This document shows, piece by piece, positions 1 to 64,000 of a stretch of 64,000 bases of DNA. Each line of letters starts with the position of its first letter. Position 1 is the first letter of the stretch. The stretch covers positions 108,438,001-108,502,000 of the forward strand of contig NC_042998.1 of NCBI RefSeq assembly GCF_006345805.1, read 5' to 3'. The notes below the pieces were generated by a model that saw only the letters and a list, made by a program, of their open reading frames with translations, ran no database searches and was not told where the DNA came from. The DNA comes from Octopus sinensis (taxonomy: Eukaryota). The translations under genes and the position numbers were made by a program.

Positions 1-179
1 TTATTATGGTTAATAATGAAATAATCTCATCAAACAGATGGCCTGGATTTCACATCCAAAGAACACTGCATTATACTTTTTCGTATTGGCTTACTATGTT
101 GTCAGCTAGCCGGGTCCGGTGGAGGTGCTCTCTATGATAACCACACGATTCTATGAATCCATATATTGCACTACAAATT

Positions 180-215
<36 letters not shown>

Positions 216-592
216 TGCCGTGTTATTAAAATTTAAACCTCACGTTAAATTTTCAGTATTTAGAACTGCCTCTATATACCTGTATATTGAAGGTGAATCT
301 GTGAAGATGCCTCATTTGGTCTCATTTTGCTGTAATAAACAGCTACGAATGACCAAGAGTACATATGTAAAGCAAAACAAACCAGGAGAGTTGTTTACAT
401 ATTTAGCTGCATCATCTTAGGCACGTATCATTATCAATGAATAGATATTGGTTATATAACACAATCGAGTGAATTATCAAGTCTTCTGAAATAACGTAAC
501 TTTCATTGGTAAACTTTTGTATTGATACAGGTCTAAATTGTGTATCACGCTGTATTGCAGGTCAGATGTTTGTTGATATTTTGAATATTACA

Positions 593-1961
593 CAGTGTAC
601 AAATGTGAAACTCGGTCCACTGAAAGATCCTAGGTAGGTACGTAGGCAGCGAACATTTCAATCGTATTGATGAGCTACATACCGAGTTATGTTGAGTTAT
701 GTATTTTTGAAGTGCTTTCAACTGTGTCAGGCTTTATTGCAGGTGTACGAATATGCCCCTGGAACGACGCCTGACAGCTACAGAGAAGACGCAGATTGTT
801 GCAGGTCTCACAGAAAGCTTATGTGTGGGAGAATTAGCCCAAGAGCTTGGTCGGGATACAAGAACATTGAAGGCGTATGTGAAAAACCCCATCACCAAAC
901 CAAGACAACATAAAGGTACGAGAAGTGTATCACAGCGTGACATCCGAAAAATAGGTAAACATATTTGAAAGTGTTGCTCCTTTGTCCAGAAGCACCCGGT
1001 GTAGGATCCTTAAAGAGACGGCCAGAAGTGTTAAGTGCATCACTAGACCCATCCTAAGCAAGAACCACAAAGAGAAGCGTATTGACTGGGCACGGAAGTA
1101 TATGAAGATCAATTTCAAAAGATGTCTTCTCCGCGGAAGAGGCCAGAGGTACTCTGGACGGCCCCGATGGATGGGCCAAAGTTTGGGTACGTCTTGGAGT
1201 TTTTCGCACGCATCACATTCGGCGTCAACAAGGAGGTAGTGGTGTCATGTTTTGGGCGGGTATCATAAGAAATGAACTAGTCTGGCCTTTCCGAGTGCCA
1301 GAAGGTGTAAAACTCACCAGCAACTCCTTCACCGCGTTTCTGGAGGAGAATTTTCATTGATTTTTATTCATGACAATGCTCCTTCACTTTCAGCCAAGGC
1401 TACAATTTCGTACCTCACAACTTTGGGAATCATAGGCCAATCACCCGTGACTTGGCTTCCCTCTTCTCCTGACCTAAACCCTATCGAACAGCTCTGGTCG
1501 ACCTTGAAGAGGTAAGTGTATGAAGGGGGTATCCAGTTTTCATCGAAGGATACACTGTGAGAAAAGATCAAAACAATTGCTGATATGATATTTTCTCAGA
1601 TTAGTCGGCTTACAGCTTCTGTGGACAAAAGACTGTTTGATGTCATTTCTAAACAAGGAAGTTACATAAACAAGTAAAGTACAGCACAAACAATTTAATT
1701 ATGTTTGTTTCATATCTTTTGCTGCTATTCTCCAGTAGCGTGTTTCGTTATTACAATAAAATGATAATATAACGATATTTTGTCATTACCTTAAATTGAC
1801 GTTTTAGTACACTTGCAATAAAGAGTGACACAGTTGAAAGCACCTCAAAATACATAACTCAACATAACTTTGTATGTAGCTTATCAATACGACTGAAATG
1901 TTCACTGAGTACGCACCTACTTAGGATCTTTCAGTGGACCAAGTTTCACGTTTGTACAATG
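593..1961 (+). mobile_element. Tc1/Tc3-type DNA transposon, complete but decayed, with about 156-bp terminal inverted repeats
   Basis: Left TIR 593-748 (CAGTGTACAAATGTGAAACTCGGTCCACTGAAAGATCCTAG...) is the reverse complement of 1807-1961 (...TTAGGATCTTTCAGTGGACCAAGTTTCACGTTTGTACAATG) with scattered mismatches. A transposase relic lies between them. Confidence 0.9.
753..1677 (+). pseudogene. Tc1-like transposase pseudogene (frameshifts and stops)
   Basis: ORF pieces 753-968 (HTH: ELAQELGRDTRTLKAYVKNP) and 982-1239 (RPILSKNHKEKRIDWARKYM). Downstream frames give GGSGVMFWAGI, FIHDNAP and WLPSSPDLNPIEQLW, ending KQGSYINK-stop at 1675-1677. Confidence 0.88.
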
Positions 1962-2022
1962 TTTATTATTAAAAATATCAAAAACAAATTTGACCGGCAA
2001 TAAAGCGTGATACACAGTTTAC

Positions 2023-2812
2023 GTATGTATGTATGTATGTATGTATGTATGTACGTTTGTTTGTATGTATGTATGTATGTATGTATGTATGTATGTATGT
2101 CATTATTCAGGTTTATTTTGAGATTTCTTGCCAATAGAAAAAGATACTGTTTCTAACCTAGATTCAAGGCTCCTTCATTGGAATTTTAAGAACATCAGCA
2201 GGGTATGTATGCATGCATGTATGTATGTATGTATGATTGTATGTATGCATGCATGCATGTCTGTATGTATGTACGTATGTATGTATGTATGTATGTATGT
2301 ATGTATGTATGTATGTATGTATGTATATATGCATGTATATGTGCAGACCCGTATGTTTTGTTTGATGTATGCATTTTCATGCATACAGTTGTATATCTAG
2401 ACATCCTCATAGATACTGAAGGCTTGGATATGTAGTCTTTGAATCAGTTTTCTGCTTTCTAGATTTAAGAAGCCTAATTTCTCAAGATTGGTATTTAGTA
2501 AGTACCCCAATAATTACAAATATAAACCTGAATCTTTAATCTGGATAGAGTAACTGCGAATTTCTCAATAGTTCAGCGTAGGTATTTTTTCTTTCCCTGA
2601 TCAGTAGCTTTACTAGGAGCGGCTATGGCTTCCACCTTACTGTGGGTTTTTCACAGATGATTGCTGTCTCTGTACTTCTTTGTTGTCAATGATATTTATT
2701 ACTTTCCCTCCATGATCTCTCAGATGACTATTCTGTCCTCTTGCAAATCTGTATGGTTTGAAGCATAGGTGACAGATAGAACATGTCACCACTATTCCAG
2801 TGCCGTAGGACT
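2023..2812 (-). mobile_element. 5'-truncated R4-like (RLE) LINE, (CATA)n-associated family delta, copy 1
   Basis: Minus strand of 2400-2810 matches the ORF C-terminus at 43087-43302 (LLYPDYRFRFIFVII...LEKLGF). It is followed by 3' UTR, internal (CATA)n at 2204-2340, a 100-bp tip at 2101-2203 and a terminal (CATA)n at 2023-2100. Confidence 0.78.
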
Positions 2813-3463
2813 TTTAGTTGATGGAATGAGAAATGAGGTTACCATAAAGAGACACCTGTATGTCATTGGATTATAAGGATTAAAACGTGTACCACTTTCT
2901 GAGCCTTCTTGATTAATACCTGGTGACAAGTCTAAGTGAGATGACTAGTAATCATGTGAAACAACAGGTTTTACATCAGCATCCTAGAAAGATGCTGTAA
3001 AAAAAGCTGCGGGTCCCTCACGCACAGTGGTTTTGTTTCTCACTCTGACACCAAGGAAGCGTAATTCTACGTCCCTGGTATCAGATGAATTTTAATTGCA
3101 TGTGCTACTTAACCCATAGCTGGGACCCTGACCAGTGCTACTGCTCCGGGTCAAACTAGACGTGGGAAGAATAACAGTTAAGGGGTAGTATCACTCCTTA
3201 AAACCCTGGAACATGCATACATACAGACATACACAGACGCAACCGCTTGCACATGCACACACATCCATGTGTTCGTGAGCTTGTGTATATATGTGTGTCT
3301 GTGTGTACAGCTACTTATGTGGGTGTTTATATATATACGCATTACAAGCGTGCATATGAATGCACACATATCTACACGCAAGCACACTTACGCACTATGT
3401 GTGCCTTTGTGCGTGCATGTGTATCAGGAAATCTAGAACGAAAAAACATGAATAGTTAGTTAA

Positions 3464-3498
<35 letters not shown>

Positions 3499-5479
3499 GA
3501 AAGAGAGAGAGAGAGAAAACCTAAATAGTAAAAGTAATTGTGAGATACTGAGCTATGCCTTCGCACAAGTGTGTGTATATTTTAAAATTTATCGACTTGT
3601 CAGCGTTGAGCTTGGTCGTCTGTGTCTGTTTGCGTTATTAAGATGTATTTTCATTCTCATTCATTTCACTGTCGACAGAAAATCGAAATAAAATCTTCCT
3701 CGGCTGTCTGGGATTAAATCAGTTCTCTAACCTTTCAAGATACATACTTCCAACACTTGATGTGTTAGGAGTATGATACGACAGATCAGACATCAATATT
3801 TGTCACTTGATCTACATCAGTACATTGATAGACGTGATAGTAAAATACCCGATTTATATGCTTTATCTTTCACCGTCCTTCCGAGCATCGTTAAATTAAG
3901 TATTAGTTGTTGATTAGAAGTTTGTCGCCCTTAATTGTCCTCTAATTTTTTTTCTTTTAAAGATGATTCTGTGTGATTAGATTTAGCTGCTTTTCTAGAT
4001 GAATGATCGGCCAAGTATAACTCCCCTCGAATACATACAAATTTCATACAAAGTTCAATTCCATATGTCTGACTTAGTTCTAAAGTTAAAATTCATTGTT
4101 CAGTGAATATAATCGTAGTTTCAGCTGTAAGGAGGTCGGTAAGCTTCCAGAAAGTTGACATAAGATGCGGTTTCAAGTGATATCACTACCGTTGATATAA
4201 CTCCACCTCCAATGTAAAATACAGAACTTTTGAGCCTAATCAAGAATGAAACAGAGGTGTTTGTGTTAATATTGTAGCAAACAGGCTCGAAGTTATGGCT
4301 GAGAGTATATTATTAACACGTCGAATCCGTCACTGAAGTTTTATTCCAAACTGACACCATTTATTCTCTTAGATCCCCGGATTACAGCGGTTTAGCTAAT
4401 GTCCATGCTTTTGTTGTTTAGCTGATGTAAGTTTTGATTGAGCAAGCCTATAAGTAAATGCGTTCCTATTGTAAACTTCCTGACTTAATTTTGGATACAG
4501 TTGGTTGCATTTGTGGGTGATTTCGTAGTTATTTCTAGCAGTTCGAGCAACTACGTATAGACTCTATTGTTAACATGACATTTTGTTGTATGACTCCCAG
4601 GTCAAATCTGAGCGACCATTCTTATGATTAAAAGTATTGTAGCCATGAATATTTCGTCCTTTTAGGGCATGTTGGATTAAATTCCCTAAAATATTCTTAT
4701 TTTAAGACGTTGACTGCTATTTCTTGCAGGCCAAGTGGCAGCATACAGATTCACTCGTTAGCCACTCTGGAGAAATGAAAAGTAAAGTAAAGCTTGCAAG
4801 GATTTTTAACTCAGAACATAAGTAAATTGCGCATTGTTTACAGTTCAGTACATTTATTATTTCTACATAACATTAACTGACAATTTAATTTGTATTTTTA
4901 GGGCCAGAACCAATATAAGAAGTTGCTTGTTATTTACTGAGTATATGATATTTAAAGAAAATTATATTATTCTATTATTATTTTATAATAATTTTGTAAT
5001 AATATCATCTACGAAATGATCTGTATAAGTATAAATATTAGAAATCGTTATTAGCTATCCAAAATTGTAGTGGATTGTCAGAAACAAAACGTTTTGTGGT
5101 ATTTAGTTAGGGCTCTTTAGGTTCTCCATCAAAACTTTACCGAAGTCAATCATATTATTCATAGTTCAGGCTTGATAAAAGTACTAGTCAAATAATGTGA
5201 TCCGTTTAATTGACTAACAACGTAAATTTCTAATCTTGTGCCTACGAAAAAAAATTTTATTAGATAGCGAATTATTAGATTTCGTCCTATACCTGCTGGC
5301 TAAAAATCAACAATCAGTAACAATTCGTTGAAGTATATTTTTATTTATATTTGGTAGTTTACAAAGAATTATACAACTGCTATCTGTTGACGTTCTTGTT
5401 AATAGCCTTGAAAAAATTTGTTTCTCTTCTTCCCCGACACACACATGTACACACACACGCTGCGCACGCACATACACAC

Positions 5480-5531
5480 GTATATATATGTATATATATG
5501 TATATATATGCATGTATATGTATATATATGT

Positions 5532-5564
<33 letters not shown>

Positions 5565-5567
5565 CAT

Positions 5568-5654
<87 letters not shown>

Positions 5655-5715
5655 CGTGCGTGTGTGTATATATATATGTATGTATATGTATGTGTGTGTG
5701 TATGTGTGTGTACAT
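5480..5715. repeat. Compound (TA)n/(TG)n microsatellite
   Basis: Read directly. It produces the spurious YI/CV-repeat ORFs in the track. Confidence 0.95.
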
Positions 5716-5970
5716 ATAAATCCGCGTATCAATAATTGAAAATTTATCTTATTTTTCGAGATCACGCAGGTAGCGGTTGAGTGACAAGGCAAATGGAAAG
5801 GAAGTAAATGATAGCTGGGGTCGTTAAATGTAAAGTGAAAGAATTGGAGACGTTAAAAGGAAAAAGAAAGAATCGCAATAGAATGTAACTAGAAGAATTT
5901 TATTTCTTCGAATCTGGAAGTAATATTCGTTGTCATAATTTCATTTCACTGGAGAAGAAAATATCAATAC

Positions 5971-6180
5971 ATGATATTGGTTTGAAATTTTGGCACAAGG
6001 CCAGCAATTTTAGGGGTGGTTTAAGTCGATTGCATTGACTCCAATGGTATCGATTTTATCGACCTCGAAAGGGATGAATCACCAAGTTGACTTGAGCGGA
6101 ATTTGAGCTTAGAACGTAAAGTCGGACGAAATGCCGGAAACAATTTTCCCGAGGTGTTAACAATCCTCCAAGCACGTAAC
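5971..6180 (-). mobile_element. tRNA-derived SINE family 1, decayed copy
   Basis: Shares TGGTTTGAAATTTTGGCACAAGGCCAGCAATT, AGTCGATT and CGGAATTTGAGCTTAGAACGTAAAG blocks with 6195-6428 and 28238-28445. Confidence 0.75.
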
Positions 6181-6194
6181 CTTGTATTTAGAGA

Positions 6195-6428
6195 TAATAT
6201 TGGTTTCAAATTTTGGTACAAGACCAGCAATTCCGGCGTGGGGGAAGGGGAGTAAGACGATTATATCGACTCCAGTGTTCAACTGGCGCTTATTTGGATG
6301 AAACTGGTACTTATTTGGATGAAAGGCAAAGTCGACTTCTGGGGAATTTGGACTTAGAAAGTAAAGACGGACGAAATACCGCTAAGCATTTACCCCGGCC
6401 TGCTAATGATTCTACCATCTCGCCGTCT
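6195..6428 (-). mobile_element. tRNA-derived SINE family 1, full-length copy
   Basis: Reverse complement starts GACGGCGAGATGGTAGAATCATTAGCAGGCCG (A-box-like) and has a B-box-like TAAGTCCAAATTCC. Same layout as 28238-28445. Confidence 0.8.
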
Positions 6429-6589
6429 TGCATTTACTACTAATATTTAACATGAATATCTAATGTATTTATTTTCTTTCAAATTTCCTTTACAAGTAAA
6501 TTATTCGGACTTACAAATTAATCAGGTACCATTGAGACCAAACTTATTGCCCCTCTCTTTCACTTGCATACAGACTTCGGGTAAAGGTG

Positions 6590-6866
6590 AACCGGCTCAC
6601 CATTACCATCTCTCGGGCTTGCTTAATCTTCTCGTCAGTGGTGGAGGTTGATGGGTGTCCTGCTCCCTCTTTGTGCGTCATGCTTGTGTGGCCACTTATA
6701 AACTTCTCGATCCACTCATACATACTTCTACGCAGTAGTGTACTGTTCCTGTATTATGCTAAAAGCCTCCGATGAATTACATCACCTGACACACCTTTGG
6801 ACCAGAGAAATCGGATCACTGCTCTTTGTTCTTCTTTGGTAAACATTGCTAATGGATCTGTCATGC
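6590..6866 (-). mobile_element. Mariner transposase N-terminal fragment
   Basis: Minus strand from ATG at 6864 reads MTDPLAMFTKEEQRAVIRFLWSKGVSGDVIHRRLLA*YRNSTLLRRSMYEWIEKFISGHTSMTHKEGAGHPSTSTTDEKI, a mariner HTH region. Confidence 0.8.
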
Positions 6867-6867
6867 T

Positions 6868-7900
6868 TACACTGTTATCTGGTGTATCACAGGGATCTTT
6901 TGTTGGTCCGCTTTTGTTTGTTGCATACATTAATGACATAGATGCCAACTTAAATGAAGCCACAGTGCTGAAATATGCAGATGACATTAAGCTGTACCTT
7001 GAGATAAAAAGAACAGATCCTGAACAATATATATCTTTCCTGTAATCGGGTCTGGACATATTGGATCACGGACTGGCAACTCAAACTGGCTGTGGACAAG
7101 TGTACCACCATGCACTTTGGAGCGTTCACCTACTCCCTCCACAACATTAATATCAAGAAGTCTTCTTGTGAACGTGACCTGGGAATTACTGTCAGCAAGC
7201 AATTTGCACTAGACAAAACACATCCCTAAACTTGTCATGAAGGCCGAGGGTGTCTTGGCATCAATCAGCAAGACCTGTGTCAGCTGCTCTCCAGCTAAGG
7301 CTGTATATGGCTATGGTGTGACCACACTTGAGATTTGCATTACCATTCTGGAATCCCTATCTTGCTCAGAACATTGACCTCCTGGAGACTGTTCAGAGAC
7401 GTGTAACCAAGCGAATACCTTCTATCAGGCATCTACCATACTCTGAATGCCTTGCTTCCCTGGGCATGGATACATTGAAGCTCCAACGTCTGGTAACTGT
7501 CTTGGTAAACACCCACAAAATTATTAACCATCATACCAACAAGAACCTTGAGCACCTTTTTGAAATCCATGTGTCTAACACACGTGGGCATGACTACAAA
7601 GTCAGAAGACAGCACAGATACCATGACTTTCGAAAACGTTTGTTCACACTCAGAGTTGCTGAGGGACGAAACAAACTATCTGCATCAGTTATTGGCTTTT
7701 GAGACATTGTATCCTTTAAAACCTCCATGCTTCCGGGAATTCGCAAAAAATACACCTGATATCCTCCACTCCATACGCATGGGCACATGTATATCATGAC
7801 TCATACACTGTTCGCTTTCCTGACATTTGTACATAATTTTATGTACTATACATTCACCTTTGACAAGTTGTAGGGCACCTGAGCATTATACACAATTATT

Positions 7901-7902
<2 letters not shown>
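6868..7902 (+). mobile_element. 5'-truncated CR1-clade LINE ending in an (ATT)n tail
   Basis: RT motifs SGVSQGSFVGPLLFVAYIND and KYADDIKLY (ORF 6797-7045), and C-terminal FWNPYLAQNIDLLETVQRRVTKRIP...NTRGHDYK (ORF 7328-7702). The 3' UTR runs into (ATT)n at 7903. Confidence 0.85.

Positions 7903-7950
<48 letters not shown>
7903..7950. repeat. (ATT)n tract shared by the CR1 tail and the Dong-like 3' junction
   Basis: Read directly. Confidence 0.95.
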
Positions 7951-7953
<3 letters not shown>

Positions 7954-10900
7954 AAGTTTTATTTTTATAGCGTGCTTTCACTTCACTACCGAACGCAGCT
8001 CTGTGTGCCTTGGGTATGTGCTGTGATTTGTTGTGATGCTCTGATGGTTATTGTATGGAAAGTGTTCTGCGTAGGATGTGTGCAGTGCCTAGTAGTGCAA
8101 TTTTCTGTATGTTATATGTGTTTGTAAGTCCTGGTGTTTTTGTTATGTATTTGTCTGAATATTTTTTTATCATGCCTAATGCACCTACTATGATAGGAAT
8201 TGTTTCTGTTTTCAGGTTCCACATTCTAGTTACCTCTATTTCCAGGTCTTTGTATTTTGAGAGTTTCTCCATTTCTTTTAGAGACACGTTGTCATCTGCC
8301 GGTATTGATACATCAATTAGAAAGCATTTTTTTCTTCATGATCTCTGACAACTATATCTGGTCTGTTGGCCTTAATTTCTCTATCTGTGTGTATCGGCAT
8401 ACCCCAGAATATGGTTGCTTTCTCGTTTTCTGTGACCTTTTCTGGTGTGTGTCTATACCATCTTTTTTCTGTTGTTATTCCATAATGTTGGCATAGCTTC
8501 CAATGTATGTAGGTTCCAACTCTGTCATGTCTGTGAATATATTCCTTCTTAGCCAGGACTGGGCAGCTAGAGATAATATGATTTATTATTTCTTGTCCAT
8601 CTCCACATATTCTGCAGTTACTTGTAATATTTCTTTTCATTACATGTTTTTGGTAATTTCTGGTGGGGAGGCTTTGGTCTTGTGCTGCAATTAAAAATCC
8701 CTCTGTTTCTGCTTTGAGTCCTGAGCTTCTCAACCATTGCTGGGATTTTTCTTTGTCTATTTCTTTTGCGTTTAGTTTAGTCCAGTATTTACCATGAAGG
8801 GGCTTTTCTTGCCATCGTTTTATCATGGTTCGTTGCTGTTCTATTTTTAGTTTGGATTTCATTTTTTTTATAGCTTTTGTTGTTTCTTCATCTTCTTCTT
8901 CTTCTTCATGTTTATTAGGTGGTATGATTTCTTGTTTGTATTTGTCAGCTTCCTTAAATACTGAGAACAGTTTTTTGTTTTGCTCGTGTTTTGCTGCTAT
9001 CTGGATCAGTTTTCCTTCCTTCTGAAGTAGGTATTTTTGCAGTCCTATGGTGGTTATTTTATAGTAGTTTTCCAGCTGTATAAGGCCTCTACCACCTTCT
9101 ATACGTTGTATATATAGAGTTTCTATGACAGATTTTGGGTGATGCATCCTAGATCCTGTCAGTATTTTTCTTGTTTTCCTATCTATTTTGGATAGTTCAT
9201 TTCGTGTCCAGTTAAGGATATTGTAGATGTAACTTATAACTGGGACAGCTAAAGTGTTGATACCTATTATCTTGTTTTTAGCATTGAGCTCTGTTTTTAG
9301 TATTGATCTAACTCGTCTATAATATTCTTTTTTTATTTTCTCTTTCATTTGTGTGTGTTGTGTCTTATCTAGTTCATGGATTCCTAAGTATTTGTAAGTT
9401 TGGCTTTGCTCTAATTCTTTTATTTCATTGGTTTTATCTAGTGTGATGTTGTTACTCTTAACTAGTTTTCCTCTTTTCATGGTTACTTTGGCGCATTTTT
9501 CTAATCCAAATTTCATATCTATTTCTTTGGTAAATCCATGAACTGTCTTTAATAGTGTTTCCAGCTGTTTGTCATTTGCAGCGTATAGTTTTAGGTCATC
9601 CATATATAAAAGGTGGCTGATCGTTTTGCCGTAACATTTATATCCGCATCCAGTTCTATTTAGCATATCAGATAGAGGTGACTGTGCCAAGCAGAAAAGG
9701 AGTGGAGAGAGCGTGTCTCCCTGGAATATTCCTCTTCTAATGGGGATGTCTTTGGTTTTCATGAGTCCCTCTTTTGTTTGGAGGTGTAGGACTGTTTGCC
9801 ATTTATTCATAGAGTGCTCTATAAATTTTATGATTGTTGGTGCTACTTTGTTAATGGCTAGTGTTTCGAGGATCCATGTGTGGGGGATGCTATCAAACGC
9901 CTTTTTGTAGTCAATCCAGGCCATACTGAGGCCTTTCTTCTTTCTGTGGCTGTCTTCAGTTACGGCTTTATTAATCATTAGTTGATCTTTACAGCCATAT
10001 AAGCCTTTGCGGCATCCTTTCTGCTCTTCTGGGAACAGTTTGTTTTCGTCCAGGTGCTTGTTCAGCCTTTGCGATATCACTGCAGTAAATGCCTTGAACA
10101 TAGTAGGGAGGCAGGTTATTGGTCTGTAGTTTTCTGGTTTTGTTGTTTCATTTGATTTGGGAATTAAGATGGTTTTCCCCTTCGTGAGCCATTCAGGCAT
10201 TGTCTCTGGCTCTGGTAGTACTTTGTTAAAGTTTTCAGCCAGCTTTTTGTGCATTCCTGTTAGATATTTCAACCAGAAGTTGGGGATCTTGTCATGCCCA
10301 GGTGCCTTCCAGTTGCTTAGTTTTTGCAGTGCCTGGGTGACCTCTTCAGTTGTTATGGGGGTCCAAAGTTGTTCAGATGCCGAGTTTGTTATTTTCATAC
10401 TCCTTTTTTTTGGCTGTTCGTTCGCCGACCATATTTCTTTCCAGAATTCTTCCAATTCTTCTGCCGTTGGTGTTGCAGTGACTTCTATTTTATTTTTGCC
10501 CAGTTCTTGGTAGAACTTTTTGGGGTCGGAGTTGAACTTTTTGTTCTGTTCAAAGAAGCGTTGGCGTTTCTCGTACCGGCGGATCCTTTGAGCTTTGGCA
10601 AGGATATCTTGCTTTAGCTTTTCTTTTATCTCCGGTAAATCTTTTTCTGTGATGTTATATTTGCGGAGCATTTTTGTTCTCTTTTTGTTGCTCAGTAACG
10701 TTGCTTGTTTGCTGATTTCATTAAGAATCGACAGGTCTTTTCTAATTTTTTAAATTTTGTTTTGGATGTTATTTATCCAAACAAACAGGGTTTGTTTGGG
10801 TGGTGGTACTCCTGTTTGGGCGGGTTTGGGTGAGTATCCAGCTTCTTTTGTGGCTGCAGTGGCTGCTGCGTATATCAAGTCATTTAGTTCAGTGATATCA

Positions 10901-11940
10901 CTTTTTTTTGTTTCAGTAGCTAGTTCAGTGACGGCTAGGTTTATGTTGTTTATAATTGGTGTTGTTATTGCGTTTATTTTTATTCTTGGGAGGTATGGTC
11001 GGTATTCCATTTTGAGTTCTGTAGTTTTTAGTTCTTTATTATTTTATTTTTTATATTATCATAATCATTAGGCTCCCCTTCGTTGTTTACATCGTGTTTG
11101 TTGGGAATGTTGCGTTTGTCTTCGTGTTTTACAGTTTCAGTGTTTATATTATTGGGCATTGTTGTGTGGCTTCTATCTACATTTTCCTGGTGTATTTTTT
11201 CTTTTAAATGTTCTATTTCTATTTCTGATATTGTTTTGGCTTTGAGAATGTATCTTCGTACGTTAGCTAATTTATTAGGGTTCATTGCTGTATCCAAGTC
11301 TAAATCTCTATTATTTTCCTTCCATATTTTATATGTATGTGTTGTTGTATTTTCATTTTGTGGTAGAGCATTGCTGTGAAGTATGCGTGTAAGATAGAAA
11401 TGTATTCCTCACGTGTCCATTTACGTCTTTTGGGTTTTAATTGCGGGACATGAGGTACAACGTCCGGCCCATTATTTTGACGGTCGTCATTTTCGTAGAG
11501 TACCGGTCCGTTTATTTCTGTTGTCACATTATTTCGCACGTGTAGTTTTTCGTACATTTTTTGTTGTAGGTTTAATGTACGTACCGCTCGATGGTTATTC
11601 TTGGGTTGAATAGTATCGGTGGCATTTAATTTCTTCGTAGTTCCTTTGTACATGGTGTTTGAGGTCGGGGATGATCGTGTTGTTCCACGCATGTTTACAT
11701 GTGTTGTGTTAGAGGTGGAGATAATATCGAGTCAAAATACATCATTTGTTTCGAAAATAGTAATAAATTTCAATTCGTATTACTTACTCGGATATAGTCC
11801 AATTCTTTGTTAGTAAATCTTTGGCTCCATAGGGTGTCCTTGTTTTCGATGTTTGTGGATAGGTTTTGGAGCTCTGTATTTTCCTTCTTACATCTTAAAC
11901 GTCCCCGGTGTCTTCCATCTTAAACGTCCCCGGTGTCTTG
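7951..11940 (-). mobile_element. Near full-length R4/Dong-clade non-LTR retrotransposon (subfamily alpha, copy 1) inserted in (TAA)n
   Basis: Single-ORF layout: N-terminal RRKWTREEYISILHAYF, RT, CCHC and RLE. Flanked on both sides by (ATT)n at 7903-7950 and 11941-12077. Confidence 0.92.
8048..11692 (-). pseudogene. RT-RLE polyprotein of alpha-1, broken by a few frameshifts (longest piece 8317-10671, 784 aa)
   Basis: KAPGHDKIPNFWLK, NYRPITCLPTMFK, AWIDYKKAFDSIPH, RGIFQGDTLSPLLF, HLLYMDDLKLY and YKYLG (RT). CRICGDGQEIINHIISSC (CCHC). NRPDIVVRD...IDVSIP...EKLSKYKDL (PD-(D/E)xK). The frameshift near 8325 is a 1-nt deletion relative to the sister copy near 25630. Confidence 0.92.
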
Positions 11941-11949
11941 TTATTATTA

Positions 11950-11985
<36 letters not shown>

Positions 11986-11999
11986 TATTATTATTATTA

Positions 12000-12057
<58 letters not shown>

Positions 12058-12077
12058 TTATCATTATTATTATTATT
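11941..12077. repeat. (ATT)n spacer between stacked Dong-like elements
   Basis: Read directly. Confidence 0.95.
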
Positions 12078-13540
12078 CTATGTTTGACTTTTGCTTTATA
12101 TTTGTACAAGTTGGCTCCAAGTCTCACCCAGAGACCCCAAGAGACAACAGGCTTGGAAGTTCATGTTGTTGTTATGCCTAGTGTGCCATATATTTGGGGG
12201 TGGGGGTGTTGTACTAATGAATGTCTAAAAAAAGTTTTTTTAATTTTTTTTTTTAAACCGAAAATTATGTTTGTTTTAAACCTTGAGATTACATAGAAAG
12301 TATTTTGCGTAGGATATGAGCAGTTCCCATGAGCACTATCTTTTGAATTTCTGCCATTTTGGGGTTTCCTGGTATCTGAGTTAGGTAGCTATCAGCCCCT
12401 TTTGCTATCATTCCCAGGGCACCTATGACAACAGGTATTGTTTTAGTCTTCAGGTTCCACATTTTGCTGATTTCTATTTCAAGATCTTTATATTTGCTCA
12501 GTTTTTGGTAGGTCTTGACAGATACGTTTATATCGATTGGGACAGTCATATCAATGAGGAGGCATATTCTTTGTTTGAAGTCTTTCAATATGATGTCTGG
12601 CCTATTTGCATCTATCTTTCTGTCAGTTTGAATGGTGAAGTTCCAGAGGAGTGAGATGTGGTCATTTTCAAGCACTGGGTGTGGTTTGTGTTCCCACCAG
12701 TTTTTTTCATGGGGCAAATCCAGGTTTTTACAGATTACCCAGTGAATATATTGTGCAGCTCTATCGTGCCTGTTGAGATACTCTGTAGGCGCTAGGAGAC
12801 TGCACTTGGAGACCACATGGTCAATGGTTTCATTTTGTTGCTTGCATACACGACACGTTGGACTACTTCTGATCTTTAATATGTTGGCCTGGTAGTTTCT
12901 TGTTGGTAGGCATTGATCTTGAGCTGCTATGATAAACCCCTCTGTTTCAGATTTTAAGCCAGAGGCCATTAGCCATTGATGGGTCAGGGCTTTGTCAACA
13001 TCTGCATTATTTGCTCTCTTTGGGTATTTGCCATAGAGAGGTTTTTCTTGCCATTTATCATTCAGAATATCTAAGGCCGCAGATTTAGCACGGGTTTTCA
13101 TGCGCTTAGCTTTTTCTGTGCCTGTTTCTTGTATTTCTATCACTAATTCCGAAATTTGTTGTATTCGGAATTCACTTAGATATTCCTTTGCCTGTTTTGT
13201 TACTGAGTATGATGCTTTCTTGTTTTCATGTTTTGAGACAAGTTTTAACATCCAATCCTCAGAGTTTTTCAGGTAGGTGTCTAGGCCAATTGTAGCAATC
13301 TTCATTGTTATTGCCAGTTGTAAAAGTCCACGGCCTCCCTCTTTTCTTGGCAGATAAAGTCGTTCTGTATCTGCCTTAGGGTGGTGCATTCTATGCATTG
13401 TCAACAGTTTTCGTATTTTTCTGTCAAGATTACATATTTCAGTAATTGACCAGTTAACGATATTGAAACTGTAAGTCACGACTTGTATGGCTAATGCATT
13501 GATCGCTTCGATCCTGTTTCTCGCATTCATCTCTGTCTTT
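12078..13540 (-). mobile_element. 5'-truncated R4/Dong-like LINE, subfamily beta, in (TAA)n
   Basis: Uninterrupted ORF 12289-13530 (413 aa) with CRVCKQQNETIDHVVSKC and NRPDIILKD...LIDMTVP...QKLSKYKDL. Its 3' UTR differs from alpha. (ATT)n on both sides. Confidence 0.9.
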
Positions 13541-13566
13541 ATTATTATTATTATTATTATTATTAT

Positions 13567-14122
13567 TGAGTGAGAGAGCAGTTCATGCCATCAAAGTGAC
13601 ACTGGGGTAAAATATACGAAGCCCAATATACCCATCATGACTACCCGTCTGATAAAGGTACACCAGGCACATGCATCACAACCATATGTGCGCGACATGG
13701 TGATCTCATATCAAGATAAACAGCACATGACCTTGCAGGTGGGGCCCAGTTAGATTTTTCTTCATTTTGAGTAGCCCATCCTGCTCAAACGGTCCCTGAA
13801 TAAGGGTTGTTTAAGAATGTTGAAAGAACCACCCATGTTTCCAGAGGTGAACTATTCAAACCCCAAAGAATCCCTCTCAACACATGGCTATGATGCTCCC
13901 CCACTACTTCTGCTCGTGATCAGAGATGCACATATCGTCAGCCACTAAGGGACATGCTCAACTGGTTAAGGTCAAACAACTGACAAGCAAATCTGTGGTA
14001 TTGAGCAGAATATTTGCTGTAGCCCATCTTTTATACCAAGACAAAACAATGTACGTGATAACACTTCCAATCAGTTAAGATCAGAAGCCATGAGAGCCAC
14101 TGCCTGGTACTGCATCAGGGCA
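13567..14122. mobile_element. 556-bp non-coding interspersed repeat embedded in (ATT)n, copy 1
   Basis: Colinear over its whole length with 24571-25128. Ends are TGAGTGAGAG...CATCAGGGCA. (ATT)n on both sides. No ORF. Confidence 0.75.
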
Positions 14123-14144
14123 TTTATTATTATTATTATTATTA

Positions 14145-14176
<32 letters not shown>

Positions 14177-14275
14177 ATTATTATTATTATTATTATTATT
14201 GTTGTTGTTGTTTGTTACTGTTGTTATTATTGCTGTTGCTGTTGTTGTTGTTATTATAATTATTATTATTATTTA
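14123..14275. repeat. (ATT)n/(GTT)n tract closing array 1
   Basis: Read directly. Confidence 0.9.
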
Positions 14276-14424
14276 AAGCCAAAAAGAAAATTCCACGATC
14301 AGGCTGAAACCTCGATCACGTGACCACAACAGTACCAACTATAAGCACGCATGCGCAGAAAATAGTGTGACAATAATAAATATATGTTATGGCGAAAGTG
14401 TGGATAACTTTTGCCTTTCCCTCG
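14276..14424 (-). mobile_element. Mariner 5' end (TIR plus 5' UTR), probably belonging to the fragment at 6590-6866
   Basis: Minus strand reads TA|CGAGGGAAAGGCAAAAGTTAT, a mariner-type terminus with TA at 14425-14426. It has the GCATGCGCA motif also found in the mariner 5' UTR near 32455. Confidence 0.55.
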
Positions 14425-16907
14425 TATATATAATGTTACTTTAAAGATGCTTAAAAATGTAAACATAATTATGTCTGATAACAAGTGTAAACCTGGCAAG
14501 CCGAATTTTGGTGGGACCTGATTTACTCCGATGTAAGGTGACTTTTGTTCATTAATAAATCCAAATAAAAGAAACCCGAGCGACAATATGCGTCTCAATT
14601 TCCTTGCAAATTTATATAAACTCTTTGGGTTTCTAAAGTCTTCTTTTCTTCTTGAGTCCATTGCTGATTGTAAGATTTGTTGTAATTGGAACCCGATGTT
14701 GGCATGCCTTTCCTGTTCCTAGTTACTCTCATTGGCTCTACTTATGACAGATAGACTTTGCTTGTAGATTTCGAAGGAAATTTACCATAATGATTTGGAA
14801 TGGGACAGCTGATTTCCATAGCTATGCTATTGTTTTCACTCGCAAATAAGTGTCAGTCCTGTTTTGTTTGCATTTATCAGAAGCGCTCACGAGACTGTTC
14901 CATTAATATTCTTCTTGGTGAAATGTATGAATATCCGCAAGTCAGATTTAGGCTTTATATTTAGCCCAGATTGGTCCTTTTATATGCATGAAATCGCGTG
15001 ATTTAGCAGCAAAATTATGTCACATAGAAAAATCTTAACTGGATGAAATATTTGGGCAACTACTATTTATGTGTGTAATAAATTCCTCAGATATATTATC
15101 GACATTTCAATCAGAACTTGGAAAATTAAAAACTTCTTTTCAATGACAATGGGCATTATACATGTTTGAAATCTGGTGAAATACTTTTGGCTAGTAATTT
15201 TTACTCACAGCCATTTATAAAATCTATTGTCATTTTATACCTTGACATTTATAATGTGCTTCGTTTGAAAACTTTGTTAAGTTCTGCTGTATCTTAACCG
15301 CATAAAAATCTATAGTGCAGATTTTAAGATTTTTCAAAAAATATCATACATTATAATTATGTTTCTTGTTGTTGAGAATCATAACACAAAGCCATTGGAA
15401 TTTTGTCAAAAAATACCAGTGAGATTGGTAGCAAAATGAACAGAAACTCAGACAGACTGTTTCCTTGGCATATTTTTATTTTATTATCAGAGAAATCACT
15501 GCGCTTTCTGTGAACAAGAGTGAACAAGGTTGATCATGTCTCCGTAAGGCTTTCAGTAGTAGTAACTATGGTAACATATACTGTTGTCAAATGTTGTGCT
15601 TTCAGCAGCCAGAACTAAAGAGTACACTCAAAAGTTGTTGTTTAATCTGATACCGTCTTAATTTTATAGCAGTTTGTTTTTGAATTCTGCCAGCGCAGCT
15701 CTATTAAGTTATTCGGTATATCATCGATTTCTTTCTACCACGTTAGTGTTTTCCTTTTGGCTACGATATGTCTTCTTGTTATGGCAAACCAACTTTATAT
15801 TTCAATGAAATATAAAGTATAGTGATTTTGTTTAAAACATCACAACACATAGAACTAATTCCCGTTTCTTATTTTGTGATGCATTTCTATTATGCAGCTT
15901 GTCTACAGCTTCAGATTGTATGGCGTTTATTTTACCACCGATGCATGTACAGTATCCTTTCTTGATTGTACATTATGCATTATGACGTGTTGTTGAAATA
16001 ACTAACAGATTCTGGTAACTGTCCTAAAAGTTTGGATTGCAGGAATGTTATAGTTCGGCTCACACTGGCTGATGCTGAAGCGTATAATTGTGAAAAGTAT
16101 CAAACTGAGTGAAAATATATTTATACGCCGAATACTTTTATTTCCACATGAACTGCAGTTATCTTCAACTAGTTGTCTCCGTGTCATGTTTGTTCAATAT
16201 ACATGCATACCTACATACCTACATGTATATATATATATATATATTGTCCAATAATCATTATCACATACTATCCTTTATCTCTACAGATATCATTAATAAC
16301 TTTTAAACATGAGAGTGTTTGTTTCCGCCCATTCTTTCAGTAAAATATCTGTTGTCAACAGGTACTTTCAAGAATATGGAAAATTTCTTTTCAACTATTG
16401 TTTTAAATTATTTTGAATAATGAGTTGGCGTTACTTACTGTGTCGTTTAGGAAACTTATTGTCGTGAGAAGTATTTTGTATAGTTCACCTACAGTAGTTT
16501 AAAGTTGATGAGTAAAATGTGTCATGTGAAGAAACATGTACTTATGGATCTAAACCATATAAAATCAGCATAAGTCATCAACATCGTCATCTTCATTTTG
16601 TGCGTCACAAGAATTGGCCATGACTACGATTTCACTTAGCTTGTAATACCTTCTCCAAAAGTCTCGGTTACTTTTTATCGCCTCCGCGAGACTCAGCATC
16701 CGAAGAAGGATATTGAAATGCCATTTATTCAGTGTATTTATATGACTACGCATCTATAATGAGTTGATGGTGCTGTTTATTTTGATGTATGCGTTTGGGT
16801 ATGTGTCTTTGTATGTATGTCTTTCTGTGTGTGTGTTGTGGCTGTGTGCCTGCGTTTGTGGGTGTTTGAATACGTAGGTATAACGTTTGTGTTTGCGTGT
16901 GTGTGGA

Positions 16908-16943
<36 letters not shown>

Positions 16944-17040
16944 TGTGTCCATGTCTTCATATACCAATAATTATTTATTAGCATTTCACGAAATTATAAG
17001 TGTTTGACATATGGTAAAATTATTTTATTATTATTATTAT

Positions 17041-17692
17041 TTGTTTTTTTTTCCTTCTTCAAATTTTCTTCCATTTCACGCCGAGTTTTTTCCGTACACC
17101 TTGAGCAGAGAAGTTCATTGTATGCATTCCCAGATTACATATGCAAATTCACAGGTAAAATATGTATGTAAAAAAAATTAATGAATAAATAAATTCATGA
17201 ATGGATGTTGTTTTCACAGCGATAATGCTCTTCTCAGTACATGAATCGTTCCAGTTAAGATGATTTTATGCACTTCCTGTTGGGATGGTAAGCCTGGTAT
17301 GATTTTCAAATAGGTTTCAGTACCTTTTTTTTATCATTCCTAAAGATCCTACAATCACTGGTACAGTAGTCGCCTTGAGATGCCACATTTTTTCAATTTC
17401 TATTAATAAGCCTTTATATTTACTGATCTTGTCAAATTCTTTCGCCGCTATATTGTGATCACAAGGAATTTATAGTTTTGTCAGTATGTACGGGGAAGTC
17501 CTAGAGAATCGACACATTTTCTCCCTCAGTCACAGCTTCATGATGGTATTTATACCATTTGCCAGCGGTTTTGATTTTATAATGCCGACAAATTGTCCAG
17601 TGTAAATACTGGCAGATTCTGCCATGTCTTGCTTTATATTCTACAGGTGGTAAGACTCTACACCCTACGATTAGGTGGTCTATAGTTTCAAT

Positions 17693-17696
<4 letters not shown>
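17041..17696 (-). mobile_element. 5'-truncated R4/Dong-like LINE (gamma-related, diverged) in (TAA)n
   Basis: Minus strand EIETIDHLIVGCRVLPPVEYKARH...ICQYLHW...RALSL-stop. 3' end TTCAAATTTTCTTCCATTTC is shared with gamma. (ATT)n at 17020-17040 and 17696-17742. Confidence 0.82.
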
Positions 17697-17742
<46 letters not shown>

Positions 17743-17743
<1 letters not shown>

Positions 17744-20700
17744 TTTTTTTTTTTCTTCTTTCAAATTTTCTTCCATTTCTTGCCGAGTGTCTTCCCGACT
17801 CCTACGGCAAAGAAACTCATAGTGTATATTGGTAGGCCATTAAACCAAACTCAGTAGTTCGTTAATTTTTTTTTTTTTTTTTTTTTAAGTTAAATTAAAA
17901 TGCATGAGCAGCAACAGTTCTCACATCGACAATGCTCTTCTCAATACGTGTGATGTACCAGTTAAGACAATCTTTTGCACTTCTTGCAGGGATGGTGAGC
18001 CAGGGATCATTCTCATATAATTTTCGGTTCCCTTCTTGATCATTCCTAGTGCTCCTACGATCACTGGTATTGTAACCGCCTTGAGATGCCACATTTTCTC
18101 AATTTCAATGAGTAGGTCTTTATATTTTCTGAGCTTGTCAAACTCTTTCGCTGAGATATTATGATCACAGGGGATGCTCATGTCGATCAATAAGCAAACT
18201 TTATTGTTTTGGTCTTTCACAACAATATCTGGTTTATTGGCCTTGATGGTTCGGTCTGTATGTACTGGAAAGTCCCACAGAATCGTTACATTTTCTCCTT
18301 CAGTTACAGCCTCAGGGTGGTGATTATACCACTTGTCGGCAGTTTTGATATTGTAATGCCGACTTATTAGCCAGTGGAGATATTGGCCAACTCTGTCATG
18401 TCTTAATTTATACTCCACTGGTGCTAAGACTTTACATCCAGAGATTAGGTGGTCCACTGTTTCAATCATGTCGTTGCAGAATCGGCATTTTGGGTCTGCT
18501 CCATTTTTCATCACATTGGCCTGGTAGTTCCGGGTTGATAGGCTTTGGTCTTGAGCAGCCAGGATGAAACCTTCGCTCTCTGCTTTTAGCCCTGAGCTCC
18601 GCAGCCACTGATGGGTTTGCTTCTGGTCAACATCAGCTTGTTTGCTGCGGGTCACATATTTGCCGTGCAGAGGTTTCTCCTCCCACCTATCAGCCAATTG
18701 CTCGTGCGCTTTTTTCATTGCCATCATTTTCACCTTCTTTGCAACAATAGTTGCCGTACTTCCCTCGGGTTGTTCAGTTTGGGTATCCTGCACGAGATCA
18801 ATAGCAAATTTTTTGCTTTCCTTGATGATAGAATGAAGCTTCTTTCGTCTCTCGTGATTTTCCACGAGCTTTAGCATCCAGTCATTCGATATTTCGAGAT
18901 ATTTGGCCAGTCCAATTGTGGTTGTTTTGTAAGCTAGTTCAAATTGGATCAGGCCTCGACCTCCTTGGGCTCTGGGAAGGTAAAGGCGATCTACGTCTGC
19001 CTTTGGGTGGTGCATCCTATTACAACTCAGCAGCTTGCGTATTTTTCTATCTATATTCTTTACTTCACTCATATTCCAGTTCAACACATTGTAGCTATAA
19101 GTAACAACTGGAACTGCTAGGGAATTTATAGCTAACACCTTGTTACGTGCATTTAGTTCAGATTTCAGGACTGCACGAACTCTCTATAACATTCCTTCCT
19201 GATCTTCTCTTTCATGCTTGCATGCTGAATACCAGAGCCTTCATTTATCCCTAAATATTTGTATGTTTGTTCTTGCTCAAGCTCTCTTATGACTGTGTCA
19301 ACATCTAACACGACTGAATTTGTGGTCTTCACTTTCCCTTTCTGGAAAGTGGCCTTGGCACACTTCTCAAGTCCAAACTCATCCCGATGTCATCGCTGAA
19401 TGATTTCACGGTGCGCAATAGGCCTTCAAGTTCATTATTGTCTTTACCATAAAGTTTTAAGTCATCCATATAAAATAGATGGCTTATTTTTTTATTGGCA
19501 ATTTTATACCCATACCCTGTTCTGTTAATTCACTTGTAAGGGGTATTAGGGCTATGCAGAATATTAAAGGTGAAAGTGAGTCACCTTGAAAAATTCCACA
19601 GTTGATGTTTATATTTTCTGAGGCAAGTACTCCATTAGAGTGGTATAATTGGAGATTCGTATTCCACAACGACATATTGTGCTTCAGGAAGTTTGAAATC
19701 ACAGGGGAAATTTTGAAGATGTCCAGCGATCTCAAGATCCATGGATGCGGTATACTGTCGAAGGCCTTTTTATAGTCAATCCCTGCGGTGCTGAGATTTC
19801 TGCGCTTGTTGTGACAGTTCTCAAGGATCATACGATTGATTAGCAGTTGATCTTTGCATCCGTAAGAGCCTCGGCGGCACCCTTTTTGTTCAGTGGGGAA
19901 AATATCGTTCTTCTCCATGAATGCATATGTTTTCTCCGCCAGGATAGATGTTAGGATTTTATACGTGGTGGATAGACAGGTTATAGGCCGATAGTTTTTT
20001 GGAAGGTTGGTTTCGTTATTCTTTGGGAGTAGGTAAGTAATGCCACTTGCTAACCATTCAGGTGTTTTCTTTGGGTCTCTCATAATTCCATTGAGCAGCT
20101 GAACTAGCTTACCGTGTGCGCACGGGAGCGATGCGAGCAAGAAATTCGGCACCCTATCTTTACCGGGGGATTTCCAATTATGGGCCTTCGTGAGTGCCTT
20201 TCTTAGGTCTGCTATTGTGATGTATTCCCATGCTTGTTGTAAATTTTGGTAGGATCATTCAGTTTGTATAATCCAGTCTGCATTTATGTTGTACGTCTTC
20301 TTGTCACTCCAAATCATTTTCCAAAAGTTTTGAACTTCTTCCATGGGAGGGGGGTCTTTAACGGTTACTTTCTCCTTCCCTATTTCTCTGTAGAATTTTT
20401 TGGCATTGGATGTGAACAGCTTATTTTGCTTGTAAAACTTGTTTCTCTTCAAAATCTTCGTATTCTTTGGGCTTTTGCTGGACTTTTTGTTTCAGCGTTT
20501 CTTTTATTGATATCAGTTCTTCTCTTGGTGAGGATCCAAATTTTCTCTTCATCTTTCTTCCTGTTCTGGATCTTACATCATTTCCACATATTAGTTAATT
20601 TAATATTGATATTTCCCCTCTCATAAATTCAATCTCTTTTTCAATTTTACTTCTCCAGGTTTGATTTCTTCCCAGGTTTTGTTTTCTTTGTTTTTTCGGG

Positions 20701-21115
20701 GGCATACAGCTGGTTTCAATTGCCCTAGCAGAAGCGTAAATAATTTCATTTAACTTAGTAAATCAGGTTTTAATTCTCGTATTATTTCATTTGTTACATA
20801 GTTGCCAATTTGGATTTGTTTTTTATTTTGGTCTGTATTTGAGAGTTTATGAAGCGGTTCTCTATCATTCATACTTGTATGTCTTACAACTTCAAGCGTA
20901 TTCAGGATTTTCTGCCTCATTTCTGCCATAGACTCTCTGTGTTCTTCAGCAAATGCGAGATCTTCAGTTACTGTTGTTTTTTCATTTTCCTGGCTATCTT
21001 TAACAGGTACAATAGAATTTCTTGTATCTTCAGGCCTTTGCGTACTTTGGTCAGATGGCAGTCTTTCAATTAAGCCTCGTGGCGGGCTATACTGTTCATC
21101 TGATTCTTCATTTCC

Positions 21116-21120
<5 letters not shown>
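17743..21120 (-). mobile_element. R4/Dong-like LINE, subfamily gamma, 3.4 kb, truncated within the N-terminal region, in (TAA)n
   Basis: ORF pieces 20255-20452, 19484-20152 (NYRPITCLSTTYK, IDYKKAFDSIPH, GIFQGDSLSPL), YMDDLK near 19470, and 17921-19138 (CRFCNDMIETVDHLISGC, NKPDIVVKD). (ATT)n on both sides. Confidence 0.9.
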
Positions 21121-21205
<85 letters not shown>

Positions 21206-21371
21206 TTTATTATATTATTATTCCTTCATAACACAGTGTAGGCAAAAATGCACCGGAGTCTTTAGTCATCTGTCAAGTTACAACAAGGACCTTAGACTCT
21301 TCTTCTTCTCTTCTTCTTCTTCTTCTTCTTCTTCTTCTTCTTCTTCTTCTTCTTCTTCTTCTTCTTCTTCT

Positions 21372-21400
<29 letters not shown>

Positions 21401-21402
<2 letters not shown>

Positions 21403-22079
21403 TTTTTTTCTTCTTCTTTCAAATTTTCTTCCATTTCTTGCCGAGTGTCTTCCCGACTCCTAGGGCAAAGAAACTCATAGTGTATATTGGTAGGCCATTA
21501 AACCAAACTCAGTAGTTCGTTCATTTTTTTTTTTTTTTTTTTTTTTTAAGTTAAATTAAAATGCATGAGCAGCAACAGTTCTCACATCGACAATGCTCTT
21601 CTCAATACGTGTGATGTACCAGTTAAGACAATCTTTTGCACTTCTTGTAGGGATGGTGAGCCAGGGATCATTCTCATATAATTTTCGGTTCCCTTCTTGA
21701 TCATTCCGAGTGCTCCTACGATCACTGGTATTGTAACCGCCTTGAGATGCCACATTTTCTCAATTTCAATGAGTAGGTCTTTATATTTTCTGAGCTTGTC
21801 AAACTCTTTCGCTGAGATATTATGATCACAGGGGATGCTCATTTCGATCAATAAGCAAACTTTATTGTTTTGGTCTTTCACAACAATATCTGGTTTATTG
21901 GCCTTGATGGTTCGGTCTGTATGTACTGGAAAGTCCCACAGAATGGTTACATTTTCTCCTTCAGTTACAGCCTCAGGGTGGTGATTATACCATTTGTCGG
22001 CAGTTTTGATATTGTAATGCCGACTTATTAGCCAGTGGAGATATTGGCCAACTCTGTCATGTCTTAATTTATACTCCAC

Positions 22080-22080
<1 letters not shown>
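21401..22080 (-). mobile_element. 5'-truncated gamma copy, nearly identical to 17743-18420
   Basis: ORF 21582-22079 matches the C-terminus of 17921-19138 except for isolated substitutions. (ATT)n on both sides. Confidence 0.9.
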
Positions 22081-22168
<88 letters not shown>

Positions 22169-22171
<3 letters not shown>

Positions 22172-24498
22172 TAGTCTTTTTTATCACGTGCTTTCACTGG
22201 ACTATCGAGCGCAGCTCTATGTGCCTTGGGTATGCGCTGTGGTTTGTTGTGGTGCTCTTATTTTCACTGTATTGAACGTGTTTCACGTAGGATTTGTGCG
22301 TTGCCAAGTAGTGCTATTTTCTGTATGTATATATACTTGTAAGTCCTGGTATTTTTGTTATGTATTTGTCAGAATGCTTTTTATTATACCTAATGCGCCT
22401 ACTGAAATAGGAATTGTTTCTGTTTTTAGATTCCATATTCGAGTTGTCTCTATTGCCAGGTCTTTGTATTTTGAACGTTTCCCCGTTTCTTTTGGAGGAA
22501 CTGTTGATATTGATACATCGATTAAAAATCATGTTTTTTTCATGGTGATCTCTGACATTTATATGCGGCCTATTAACCTTGATTTCTCTGTGTGTATTGG
22601 TATATCCCAGAGTATGGTTGCTTTCTCACTTTTTGTGATCTTTCTTGGTGTGTTCCTATACCATCTTTTTTACTGTTGTTATTTCATAATGTTGACATAG
22701 CTTCCAGAATATATCGATCCCAACTCTGTCGTGTTTGTGAATATATTCCTTTTTAGCCAAGACTGGGCTGCCAGAGAAATATCATTTATTGTTTCATCTC
22801 CATCACTACCTATTCTGCTGTTACTTGTATATCTTTTCATTATGTGCGTTTTCTGATTTCTGGTGGGAAAGCTTTGATCTTGTGCTGAAATTAAAAATCC
22901 TTCAGTCTCTGTTTCGAGTCCTGAGCTCCTCAGCCATTTCTGGGATTTTGCATTGTCTATTTCTTTTGTGTTTTGCTTAACCCAATATTTGCCATGTAGA
23001 GGCTTTTCTTGCCGTCATTTTATCATGATACGTTGCTTCTCCATTTTAGGTTGGATTTCAGTTGTTTTAACAGCGTTTGTTGTTTCTTCTTTTCCTTCAT
23101 AATTGTTAGGCACTATGACTTCTTTTTTTGTATTTGCCAGCTTGCTTTTTGTTTTGTTTTGTTCGTATTTTGTGGCTATTTGTATCAGTTTTCCTTGCTC
23201 TTGAAGTAGGTATTTCTGTAATCCTATGGTGGTTATTTTGTCATAGTTTTCTAGCTGTATAAGGTCTTTACCACCTTCTTATACGTTGCATATATAAGCT
23301 TTCTATGTCAGAGTTTGGGCGGTGCATCCTAAATCCTGTCGTTTTCTTGTTTTCCGGTCTATTTTGATTAGTTCATTTAGAGTCCACTTAAGAATATTCT
23401 AGCTGTAACTTATAACTAGGAGGGCTAGAGTATTGATACCTATTATCGGAGCATTGAGCTCTGTTTTCAGCTTTAATCTAACTCGTCTATAGTATCTTCT
23501 CTTCTATTTGTGTGTAATAAATCTAGTTCATTGATTCCTAAGTATGTATATGTCTGGCTTTAGTCTAATTCTCTTATTTTATATGCTTTATCTAGTGTGA
23601 TGTTGCTACTTTTAACTAGTTTTCCTCTTTTCAAGGTTGCTTTGGCACATTTTTCCAAGCCAAATTTCGTGTTTATTTCTTTGGTAAATCCGTGTACTGT
23701 CTGTAGTTATGTTTCCAGCTGTTTATCATTTGCAGCATACAATTTTATATCATCTATATACAAGTGATGGTTGATTGTTTTACCGTAACAGTTGTAACCA
23801 CAACCAGTTCTGTTTAGCATGTGAGATAAAGGTGTCAGTGCCAAGCAGAAAAGGAGTGGAGAGATGATGTCTTCCTGAAATATTCCTCTTCTAATGGGGA
23901 TAGCTTTAGTTTTTATGAGACCCTCTTTTGTCTGGAGCTGGAGCACTGTTTGCCACTTATTCATGGAATGCTTTATATATTTAATGATTATTGGTGCTAC
24001 CGTGTTCATGGCTAGTGCTTCTAGGATCTGTCTGTGGGGAATACTATCAAAAGTGTTTCGATAATCGATCCAAGCTATACTTAGGCTCTTCTTTTTCCTA
24101 TGGCTGTCATCAGTTATGGCTTTATTGATCAAAAGCAGATCCTTACATTCGTATGAGCCCTTACAGTATCCCTTCTCTTTTGGGGACAGGTTGTTTTCTT
24201 CTAGATGTTTGCCCATTCCCTGCAATATTATGGCAGTAAAGGCTTTGTAAATTGCAGGGAGACAAATTATTGGTCCGTAATTTTGTGGGTTTGCCGTTTC
24301 TGTGGATTTGGGAATTAGGATAGGTTTCCTTTCCGTGAGACATTCAGGCACATTGTCTCCGGCTGTGCTAGCATTTTATGTATTCCTGTTAGACAGATTT
24401 ACCAGAAGTTCGGGATCTTATCGTGCACGGGTGTCTTCGAGTTACTTAGTTTTTGCTGTGCATGGGCGACCTCATCAGTTTTTATAGGAGCCCAGTGT
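22169..24498 (-). mobile_element. Older, decayed alpha-subfamily Dong-like LINE in (TAA)n
   Basis: RT piece 23707-24351 (NYGPIICLPAIYK, AWIDYRNTFDSIPH, HHLYIDDIKLY). The 3' end resembles 7951-8050. Many frameshifts. (ATT)n on both sides. Confidence 0.87.
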
Positions 24499-24512
24499 TA
24501 TTGTTGTTGTTG

Positions 24513-24570
<58 letters not shown>

Positions 24571-24571
<1 letters not shown>

Positions 24572-25126
24572 GAGTGATTGAGCCGTGCATGCCATCAAAA
24601 TGACACTGGATTAAAATATATAAGAAGCCCAGTATAAGCATCTTGACTACCCGTTTGATAAAGGTACACCGGGTACATGCATCACAACCATATGTGCATG
24701 ACATGGTGTTTTCATATCAAGATTAACAGGACATGATCTTGCAGGTAGCGGCCCAGTTAGAATTTTCTCCAGGTCGATTAGCCGATCCCGCTCAAAAGGT
24801 CCCTGAATAAGGTTTGTTTAAGATTTATGAACGAAACACCCATGTTTCCAGAGATGAATTATTCAAACTCCAAAGAATTCCTCTCAACACATGGCTATGG
24901 TGCTCCTCCACTATTTCTGTTTGTGATCAGAGATGCACATATCTTCAGCCACCAAGAGACATGGTCAACTGGTTAAGGAAATCAAACAACTAGCAAGTAA
25001 ATCTGGTACTGAGCAGAATATTTACTGCAGCCCACCTGTTATACCTAGACAACGCAATGCACATGATAACACTTCCAATCAGTTAAGATCAGAAGCCATA
25101 AGAGCCATTGCCTGGTTGCATCAGGG

Positions 25127-25128
<2 letters not shown>
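24571..25128. mobile_element. Non-coding interspersed repeat of about 558 bp in (ATT)n, copy 2
   Basis: Homologous end to end with 13567-14122, in the same orientation. Followed by (TCA)n and then (TTA)n. Confidence 0.75.
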
Positions 25129-25168
<40 letters not shown>

Positions 25169-25186
25169 TATTATTATTATTATTAC

Positions 25187-25257
<71 letters not shown>

Positions 25258-25259
<2 letters not shown>

Positions 25260-25772
25260 TAGTTTTATTTTTATAGCGTGCTTTCACTTCACTACCGAAC
25301 GCAGCTCTGTGTGCCTTGGGTATGTGCTGTGATTTGTTGTGATGCTCTGATGGTTATTGTATGGAAAGTGTTCTGCGTAGGATGTGTGCAGTGCCTAGTA
25401 GTGCAATTTTCTGTATGTTATATGTGTTTGTAGGTCCTGGTGTTTTGTTATGTATTTGTCTGAATATTTTTATCATGCCTAATGCACCTACTATGATAGG
25501 AATTGTTTCTGTTTTCAGATTCCACATTCTAGTTACCTCTATTTCCAGGTCTTTGTATTTTGAGAGTTTCTCCATTTCTTTTAGAGACACGTTGTCATCA
25601 GCCGGTATTGATACATCAATTAGAAAGCATTGTTTTTCTTCATGATCTCTGACAACTATATCTGGTCTGTTGGCCTTAATTTCTCTATCTGTGTGTATCG
25701 GCATATCCCAGAGTATGGTTGTTTTCTCGTTTTCTGTGACCTTTTCTGGTGTGTGCCTATACCATCTTCTTT
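25258..25772 (-). mobile_element. 5'-truncated young alpha copy (RLE C-terminus plus 3' UTR)
   Basis: Near-identical to 7951-8465. ORF 25354-25821 has NRPDIVVRDHEEKQCFLIDVSIP. (ATT)n on both sides. Confidence 0.9.
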
Positions 25773-25786
25773 TTTTATTATTATTA

Positions 25787-26190
25787 CTGAGGTGGTGAAC
25801 TGGCAGAATCATTTGCTCCATTTTTATATTCTCAGCTCGAATTCCGCTGACACTGACTTTGCCTTATACCTTTTGGGGGTTTATGAAATATGTACCTGTT
25901 GAACACTGTGGTTTTTATAATCGACTAGGTCCTTCGCACAAAATTTCAGGCTGTGTACCTATAGTACAAAGGGTTAGCATTATTATTATTGATAGGAGAA
26001 AATTCTTAGCAGCATATCGTCCGTTCTTTCCATTTTGAGTTCAAAATCTCCCGAGTTTGACTTTGACTTTCATCCTTTCAGGGTCGATGAAATAAGTAGC
26101 AGTTACGTACTGGGGTCGATATAATCGACTACTCCACTCCAAATATCAGACCTTGTGCCTATAGTAGAAAGTATTATTGTTATTAAGGGA
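25787..26190 (+). mobile_element. Two tandem decayed SINE family 1 copies
   Basis: GGTGGTGAACTGGCAGAATC head at about 25790, and GAGTTCAAAATCTCCC plus GGGTCGATGAAATAAGTA at about 26040-26100. Confidence 0.65.
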
Positions 26191-26204
26191 CACTTGTCAA
26201 CAAC

Positions 26205-28190
26205 CGGTGATGTGCCACCGTGAAGAGGGCGATTAGAGCAAATCGATAGCGTTTAACAAAGAGTTGACATTAGAAAGGAATAGATTAGAGGGTGAACTAG
26301 TTAGCAATGAAAGGGGGCGATTAAAAAGGGTATTGCCATCGATGTATTAGCGGCGATAATGATGCGGATCATTTCTTCGAAGCGAAACACGAAAGTTGCG
26401 TTGTTAGAGCTAAGGCACGCGCGCTCAAACAGGAAGGAACTAAAGCTTTCGGGTGGGCTCGAACGGCGGAGACGTGACGTGGAAACAAAACCACGATCAG
26501 GCCTTTGACGGTTCGGGATGGGCGCGTACTACGCGACTCCGAGCAGACGTGTGCAGCTCTTCAGCAGCACTTAGCGCGGCTGTTTGGAAAGGGCGATGGG
26601 TCGAAGATGGCACTGGACTTTAGTTCATACGCAGACCGCTTGCCGCGGCTCTAGGCAGCTGACGTGAGGTTATGTGAAAGGCCGATAGCAGCCGCTGAAA
26701 TTTGGGAGGCGATGAGCGATTGCACAAGTCACAGACTACCCAGTTTGGATGGGCTGCCCTACGAATTCTATGTATTCATACTAGATTTGTTGGCGACCTC
26801 TTGGCAGACGTCTACTGCAATTGACAACAGAACGGGAGAATTCCTTGTGCTTTTAACGGAGGTGTGGTGACACTTGATGAAGGACTTAGAAAATGGGGAC
26901 GTACTAGAAACCTTTCGGCCCATAACTCAGCTAAACATAGAGTTTAAGATTTTGGCTAAGGTGTTAGCAAAAAAGGTTGGCGCTTATCGTCGGTAGCCTT
27001 GTCAGCGAAGGGCAAACGTGCGCCACCCCAAGCATGTCTATCCAAGACAATCTCGTCCTTATGCGATACATCATAGAGAAGGCTGGGTTACAACTGGCTT
27101 CGGGATTGCTCTGACCATATTGGATCAATCAAAAACATTCAATAGGACCGCTACAATGCATGACTGCACCGGTTCAGTAGTCAAAGTAAATGCCACGTAT
27201 CGGAGCCGTTTGGCATCGCATTCTCGGTCCGTCAAAGCTGGTCGCTGTCGTCTCTTCTATACATATAGGCACTCGAGCCACTGTTGTGGAAGTTGGAACA
27301 GCTAAGGGGTATCCCTTTCGAACTGGGACAAGGAAGGGCAGTGTAAGCATAGACGGACGATGTCACCGTGATAGTGTCGGATGCCTCCGAAGTGGAGACG
27401 GTAAGCAGTATCCTAAAGAAATGAGTCGGTCGCAGGGGCTAAAATCAATGCCGACAAACCGGTTGGTTTGCGGTTGGGCTCCTGGAGAGGCAACACGATA
27501 GCATCGGATGGCGTCGTCGGACGCTGGACCGAAGGCCCATTTATAGTGCTCGGGGTCTGGTTTGGCCCTGACTGCCAGTTTGATACAAACTGGGACGAGG
27601 TAGCGTACAAGGTGGCTAGTCTTACCCAAAAATGGGCTAACAAAAAAATGTCCTGATAGGTCGGGCAGAGTTGGCGAATGTTTACATCGCTTCCGTCATC
27701 ATTTATCGCCTGACCACCGTGCCTTGCACTGGTTACTGCTTGACCGGTTACTGCTTGCAGCGTCTGTTATTTACATTCTTGTGGAAGGGACGCGTTCCAA
27801 TATTTAGGCGGTCAGTCTGTTGCTAGCATCACCTGCGTGGCAGATAAGGTATGCTGCGGCTCCAAATGCGCAGACACGTGCTTAGGTTACGCCACCTGCA
27901 ATGATTTCTGGATGGTGGGCTCCGTTTTTGAGGGTCGTCCTTCGGCAGCTCGTGTCCTTGATAGAGCTGCAGTCCTGAATGAGGAACAGACTAAGACTAG
28001 GCGCCTGACACCTAGAATGTCATCAGGCGCTCACAGCCCTCTACCAGTCAGGCAATGGGATCGGTTGATGTTCCACTTTAGAAATTTATAGAGGATTAGT
28101 GGCGGGGAAGTACGACGGATTCTCGGAGAGACTCTGGGTGCCAACGAGAACGAACTGGCTAGTTTGTTCCGAAGGACTTTCCAATCTGTT
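26205..28190 (+). mobile_element. Highly decayed L1/Tx1-clade LINE (ORF2 relic)
   Basis: Hand translation gives PSLDGLPYEFY, ETFRPITQLNIEFKILAKVLA (about 26905-26970), and GPFIVLGVWFGPDCQFDTNWDEVAYKVASLTQKW...GRAELANVYIASVIIY. Confidence 0.72.
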
Positions 28191-28237
28191 ATTTAAATAA
28201 TGATTATTATTATTTAAATGATAATAATTATTATTAA

Positions 28238-28445
28238 GGCGGCGAGCTGGTAGAATCGTTACCGCGCCAGACAAAATGCTTAGCAATATTTCTTCGGGCT
28301 TTACCTGCTATGTTCAAATTCCGTCGAGGCCCACTTTGCCTTTCATTTTTTCGTGTTCGATAAAATAAACTACCCGTCAAGCACCAGAATAGATATAATC
28401 GACTAAATCCTTAGCTTGGAAATGCTGGCCTTGTGCGAAGATTAA
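28238..28445 (+). mobile_element. tRNA-derived SINE family 1, full length
   Basis: GGCGGCGAGCTGGTAGAATCGTTACCGCGCCAGACAAAATGCTTAGC (A box), ATGTTCAAATTCC (B box), and the GCTGGCCTTGTGC 3' block. Confidence 0.82.
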
Positions 28446-29296
28446 AAAGAATAGCCGTTCCTTTACATCCTAAATTTCAATTCCGTTATGCTCGAATTTG
28501 ACTTTCATTCTTTCCTAACCGATGAAATAAAGTACGGACCTCGTTAAAATCGGCTATATCTTTCCCCAAACGTTTGGCATTCTGCTTATGCTCGAAACCA
28601 TTATTTGTTATTAATGGAATTTTATTGAATACAGAGTAGTTCCACTAAACTGAATAATTTTTGCGTGACGTAAGTCAGTTTTTATTATTAATTATTAATG
28701 TTATATTCAGGAACAGAAGAAATTACTTTGCATTATATATATATATATCTTCTCTAGGGAAAATATATTAGACATTTGCCGTCAAAAATAGTTTGAGAAA
28801 TTATACAAACAGCTCCGAAAATGTTTATTGGAAAGACTCAGATGATGGCAATTTCATAATTTCTTTTTTGTGAAGGTGGTGGTGATGAAGGCACTTGAAA
28901 TAACTGTTTTTAAACAGCAACTTTCTTGCAGTCGGTGCACAGATACCGTCTACATATTAACATGAAATTCCATTAATTATCGACAGTATTGATATGCAAG
29001 CGGCTCTGCTTGTTGCTGCATGAAACGCAAATTCTAGCTCTATATCTACACCTATCTCAAAATACCCAAGCACATTATCAATGTCCTAGAACTCTACTAA
29101 AACACTACCAATCATCTCTGATCGCTTGAAAATAAGAAACCATTTTCTCTTAATTTCCAACCTGTGTCCTGAGTATGAAGTGGATATTGGACATTGAGGC
29201 TTCAGATAGAATTTGTTTGAGAATCAAAAGCAGAATGGTCATTGTTTCAACTACATGTATTGCAGGACTGTTCAGTCAGAGCTGACTGGGAGTTAA

Positions 29297-29552
29297 ACCA
29301 CCACCACCACCACCACCTGCACCAGCACCAGCACCACCAGCACCACCACCAGCAACACTAGCACCACCACTAGCACCAGCACCAGCACCAGCACCACCAC
29401 TAGCACCAGCACCAGCACCACCAGCACCACCAGCACCAGCACCAGCACCAGCACCAGCACCACCAGCACCAGCACCACCAGCACCAGCACCAGCACCAGC
29501 ACCACCAGCACTAGCACCAGCACCAGCACCAGCACCACCACCACCACCAAAC
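29297..29552. repeat. (CAC)n/(CACCAG)n compound repeat
   Basis: Read directly. Confidence 0.92.
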
Positions 29553-29554
29553 CT

Positions 29555-29961
29555 ACAAAATTACGGACCAATAACTTGCCTCCCTGCAATTTACAAGGCC
29601 TTTACTGCAATAATATCGCAGATAGTGAACAAGCATCTGGAAGAAAACAACGTGTTTCCAGAAGGGCAGAAGGGATGCTGTAAGAACTCATACGGCCTTA
29701 AATATCACCTAATGATCAATAAAGCCATAACTAAGACAGCCGCAGAAAGAAGAAGGCTCTAAGTATGATAAAAAAAAATATTCAGACAAATAGATAACAA
29801 AAACCACAGGACTCACAAATATATATAACATACAGAAAATAGCACTACCAGGGACCGCACACATCCTACGTAAAATATTTTCAATACGGTAATCATAAGA
29901 GCACCACAGTAAACCACAGCACATACCCAAGGCCCACATAAAAAGACTACTAAATAATAAT

Positions 29962-29965
<4 letters not shown>
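29555..29965 (+). mobile_element. Internally deleted alpha-subfamily Dong-like copy
   Basis: RT piece NYGPITCLPAIYKAFTAII...QKGCCK (29560-29760) is joined directly to the last codons (IQKIALPGTAHILRKIFSI) and the alpha 3' UTR, then TAATAATAA(CAA)n. Confidence 0.8.
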
Positions 29966-29995
<30 letters not shown>

Positions 29996-30034
29996 GCAAT
30001 AATAATATGTATTAATCTTATTATTATTGATTTG

Positions 30035-30705
30035 ACTCAGATTCGTTCTTATTCCTGGAAGATTTTGTATGGGTAGTGGCTAACCTTAGGTATCCACTAA
30101 CTTTCAATAGCATTTCAAGAGCTTAAAACCCCCTGATAATTTTCTGTCCCTACGATGAAGCTTTACAGGACATTCTATTCTAATCTCCGTCAAGCCTTTT
30201 TTCTATATCTTTACCCATAGTTACTAATGTTCCAATTATAACAGGCACAACCTTAACAGCTTTCATACTCCCAAGTTTTGCAATTTCAAATGTTATGGGG
30301 TTGTAGTTTTTAAATTTTTCATCCTATTTCTTTACAAATCTGGAGTCAAACGGGCATGATGGATCAATTAGTTAGCAACCTCGCTTTTCCTTATCTATGA
30401 TTATTATGTCTGGTTTATTATTTTCTATCTTCTTATCCGTTTGCATAGGAAAATCCCATAAAATTTTGCGTTTTTTCGACTCAAGCACTCTTTCGAGCCG
30501 ATAATCATATCATGTATCTCTAGCTTCAAAATCCTAATTTTGACAAAGCTTCCAGTGTAAAACTTTCACTACTTGGTTATACCTTCATTTCTTATGTTCT
30601 GCCAGAGCCATCTTGGCACATTCTGCAACAATGTTTGCCACTGTCACATTCTAAATTTCACAGATTCTACATCTTCTGACACCTTCCCTCTGCGTTTTAA
30701 CCCTT
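30035..30705 (-). mobile_element. Decayed 3' part of another R4-like RLE LINE (epsilon)
   Basis: Minus strand gives CRICEI*NVTVANIVAECAKMA, KILWDFPMQTDKKIENNKPDIIIIDKEK and KVVPVIIGTL. Confidence 0.72.
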
Positions 30706-31550
30706 CATTATAAAAAGGGTCTCCTTTGTGGAAGATATAGTACATGAAATACTAGGTAATTACAATCTTTTCTTCACCAAATTATTTATAAAGATAGACG
30801 AATGATTTGAAGCTATATTTATATACCGTTCCTTTAAACTTAGCTTTATTTAATAAGTAATATTTATTAGTTTCTATAGTTATATTGAATGAATTAGCAA
30901 TGTGTTTGCGTCAGCAGTAATATAAATGGAAGTTATTTTATTTATTGAAACAATATATTGCGAATTTATATTATGTGAATAAATCATAGTATGAATTAGT
31001 TATCCTATAAAAATTTAAAATTAAAAAAAAAAATGAAACAAACAAACAAGCATACTAAAAGCTCATAAATTTCCAAAGAATTTAGGATACCAATCGTCAC
31101 ATCAAAATAATTAAGATAGTTGTACATTCCATTTTTTCTGATAGAAAATTATCGAAATGATGCAATGACCTTGCATGATTTTGGTATCAGAATCACAGGC
31201 TGAAAGCTAATTTTCGGCGAAAATGAATTCACGTGTATGTGTGTGTTAGACGTGCATTTGTATCGGTAATATACATACACATCGATGAAAAAATTGCAGC
31301 CAAAGCAGTACGTCCGAACTATTACCTTCTGTGTTACTTTTCCACTCAAGTTGGACACTCATAACAGTACCAATCTCACAGTCGGAAAAGAACGAAAAGA
31401 AATAATTATTTTTCGTATTTCAAACAATCAACGACGCTAATGTTCACAAAATGCATGACATAAAAGCCAATTTGACCCTGTTACTAACAGATGTGCACTG
31501 ATTTATGAAACATCCTTCTTTCTTATCCCCTCTGTGGTGGAGCTGCTTAC

Positions 31551-31649
31551 TCTATAGTTTTCTTCAAACCCTTCCACAATTCGGTGCTGTTGACAGTCCA
31601 GTATGTAACAAATACTGAGCATGGGATTACCAATTTCCTGATAATCGAT
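31551..31649 (-). CDS. Candidate 99-nt internal exon of an unidentified host gene
   Basis: Acceptor TTCTGCTATCGTCTTGTTCAG| and donor |GTAAGC. Length is divisible by 3. Two open frames: IDYQEIGNPMLSICYILDCQQHRIVEGFEENYR or SIIRKLVIPCSVFVTYWTVNSTELWKGLKKTI. No homolog recognised. Confidence 0.35.
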
Positions 31650-31807
31650 CTGAACAAGACGATAGCAGAATGGTGGCGAAGGAGAATAAACTTGCCAACA
31701 AAATTTGCACCAAAACTAGCTACTGCAACTATAACAGAAGTAGCTGTAGTAATAACAACAGCAACTTCATTAGATTTAACAGAAATACAAAAAAAATTAA
31801 GAGAGCC

Positions 31808-31838
<31 letters not shown>

Positions 31839-32126
31839 AAGAGAGAGAGAAATAGAAAGAGAGAGAAAGAAAGAGAGAGAGAGAGAGAGAGTGAATTGGT
31901 GAAACTCCTGTATTCGTCATATTAGGAGCAACAACTGTAATGTGGAATGGAACATTATTTGCTTCGGTCACCTTAACCCCAAATTCACATTAACCTTATT
32001 TTTAACAACTATATTTATGTACACACATCCCTACATACACGAACACACACACAGACACACACACACACACATAAGCTTAGGCACGCAGAAGTACACACAC
32101 AAATGCATGCACATATATGTTCACCC

Positions 32127-32169
<43 letters not shown>

Positions 32170-32205
32170 CCTGTCTGTCTGTCTGTCTGTCTGTGTGTAT
32201 TCGTC

Positions 32206-32297
<92 letters not shown>

Positions 32298-32349
32298 TGT
32301 ATGTGTGCGTGTGTCTGTATCTGTGTGTATGTGCGAATATGTGCATATA

Positions 32350-33105
32350 CGTGGTCTGATCAATAAGTATCCGGACTGTTGCCATAGTAATGAAGCTAAA
32401 GCACGCAGAGTGAATTCGCTTGGGACAGATTGACCTTGAACTCTGCTGTGCATGCGCACTAAGTTTTAACGTTCTATTTCACATTCGCTCTGCACAGTAG
32501 TGTTTGGAATGAAGGTGTGATCGTTGCATTGAACATGACAGAGAAAGTTGAGCAGAAAATCCGCATCAAATTTTGCCAAAAACTTGGCGATACTTACTCA
32601 GAGGCCTATGCAAAGTTCTCAAAACATTTCACCGTTCTCGACACAATCAAGGCGGTATTGTGCAACTGAAACCTGAGTGCCTCTTTGGTCAGCTGAAAGC
32701 AGTTTTCGCAGAAACTTGGTGAACACGCGTCTCATACCCAAATCTTTAGTGATAATGGACTGAATTGAACTGTAACTAATCTACGTATCCTCTGATAACT
32801 CAGGGATGGTGATTCGACGATTTACCCCTCATAGCTGCACGCACATTCTCGATGTTTTTCTCAGTTCTGCCGGTTGCAGTTCTCCCAGAACGTTCGTCAA
32901 TATCGACATTTTTCGGCCAACTTCGTAACGTCTGAACCACTCGTACACTTGTGTGCAGCTTGTACGCTCCTCTCCATACACTTTCTGCAACTTTGCGTAG
33001 GCCTCTGAGTTTGTATCGCCAGCCATGACAACTTTCTCTGTCATGGTCAATACGATGGTCACACGCTACACACTTACCTTCAAAGCACTGCTGTAAACAG
33101 CAGAA
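32350..33105. mobile_element. Rearranged mariner with two 5' halves in inverted orientation
   Basis: Plus arm: TA|CGTGGTCTGATCAATAAGT TIR, then MTEKVEQKIRIKFCQKLGDTYSEAYAK. Minus arm: MTEKV...GDTNSEAYAKLQKVYGEERTSCTQVYEWFRRY and DIDERSGRTATGRTEKNIENV. Confidence 0.75.
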
Positions 33106-33115
33106 GTGAGCTAGA

Positions 33116-33152
<37 letters not shown>

Positions 33153-33186
33153 GAAAGAGAGAAGGATAGAGAGGGTGAGAGAGAGG

Positions 33187-33242
<56 letters not shown>

Positions 33243-33487
33243 TTAACGCATTCCCAATTTTGCCTATCAAAGGAAGAAACGCAGCACTGACAATCTCATT
33301 TTAAAGATTTCTATGACCGATGATGGGAAGGGAACGATTAACCCCAGTTCAGAGTGCTTGAATTTAGTAATGCTACCGAAGGGTCAGCTGATATTGTTCA
33401 ACTGGCAACAGATTAATTGGACGTTTATACATACATACATGCATACATACATACATACATACATACATACATACATACATACACAGC

Positions 33488-33590
33488 CTGTTGTTGATGT
33501 TGAAATTCCAATGGAAGTGCCGTGGATCTAGGTTAGAAACCGGCTCTTTCTCTATTGGCAAGAAATCTTGAAATAAAACTGAACAATGAC
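33488..33590 (+). mobile_element. Solo 3'-tip unit of the delta family between CATA-type repeats
   Basis: Homologous to 43484-43584, 2101-2203 (reverse complement) and 59961-60048 (reverse complement). Preceded by (CATA)n at 33430-33482. Confidence 0.75.
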
Positions 33591-33600
33591 ATATATACAT

Positions 33601-33631
<31 letters not shown>

Positions 33632-33883
33632 CCTCTGTGATGGTATAAATAAAGAATAAAAGACGTTAAGTGCGAATCCTACATATGCATACAATCTTCA
33701 TACGTATACAACCTTCGCATGTTTGACATCTATAATTCACACACGTAGATAAAAACACACACATACACATATTCAAGCATACACACACACACACACACAC
33801 ACATATGTGTCTGTGTGTATGTGTTTGTTTGTGTGTGTGTGTGTGTATGTGTGTATATCTGTGTGTATGTATATATATACGTA

Positions 33884-34352
33884 TTGGGTTGGCAACTAAG
33901 TTCCCGCCGTTTTTTAAATTTTAATTTTTTAAAAGGTTCAATAAAAAACAATAACTAATTAATCAATAATGTATTCACCCTTGTTGTTTACAACTTCTTC
34001 CCAACGTTCTACAAGATTTTCAATCCCTCGTTGGTAGAATTCCCCCGATTTCGACTCGAAAAATTGATCCAACCAAGCTCTCAATCCTGCATCAGTATTG
34101 AACGAAACACCGCGCATATCATTTCAAAGGAGATAAAAAAAGGTGGAAATCCGTTGGTGCCAAATCAGAAGAGAACGGCATGTGTGGCAGCACTTCCCAG
34201 CCATGCGTTTGAATGGCTGTCTTCGTCATATTGGCGATATGAGGGCGGACGTTGTCGCGCAGCAGAAGAACTCCATGCTGCTGATTAGGTCTTTTCTCTT
34301 GAATAGCCGTGTTGATAGCCGTATTGAGTCGTTCCATCTGGTTGGAGTTCTA
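33884..34352 (-). mobile_element. Mariner 3' half
   Basis: Terminus TA|TTGGGTTGGCAACTAAGT. Minus ORF 34119-34337 has LLRDNVRPH...HMPFSSDLAPTDFHLF and ends FYQRGIENLVERWEEVVNNKGEYIID. Confidence 0.85.
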
Positions 34353-34354
34353 CA

Positions 34355-34535
34355 GCACCGGACAAAATGCTTAGCAGTATTTCTTCTGGCATTACATTAT
34401 GAGTTCAAATTTCACCGAAGTTGACTTTCCCTTTTATTCGGGGTCGATAAAAATAAGTACCATTTGAGTCTGAGATCAATGAAATTGACTATCCCCTTAA
34501 CAATTTCAGACCTTCTGCGTAGAAAAGATTATTTT
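34355..34535 (+). mobile_element. SINE family 1, decayed
   Basis: GCACCGGACAAAATGCTTAGC, GAGTTCAAATTTCACC and GGGGTCGATAAAAATAAGTACC blocks. Confidence 0.72.
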
Positions 34536-34559
34536 GAAATTCTCAATTCTAGCTTAAAG

Positions 34560-35155
34560 ACACATGGGCTCACCTCCCCTCCTCTCTTCATCTGACTTCC
34601 CTCCTTTCCTCTCTTCACTCTCTTCACCCTTCACTACCCACCTTCGCTCTTCATTGTTACCATCCCCACCCTACACCACCACCCCACCCCACCCCACAAC
34701 ACTTCACACATACTAGCACTGACCACTTCCCAGCATTCAAACTACACACCATCATCCTCACATCCACACACCTACACACAATCTTCAATAGCGTCACCAA
34801 ACATACCACTATATGAGCAGCGAAACGTTACAGACGCACGTAGTTATACACGCACACACGCACACATTCACACACGTCAAAGACAGTAGGTCCTACCCCC
34901 ACACACGCACCTTCGTTTTGGGACCACCAATACTTTTATATACTTTATTATCTCCCCTTCTTTCAACCTCTTCTTACAAACTTTTTTTCTAATCAGTCAC
35001 CATGCTTGACGGCTAAATCCACAAGTTTTTTTTTTATTCTCTATCTCTGTTTATTTTCTCTTATTCCTTTCTGTTGAAGAGTGTAGGCTCAGAACGTAAA
35101 AGATTTTTTCACTTTGTTCATACCCCTGTGTTCGTTTTATGTTTTCCTATAAATT
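34560..35155 (+). mobile_element. Possible Penelope-like terminal repeat (pLTR) relic
   Basis: Pyrimidine/CA-rich tract ending in TTGAAGAGTGTAGGCTCAGAACGT, which resembles the CTGANGA...CGAAAC end motif of Penelope-like elements. No coding evidence. Confidence 0.35.
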
Positions 35156-35157
35156 TC

Positions 35158-37820
35158 AAGTCCTTCCTTCGGAAGTACCACTCCGGAAACATACTACTGA
35201 TGGGTGATTTTAACCTCCCTCATGTGAACTGGCCCACAAATACTCCGAAGTTAGGCAAGTGCTCTACATCAGATAGGGCAGCAGCAGAACTGCTCTTTAA
35301 TCTGATGGATGAGTATTTCCTGACTCAGCTAGTGCTTGAACCAACGAGACAGAATAAAACGATCTTGGATCTGGTATTGACCAATCACTCTAGCTACGTT
35401 CACAGCATTTCAGTCGAAAAAGCTCTCCTCTCAGACCACGACATGGTACTCTGCAATCTTAATTCCCGACATATAAAAACCAAACCAGCCAATCCCACTC
35501 CATGGCACCCATTTGACAACATAAACTTCCACAAAGCGGACTGGGGAACAATCAGAAAGATCTGTCTTCCATCGACTGGTCTTTTACTCTCAATTCCCCT
35601 CATATTGAGACCGCGTGGCAGCACTTTGAAACCATTGTCACCTATACATGCTCTAAACACGCTCCCAAGAAATCTACTACACAAACGAAACCGGCTCCCT
35701 AAAAAGAAAAAAACACTCATCAGGCGCATCAAAAGACTCAACAAAAAAATCAACCAATTAAGATATTCCCACACACAACATCCACATTCAACAACAATGA
35801 AAAGACTAGAGCTGGAAAAACTTCATCTGCAGACTAACATGAAAACCTCCATTGAAAATCAAAGAGCTGTGGAGGAACAATGGGTAATCAAAAACATCAA
35901 ACAGAACCCAAAAGTGTTCTATTCTTATGCAAATAAGCATAGAACCACTGTCTCACCCATTGGGCCATTGATTGATGATAACGGCATTCCCCAACACGAT
36001 GCTAAAGAAATGGCAGAAATACTGCAGAAACAATACTGCTCTGTCTTCAGTGTTCCCACTGATATTGATGTGAGGGAAACGAACGAAGTTGACTCCCAAC
36101 ACAATTCGCAGACATAACCTTCACTGCCACCGACATCGTAGCAGCAATAAATGAGGTCAAACATTACTCTGCTGTAGGCCCTGATAGATTTCCCGCTAGT
36201 CTCCTGAAGGAATGTAGATATCAACTTGCAGTCCCTCTGACCAACCTCTGGAGAAACTCGTTAGACGCAGGTTATATACCGAAACAGTTTCTATCCCAGT
36301 CGGTCATCCCGGTTTTCAAACAGGGAAACAGATCCCTCGCAGTCAACTATCGCTCAATCTCACTCACCTCCCACATCATTAAAGTGTTTGAAAGAGTGTT
36401 AAGATCAAGGATAGCTGACTTCCTGGAGACCCACAAACTCCTAAATTCAAATCAGCATGGCTTTCGCTGTGGCAGGGACTGTCTAACACAGCTCTTACAC
36501 CACATTGAAGATGTACTAAAAGCCTTGGGAACAGGTTCGAACTCTGACGTCATATATCTTGACTTCAGTAAAGCGTTCGACAGGGTAGACCATAACATCC
36601 TACTCTCAAAATTTGCAAATGTTGGAATCCGTGGAAAAGTTCTACGCTGGATTCAGTATTTCCTGGCGAATAGAACACAACATGTTGTAGTTGATGGAGT
36701 CCACTCAAACCCAGCAAAAGTCACCAGCGGTGTTCCCCAGGGAACTGTTTTGGGTCCGCTACTCTTCATAATTTACGTAAACGACCTTTCCAGTGTCGTA
36801 CATCACTGCAAAGTGAAAATATTCGCTGATGACACTAAGCTCCAGCAAATCGTCAATGAAGAAGCAGACCGAACTCAACTCCAGTCTGATCTATATGCTG
36901 TGAGTCAATGGGCAGACAGAAACAAAATGCAACTGAATGAGGGAAAATTTGAGCTGATGCATTTTGGAAGAAATTCCTCACTAAAACAACCATACTCTCT
37001 TCCTTCAGGGAAACCGCTCACAGCCTCTATCAGAGACCTGGGTGTAATTGTTGATGACGATCTCAGTTGGAGTGCACACATCAACAAGAAGGTCGATATA
37101 GCTCGTAGGATGAGTTCCTGGACCTTAAGAACTTTCCGGTCCAGAGAACAAGGTGTCATCATACCACTTTTTTCCTCCTTTGTACGGCCACACCTTGAAT
37201 ACTGCTGCCCACTGTGGTCTCCTCACACAAGACAAAACATTTCCAGAATTGAGTCACCCCAGAGGGCTCTCACTAAACAAATTGAAGGCATGGCTGCTCT
37301 CGATTATTGGGATCGCCTTAAAGCCTTGAAACTTTACTCCCTCCAGCGTCGCCGTGAGCGGTACATCATTTGTACGATGTGGAAAATATACCGCCAACTT
37401 TGCCCAAACGACCTAAACATTAGCTTCAAGGTTCATCCAAGACTTGGACCACGGGCTATACGTCCCCTGCCAAATTCAAGATCACAACATACGCGTACAC
37501 TGCAACATAATTTCTTTTCCTCAACAGGCCCTGCCCTATTTAACATTGTCCCGAGGGAGATCAAAGAGGAAAAGGATCCCATCAACTTCAAACAGAGTCT
37601 GGATAGATTCCTTCAAAGAATACCAGATAAGCCACCCATAATTGGATACAACTCACCCAACAAGAACTCACTACTTGAACAAAACTGGATACATCTCACC
37701 CAACAAGAACTCACTACTTGACCAAAACTTAACTTAAACAGGTTTCGAATAATCCTATCAGGTGGTGCTATTAAGTTAGACATGGCCTGGACCAATCTCT
37801 GGTCGAAACATATCTAAGTT
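35158..37820 (+). mobile_element. Young CR1-clade LINE (partial AP endonuclease plus RT), 5'-truncated, about 2 frameshifts
   Basis: EN motifs LLMGDFNLPHVNW, EPTRQNKTILDLVLTN and SDHDMV. RT motifs AVGPDRFP, NYRSISLTS, QHGFR, YLDFSKAFDRVDH, SGVPQGTVLGPLLF and IFADDTK. The frame is open from about 36110 to the stop at 37721. Confidence 0.92.
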
Positions 37821-37824
37821 TTAT

Positions 37825-37910
<86 letters not shown>

Positions 37911-37990
37911 CATATATGTATATATATTATATACATATAGATATATATATATATAACATAATATATAGTATATATATTATATATATATAT

Positions 37991-38031
<41 letters not shown>

Positions 38032-38081
38032 TATTACATATACATACATATACATATATATATGTACACACACATACTATA

Positions 38082-38919
38082 CAGTGTGTTTGGGCTAAAT
38101 TTGACAACTTTTATGCCTCTTTATTTTCTGAAACGAATTACATTAGTGAATAGTCAATGATATTGGAGAGCATGACGATTTAAGTTATAGTTGAGAGAAA
38201 GTTCGCTGACATGGAGGTTTGAAAGCCAACTGAATATTGGAAAAAAATTGAGTGTACCATGATGATTCGCATCGAGTATCAAAATACTGACATTGTGAGT
38301 ACTGATCAATGTTCTGTACATACTGTAAAAGTTGTAAGACGTGACATGGACAGCTGCAACGGTAACTACGAAGCCGTGGGCAGCAGGAAGGGACACATCA
38401 AGCATTCTGACTGCGTTCACATACCGGATTCCTTCCAACGGCTGATGAACTGGGTTTAAGGTTCAGTTCAGACGGCTATGTGAAGCTGCTGGCGACTGGT
38501 CAATCCCTGACTGGAGAGGGTTGCTGCTAGAAGGTCATCTGTGTGGTAGCAAGATTCAGGTCTTGCCATATCTCCGAAAAGAGTCAGAATTTCTACGACT
38601 TCACCACTCCAATTTCTGACCTCCTAAACCTCCTGATTGTAATCCTGTAGAATACTCAGTGTAGAGTGCGGTTGGGAAAGGCACAAACCGCTCTGCCTAT
38701 GGCATCAAGGCCGAGCTGGTGGCAAAGATCTTGAAGGTATTCAAAGATCTTCCCTCGGACACATTGAAGAAGGCATGTGTTAGATTCCGGAGCCGTCTTG
38801 CAGCCTTGATGGAGACTAAGGGCGGCTACTTTGAGTAGGCTATTTTTTTATTTTTTAAAAGACTTTTATTTGTATTTTCTTTTCCTTCTATGCAAACTGT
38901 CAAATTTAACCCGAACACG

Positions 38920-38922
<3 letters not shown>
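38082..38922 (+). mobile_element. Internally deleted maT/DD37D-like Tc1-mariner element
   Basis: TIRs CAGTGTGTTTGGGCTAAATTTGACA and TGTCAAATTTAACCCGAACACGCTG, with TA at 38080-38081. C-terminal relic KAELVAKILKVFKDLPSDTLKKACVRFRSRLAALMETKGGYFE-stop. Lineage assignment is from remembered motifs. Confidence 0.78.
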
Positions 38923-38978
<56 letters not shown>

Positions 38979-39099
38979 CACACACACACACTCACACACA
39001 CACACATACACACACACACACACGATGTGTGTGCGTGTATATTTATATGCATATATACATAGCTGTTTATATGTGTGTGTATGTGTATGCGTATATCTG

Positions 39100-39180
39100 T
39101 GTATGCATTTATATACAGATACATTTTGTATGCATTTATATACAGATGCACTGTGTATGCATTTATATACAGATACCTTT
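39100..39180. repeat. 27-bp tandem repeat, 3 copies
   Basis: TGTATGCATTTATATACAGAT plus 6 variable nt at 39100, 39127 and 39154. Confidence 0.9.
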
Positions 39181-39454
39181 TGTGAGTGTGTGTATATATT
39201 CCTTTTATACATCACTTTTTCTCGGTTCTTCCTTCCTCTACTAAATATTTTACAGATATATTCTAAGTCAGATAAATTCTTAATTAGTTACAGAGCACTG
39301 GTGTTAGACGAAAGTGAAGCCTGTGAAATGTGTGGGTGTTTGTGAATGGTGTATCTGATGACACACTTGAAGTGTTGTTTTTTCCTCTAAGTACCTTTGT
39401 AATACTTCTAACTATTGAATCTAGTGAAAATAGCTTGGAATTTAATTTGTTTCC

Positions 39455-39625
39455 CTAATTTTGAAGCAAGGCCAAAGGTTTAAAGGGAAGGGGAAATTGA
39501 GTACATAAAATGCCATTTATTTTATCGACATCGAATGATGAGAGGCAAAGTCACCTTGGCGAAATTTGAACTCAGAACGTGGAGAGTCGAAAGCAATGCC
39601 GCTAAATATTTTGTCCGGATGTGTA
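39455..39625 (-). mobile_element. SINE family 1, decayed
   Basis: GAAGCAAGGCCA, GAAATTTGAACTCAGAACGT and GCCGCTAAATATTTTGTCCGG blocks. Confidence 0.7.
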
Positions 39626-39733
39626 TAAAGTTCTAAACACTGGTTATATCATTCAATCAAATTTAGATCGCACTATACAATAATGCGTATATGTACATAC
39701 ATATATACGCGTGCGAGCATGTTTGTGTTTGTG

Positions 39734-39767
<34 letters not shown>

Positions 39768-39876
39768 TGTATGTATGTATGTATGTATGTATGTACGTAT
39801 GCATGTGTGTATGTTGGCATGCATGTATGTGTATGTACGTATGTACGTATCTATCTATCTATATGTCAGTGTATAT

Positions 39877-39907
<31 letters not shown>

Positions 39908-40300
39908 GGTGTGCTTGAGTGTGTATGCATAATATATATATCAATATATACACACATATATATATCAATATATACACACATATATATATACGTACACATA
40001 TATGCACACACTTATTTACATACATACAAGACACCTCCCCATCCAAGATATATATGTAGGGAGATGGAACAGGGAGGGAGGAAGTGAGAGAAAGAAAAAA
40101 ACATGGACTATTGACCAGGCGAAAGCTTGTTGATGAATTATTGTATAATTATATAATAAATCGATAGCTGTACAGCCTCAGTATATAGTCGATTGAATCG
40201 ACCTAAGAACGATACCGGGAAGGATTTTAAAATCATTGGCGTGATGAAAGACGAACGTTAACGCAGCCGACATTACACTTAGTTAAGTCAAATGACTGCA

Positions 40301-40395
<95 letters not shown>

Positions 40396-40981
40396 GTTTC
40401 TAAAAATACGACAATTTTTTCCTTATACGCACATATGAATACACATGCATATTCACATACTCATATATATATATGTATATATATATATACGAGTGTATGC
40501 GTGCACGGGTTTGCGCACACGGCCGCACGTGCAGACATATATAAGCGTAATATTTATATTCATTTAAAAGTGGGACGTTCATTGCACAATAGGTAGAGCG
40601 CCGGAAAAATTATCTTGCGTTATTTAGTTATGGCCATTTTACCTTCTTAGTTCAAATACAGTCGACATAAATATAATAAATACCAGTCAAGAAATTGATC
40701 GATACAATCAACTACTCCATATGTAGCCTTATGCCTGTATGAACAATCAATATTGAACTAAGAGTAAACAATATACATAAATTATATATGTACATGTTTA
40801 TATGTACAACCGTTCATGGACTCTCAATTCGTAATGGAGTCATAGGGGAACCGGTGTAAAAGAGCAAATTACTTTGAAAGACAAAGGAAAGGAGAGAAGG
40901 AGGATCTATATCAGTACTGGACTAGTGTCGGAATTGGACTGTTGTTGCACGCGCGCACGCACACACACACACACACACACG

Positions 40982-41013
<32 letters not shown>

Positions 41014-41161
41014 CACACACACACACAGACACACACACACAGACACACACAGACACACACACACACAACATTGAAATTATTTCATGAAGAGTATATAAAC
41101 CATAAAAATTCAGGAAGTGTGGGAGGTGAATATACTTCTTTAACGACTTACTAGTCTTAGT

Positions 41162-41477
41162 ATTACGGTCATTTCGCAGCTTTCATCGTATAATAATAAT
41201 TTCAGTGTATAAATAGATTATTTTACGTGCCTACGCCAATATGCTTGCTACGCATTATATAATACCAACTGTACATTTACAAATCAATGTAGAGCTCATC
41301 AGATCACTAAAAGCATTGGTGTAATCATGAGATTCTGATGATCTGAGGAGCTAGACGTCTTTGATTTGTAAATGTTCAATTGTATTCTACAATGTATAGC
41401 ATACTTATTAGTGCAGACATGTGAAATAATTTATTATACTCTGAAATTATTATTACATGAAGTGATATGGTCGTAAT
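41162..41477. repeat. Imperfect palindrome of about 316 bp (foldback/MITE-like)
   Basis: Arms pair along their length, for example ACATTTACAAATCAA with TTGATTTGTAAATGT (perfect 15 bp), AGCTCATCAGATCA with TGATCTGAGGAGCT, and TAATAATAATTTCAG with CTGAAATTATTATTA. The loop is about 26 nt, centred near 41320. Confidence 0.85.
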
Positions 41478-41879
41478 CTTATGTATAACAAGTGATTAAA
41501 TAAATATATACACTTCTCATGTTTCCTGACATTTTATGGTGGTTATACATACACACACGACGCAAACATGCAAACACACACACACATACACACAAATGCC
41601 CGTCCCCGCACCCATACACACACGCACACTCATGCATGTATGTATCTATTCTTGTATGTGTGTGTGTGTATTCTAACGACAGGCTATAAGCTGTAGTCAT
41701 ACTGGGAAACTGAAGAGGTACTGCTTCACTTTTACTAAACCACCTTCTTTAGTTAGCATTTGGTGAATGAGGTACATGAAGTAGCTTTTCCCAGCTGAGT
41801 TTCTTGCTGTGAAGTAGGGTCATTTAGGTTTTTATGGACTAGAATGACCAGTTGCTTTTGAAGACATCTATATCTATAC

Positions 41880-42004
41880 CTTGCACGTTTCTTAAATCTT
41901 TCGGAAGGGTATTGAAAGGTTATGTCTATGAATTCAAATCTATTGCAGGATCTGATCCAAGATCTGGCCAATGAGGATGGAACTTCTACACTACGCAGCT
42001 TGCT
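41880..42004 (-). CDS. Candidate 125-nt exon
   Basis: Acceptor CTTTATTTCTAATACAG| and donor AAG|GTATAG. One open frame: SKLRSVEVPSSLARSWIRSCNRFEFIDITFQYPSERFKKRA. Phase-compatible with 31551-31649. No homolog recognised. Confidence 0.25.
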
Positions 42005-42106
42005 CTGTATTAGAAATAAAGTTTTAATGTAAAATTTTCTTGCATGTTCTAGGATCTTCCTGACACATATCTGTGTATATCTTCTCTATCTACAGAGTTG
42101 GAGGCC

Positions 42107-42187
<81 letters not shown>

Positions 42188-42242
42188 TATATATGTATAT
42201 ACACGTACATGCATACATACATACACACATATATACATACAT

Positions 42243-43378
42243 TAATGACACCTATAACAAAGCACGTGTCACTAAAGAATATGATAGCCAAATAAAAGAA
42301 ATTTCGACCTCAGAACTCTCGGCATTCAATAAAACAGTGGTCCACACTGTGTTTGCAGTGACAGTACTCATACCAACATTTCAGCTGCTTGATTGGACGC
42401 TTGATGAGATCAGAGGCATTGATGTGAAAACCCGAAAAATACTAACTAGCAGGCATAATTTCCATATAAACAGTGACGTAGACCGCTTCCACCTAAAACG
42501 AAAACAAAGCGACAGCAGCTGGCTTAACAACGATCCAAAAGCCTTTGAATAACTCTTCAGCAACCACCAAGTGTCGAAGTGCATTCTATGACAAAGTCTG
42601 CATACATTAGGCTGATAACACCATAAGACTTGGAAAGCAGCTCCTTGAACAACTTCGTTGTCTGATAACCTACAATACATGCCCAAAGAAGTCGCACGAC
42701 CCTACTGCAACGTATCATCAGATAAAGGGATGAGCGTATATGAGCAGGAGACTATGCATGGATATATTAATAGAAAGCTCTGATATGATGGTAACCGTAT
42801 TATCTACCGCTGAGGCATGATGTAGCTAGGACGCTCTATAATGAAATCTGTCGAAAGATCAACCTAGAGGACAAAGAAATAAGAATATGGTAGAAGCCAT
42901 AGCCACTCATATTAAAAAGGAGTACAGGTGGAATGTACTAGTGAAGACCAATATCAGTGAAGAACAACAGACCTGATATAATGATTTATTTTAGAGAAGA
43001 GAAACTGTGTACAGTTGTGGAAATTAGCTTCCAAGTAGATGTTAATATAAAGCTGAAAATCAATGAAAACTATTTAGGTTGAACTATTGAAAAATCTGCA
43101 GTTACTATATCCAGACTACAAGTTCAGGTTTATATCTGTAATTATTGGGGCCCTGCTATATGTAACACACTGCCTAAATACCAATCTTGAGAAATTAGGC
43201 TTCTCAAAACCAGAAAGAAGAAAGCTAATTCGAAGACTACAGATCCAGTTCATCACTGAAACTGTAAAAATCTGTAAAACTTTTCAGAAGTTTATCATTT
43301 AAATATATATGAGCATGTCTCGATAAACAACAATATGCATGTGAAAACATAGATGAAACAAAACATAGAAAGCTGTAC

Positions 43379-43411
<33 letters not shown>

Positions 43412-43590
43412 CATACATACATACATACATACATACATACATACATACATACATACATGCATATACATACGAATAAAAATACGCTGTTGCTGAGTTTGAA
43501 ATTCCAATGAAGGAGCCTTGGATCTTGGTTAGAAACCAGCTTTTTTTCTATTGACAAGAAATCTTGAAAAAACTGAAAAATGACATACAT
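42243..43590 (+). mobile_element. 5'-truncated delta-family R4-like LINE, copy 2, flanked by CATA-type repeats
   Basis: KEISTSELSAFNKTVVHTVFAVTVLIPTFQLLDWTLDEIRGIDVKTRKILT...NSDVDRFHLKRK and C-terminus LQLLYPDYKFRFISVIIGAL...KTFQKFII-stop (43302). Then 3' UTR, (CATA)n 43382-43470, tip 43484-43584 and (CATA)n. Confidence 0.85.
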
Positions 43591-44169
43591 GCATACATAC
43601 GTACATATATACATACCTACATATATATATAGATGTATGTATATATATATACATACATACATACATACATATATATATATGTGTATGTGTGTTTATGTGT
43701 ATGTGTGTGTTAAGCAAAATATGAGTTAGAGGTTATTCAACCATCTAAGGGATAAATGTATTCGTATATCCGTAGACTCTATTGGTGTATTACCTCACAA
43801 TGTTTAGTCCTAGCTATAAGGTATTCAATAGTTGGTAATTTAAAGGTAAAATCGTGGTTTAATATATAGGGGAAAGAAATGAAAAGAAATATATATATAT
43901 ATAGAAAGAAATAATTTGGATTTTCCTTTGGGTTAGATGCATTCTTTTGAGTGTTTCAACCTGTGTATATGTGTGTGGTCACCAACTGTGTGCATGTGTG
44001 TGTATTCGTGTGTGTGTGTAAATGTATGAGTGGGTAGACCGATAACAAATATCAACCACACTCAAAGTTACATTCCAAGTACAGAAATACCAGTACACAC
44101 GTTAGCCCCCTACACGAGAAACTAAAGGTAATAAACCTATCAAAAAATAAAAAAAAAAAAAAAAAAACA

Positions 44170-44860
44170 TTAACTAACATCCAATTAGAACTCCTAAGTA
44201 TGGGATTGAAGTTTACACCTACACCATGAAGACCAAATTTCCCCGAACTAAAAAATGGCATTGCAGAATTCTGCAACCTTCAATCCCAGGAACACCGAAA
44301 TATTTGCTCACATCCACAAAAACCTCCCAATCTTATATTCGCAGCTGAAAACACGAGAAAAATCTTAGAAAAACAACAAATTATCAAAAGCAAAAGGCAG
44401 CTCAAAACATTAAAAATCATTCCCACTAGAACAAAAATCACAAACCACCAAACCAACGGTCACAAAATGTGGGAGAACAAACTGCGGCACTTGCTGTTAC
44501 CTAATTGAGGGGTCAGGATTTAAATTCAAAGATGGCCAAACCTTCACACTTATGACCAATCTCATCTGCAACAGGGAAAACCTGATCTACGTAATCACAT
44601 GTAATGGATGCCAACATAATTATGTAGGTGAGACGGGCGGATCGTTGCACAATAGAATGACGACCCATCGCTAACAGATCCGACACAAAAGCTCAAGGAA
44701 AATTCCTTTATGTAGTCACATTGCAATCTGTGCAGGAATCATATTACCAAATTTCAAAATATTTCACCTCTACAAGTGCTCAGATTCCTTCAAACAAGAA
44801 CAAAAACTAAAAGAAGCAATTTATTAACAAGTATAAACCACAATTAAATATAGACCCAAC
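44170..44860 (+). mobile_element. Penelope-like element relic with GIY-YIG endonuclease and the RT deleted
   Basis: QLELLSMGLKFTPTP (44182), TFNPRNTEIF...IIKSKRQ, VTKCGRTNCGTCCYL and NLIYVITCNGCQHNYVGETG (44579-44638). Confidence 0.8.
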
Positions 44861-45416
44861 CACAACTAAAAAAGAACAGACACTTACAAAAGATTTTATA
44901 CATATTATTATCATTTTGAAAAATACTTCCCATCATTTCCTAAATCTTTTTCCAATATTTATGTATGCCAGCAAGCACACAAACACACGCACACAAACAT
45001 ACACACATGCACAAAAAAGAAAACATCAGAAAAGCACAAACACACAAACACACACACGCAGACATACAAAAGAGAACATCACAAACACACACACACGACT
45101 ATGCACTCACACACACACAAACACACACATACACACAAAAGAGAATCGCAAAAATACACACGCGCACACACACATGTGTGTAAGTGTAGGTCTACCCAAA
45201 CATACTCTCACACATACACACACGATTACACAAATATATACACAGCTGGTGACTACACACATACACAAGTGAAGACACTCCAAAAATACATCTAACCCAA
45301 AGGTAAATCCTAATTCTTTCTTCAACAAGACATTCATCACAACATACATACCTATCAGCTCACAGCTGGTCACTTTCCAAGCATATTTAAAGGACATTCA
45401 ACACAATACACACACA

Positions 45417-45496
<80 letters not shown>

Positions 45497-45899
45497 CTTT
45501 TACACACAGGTGGACATAAAACCCATTCAATAAATGCTTTTTAGCCAGTTCCTTGGCAGGAACACACAAAATATTTCTTTTAGACAATAGACCCCCCCCC
45601 CTTTCCGTTACTCGCTAACACATTGGACTCTATACCAAACTATATTTAAAGAAGACTTCAACGAAAAATCCCAGACATGTTCTTGACCCCCAGACAGAAG
45701 ATAAATTGTTCTTTACTTCAAAATTTTATAGCGCATCATTTAGTATATCCACGTTAAACAAGTTATACAAGTTCCTTTAAATATACACACACACATACAT
45801 ACATACATACATACATACATACATGCATACATACATACATACATACACGTACGCACGCACAACTATATATACGTATATACATATACATACATTAATATA

Positions 45900-46749
45900 T
45901 AGGGTATCCCAAAAGTCACTATACACTTTCTTTTTTCTATTTCGTTTCAGATATCATTCGGAGAGACGTGAACCCATCAGCATTTGACATCTTAGACTGC
46001 AATTTTTGTGTGTCATTCCGCTTCCTATGGCTCGCTAATTGACATTAGTCCAGCGTTGCAAAATCACCGCCTGGCAAGAGATTTTTCTGTCCCTTACTGC
46101 AGTTCATCGCAAGTTTGAGAAGGTTTATGGCTGTCACACTGCTCCAACGCCTAACACAATTTATGCTATCTCATTGCAAGTTCCTCGCAACAATATCTGT
46201 TCTTGACAAACCACACAGCTGAAGGCCTGCTACTACCATCATTGATGAAAACACCGAACTCCTGAAGCAGGTGTCCGCGAAAAGGCGGAGGAAGTTCATG
46301 TGGAGGACTGCACTGGAACATATCATCAACAAAACGTCGATTCAGCGGATGCTTCGGAGAGTGATAAAGCTCTTTCCGTAAGGACTTCAGGTTGTTCAAA
46401 GGCTTCAAGCGGAAGATTATGATGCTCGTGTGGAAATGTGCGAACCACTCTTACGCCATTACCAAAACGACTCTCAGTTCCTGGAAAATTTATGATTCAA
46501 CGACGAGTCTATCTTTTATCTCTCTGATCAGGTAAACCGACGCTATTATCGAATTTAAAGAAGATCAAAACCAGCTGAAATTCTCGAACATGAACGAGAC
46601 TCTTCGAACCTGGTGGTAAGGTGTGCCATGGGCAAGGGAATGATACACTTACATAAACTAAGGTGTCAATGCTGATGACCTCACATCTCTCCGAATGATA
46701 TCTGAAATGAAATAGAAAAAAGAAAGTGTATAGTGACTTTTGGGACAAC

Positions 46750-46752
<3 letters not shown>
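45900..46752 (+). mobile_element. Internally deleted Tc1/mariner element, rosa/DD41D-like, with TIRs of about 100 bp
   Basis: TIRs AGGGTATCCCAAAAGTCACTATACACTTTC... and ...GAAAGTGTATAGTGACTTTTTGGGACAACCTG|TA. Relic LQVVQRLQAEDYDARVEMC...FLENL*FNDESIFYLSDQVNR. Lineage is inferred from motif memory. Confidence 0.75.
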
Positions 46753-46827
<75 letters not shown>

Positions 46828-46893
46828 TTTATATACATACATGTGTATGTGCTTGTGTGGGCGTGCGCGCGCGTGTGTCTTCATGTGTATCTA

Positions 46894-48092
46894 TTAGGTC
46901 GTCAAGTATGAAATTTGTAGTAAGGTATATGGTAAACTTTGACAGCTGCTCATTTTGCACCATTATTATATTTTGACAACCTTCATTTTTTGTTAGAAAG
47001 CTGACATATCTATTTCTTTATTCTAACTCATTTTGCGCTTTATAAAGTATTTATAAATCGTTTTCTACTATTGTTGTTTAGAGATGGATAAGTCGGAAAT
47101 TCGTACAGCTTTGGAATATTAGTTCTTTCTTGGAAATATAGCATCACAGACAGCTCGGAATATTAATGGAGTATTTCATTCTAATGTTATCACACAGCAG
47201 ACATTATCAAATTGGTTTCCAAAATTCCGTTCTGGTAACTTTGACCTCACAAATGGGCAACGCGGTCGACTGGATAATGACGAACTGAAAGCCAGCGTCG
47301 AGTCATATCCATCTCAAAGAGCCTGTGAATTATCGTTGTTGTTTGGTGTTAGCAAGCAAACAATATTGGCTCACCTAGTTCAAATCGGTAAAGTGAAAAA
47401 GTGGGTTCCACATGAAGTCTATGAAAATCAGAAACAGCAACGTTTGGAAGCCTGCATTATGCCATTTTCTCATCACAAAAATTAATCATTTTTGAATCGA
47501 ATTGCGACATGTGAGTGATGTGAAATGTATCCAATACAACAACCGTAAACATTTAGCACAATGGTTGGAAAAAAGACGAGCCACCAAAACAGTCCAAAAA
47601 GCAAAATTCATCAAGCTGATGGTGTGAGTTTGGTGGTCTGGTGCAGGTGTGATTCATTATGATTTAATTAAACACGGCCGAAGTATACTGCAGCCAAGTG
47701 GACCAAATGATGCAGAAACTTAGAAAAAAAAACCGGCTGAGATTAGTCAACAGATCCACTCCTATTTTATTGCAAGACAACGCCAGACCACACATTGCAA
47801 AAATGACATTGGCGAAACTACAGAAGTTGGAGTTACTTCTTCCAGAATTTGGATAACTTTTTGATAAGAAAAAAAAAAAATTCCGACGATGCTGTAAAAC
47901 AGGCCTTCCAAGATTTTATTGACTCTAGATTGCCAGGCTTTTACAGTTCCGGGCTGGACAAGCTGCCGCTGAAATGGCAAAAGAGTATTGACAATAGAGG
48001 TGCATACTTTGTGGAATAAAATTATTCCTTGTATTTATAAAACATTAGCAAACTTTTTTTCTTTTCTACAAATTTCGTACTTAAGGACCTAA
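46894..48092 (+). mobile_element. Complete decayed mariner element (1199 bp) with TA target duplication
   Basis: TA|TTAGGTCGTCAAGTATGAAATTT ... AAATTTCGTACTTAAGGACCTAA|TA. Transposase from ATG 47084 (MDKSEIR...WFPKFRSGNFDL...KWVPHE...LLQDNARPH...DNRGAYFVE-stop 48019) with stops and frameshifts. Confidence 0.92.
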
Positions 48093-48101
48093 TATATTGA
48101 G

Positions 48102-48478
48102 ACGTGGATATGTGGTAAGCAGTTCCATGCTGGATCATTGTTCCAACTTCCGTCCCACTGCGAGGAACACTATAAAAGCTGGCCGACCAAAATCCTGTGA
48201 GGGCGGAAGCTGGAAGAAGCCCGTTGTACACACACAGACACATATATATAAGTGTGTGTGTGTATTTATGTATATAAGTATGTATATGTATGTATCTGTG
48301 TCTCTGAGTGTGTCTGTGTTGGTGTTTGTCTCCTACCATCCCTTGACTAGGTGTTCACTTATTTACATCCTCATATTCTTGCTGTTAGGCATTAGAGATC
48401 GATAGAGTTAGTATCAGGCTTCAAAATATAAGTACTGAAGTTGGTGCGTTCGATACAACCTATCAAGGCGGTGATCTA
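48102..48478 (+). mobile_element. tRNA-derived SINE family 3 with internal (TG)n tract, decayed
   Basis: Head GACGTGGATATGTGGTAAG...GTCCCACTGCG...GGCCGACCAAAATCCTGTGAG...GAAGAAGCCCGT, a TG-rich middle, and a tail homologous to the reverse complement of 53118-53300. Confidence 0.65.
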
Positions 48479-48680
48479 GCGGCGGGCTCACAATCATGAG
48501 GTAATGAGTTTGATTCCCGGATCGGGCTGTGTGTTGTGTTCTTGAGCAAGACACTTTATTTCAAGTTGCTCTAGTTCACTCAGCTGTAGAAATGAGTTGT
48601 GACGTCACTGGTGCCAAGCCGTCAGCCTTTCTCTTTCCTTTGGATAACATCGTTGGCGTGGAGTGGGGAGGCTGGTATGC
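48479..48680 (+). mobile_element. tRNA-derived SINE family 2 (conserved-core type), partial
   Basis: GGGCTCACAATCATGAGGTAATGAGTTTGATTCCCGG...GTGTTCTTGAGCAAGACACTTTATTTC...GGTGCCAAGC, homologous to 60067-60464. Confidence 0.75.
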
Positions 48681-49101
48681 ATGGATGTGTGCGTATGTGT
48701 CTGTGTCTGTGCGTCTACACAGACACAAACACACACATATTTATATACATATAGATATACATCTATTTATATATACATACACACCACAAATACATATGTA
48801 TATATATATATATATATACCATTCCTCCATGTGACCGGCTTGAAAAGTTAAGATATTAAGATATTTTTCTGAACATAGCTCAAATGGTAGCCTTAAAACA
48901 CAAATAAAGAATTTTATCCAGCAATGCGGTGTTGGACACTCATTCGTGTTGTGTATCCGTGAGGGATCGAAACTAGATGGTTCGAAACAATTGTAGTGAT
49001 TAATAAAATTTTTCGTATCTTCCATCTTCCGGCTTTTTCGTTAAGCAAATACACAACGAACACGGGCTTTACCGGTAAGCTACCAGGTATAAACCATACG
49101 A

Positions 49102-49177
<76 letters not shown>

Positions 49178-49220
49178 TATACATATATATATATATATAT
49201 TTGTAGACTTCTCCCTCTCC

Positions 49221-49314
<94 letters not shown>

Positions 49315-50385
49315 TATATATGTATATGTATATATATGTATGTATATACACACACGCACACACACATATATAAATATATATACATATATATATTCGGAGA
49401 GAGAGAGAGAGAGAGACGTGAGTGAAGAGCATGTGTATATGTAAATGAGTGCGAGGTTAATGTGTACATGTTTCGGGATGCTTTGTGAGTATAGGAAATG
49501 AGAGAATATGTAAAAGTCGAGGAGATGGAAACATTCAATAGAGATTAAATAGAGACAGCAGGGTGTATGAGAGAGTGAGTGAGTGAGAAAACTAAGGAAA
49601 AAAAAATACAACAAAAGCAATATTAATGTGTTGATTGATTGAGTATGATGAAAGTGAGAGACGAATATAGATGTATAAGGACGGGATATTGAAAAAAAAA
49701 TCAAGGAAATTTGTTGGCCTTCGTGAAATGAATAAATGTTCTTCTCCGGAAAACATCCCGCCTAGTCATAAGTGTGAACTTTACAAGGTTAAAGATAGGA
49801 GTTACGGTCAAGCGGCAAAGTGGTCGAAAACTATATTGCTAGCAACGTCCATAGGAGGGTAGTGTAAAGCTATCCATTGAGGAAGGCGGAGTGAGTAATC
49901 AAACAGAGAGTAAGAGTGATGGAAAGAATATAAGGGAAAGAATGAGAGATAATGAGAGAGTAAAAGAGCGGTATAAAACAAGCATAGAAAGTGAAAGATA
50001 AAAGGTGAGTGTCAGAGTGTCACATTTAGACATACACACAATCGTATACATATATATACACACACACCCGAATGCTCGTTTACGTGTACACACACTTTCA
50101 CTTACAGAGACACAGAGAGAGAGAGAGAGCACGTATAGACTGAAAAGTGGGAGGGTGAGAAAGAGAGAAAGCAAAAGTTGAAGAGAAACAACTTGCAAGT
50201 CAGTGAAGAAAAGGGAAAGAAAGAAACGGATAGAGGGGGAAGCGATAGGGAGGAAGATACAAGGAAAAGGATAGAAAGAAAATATCCGTGAGAGAAACGG
50301 ATAGAAAAAGAGGAGCGTTTGACAGAAAGAGTGGGTGAAATATAGAAAGACAGCGAGTAAGAGAGGAAGGGAAAACAGGCAGAGG

Positions 50386-50421
<36 letters not shown>

Positions 50422-51107
50422 CAACCGCAGCAGACGACAATTGAAAAAAAATATTTCAATAAAGCAGACGATAGTTAGGAAGAAAGAAAAAAGACATACA
50501 CAACGTGAAAGAGAGGGAGAGAGAAAGAGAGAGATAGAGTGAGAGAGAAAGCGAGAGAGGGAAAGATAAAGACAGTAAGAGACTTATCGAGATAAAGGCG
50601 CAATAAGACAGAGAAATGAAACGGAGACGTGAGTGTCAGGGGTACTACCTCCTTGATTTGTCGCAGAGGTAAGTGTTGTTTATCTACATAATATATACTT
50701 ATATACATACATAGTACATACAATGTCGGTACGTTTCCAAAGGGACAGGATGTCAGAGTGACAGGGGCGAGGTTGACAGAATGACATGCTGATCGAATGT
50801 CAACATGTATATATGTTACAGCAAAACTCCGTTCAGCTTCTTACATAAACTCAATTTGGGGCCATGTATTTGTATATACCCATCTCCCAATCGCTTTCTT
50901 TTACTACTCTTCGTGCGTATATGTATGTGTTTGTACACATACATACATACACACATTTTTCTACATACATATTTATTTATATACATGTATTTATATAGAG
51001 ACATTTTTTAAACATAAAAAGTATGAATATACATACATACAAACATACATATATACATACATATGTGAGCGTGTGTTTACATATATATATGTATATATAT
51101 AATATAT

Positions 51108-51156
<49 letters not shown>

Positions 51157-51249
51157 GCGTATATAAATATATACATACCTATATGTATATATGTATATGT
51201 TTATATATATTATATACGTTTTCTTTTTACCCGTGTGTGGGTGTGCGCT

Positions 51250-51321
<72 letters not shown>

Positions 51322-51952
51322 CATAGCTATCTTTATAAAAGGTATATACTTATCTACTTTCTCGGATTTATACTTGCACATTGCAGTATACGTGTGCCTA
51401 TCTATACTATTTATGAGTATAGAATGTTTGAGAAGTTTCAGCATTTTTGCCCTGTCCCATTCTCTCTCGCTCTATCAAAATGTGTGTATACTGTGTGCGC
51501 GTGCGTGTACGTGTATGTGTGTCTACGAATATGTGGAATATGTGTATAATTGTGTATGTGTGGTGAGTGCTTACATATATATATATAGAAAGACACATAC
51601 CTATTTCATTTACTCACACACGTACGTATGTGGGCTAGCACAAAAACCCACATATACCCATATACTTGACACACGCACGCATACGTATATACAGGATGTC
51701 CATCGGCTTATATCACTCACTGACTCTTCTGTCCATCGCAGATATGCATACGCACTCCATGTTCTCTCTCTCTCTCTCTCCCTCTCTCTTTTTCCTACTC
51801 TCTTTCTCCCTCTCTCTTTCTCTCCTCTCTCTTTCTCGCTCCTCTCTCTTTCACACCCACCCATACAGACACATAGCGTTCCAATTGTCTGATTCTGTTA
51901 AGACAATTGCTTGGATATATATTTATACACACACACACACATATGTATGTAT

Positions 51953-52049
<97 letters not shown>

Positions 52050-52389
52050 ACATACATATATATATATACATGTTGAGATATTTCATAAAGATGTATACGT
52101 AGATATCTGTATTAATAATACACGTGTACATATATGCATATATGCGTGTAAATGTTGTACACGTGTGCCGATATGCATGTTTACAGATTGGTGGATATAA
52201 AATTATACTGTAAATGCAAGTATTTATTGACATACATATATTTAATGAATATACCTTACAATTATGACATATTACATACATATATACACAATTAGATAAC
52301 AAAACAAAAACATAACAAAGGCGAATAAAATATATGTATACACAAATATAGGTAATCCGTATACGTCTCATTATCACTTCCTACATACG

Positions 52390-52750
52390 TGCATGCATAC
52401 ATACAAATTTACATACATACATACATAGATACATACATACATACACACATACATACATACATACATACATACATACATACATACATGCATACATACTTAC
52501 TTACATACATACATACAAACATACATATATACATACATACATACTTACATACATACATACATACATACATGCATACATATATACATACACACGCACACAT
52601 ACATACATACATACATACATACACACGCACACATACATACATACATACATACATACATACATACATACATACATACATACATACATACATACATACATAC
52701 ATACACACGCACACATACATACATACATACATACATGCATGCATATATAT
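52390..52750. repeat. Long (CATA)n microsatellite inside a TA/CA-rich block spanning about 51.0-53.1 kb
   Basis: Read directly. Confidence 0.95.
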
Positions 52751-52928
52751 GGATGTGTGTGTGTGCGTGTGTGTATTTGAAAACAATGAATAGAAAGGAC
52801 ATTTCTAATAATTTAATAATTAGTTTATAAGTTTTATAAATATTACCAAAGGGGAAAAACAAACAGGAAAACCATTTTTTCAAATACTGTACCAAGGACT
52901 TCCTATTTCTTATTCTACTATATATATG

Positions 52929-53026
<98 letters not shown>

Positions 53027-53117
53027 ATATTATATATATATATATATATATACATATATATGCATATATAATGCATATACACACACGCACGCGCGCACAC
53101 ACACATATACAGACATA

Positions 53118-53525
53118 TTTTTTTACTTGTTTCAATCATTTGACTGTGGCCATACTGGAGCACCGACTTGAGGGTTTTCAGTCGAACAAATGGACCCCAG
53201 GACTTATTTTTAAGCCTAGTACTTATTCTATCTGTCTCTTTTGCCGAACCACTAAGTACGTGGACGTAAATATACAAACACTGGTTATCAAGCGGATATG
53301 GGGAGAAAACATTGACACACACACACACACACACATACACACAAACACACACACACATACACACACACATTTTATATATACGATTGGCTTCTTTCATTTC
53401 AGTCTGCCAAATCCACTCACAAGACTTTGGTCCGTCAGAGTTTATAACAGAAGACACTTGTCCAAGTTGCCATGCAGTGGGACTGCATCCGGTTTGGAAG
53501 CAACCTTCTTATCACATAGCCACAA
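53118..53525 (-). mobile_element. tRNA-derived SINE family 3, full length, with internal (CA)n
   Basis: Reverse complement starts GTGGCTATGTGATAAGAAGGTTGCTTCC...CAGTCCCACTGCATGGCAACTTGGACAAGTGTCTTC, has an internal (TG)n at 53316-53370, and ends TGACTGAAACAAGTAAAAA-like. Confidence 0.75.
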
Positions 53526-55099
53526 TTGTATATTTGTTCAATGACATATATTTTCAGAGGTTATATTGAGTGCTGATATCTTCATAGTTACTCCTCTAAG
53601 TTTCATGGTTCCGATTACAAGGCGACTGGTTCGGAATATTGAAACTCCGAGATATGACTCACCTAAACACACATAAACGCTTCTATGTATATATGGTTTT
53701 TCTTTGAATTTTACTCACGTTCTTAAGAGGATAAAAGCTGATCACTGTCAAAGAGACAAGCCTTTTTGAGTTTAGAGAGTTCCTAGTATTTGTAAATATA
53801 TGGTTGAGTTGCTGTGTTGGTCGAGCTGTCGACGTACACACTCAGTGTGCGCATTTCTTTCACCTAAAGAATCTCAGCTGGAGAATTTTTGGAATGTCTT
53901 ACAAATCTTCACCGTCACTAATAGATTGGATTTGGAGAATCTACGTCATACATGTATGTATGTATGTATGTATGTATGTATGTATGTATGTATGTATGTA
54001 TGTATGTATGTATGTATGTATGCATGCATGTATGTATGTGTTGTGTGTGTCTTGTGTGTGTGTGTGCATAAGAGTGCATGTGTGTTTAGATGTTCGTATG
54101 TGGACATGCGTGCGAGTGCGTATATGTGTGTATAGTGACCATATAGACTATATTGTAATAAAAAAGCTAATACATGTTCCACTTTTTATGAAAACGTAAA
54201 TAGTCTCTATCCTGTTGTTTTGTGTAGCCTCAATTCAGCAATGGTAAATTATATTTTTGTTACGAAGTTTTTGGTCGAACGACGTGGTATGAATCCTCAT
54301 TCTTTTGTAGTTTAGTTTACAATCATACTACATACTCTGACGCGCACTGTTGAATAAGTGTGGAATTTTGTGTTAAAGTCTAAAGATATTGTACTTTCTT
54401 CTTTTCAGTCTGTTTCTGTTTGCTCGTAGATTTTCCACAGCGGTATCGGCAAGATGGACTAGGTTTCAAGCACGACAATTGCTGTACCATACAGTTAACA
54501 ATTGCGCTGTACATCCGAGCACACTAGAGAAGAAGCTTCTATGCTATCGCTCAAATTCCAAGAAATTGAATACCGTCTTTAAAATATTTTCACATTCAGG
54601 ACTAATACTGTACGCTGTATGCACATCTGATATGAGTCCCAATAATGCTAGCACAGTAGATTTTGTCATATCGAAGTGAAAATGTGTTGAGTTAGCTTGA
54701 CATTGTTTTTCTCTGTCAAGACTAAAGAAGTTGTCCGGTGACCAATGGAGAGGTCGCTAGTTTCAAAAATGTTCATATAAATACATTACTATTCTATAAA
54801 CTTTTATATTTGTGTGCGTGTCTGTGTCTACGTTAGTGTGAATGTGTACAGAATTAATATTGTATATTTTCATCATTATTTTTTATAATGTTTTTAATTA
54901 TATTATATTACTGGATTTTCAGAAACATTAGCGCACTTAAGAAAATACTTTGTGCTATTTTTTTTGGATCTTTACGTTTCGAAGTCAATTGTCCTGGGGT
55001 TAATTTTACCGGTCAACCTTCAGGATCGACAAAATTATATAGCAGTAAATTACTAGGATCAATGGCATCAACTAAAACCTTCCTTCAGAATTTCTAGAC

Positions 55100-56800
55100 T
55101 CATGCATGCACACTTGTTCCTTCGGCGTTTGTATTAGATGCTGAAAGGATATGATAGAATTTGAAAGACTGTTTAGATCGATGTTCCGTCTCTACAGTCT
55201 TGTTTTTGTTTTACGTAATGACAAACTATATCATTACTGATATGTAAATTCCTGGTGCCAGTTTATATTTTAACATTAATAGCATGAATTTCATCTGGCA
55301 TCTAATCGAATAACCCAAAGCTTAGTATGTATTCCGTCACAACAAACACACAAAGGCTATCGATATTTACCTGCGTAAATTTCTGAGGCTAATATTTTCC
55401 TTATTCTAGTGTTATATTCCCAGTCACATGCTCCTTCTTATACGTTCCATCACAGGAAAATTTACATGTATTTTAAGTATCCTAATCAGATATCAGAGAA
55501 ATAGTTGGACCATTGATAATTATGTTACCAGATGGGTTTATAGTTCATCTTCCCTTTACAAACCATTCAGGAACTTTTATCCTGGCCAAATTTCATCTTT
55601 ATATCGTTTGAGAATGTCATAACTAAACCAAGATTTTCCTTCATATCGTCCATATTTTGGCATATATTTTCAGATCATCTAAAAAGAGGCGATGTGTTTA
55701 GCTGGTGCTTCTCTTTCAGATTTGCTTCACAAAACGGACAAAGTATTTATTAAAAGTATATACAGCATCATTGCTGCCCTCCCCCAAATAATCTGCAATG
55801 CTATATCTTATAGGTGATAATAAAACTAATTTCCTGTGCTTAACTTCAGAATGGTTGCCCTTGACAAAGTCATCTTGTTTATGTCCTTGATAATATTATC
55901 TGAAACTTTAGCAAGAACGTCTACGAGTAGAGTCAAATGCTTTCGTGTAATCCAGATTGACTGCACCAAGTTCCTTCTTACGCTGAAGTACCTCTAACAT
56001 CACAGTTCTCTCGATCCAGAGTTGTCTTGCACATCTCCAAACTCCATTCTTTCCAGCTCTTTGTCCAGCAGTAATGATATTACTATCAAAGTAATCCTGG
56101 AAGGACAGCTTCCAATATACTAAAAATATTTTATACACGAGATTCTGGTATGTAATTGGCTGGCAACTTTTTAGCAAGTGAATAGCATTATTTTTGGCTG
56201 TGAGTTTTGTATCTGCTATCGCTAATCAGCTTGGTAGGTTTATGTCTCTATTGAGAACTTGGAGGTAATTTTTCTTTCGTTTAGGTATCCTACAATAAAC
56301 TCTCTTTCTGGCTCGTTTCTAATCCCGATTTTTTTCATCACAGTCTCAGGAGTGTCGCTATTGACTGTTTTTTGTTTTATACAAAGACAATATTTTCTTC
56401 GGATTACTTGTAACTACTCCGTTCCGTTATTAAACTCCGATGGTTTCACATTTTCCTCCAGAATAACGCTATATCTTCCTGAGAAGTAGCCGTCGTAATG
56501 TTTATTGATTGTCTTGTCGTGTCTCTGTAGACAACTGAATCGTTTCAATTGAATTTCTAGTCAATCCTTTTACTTTTTGCAACTTTCTTCTGAATCCGAA
56601 GTTTTTCGCTGACGATTTTCGGTCCTCGTTTGAGGGTGATCAGTCTCTATTCCAATCTTCTTTTTTAATTATCTTCAAACATTTTTTGTTTTTGTTATGG
56701 CCTTTTCTTGGCAGGTAATAAGCATTGAGAAATGAAAGATGATTTCCGTAGAACGACGATCCCTTTAGCTATTTTCAAAACCAACCGTGAAATTGTTTAC
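55100..56800 (-). mobile_element. Heavily decayed R4-like LINE (pre-RT and RT region)
   Basis: CQPITYQNLVYKIF...LDYTKAFDS (ORF 55908-56177), HRLFLDDLKIYAK near 55690, and upstream QEDIALFWRK. Confidence 0.7.
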
Positions 56801-56907
56801 ATTGTTTTGTCTTACTTTAATTCTTCTGTAACCTACAAGGCGGTGTTTTGCTGTCATTGTGAAGCCATATAAACATGCATTAATTTGCCAAAATGAGGGT
56901 GTCCATA

Positions 56908-57860
56908 CGACTGTGTACTGAGAAGTACATAGGCTGACTATGAAGGAATGATGTTAGCGCAATGAAATCTTGCATGCATTAATTTCAAACTCTTTTTATT
57001 AATATGCGCATTATTTCTTTTCAGGTAAACAGACACCTGACTGTTCAAATAAGACTTTAAAAGTAACTACTAGCGACTTCTCTTGAAAATGGACAAAATT
57101 TGGCATCGCGGTGTTATCAAGAACCTGCCGAAAAAGGGTTTAGCTCCCAAGAATATTTAATACTGACATGGTTGCTACATTAGGGGATGACACTAGCTTT
57201 ATATATAGTGCAAAAGTGAATAGCTAAATTTAGGAGAGGAAGGGAGAGTTTTGAAGATGAACCAAGGTCTGAATGTCCAGCAGTATCCACCACCAAGGAA
57301 AACATTGATCGTGTTCACCACATGGTGATGGATGACAGGCGATTGACTATAAATCAAATAGTCAATGTTATTAGCATATCAGGCGAAATAGCTGAGAATA
57401 TTATGCACAATGAACTTAGCATGACTAAGGTTTCTGCTCAGTGGGCGTCACGTCCTTTGACACCTGATAAAAAACGCAGCAGGCTGATCTCGTCACTGGA
57501 AAATCTGACGTTGTTTGAGGCATATCGAGCAGTTTTCGTTGAATGTTTCCTAGCCCAGGATGAGTGTTGTGTTTATCACTTTGAGCCAGAGACAAAGAGA
57601 CAATCCATGCCGTGGAAACACCCTTCTTCACCTGTTCCAAAGAAGGCCAAGGTCGTTTCATATGTAGGGAAGGCGATGGTCTCAGTCCTTTTCGGATGCA
57701 AAATGCATCGTTTTTATCGACCATCTTCAAAAGAGTCACACCATTAATGGAAAGTACTATGACAACTTGCTGAAACAGTTTCGAACGGCTATCAAGACCA
57801 AAAGCCCAGGAAAACTGAAGAAAAGGATCTTGCATTATCAGGACAATGTTCTAGTTCTTA
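56908..57860 (+). mobile_element. Mariner element, 3'-truncated
   Basis: MDKIWHRGVIK (57088) and ORF 57322-57747 DRRLTINQI...TKVSAQW...AQDECCVYHFEPETKRQSMPWKHPSSPVPKKAK, followed by ILHYQDN. Confidence 0.85.
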
Positions 57861-57951
57861 GAGAGAACCTGTCTATATCACTATTTTGTAGAAGTTTTCA
57901 GTTGATGTCGGGATCTTCCCCGTTTAATATCTATGGACTAGATTTCTTTTG

Positions 57952-58042
57952 CAGATCACAACTATTGTTATCAGCAGACCACAAATATTGTTATCAGGGG
58001 ACCACAATTATTGTTATCAGATCACAAATATTGTTATCAGCA
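57952..58042. repeat. Minisatellite, about 4 copies of a 20-23-bp unit
   Basis: TATTGTTATCAG recurs four times, separated by variants of (G)ACCACAAA. Confidence 0.85.
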
Positions 58043-58229
58043 CTGGTACTGCAAATGCCTTGTGGAATATTCTTTTGTAAGAAGAGAGTACACAATTACC
58101 TTAGTTTTCTAAGTCTGATATAATGTTCTTTGTTCACAACACGTTCTTATGATAAATTTTCCTCAAAGCCTATAATTACCTGTATACACAGTGTGGACTA
58201 TGAGAGATAGAGAGACCGTTGATTTCTAT

Positions 58230-59880
58230 GTTTGGCAGGGAGTGGCATGATTGATTTTCCACGTTAAGCTGTCAAATATGAATACTTCTTTTGGCCAAAT
58301 TCCATTCCAATGTCAGCAGAAAATATTAACTCATGCTGGTTTGCTTTTTGGCATTGTAGCATTTTTAGCATAGATCTTCAGATTATCCACAAATTATGGG
58401 TTACGTTGGTATCAATAGCATTATATACCCTAGCATATAACCACTGGATTCATATAAGGGAAATGATAACAAATTTAATGCCAAAAGAAATACAGAAAAA
58501 CGTTTCCTTCGAACATTCCCTGTAACATCGGAGACGATCATTCTGTAAGGATTATTGCCCAGAGATTTGTGAGAATTTCAGTGACAGTGACTATTACAAT
58601 TGATACTTTAGCCAATTTTAGAGACTTCAGCAAGCATGAGTGGGAATAGAGTCGAATGTTTTCCTATAATAAACCCAAACTGTCACAAGATTTCTGCAGT
58701 TTTCTTACTTCGAGTAACCCCCACTCTCGTTTCTTTTCATATGCGTACTGATCCTGGAGGTATTGATTGAGAGAGCTTGTGTAAAGTTTGTATAAAATAT
58801 GTAGGCACACAATATATATATAGCTTTCTGCCAACTCGTTGGTTTTATCCTTGGCTATAAGATTCGTCCGTGCTATATAAACCAAATTTGTTACGTCAAT
58901 CTGGCTTTCCACAGTTCTTTTGAATACACATATTAATGGTTTTCTCGTACTAGAATAAGTCTCTTCCATAACTTTTCCAGTTATGTAGCTTACCTATTTT
59001 CCAATTATGTAGTTTGAAGGTTTCAGGGTCAATTGTGTATGTTTTACTGTAGATAATGTCAAAGTATTCCTTCTGAACTGTTTTTAGCAACGATGCATTC
59101 TGGTTGAAATCGTTCCGGATCTTATACCAGGATGATTCTTAATTTTTAGAAGTGGCTTTATTAAAGATAATGTTTTTCTTCCTCATTTCACTCAGGAGCT
59201 TGGTATGTAGAGTCGCCGTAGAATTTTATTTTATTTTGCATAAGAGGTGTGAACTATTATTCCCCTTATATTTTATTATTGGTGTTAACCTTCCAATATG
59301 GCGGCGCAGATTGTTGACCCTTTCTTCAAGTTTAGTTTTCCACATAGTTTGCGTTTATTTGATAATTTGGATGGTTCTTAGTACTTTGAGAAAATTGGAT
59401 AGCGTCACGAGAGATGGAATAACAACTGCTATCTGAAAGCGATATTTTTCAAAGCAAGATGCTTGTTGCAGAATTTCGTCCCAGTATCCCCTTAGCCGCT
59501 TCATATAAACAACAGAAGGATCATCTCAGACTTTTTCATACCACAGCAGTAAATCTTGACTTATTTGTAAAGACTAAGTGAAATGGGAAGAGTACTAACG
59601 CCACCTTAAGTAACTTACAGATTTTGTAGTAATACTTGTATTGGAATTCTTAACAATATCAGTCAGGATATTAAAAGCAAAATTCCACAGGGTGTAAGAT
59701 AAAATTTATAATCTGGTCTCAATAACGCTAAGTTGGTTCGTAAAAGGCAGACTCTTATTTATAAAAGAAGAAATCATTTGGTTACTGATTTTGGCTCGAG
59801 AGTCGGCATAATTATGGAAGAAATTGCACAAAAGGACATTTTTAAACGGTCTGTTCACCTGCTCGTTTGATGTTGACATG
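58230..59880 (-). mobile_element. Heavily decayed R4-like LINE, N-terminal half to RT, with its 5' end next to (CATA)n
   Basis: Minus strand QDLLLWYEKV*DDPSVVYMKRLRGYWDE (about 59560-59480), WKTKLEERVNNLRRHIGRL, and NVTHNL.VDNLKIYA near 58380-58420. Confidence 0.6.
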
Positions 59881-59960
59881 CATAGATGTATGTATGTATG
59901 TATGTATGTATGTATGTATGTATGTATGTATGTATGTATGTATGTATGTATGTATGTATA

Positions 59961-61690
59961 TCATTACTCAGTTTTATTTCAAGATTTCATGCCAATAGAG
60001 AAAAACAAGTTTCTTGCCTAGATCCATGAGTACTTCATTTGAATTTTTGTATGTATGTATGTATGTAAAGAAAAGGGTAAAGCCCCACTTCGGTCATGAA
60101 TGATCATGAGATTGCACCCTGAAAGTTACCCTCCGGGGCATAAGTCCGGGCAAAGTTGTTTGAAGAAGACAGGTAGTCATCCATGCATACCAGCCTCCCC
60201 TACCACCTCACCGATGTTATCCAAGGGAAAGGTAAAGGCCGATCCAGCTTGGCACCAGTGATGTCGCAACTCATTTCTACAGCTGAGTGAATTAGAGCAA
60301 CGTGAAATAAAGTATCTTGCTCGAGAACACAACACAGCCTGGTCCGGGAATCGAACTCACTATCTCATGATTGTAAGCCCGACGCTCTAACCACTGAGCC
60401 ATGCGCCTTTACTCTAACTACTGAGCCATGTGCCTTCACTCTAACCACTGAGCCATGCACCTTCACATGTATGTATGTACATGTGCAGATTTGTAGGTTT
60501 TGTTGTTGGTATGTATTCTCATGAATATAGCTGCATGTCTATGCATGCTCATATATATTTAAATGATAAACTTCTGGAAAGTCTTACAGATTTTTTACAG
60601 TTCCAGTGATGGTTTGGATCTTTTCGTCTTCGAATCAGCTATCCCATTTCTAGTTTTCAAAAGCGTAATTTCTCAAGATTGGTATTTAGGCAGTGTGTTA
60701 CACATCCCAGTGACCCAATAAATTACAGGTATAAACCTGAATTTGTAATCTGGATAGAGTAACTGTAGATTTCTCAATAGTTCAGCGTAGGTATTTTCTT
60801 TTTCGCTGATCTTTAGCTTTATGTTAACATCGGCTGGGCAGCTGATTTCCACAAGTGTACGCAGCTTCTCTTGTCTATCTCAAATCACTATGACAAGTCT
60901 ATTATGTTTACATTTTATTGAGTTTTCTCAGGGACATTCTACCGGTACTCCAGTCTATTATGAGTGACTTTGGCTTCTGCCATACTGTGGATTCTTGTTT
61001 CTTTGTCCTCAGGGTTGTTCTTTTGACGGATCTTATTATACAATGCCCTAGCTAGGACATCATGTCTCATTAGCAGATAAAACAATGACATTTTCGGACA
61101 ACTGCTTATGATGTAGGCGATATCTTCGGTGTTAACTCCACAAAGTTTGCATCGGTTATCACAGTTTGGTGCTTTTCCTGCGTCTCTGTTCCATTTGTGC
61201 ATTAAATATTTGGTTGATATTTCTTGTTCTTGGATTGCAAACGCATACCTTTCAAAGTGGTAGATAGTACTCCGGTTGTTGGTCCATGATAGACTGCTTT
61301 GATGATCAATGTTGCTATCATCCCGGAGCTTTCTGTTAACATGTTCATGCATGGTCTTCTGCTGATATACGCTCATCCTTTCATCTGATGATACAACACA
61401 GTAGAGTCGTGCAACTTCATTGGCTATGTATTTAAGGAGAATAGACAAGGAATGTTGCTCAAGGAGCTGCTTTCTAAATCTTACGATGTTATCAGCCTCA
61501 TGTATGCAAACTTGGTCAAGGAATAGACTTCAACACTTATTAGTCAAAAGGCATTGCCAAAGAGATATGATACAATGTTCAAAGGCAGTCTGAATCGATA
61601 TTGTCTCTGCCCTTTTGTTTTCGCTTTAGGTAGAGGCGGTCTACGTCACTGTTGATGTGGAAATTATGTGTGTTGGTTAGTATCTTCCGG
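59961..61690 (-). mobile_element. 5'-truncated delta-family R4-like LINE, copy 3, with (CATA)n at both ends
   Basis: Starts RKILTNTHNFHINSDVDRLYLKRKQKG immediately after (CATA)n at 61691-61750. Has CKLCGVNTEDIAYIISSC (CCHC, ORF 60939-61448) and ends KTFQKFII-stop at 60559. Then UTR, internal (CATA)n split by a SINE, tip 59961-60048, and tail 59887-59960. Confidence 0.87.
60067..60464 (-). mobile_element. tRNA-derived SINE family 2, full length, with triplicated 27-bp head
   Basis: Reverse complement GGCGCATGGCTCAGTGGTTAGAGCG (A box)...GAGTTCGATTCCCGG (B box)...GTGTTCTCGAGCAAGATACTT core. Flanked by ATGTATGTA. Confidence 0.88.
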
Positions 61691-63099
61691 GTATGTATGT
61701 ATGTATGTATGTATGTATGTATGTATGTATGTATGTATGTATGTATGTATGTGCCTCTGCATATTTATATATATGTATGCATGCGTATATACATTCATAC
61801 ACACATACGCACATACATGTCTATTTTGGTCACACGTGTACTCACAGGATCACCCGGCAAGTTGGTATGTCTACTTTCTCTTCAATCAACACTAAACATG
61901 TGTTATATGCTAAACACGCACATATGTGTGTGTGTGTGTGATCAGTTATAGGTGATTTCTTCAGTACGATTATGGTATTTATCAAAATTATTAAGAGTGT
62001 GACTATCATCACCCCTATCCCATGAATATATTCGTCGTCGACATCGTTCAGATCATCAGAATTATTAATTTTTGGACATGCAGAATCAGTAAAATGCCGG
62101 ACAAAATGCTTCGTGTCCTGAATTTATATACAGTACTGCAAACGTCAAGCTTGTTTCAATTCTTTCAAGATCGTTAACATAAGAATCAATCAAATACTTG
62201 GATTGTATAAACTGAACCTTCAATTTATGGTCTTTTGCCTACTCTAAACTTAATGTTAAACCAGAAGGAAACAGAGCAAGCGACATAAAAAGGGTATCAG
62301 ATTAATTTGGGATACTAACACCAAAGCCGTTGTAGGAAAAAATTTACCACTGTTGAAGTGAGATTTAAAATGAAAGGTGAAACCAGGAAGCACTTCACAA
62401 CAACCCTGTAGAAGACGAACTAGTCTTCGTATCAGTCTACTTTGGAAAGTAGTGAAAATATGCGTGGCCGATATTCCTCCAGAAGTAAACAGCTAATGGT
62501 TGGTGTCGCCTGTTCTCTTCTGTATAGAGGATAAAACGTACTGAGCCCCCCCCCCCACGCACACATAAACAAAAAACAAAAAATAAATAAACAAGAAATT
62601 ATGGAAGCTACGCCGGACCTGGACAATTTATCAGCTTGCTCAGAAGGCACAGTCTCGGAATTACGTATGGTGATACAAGCCATCAGAAGGCTTTCCGTCC
62701 ACAGTAAAGGTGGGAAGAGAGGGGAGATCCCCTCCTTTGCTGCCGACACCATCATCAATGCATCAAAAATATCAGCAACAAAACACCAGCACCAAGAGTA
62801 ACATGCTGCCACAGCAACAATAATAGCAACAACAATGACAACAACAACAATAAAACAAGCATCCGTGAAAGCAACTGTAATATCAGCAGCAGCAACAGCA
62901 ACAACGGTAACTACATCAACAATAGAAGGAACAGTAGCAAAAAAAAACGCTGCCATCAAGGAATTCGTTGGTAGGGACATTGTTACTGGAAACTGAACGC
63001 GTCGCTCCTGGTGCTCCAAGCTTAAAAGATCGTGTTAACTAGTTCGCTAAGCAGTTTTAATGAATGCAATCGTTAATAGTGGTTCACAGTGGAAAAGCG

Positions 63100-64000
63100 T
63101 TTAAAGTAGAATAAATTAAGTTTAGTAAGCAGTAGCATTCACGAAAACTAAGATAGAGGGTGAACTATTTAGAAACTTAGAAGAGGGTCGTAAGCAAGGC
63201 TTCAGTAGTGACGTGCACGCGTTGAGGTTGGCTCTCTAGTAGTTAAGCAACTTAAAGCATGACTCTTCGAGTTGTTAGCGCTCAGGCATGTGAAGAAAAA
63301 AAACCATTTGATGGGCTAGAGTGGCGGAGACGCAACATGACAATAAAGCTACGATTCATTATTCCAGTGGGGTGGGGAATTATGGACGCCTGTAGCATTT
63401 CCGTCGACTGCTCGATGATATGTAGCAGGTCAGATAACAGGATGCAATTCACTGTCTATCTCAACGGTCTGTTATGACTATCAACTAGAGAGACAAAGTG
63501 TTGCGAAAAACCGATAACAGCCGCGGAAATAGTGGAAATAATGGCGGGCAAATTGTCTCGTTTGGATTGGTTGCCTTACGAGCTTTACTTATATATGTCA
63601 GACTTGTTTGCAATGGATGTCTTGGCAGGTATTTATCGCAACTGACAGCAGAACAAGAGAATTTCCAGTTCTGGGAGTTGAGAAGCGGCAGCGTTACCGA
63701 GAAAGAAAGAATTCAAACGAGATATTACATTGATAAATTTCAGCCCATAACTCTAAGCGCACATTCCAATAGTTTGGTTATAGTGTTAGCAAGCAGGTTG
63801 GCGCTTATCGTCGATGACCTGAACGACGATGATGATGATGTGCAAAATGCACCAACCAAGACAAGTTTCACCTCATACAATTAATCATAGAGAGGTTGGG
63901 TAAGGATACTAGTAAGGATGGAACCCAGATTAACCAGGCGTGATCGCCACTTGTTAGATGGATTTTTTCAGAGCTCGTCTATTTGACAGACATAGTCTTG
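63100..64000 (+). mobile_element. Decayed L1/Tx1-clade LINE related to 26205-28190, running off the window
   Basis: Shared blocks GAGGGTGAACTA, GGCGGAGACG and GGTTGGCGCTTATCGTCG. Translation IDKFQPITL...VLASRLALIVDDL. Confidence 0.68.

What the first reader, a model, noticed from the sequence alone, without database searches (positions are those of the whole stretch)
2023..61750. An RLE LINE family that lives in (CATA)n microsatellites and carries its own target inside its 3' UTR
Seen: three independent copies (2023-2812 minus, 42243-43590 plus, 59961-61690 minus) share one order: ORF end (KTFQKFII in the two better-preserved copies), short UTR, (CATA)n, a unique tip of about 100 bp, then (CATA)n. 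Two of them also start directly after CATA repeats, and (CATA)n is always on the sense strand. Known: R4-clade Dong elements target (TAA)n, and I recall (ACAY)n targeting for the APE-bearing R1-clade Waldo elements but not for an RLE element (literature not checked). Inference: this is an R4-type family specific for a tetranucleotide. Each insertion deposits two new target tracts, so it would seed its own landing sites and help explain the abundance of (TATG)n here.
Basis: partly seen in the sequence, partly recalled or inferred. Interest (0 to 1): 0.72.

Follow-up and report, generated by a model that had tools for sequence, protein, structure and literature searches.

The report
Octopus LINE that targets (CATA)n microsatellites
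The window (octopus DNA) holds decayed copies of a jumping gene that inserts only into CATA-repeat microsatellites; the finding matters mainly because relatives from other assemblies have the same CATA flanks, though the principle of microsatellite targeting is already known.

Summary
Three 5'-truncated, decayed LINE 3' ends share the order ORF end, UTR, (CATA)n, ~105-nt tip, (CATA)n. I found more: a solo tip at 33484-33592, a 5'-complete relative (58020-59885) starting at copy 3's tail tract, and an internal fragment (55164-56267).

The protein is an RT-CCHC-RLE type, homologous to solved R2 proteins, with no APE domain. Nine of 11 5' junctions, in the window and in 8 related loci, directly follow sense-strand (CATA)n. 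Background in the window is 1%. On a tree, every (CATA)n-flanked element falls on one side of a fully supported branch. The window's own (TAA)n-flanked Dong-like elements fall on the other side.

The tip is not a hitchhiker. It is the subclade's conserved 3'-terminal UTR module, with a stem-loop that covaries across relatives. Among the loci examined, only the octopus family and one divergent sister contig have a (CATA)n tract inside the 3' UTR.

R4/Dong membership is plausible but untested, because no reference sequences were available. Self-seeding of targets remains an inference. I call it a new variant of a known kind, pending a Repbase/Dfam check.

The parts
2023..2099 (-). copy c1: terminal (CATA)n tract
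2100..2203 (-). copy c1: tip, the conserved 3'-terminal UTR module with stem-loop
   Evidence: 72 bits
2204..2338 (-). copy c1: internal (CATA)n tract, imperfect
2339..2850 (-). copy c1: proximal UTR and decayed C-terminal ORF (RLE region); ~190-bp internal deletion, ORF end lost, 5' limit approximate and not at a CATA tract
33427..33483 (+). (CATA)14 in front of the solo tip; either the internal tract of a copy truncated there or the target
33484..33592 (+). solo tip with no LINE body upstream; followed by a degenerate CATA/TG repeat
   Evidence: 79 bits
42206..42242 (+). copy c2: imperfect (CATA)n at the 5' junction
42243..43302 (+). copy c2: 5'-truncated body (end of RT/thumb, linker, CCHC lost in a ~270-bp gap relative to c3 in the alignment, RLE, C-terminus KTFQKFII*), many stops and frameshifts
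43303..43381 (+). copy c2: proximal 3' UTR
43382..43463 (+). copy c2: internal (CATA)20
43464..43583 (+). copy c2: tip
   Evidence: 83 bits
43584..43679 (+). copy c2: terminal (CATA)n, imperfect
61691..61752 (-). copy c3: perfect (CATA)15 at the 5' junction (target)
60559..61690 (-). copy c3: 5'-truncated body; best-kept piece 60942-61529 (196 aa with CCHC); RLE; ends KTFQKFII*
60480..60558 (-). copy c3: proximal 3' UTR
60048..60479 (-). copy c3: internal (CATA)n (60467-60479 and 60048-60067) split by a sense-oriented SINE-like insert (about 60068-60466)
59960..60047 (-). copy c3: tip (5' part shorter than in the other copies)
   Evidence: 60 bits
59886..59959 (-). perfect (CATA)18: 3' tail of c3 and at the same time the 5' flank of element A
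58020..59885 (-). element A: heavily decayed, 5'-complete member of the (CATA)n clade. About 235 nt of 5' UTR starts at the tract; N-terminal motif ...VYMKRLRGYWDE...; RT up to about aa 690. Lies head-to-tail with c3.
55164..56267 (-). fragment B: internal RT fragment (about aa 355-800) of a (CATA)n-clade element; ends not identified

Best explanation
These are old, dead copies of a non-LTR retrotransposon family of the R2 group. The family has a single ORF with a central reverse transcriptase, a CCHC motif and a C-terminal restriction-like endonuclease (RLE). It inserts specifically into (CATA)n/(TATG)n microsatellites in one orientation.

Shown:
- the protein architecture;
- the sense-strand (CATA)n at the 5' and 3' junctions of truncated and full-length copies;
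- (CATA)n flanks on 9 sampled relatives spread across the tree;
- a conserved, covarying stem-loop 35-50 nt upstream of the tail. The octopus 'tip' is this module.

Inferred from the established R2 mechanism (target-primed reverse transcription):
- The RLE nicks the (TATG)n strand.
- The (CAUA)n 3' end of the RNA pairs with the nicked DNA and primes cDNA synthesis.
- The stem-loop is the element the RT recognises on its own RNA.
- Reverse transcription often stops early, which gives the 5'-truncated copies.
- The new copy regenerates a (CATA)n tract at its 3' end. Later copies can therefore land head-to-tail, as seen for c3 and A in the window and for the three copies in L010.

In the octopus lineage the 3' UTR also carries an internal (CATA)n between the proximal UTR and the terminal module. 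A copy truncated or recombined at that tract leaves a solo tip flanked by CATA, as at 33.4 kb. Each insertion therefore adds at least one new tract.
For: Architecture:
- A phmmer search with the 196-aa piece of c3 finds 333 relatives, including full-length ORFs.
- These have RVT_1, weak zf-RVT and no APE domain.
- P0154 matches solved R2 proteins at E 1e-26 to 1e-20.
- A C-terminal profile that includes the window pieces matches the R2 CCHC and RLE regions at E 2e-7.

Target:
- L005, L006, L007 and L008 are full-length elements with sense (CATA)n on both sides.
- L012 is 5'-truncated and preceded by (CATA)n.
- L009 and L013 have (CATA)n tails.
- L010 holds three head-to-tail copies. A (CATA)7 precedes the first and separates the first two, and (CATA)n follows the third.
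- 9 of 11 5' junctions follow (CATA)3 or longer, against 1.06% background.

Phylogeny: all 10 CATA-flanked rows lie on one side of a 100% SH-aLRT branch. The three (TAA)n-flanked window elements lie on the other side. The octopus rows nest in a 100% supported 12-row subclade with L005, L006 and L008-L010.

Tip as part of the LINE:
- It is present after every LINE 3' end seen: c1, c2, c3 and the O. vulgaris locus L001.
- A homolog is present in L002, a sister family at 74% amino-acid identity.
- It aligns with the terminal UTR of L005, L006 and L008-L010.
- RNAalifold predicts the hairpin, with 5 of 7 pairs showing compensatory changes.
- The covariation score is 0.624 against 0.215 in shuffles (0 of 500 reach it) and 0.06-0.13 when the partners are slid.
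- A covariance model finds it only at LINE 3' ends and at the solo copy.

Host: the closest proteins are from Octopus vulgaris (90% identity) and O. bimaculoides (68% identity by BLASTP).
Against: - No intact copy and no RT of the tip family itself is in the window. Architecture is therefore inferred from relatives that are 35-66% identical.
- c1 and L003 have no CATA at their 5' ends, and L001 has almost none at its 3' end. Decay may explain this, but that is not shown.
- The hosts of the ENA contigs are unknown. Two of them are short-read contigs that simply end in the repeat.
- Cleavage specificity, priming by the tail and the role of the stem-loop are not tested.
- The tip's folding energy alone is unremarkable (z = -1.6).
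- The stem-loop was not detected in the more basal L007, L012 and L013.
- Only 1 of 5 tips in about 105 kb of octopus DNA is solo. There is no sign so far that the internal tract causes frequent tail-only copies.
Confidence: 0.85

Rival explanations
1. The tip is a separate, short non-autonomous element (SINE-like) that itself homes to (CATA)n. It has repeatedly landed in the (CATA)n tail of LINE copies, and the true LINE ends at the first CATA tract.
For: A solo tip flanked by CATA exists at 33427-33600. The tip is always separated from the LINE body by a microsatellite whose length varies from copy to copy.
Against: - All four LINE 3' ends carry exactly one tip, in the same orientation and order.
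- The divergent L002 family has it too.
- The tip core is homologous to the 3'-terminal UTR of relatives that have no internal tract (L005, L006, L008-L010), with compensatory stem changes.
- The tip has no internal promoter motifs or tRNA-like head. ARAGORN and Rfam find nothing.
- No LINE 3' end without a tip was found.
Confidence: 0.06
2. There is no target specificity. (CATA)n is only the element's own 3' tail, as in many LINEs with simple-repeat tails. The CATA at 5' ends comes from tandem arrays or from chance in a CATA-rich genome.
For: - The 3' tract is expected for any LINE with a repeat tail.
- Tandem arrays exist (L010, c3/A), so some 5' tracts are the tails of upstream copies.
- Short-read contigs L005 and L006 end inside the repeat.
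Against: - Copies truncated at different points (c2, c3, L001, L012) and full-length copies in long contigs (L007, L008) are preceded by tracts of up to 260 bp. Where I read the sequence upstream (c3, L007, L008, L012) there is unique sequence and no upstream element or tip.
- The background rate is 0.1-1%.
- The sister (TAA)n elements in the same window sit just as faithfully in (TAA)n.
Confidence: 0.05
3. This rival concerns filing only. The clade may be HERO or a separate unnamed clade of the R2 group rather than R4/Dong. The mechanism would be the same but the label different.
For: - No R4, Dong, Rex6 or HERO reference sequence could be placed in the tree.
- The clade is separated from the window's (TAA)n Dong-like elements by a long branch (1.55 + 0.63 substitutions per site).
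- Some HERO families are reported to be microsatellite-specific (PMC4640811, citing Repbase Reports 2014).
- The O. vulgaris annotation lists both Dong-R4 and Hero LINEs (PMC13282606).
Against: - The relatives align with the window's (TAA)n-flanked element over about 850 aa at 31-34% identity, E 1e-118 to 1e-136. R2 proteins match at only E 1e-26.
- There are no N-terminal zinc fingers, and there is a conserved three-helix N-terminal domain. Both agree with the description of R4/Dong in PMC7998251.
- Dong-R4 is the abundant RLE LINE class annotated in octopus (PMC13282606, PMC8967140).
Confidence: 0.3

Closest known systems
Dong (R4 clade; Bombyx mori, Anopheles, Biomphalaria and others)
   Same: Both are single-ORF LINEs with an RT and a C-terminal restriction-like endonuclease and no N-terminal zinc finger. 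Both insert orientation-specifically into a microsatellite and end in that repeat (PMC3812793, PMC7998251). The window's own (TAA)n-flanked elements are the closest in-window comparators of the (CATA)n clade.
   Different: The target is (TAA)n, not (CATA)n. The (CATA)n elements form a separate, fully supported group. I found no report in the held literature of an internal copy of the target inside a Dong 3' UTR, and none is visible in the one window Dong-like 3' end I read.
Waldo (R1 clade; WaldoAg1/2, WaldoFs1)
   Same: It targets (ACAY)n, which includes (ACAT)n = (CATA)n (PMC3812793).
   Different: Waldo carries an N-terminal APE endonuclease and belongs to a distant clade. The relatives here have no APE domain and do have a C-terminal RLE. 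The shared target is convergent.
Togen and microsatellite-specific HERO families (RLE LINEs)
   Same: They are RLE-bearing LINEs specific for a microsatellite: Togen for (TG)n, and some leech HERO families (PMC4640811).
   Different: They have different repeats and, as far as can be told, belong to different clades. No sequences were available for comparison.
R2 (28S rDNA-specific; solved structures 8gh6, 9nl2, 9dou)
   Same: The RT, CCHC and RLE regions are homologous. R2 is the model for target-primed reverse transcription and for recognition of a structured 3' UTR by the RT (established knowledge).
   Different: R2 has N-terminal zinc-finger and Myb domains and targets a unique rDNA site. 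The elements here have no N-terminal zinc finger and target a tetranucleotide repeat.

Membership tests
RLE-bearing non-LTR retrotransposons (R2 group) | Reverse transcriptase domain in a single long ORF | tested here: met
   RVT_1 is found in the full-length relatives P0045, P0118, P0154 and others. In the window, c1-c3 are truncated downstream of the RT core, but elements A and B keep RT-homologous stretches.
RLE-bearing non-LTR retrotransposons (R2 group) | C-terminal CCHC motif followed by a PD-(D/E)XK restriction-like endonuclease | tested here: met
   C..C...H....C, RPD...(I/V)E(I/V)S..D.N...K..Y are conserved in relatives and in the window pieces. The profile matches the CCHC and RLE segments of solved R2 proteins at E about 2e-7.
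RLE-bearing non-LTR retrotransposons (R2 group) | No apurinic/apyrimidinic (APE) endonuclease domain | tested here: met
   No Exo_endo_phos hit in the eight relatives scanned with Pfam.
R4/Dong clade | RT phylogeny groups it with R4, Dong and Rex6 reference sequences | not testable with these tools
   No reference sequences could be obtained, and the hit tables carry no names. Indirect evidence only: the closest in-window comparators are the window's (TAA)n-flanked Dong-like elements.
R4/Dong clade | No N-terminal zinc fingers (unlike R2) | tested here: met
   No C..C...H..[HC] motif in the first 350 residues of 12 relatives, and no zinc-finger Pfam hit in the eight relatives scanned with Pfam. 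The criterion is taken from PMC7998251.
R4/Dong clade | Divergent Myb/SANT-like domain near the N-terminus (PMC7998251) | tested here: inconclusive
   A conserved N-terminal motif exists (A5) and is modelled as three helices (pLDDT 79). Pfam, a PDB profile search and Foldseek give no significant Myb/SANT match.
Dong proper | Inserts into (TAA)n | tested here: not met
   All junctions are (CATA)n. The (TAA)n-flanked elements of the window are a separate group.
Waldo (R1 clade) | N-terminal APE endonuclease; R1-clade RT | tested here: not met
   No APE domain is present, and there is a C-terminal RLE. Only the target motif is shared.
SINE (considered for the tip alone) | Own pol III promoter or tRNA/5S/7SL-derived head, and occurrence independent of the LINE body | tested here: not met
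   ARAGORN and Rfam find nothing in the window. 4 of 5 tips are attached to LINE bodies.

The most novel reading that the evidence does not exclude
The octopus family carries a copy of its own target inside its 3' UTR, and this makes it self-propagating in two ways. First, every insertion plants new (CATA)n landing sites. Second, the internal tract lets the nascent cDNA pair with the upstream target. This would produce tail-only mini-copies (solo tips) that behave like a SINE made by the LINE itself. LINE and microsatellite would then expand together. More broadly, (CATA)n specificity would define an old, widespread and so far undescribed sister lineage of Dong, in which a change of target from one microsatellite to another can be studied.
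Probability: 0.2. Interest if true: 0.65.

Novelty: new variant of a known kind. Interest (0 to 1): 0.5.

Why it matters
Site-specific RLE LINEs are the model for how a retrotransposon chooses its target. R2-type elements are now being used for programmable insertion (PMC13586686, PMC13580325).

This window offers two related lineages in one genome, one faithful to (TAA)n and the other to (CATA)n. They form a natural pair for asking which protein or RNA features set the specificity.

The conserved 3' stem-loop next to the tail gives a concrete candidate for the RNA element that the RT recognises.

For octopus genomics, the result explains part of the association between CATA microsatellites and 'Dong-R4' annotations. 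It also warns that microsatellite markers of this motif may sit in repeated elements.

The principle itself, LINEs that target and regenerate microsatellites, is established. The gain is incremental unless the self-seeding idea proves true genome-wide.

Tried and rejected
- Rfam scan of the 5' UTRs of L005-L007 for an HDV-like ribozyme, as R2 has. It returned only spurious mir-297-type hits on the microsatellite.
- Rfam and ARAGORN on the whole window returned nothing.
- Naming the clade from database names failed. The hits are almost all unnamed ENA or JGI proteins.
- No reference R4, Dong or HERO sequences were in the paper supplements I checked.
- Tests of the N-terminal domain for Myb/SANT by Pfam, PDB profile search, AlphaFold and Foldseek were inconclusive.
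- L003 (O. bimaculoides) is truncated at both ends and so uninformative for junctions. L004 is body only.
- Other large CATA tracts (39732-39904, 45783-45847, 52382-52749, 53952-54039) carry no recognisable tip or LINE body.
- Literature searches for an RLE LINE specific for (CATA)n, in all eight rotations and complements, found nothing. Repbase Reports and Dfam are not in the library, so this is weak evidence of novelty. PMC4400214 and PMC3312299 are not held.
- Thermodynamic stability of the tip alone is not significant (z = -1.6). The structural case rests on covariation.
Full report
**What is there**

On its sense strand each runs: decayed ORF end, about 80 nt of UTR, a (CATA)n tract, a unique stretch of about 105 nt (the 'tip'), then another (CATA)n tract. 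The tip reads AAATTCCAATGAAGGAGCCTTGGATCTAGGTTAGAAACCGGCTC...CTATTGGCAAGAAATCTTGAAATAAAACTGAATAATGA.

c2 and c3 end in KTFQKFII*. c1 has lost that end and has an internal deletion of about 190 bp. The copies are 72-78% identical, full of stops and frameshifts, differently truncated at the 5' end, and in different flanks. They are therefore independent old insertions.

I found further members:
- A solo tip at 33484-33592, preceded by (CATA)14 and with no LINE body.
- Element A at 58020-59885 on the minus strand. It is heavily decayed but 5'-complete, and its 5' UTR begins exactly at the (CATA)18 tract that is also the tail of c3.
- Fragment B at 55164-56267, an internal RT fragment.

**Host**

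The C-terminal piece of c2 is 90% identical to a predicted Octopus vulgaris protein. The 196-aa piece of c3 is 68% identical by BLASTP (70% over matched stretches in the phmmer search) to an O. bimaculoides protein. The O. vulgaris locus (L001) is another 5'-truncated copy. It follows (CCAT)n-CATACATAC and has the same UTR, a short internal CATA run and the tip.

**What kind of element**

- A full-library phmmer search with the 196-aa piece of c3 gave 333 relatives, including full-length ORFs of about 1085-1136 aa.
- These have a central RVT_1 domain, a weak zf-RVT match and no APE domain.
- P0154 matches solved R2 retrotransposon proteins at E 1e-26 to 1e-20.
- A profile of the C-terminal 240 residues, with the window's own pieces aligned in, matches the CCHC and the PD-(D/E)XK nuclease segments of R2 at E about 2e-7.

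This is an RLE-bearing LINE of the R2 group.

None of 12 relatives checked has an N-terminal CCHH zinc finger. They share a conserved N-terminal motif, RRNRDYS..FKW[TS].ELN.D.Y..Y....GYMKRLK.LWD..HP. AlphaFold models it as three helices at pLDDT 79. I could not show that it is the Myb/SANT-like domain reported for R4/Dong (PMC7998251), because Pfam, a PDB profile search and Foldseek were all non-significant.

**Target specificity**

The 3' tract alone would prove nothing, since many LINEs end in a simple repeat. The 5' junctions are the test.

In octopus DNA, c2, c3, A and L001 all start directly after sense-strand CATA repeats, at four different points of the element. c1 and L003 do not. Only 1.06% of strand-specific positions in the window, and 0.1-0.3% in the other two octopus loci, have such a 12-mer upstream.

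Nine loci of related elements from public assemblies give the same picture:
- L005, L006, L007 and L008 are full-length with (CATA)n on both sides.
- L012 is truncated inside the N-terminal domain and is preceded by (CATA)n.
- L009 and L013 end in (CATA)n.
- L010 holds three head-to-tail copies. A (CATA)7 precedes the first and separates the first two, and (CATA)n follows the third.

**A control inside the window**

Between 7.9 and 26 kb the minus strand holds six fragments of a related RLE LINE. Each is bracketed by (TTA)n tracts on the plus strand, which read (TAA)n in the element's sense. One is nearly full-length, with a 784-aa open piece and the 3' end ...AAAATAAAACTTCTGAA(TAA)n. These are Dong-like by target and architecture.

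In a maximum-likelihood tree of 27 proteins, the three (TAA)n elements are one side of a branch with 100% SH-aLRT support. All ten (CATA)n-flanked rows are on the other side, spread from the base (L007) to the tips. The octopus rows nest in a 100%-supported subclade with L005, L006 and L008-L010. Each lineage therefore keeps to its own microsatellite in the same genome. The spread of CATA-flanked rows across the tree suggests the trait is old and clade-wide.

**The tip**

The rival reading is that the tip is an independent SINE-like element that keeps landing in the LINE's tail. Several observations count against it:
- All four LINE 3' ends seen carry one tip in the same place.
- A sister family at 74% amino-acid identity (L002) has a recognisable homolog after a (CATA)3.
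- The tip's core aligns with the last 80-90 nt of the 3' UTR of relatives that have no internal tract. The shared pattern is [A]GCCTT-hairpin-CGGC[T], 35-50 nt before the tail.
- The hairpin arms differ between elements but stay complementary: ATCCC/GGGAT, TTATC/GATAA, GCTGTA/TACAGC, GCTATA/TATAGC.
- RNAalifold predicts this helix on its own, with compensatory changes in 5 of 7 pairs.
- On the pair count, 74.7% of cells are paired against 55% in shuffles. The covariation score is 0.624 against 0.215 (0 of 500 shuffles reach it) and 0.06-0.13 when the partners are slid.
- A covariance model finds the module only at these LINE 3' ends and at the solo copy. It finds it nowhere else in 154 kb.

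The tip is therefore the subclade's conserved 3'-terminal RNA module. The oddity of the octopus family, and to a small degree of L002, is the (CATA)n tract upstream of that module.

**Likely mechanism**

The steps below are inferred from the established R2 model of target-primed reverse transcription.
1. The RLE nicks the (TATG)n strand.
2. The (CAUA)n 3' end of the RNA pairs with it and primes cDNA synthesis.
3. The stem-loop is the likely handle by which the RT picks its own RNA.
4. Early termination gives 5'-truncated copies.

Because a tract is regenerated at the 3' end, later insertions can land there. This gives head-to-tail pairs (c3/A) and arrays (L010). The Dong-like elements show the same pattern with (TAA)n.

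The internal tract is carried by every copy, at 12 to 136 bp. Each insertion therefore adds at least one tract. A copy truncated or recombined at that tract leaves a solo tip.

**What is not shown**

- That the element explains the abundance of the motif. About 47% of CATA-type tract bases in the window touch an element (my sum over the tracts). A targeting element would give that correlation in any case.
- That solo tips are frequent. Only one of five tips is solo.
- Clade membership in R4/Dong.

**Novelty**

- Microsatellite-specific LINEs are known: Dong for (TAA)n, Waldo for (ACAY)n with an APE endonuclease, Togen for (TG)n, and some HERO families (PMC3812793, PMC4640811).
- Dong-R4 LINEs are known to be abundant in octopus, and some are reported as recently active (PMC13282606, PMC9115989, PMC8967140).
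- I found no paper in the held library describing an RLE LINE specific for (CATA)n, or one carrying its target inside its 3' UTR. Repbase Reports and Dfam could not be checked.

I rate it a new variant of a known kind, of moderate interest.

Noticed in passing
window 7895-25821, minus strand: An array of six Dong-like RLE LINE fragments: 8051-11001 nearly full length with a 784-aa open piece, then 12292-13539, 17933-20449, 21594-22067, 22349-24452 and 25357-25818. Each is bracketed by (TTA)n tracts, which read (TAA)n in the element's sense. Several lie head-to-tail and share a tract.
   Followed up: partly
window 60068-60466 (minus strand); second partial copy at 48478-48687: A SINE-like insert of about 400 nt sits in sense orientation inside c3's internal (CATA)n. 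It has tRNA-like A/B-box motifs by eye, but ARAGORN calls no tRNA. Its head carries a 27-nt unit repeated three times (60385-60466). Whether this SINE uses the (CATA)n LINE machinery is unknown.
   Followed up: partly
tips in the window; L008 6640-6660, L009 3300-3315, L010 3495-3510, L012 about 6045: An AATAAA motif (GAAATAAA[AT]) lies 12-30 nt upstream of the (CATA)n tail in the octopus tips and several relatives. It is absent from L005 and L006. It may be a polyadenylation signal that would place the RNA 3' end inside the first CATA repeats.
   Followed up: no
L010 2880-3340 and the whole locus: Three head-to-tail copies of one element, the first two encoding identical 761-aa proteins, the first two separated by (CATA)7 (the junction before the third was not read). 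The 3' UTR holds a long array of a roughly 19-nt unit (GTCTATATTGTCTGRGTCT). The contig has 2x coverage, so an assembly artefact is not excluded.
   Followed up: no
L007 6403-7016: Directly after the (CATA)19 tail lies a 614-nt stretch that ends in an antisense tRNA-like sequence, followed by more CATA. It is probably an unrelated SINE inserted in the tail tract in the opposite orientation.
   Followed up: no
L002 225-262: In this divergent copy, an antisense (TATG)n tract of about 40 nt sits inside the RLE coding region, at the codons that read ...TYAELL... in relatives. It looks like a microsatellite grown from a TATG seed inside the ORF.
   Followed up: no
L005 60-100 and L006 85-120: The 5' UTRs of two full-length relatives share GCGCAG...GACGTGTGGATTAYCGCTC just after the 5' (CATA)n. 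No Rfam ribozyme match was found, and its function is unknown.
   Followed up: partly
window 52382-52749; also 39732-39904, 45783-45847 and 53952-54039: Large (CATA)n-type tracts, up to 368 bp, with no recognisable LINE body or tip next to them. They may be empty targets or remnants.
   Followed up: partly
L008 2480-2506 and 6840-6870: The same roughly 26-nt sequence (ATGTTTRAGKTCCCCTCTGGTGCTGG) occurs just upstream of the 5' CATA tract and about 80 nt downstream of the 3' tracts. The element may sit inside another repeat that itself carries the microsatellite.
   Followed up: no
window 29550-30704 and 36108-37091: Further weak RT/RLE-like matches at 22-38% identity to the same query proteins. 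They are probably other decayed LINE fragments and were not classified.
   Followed up: no
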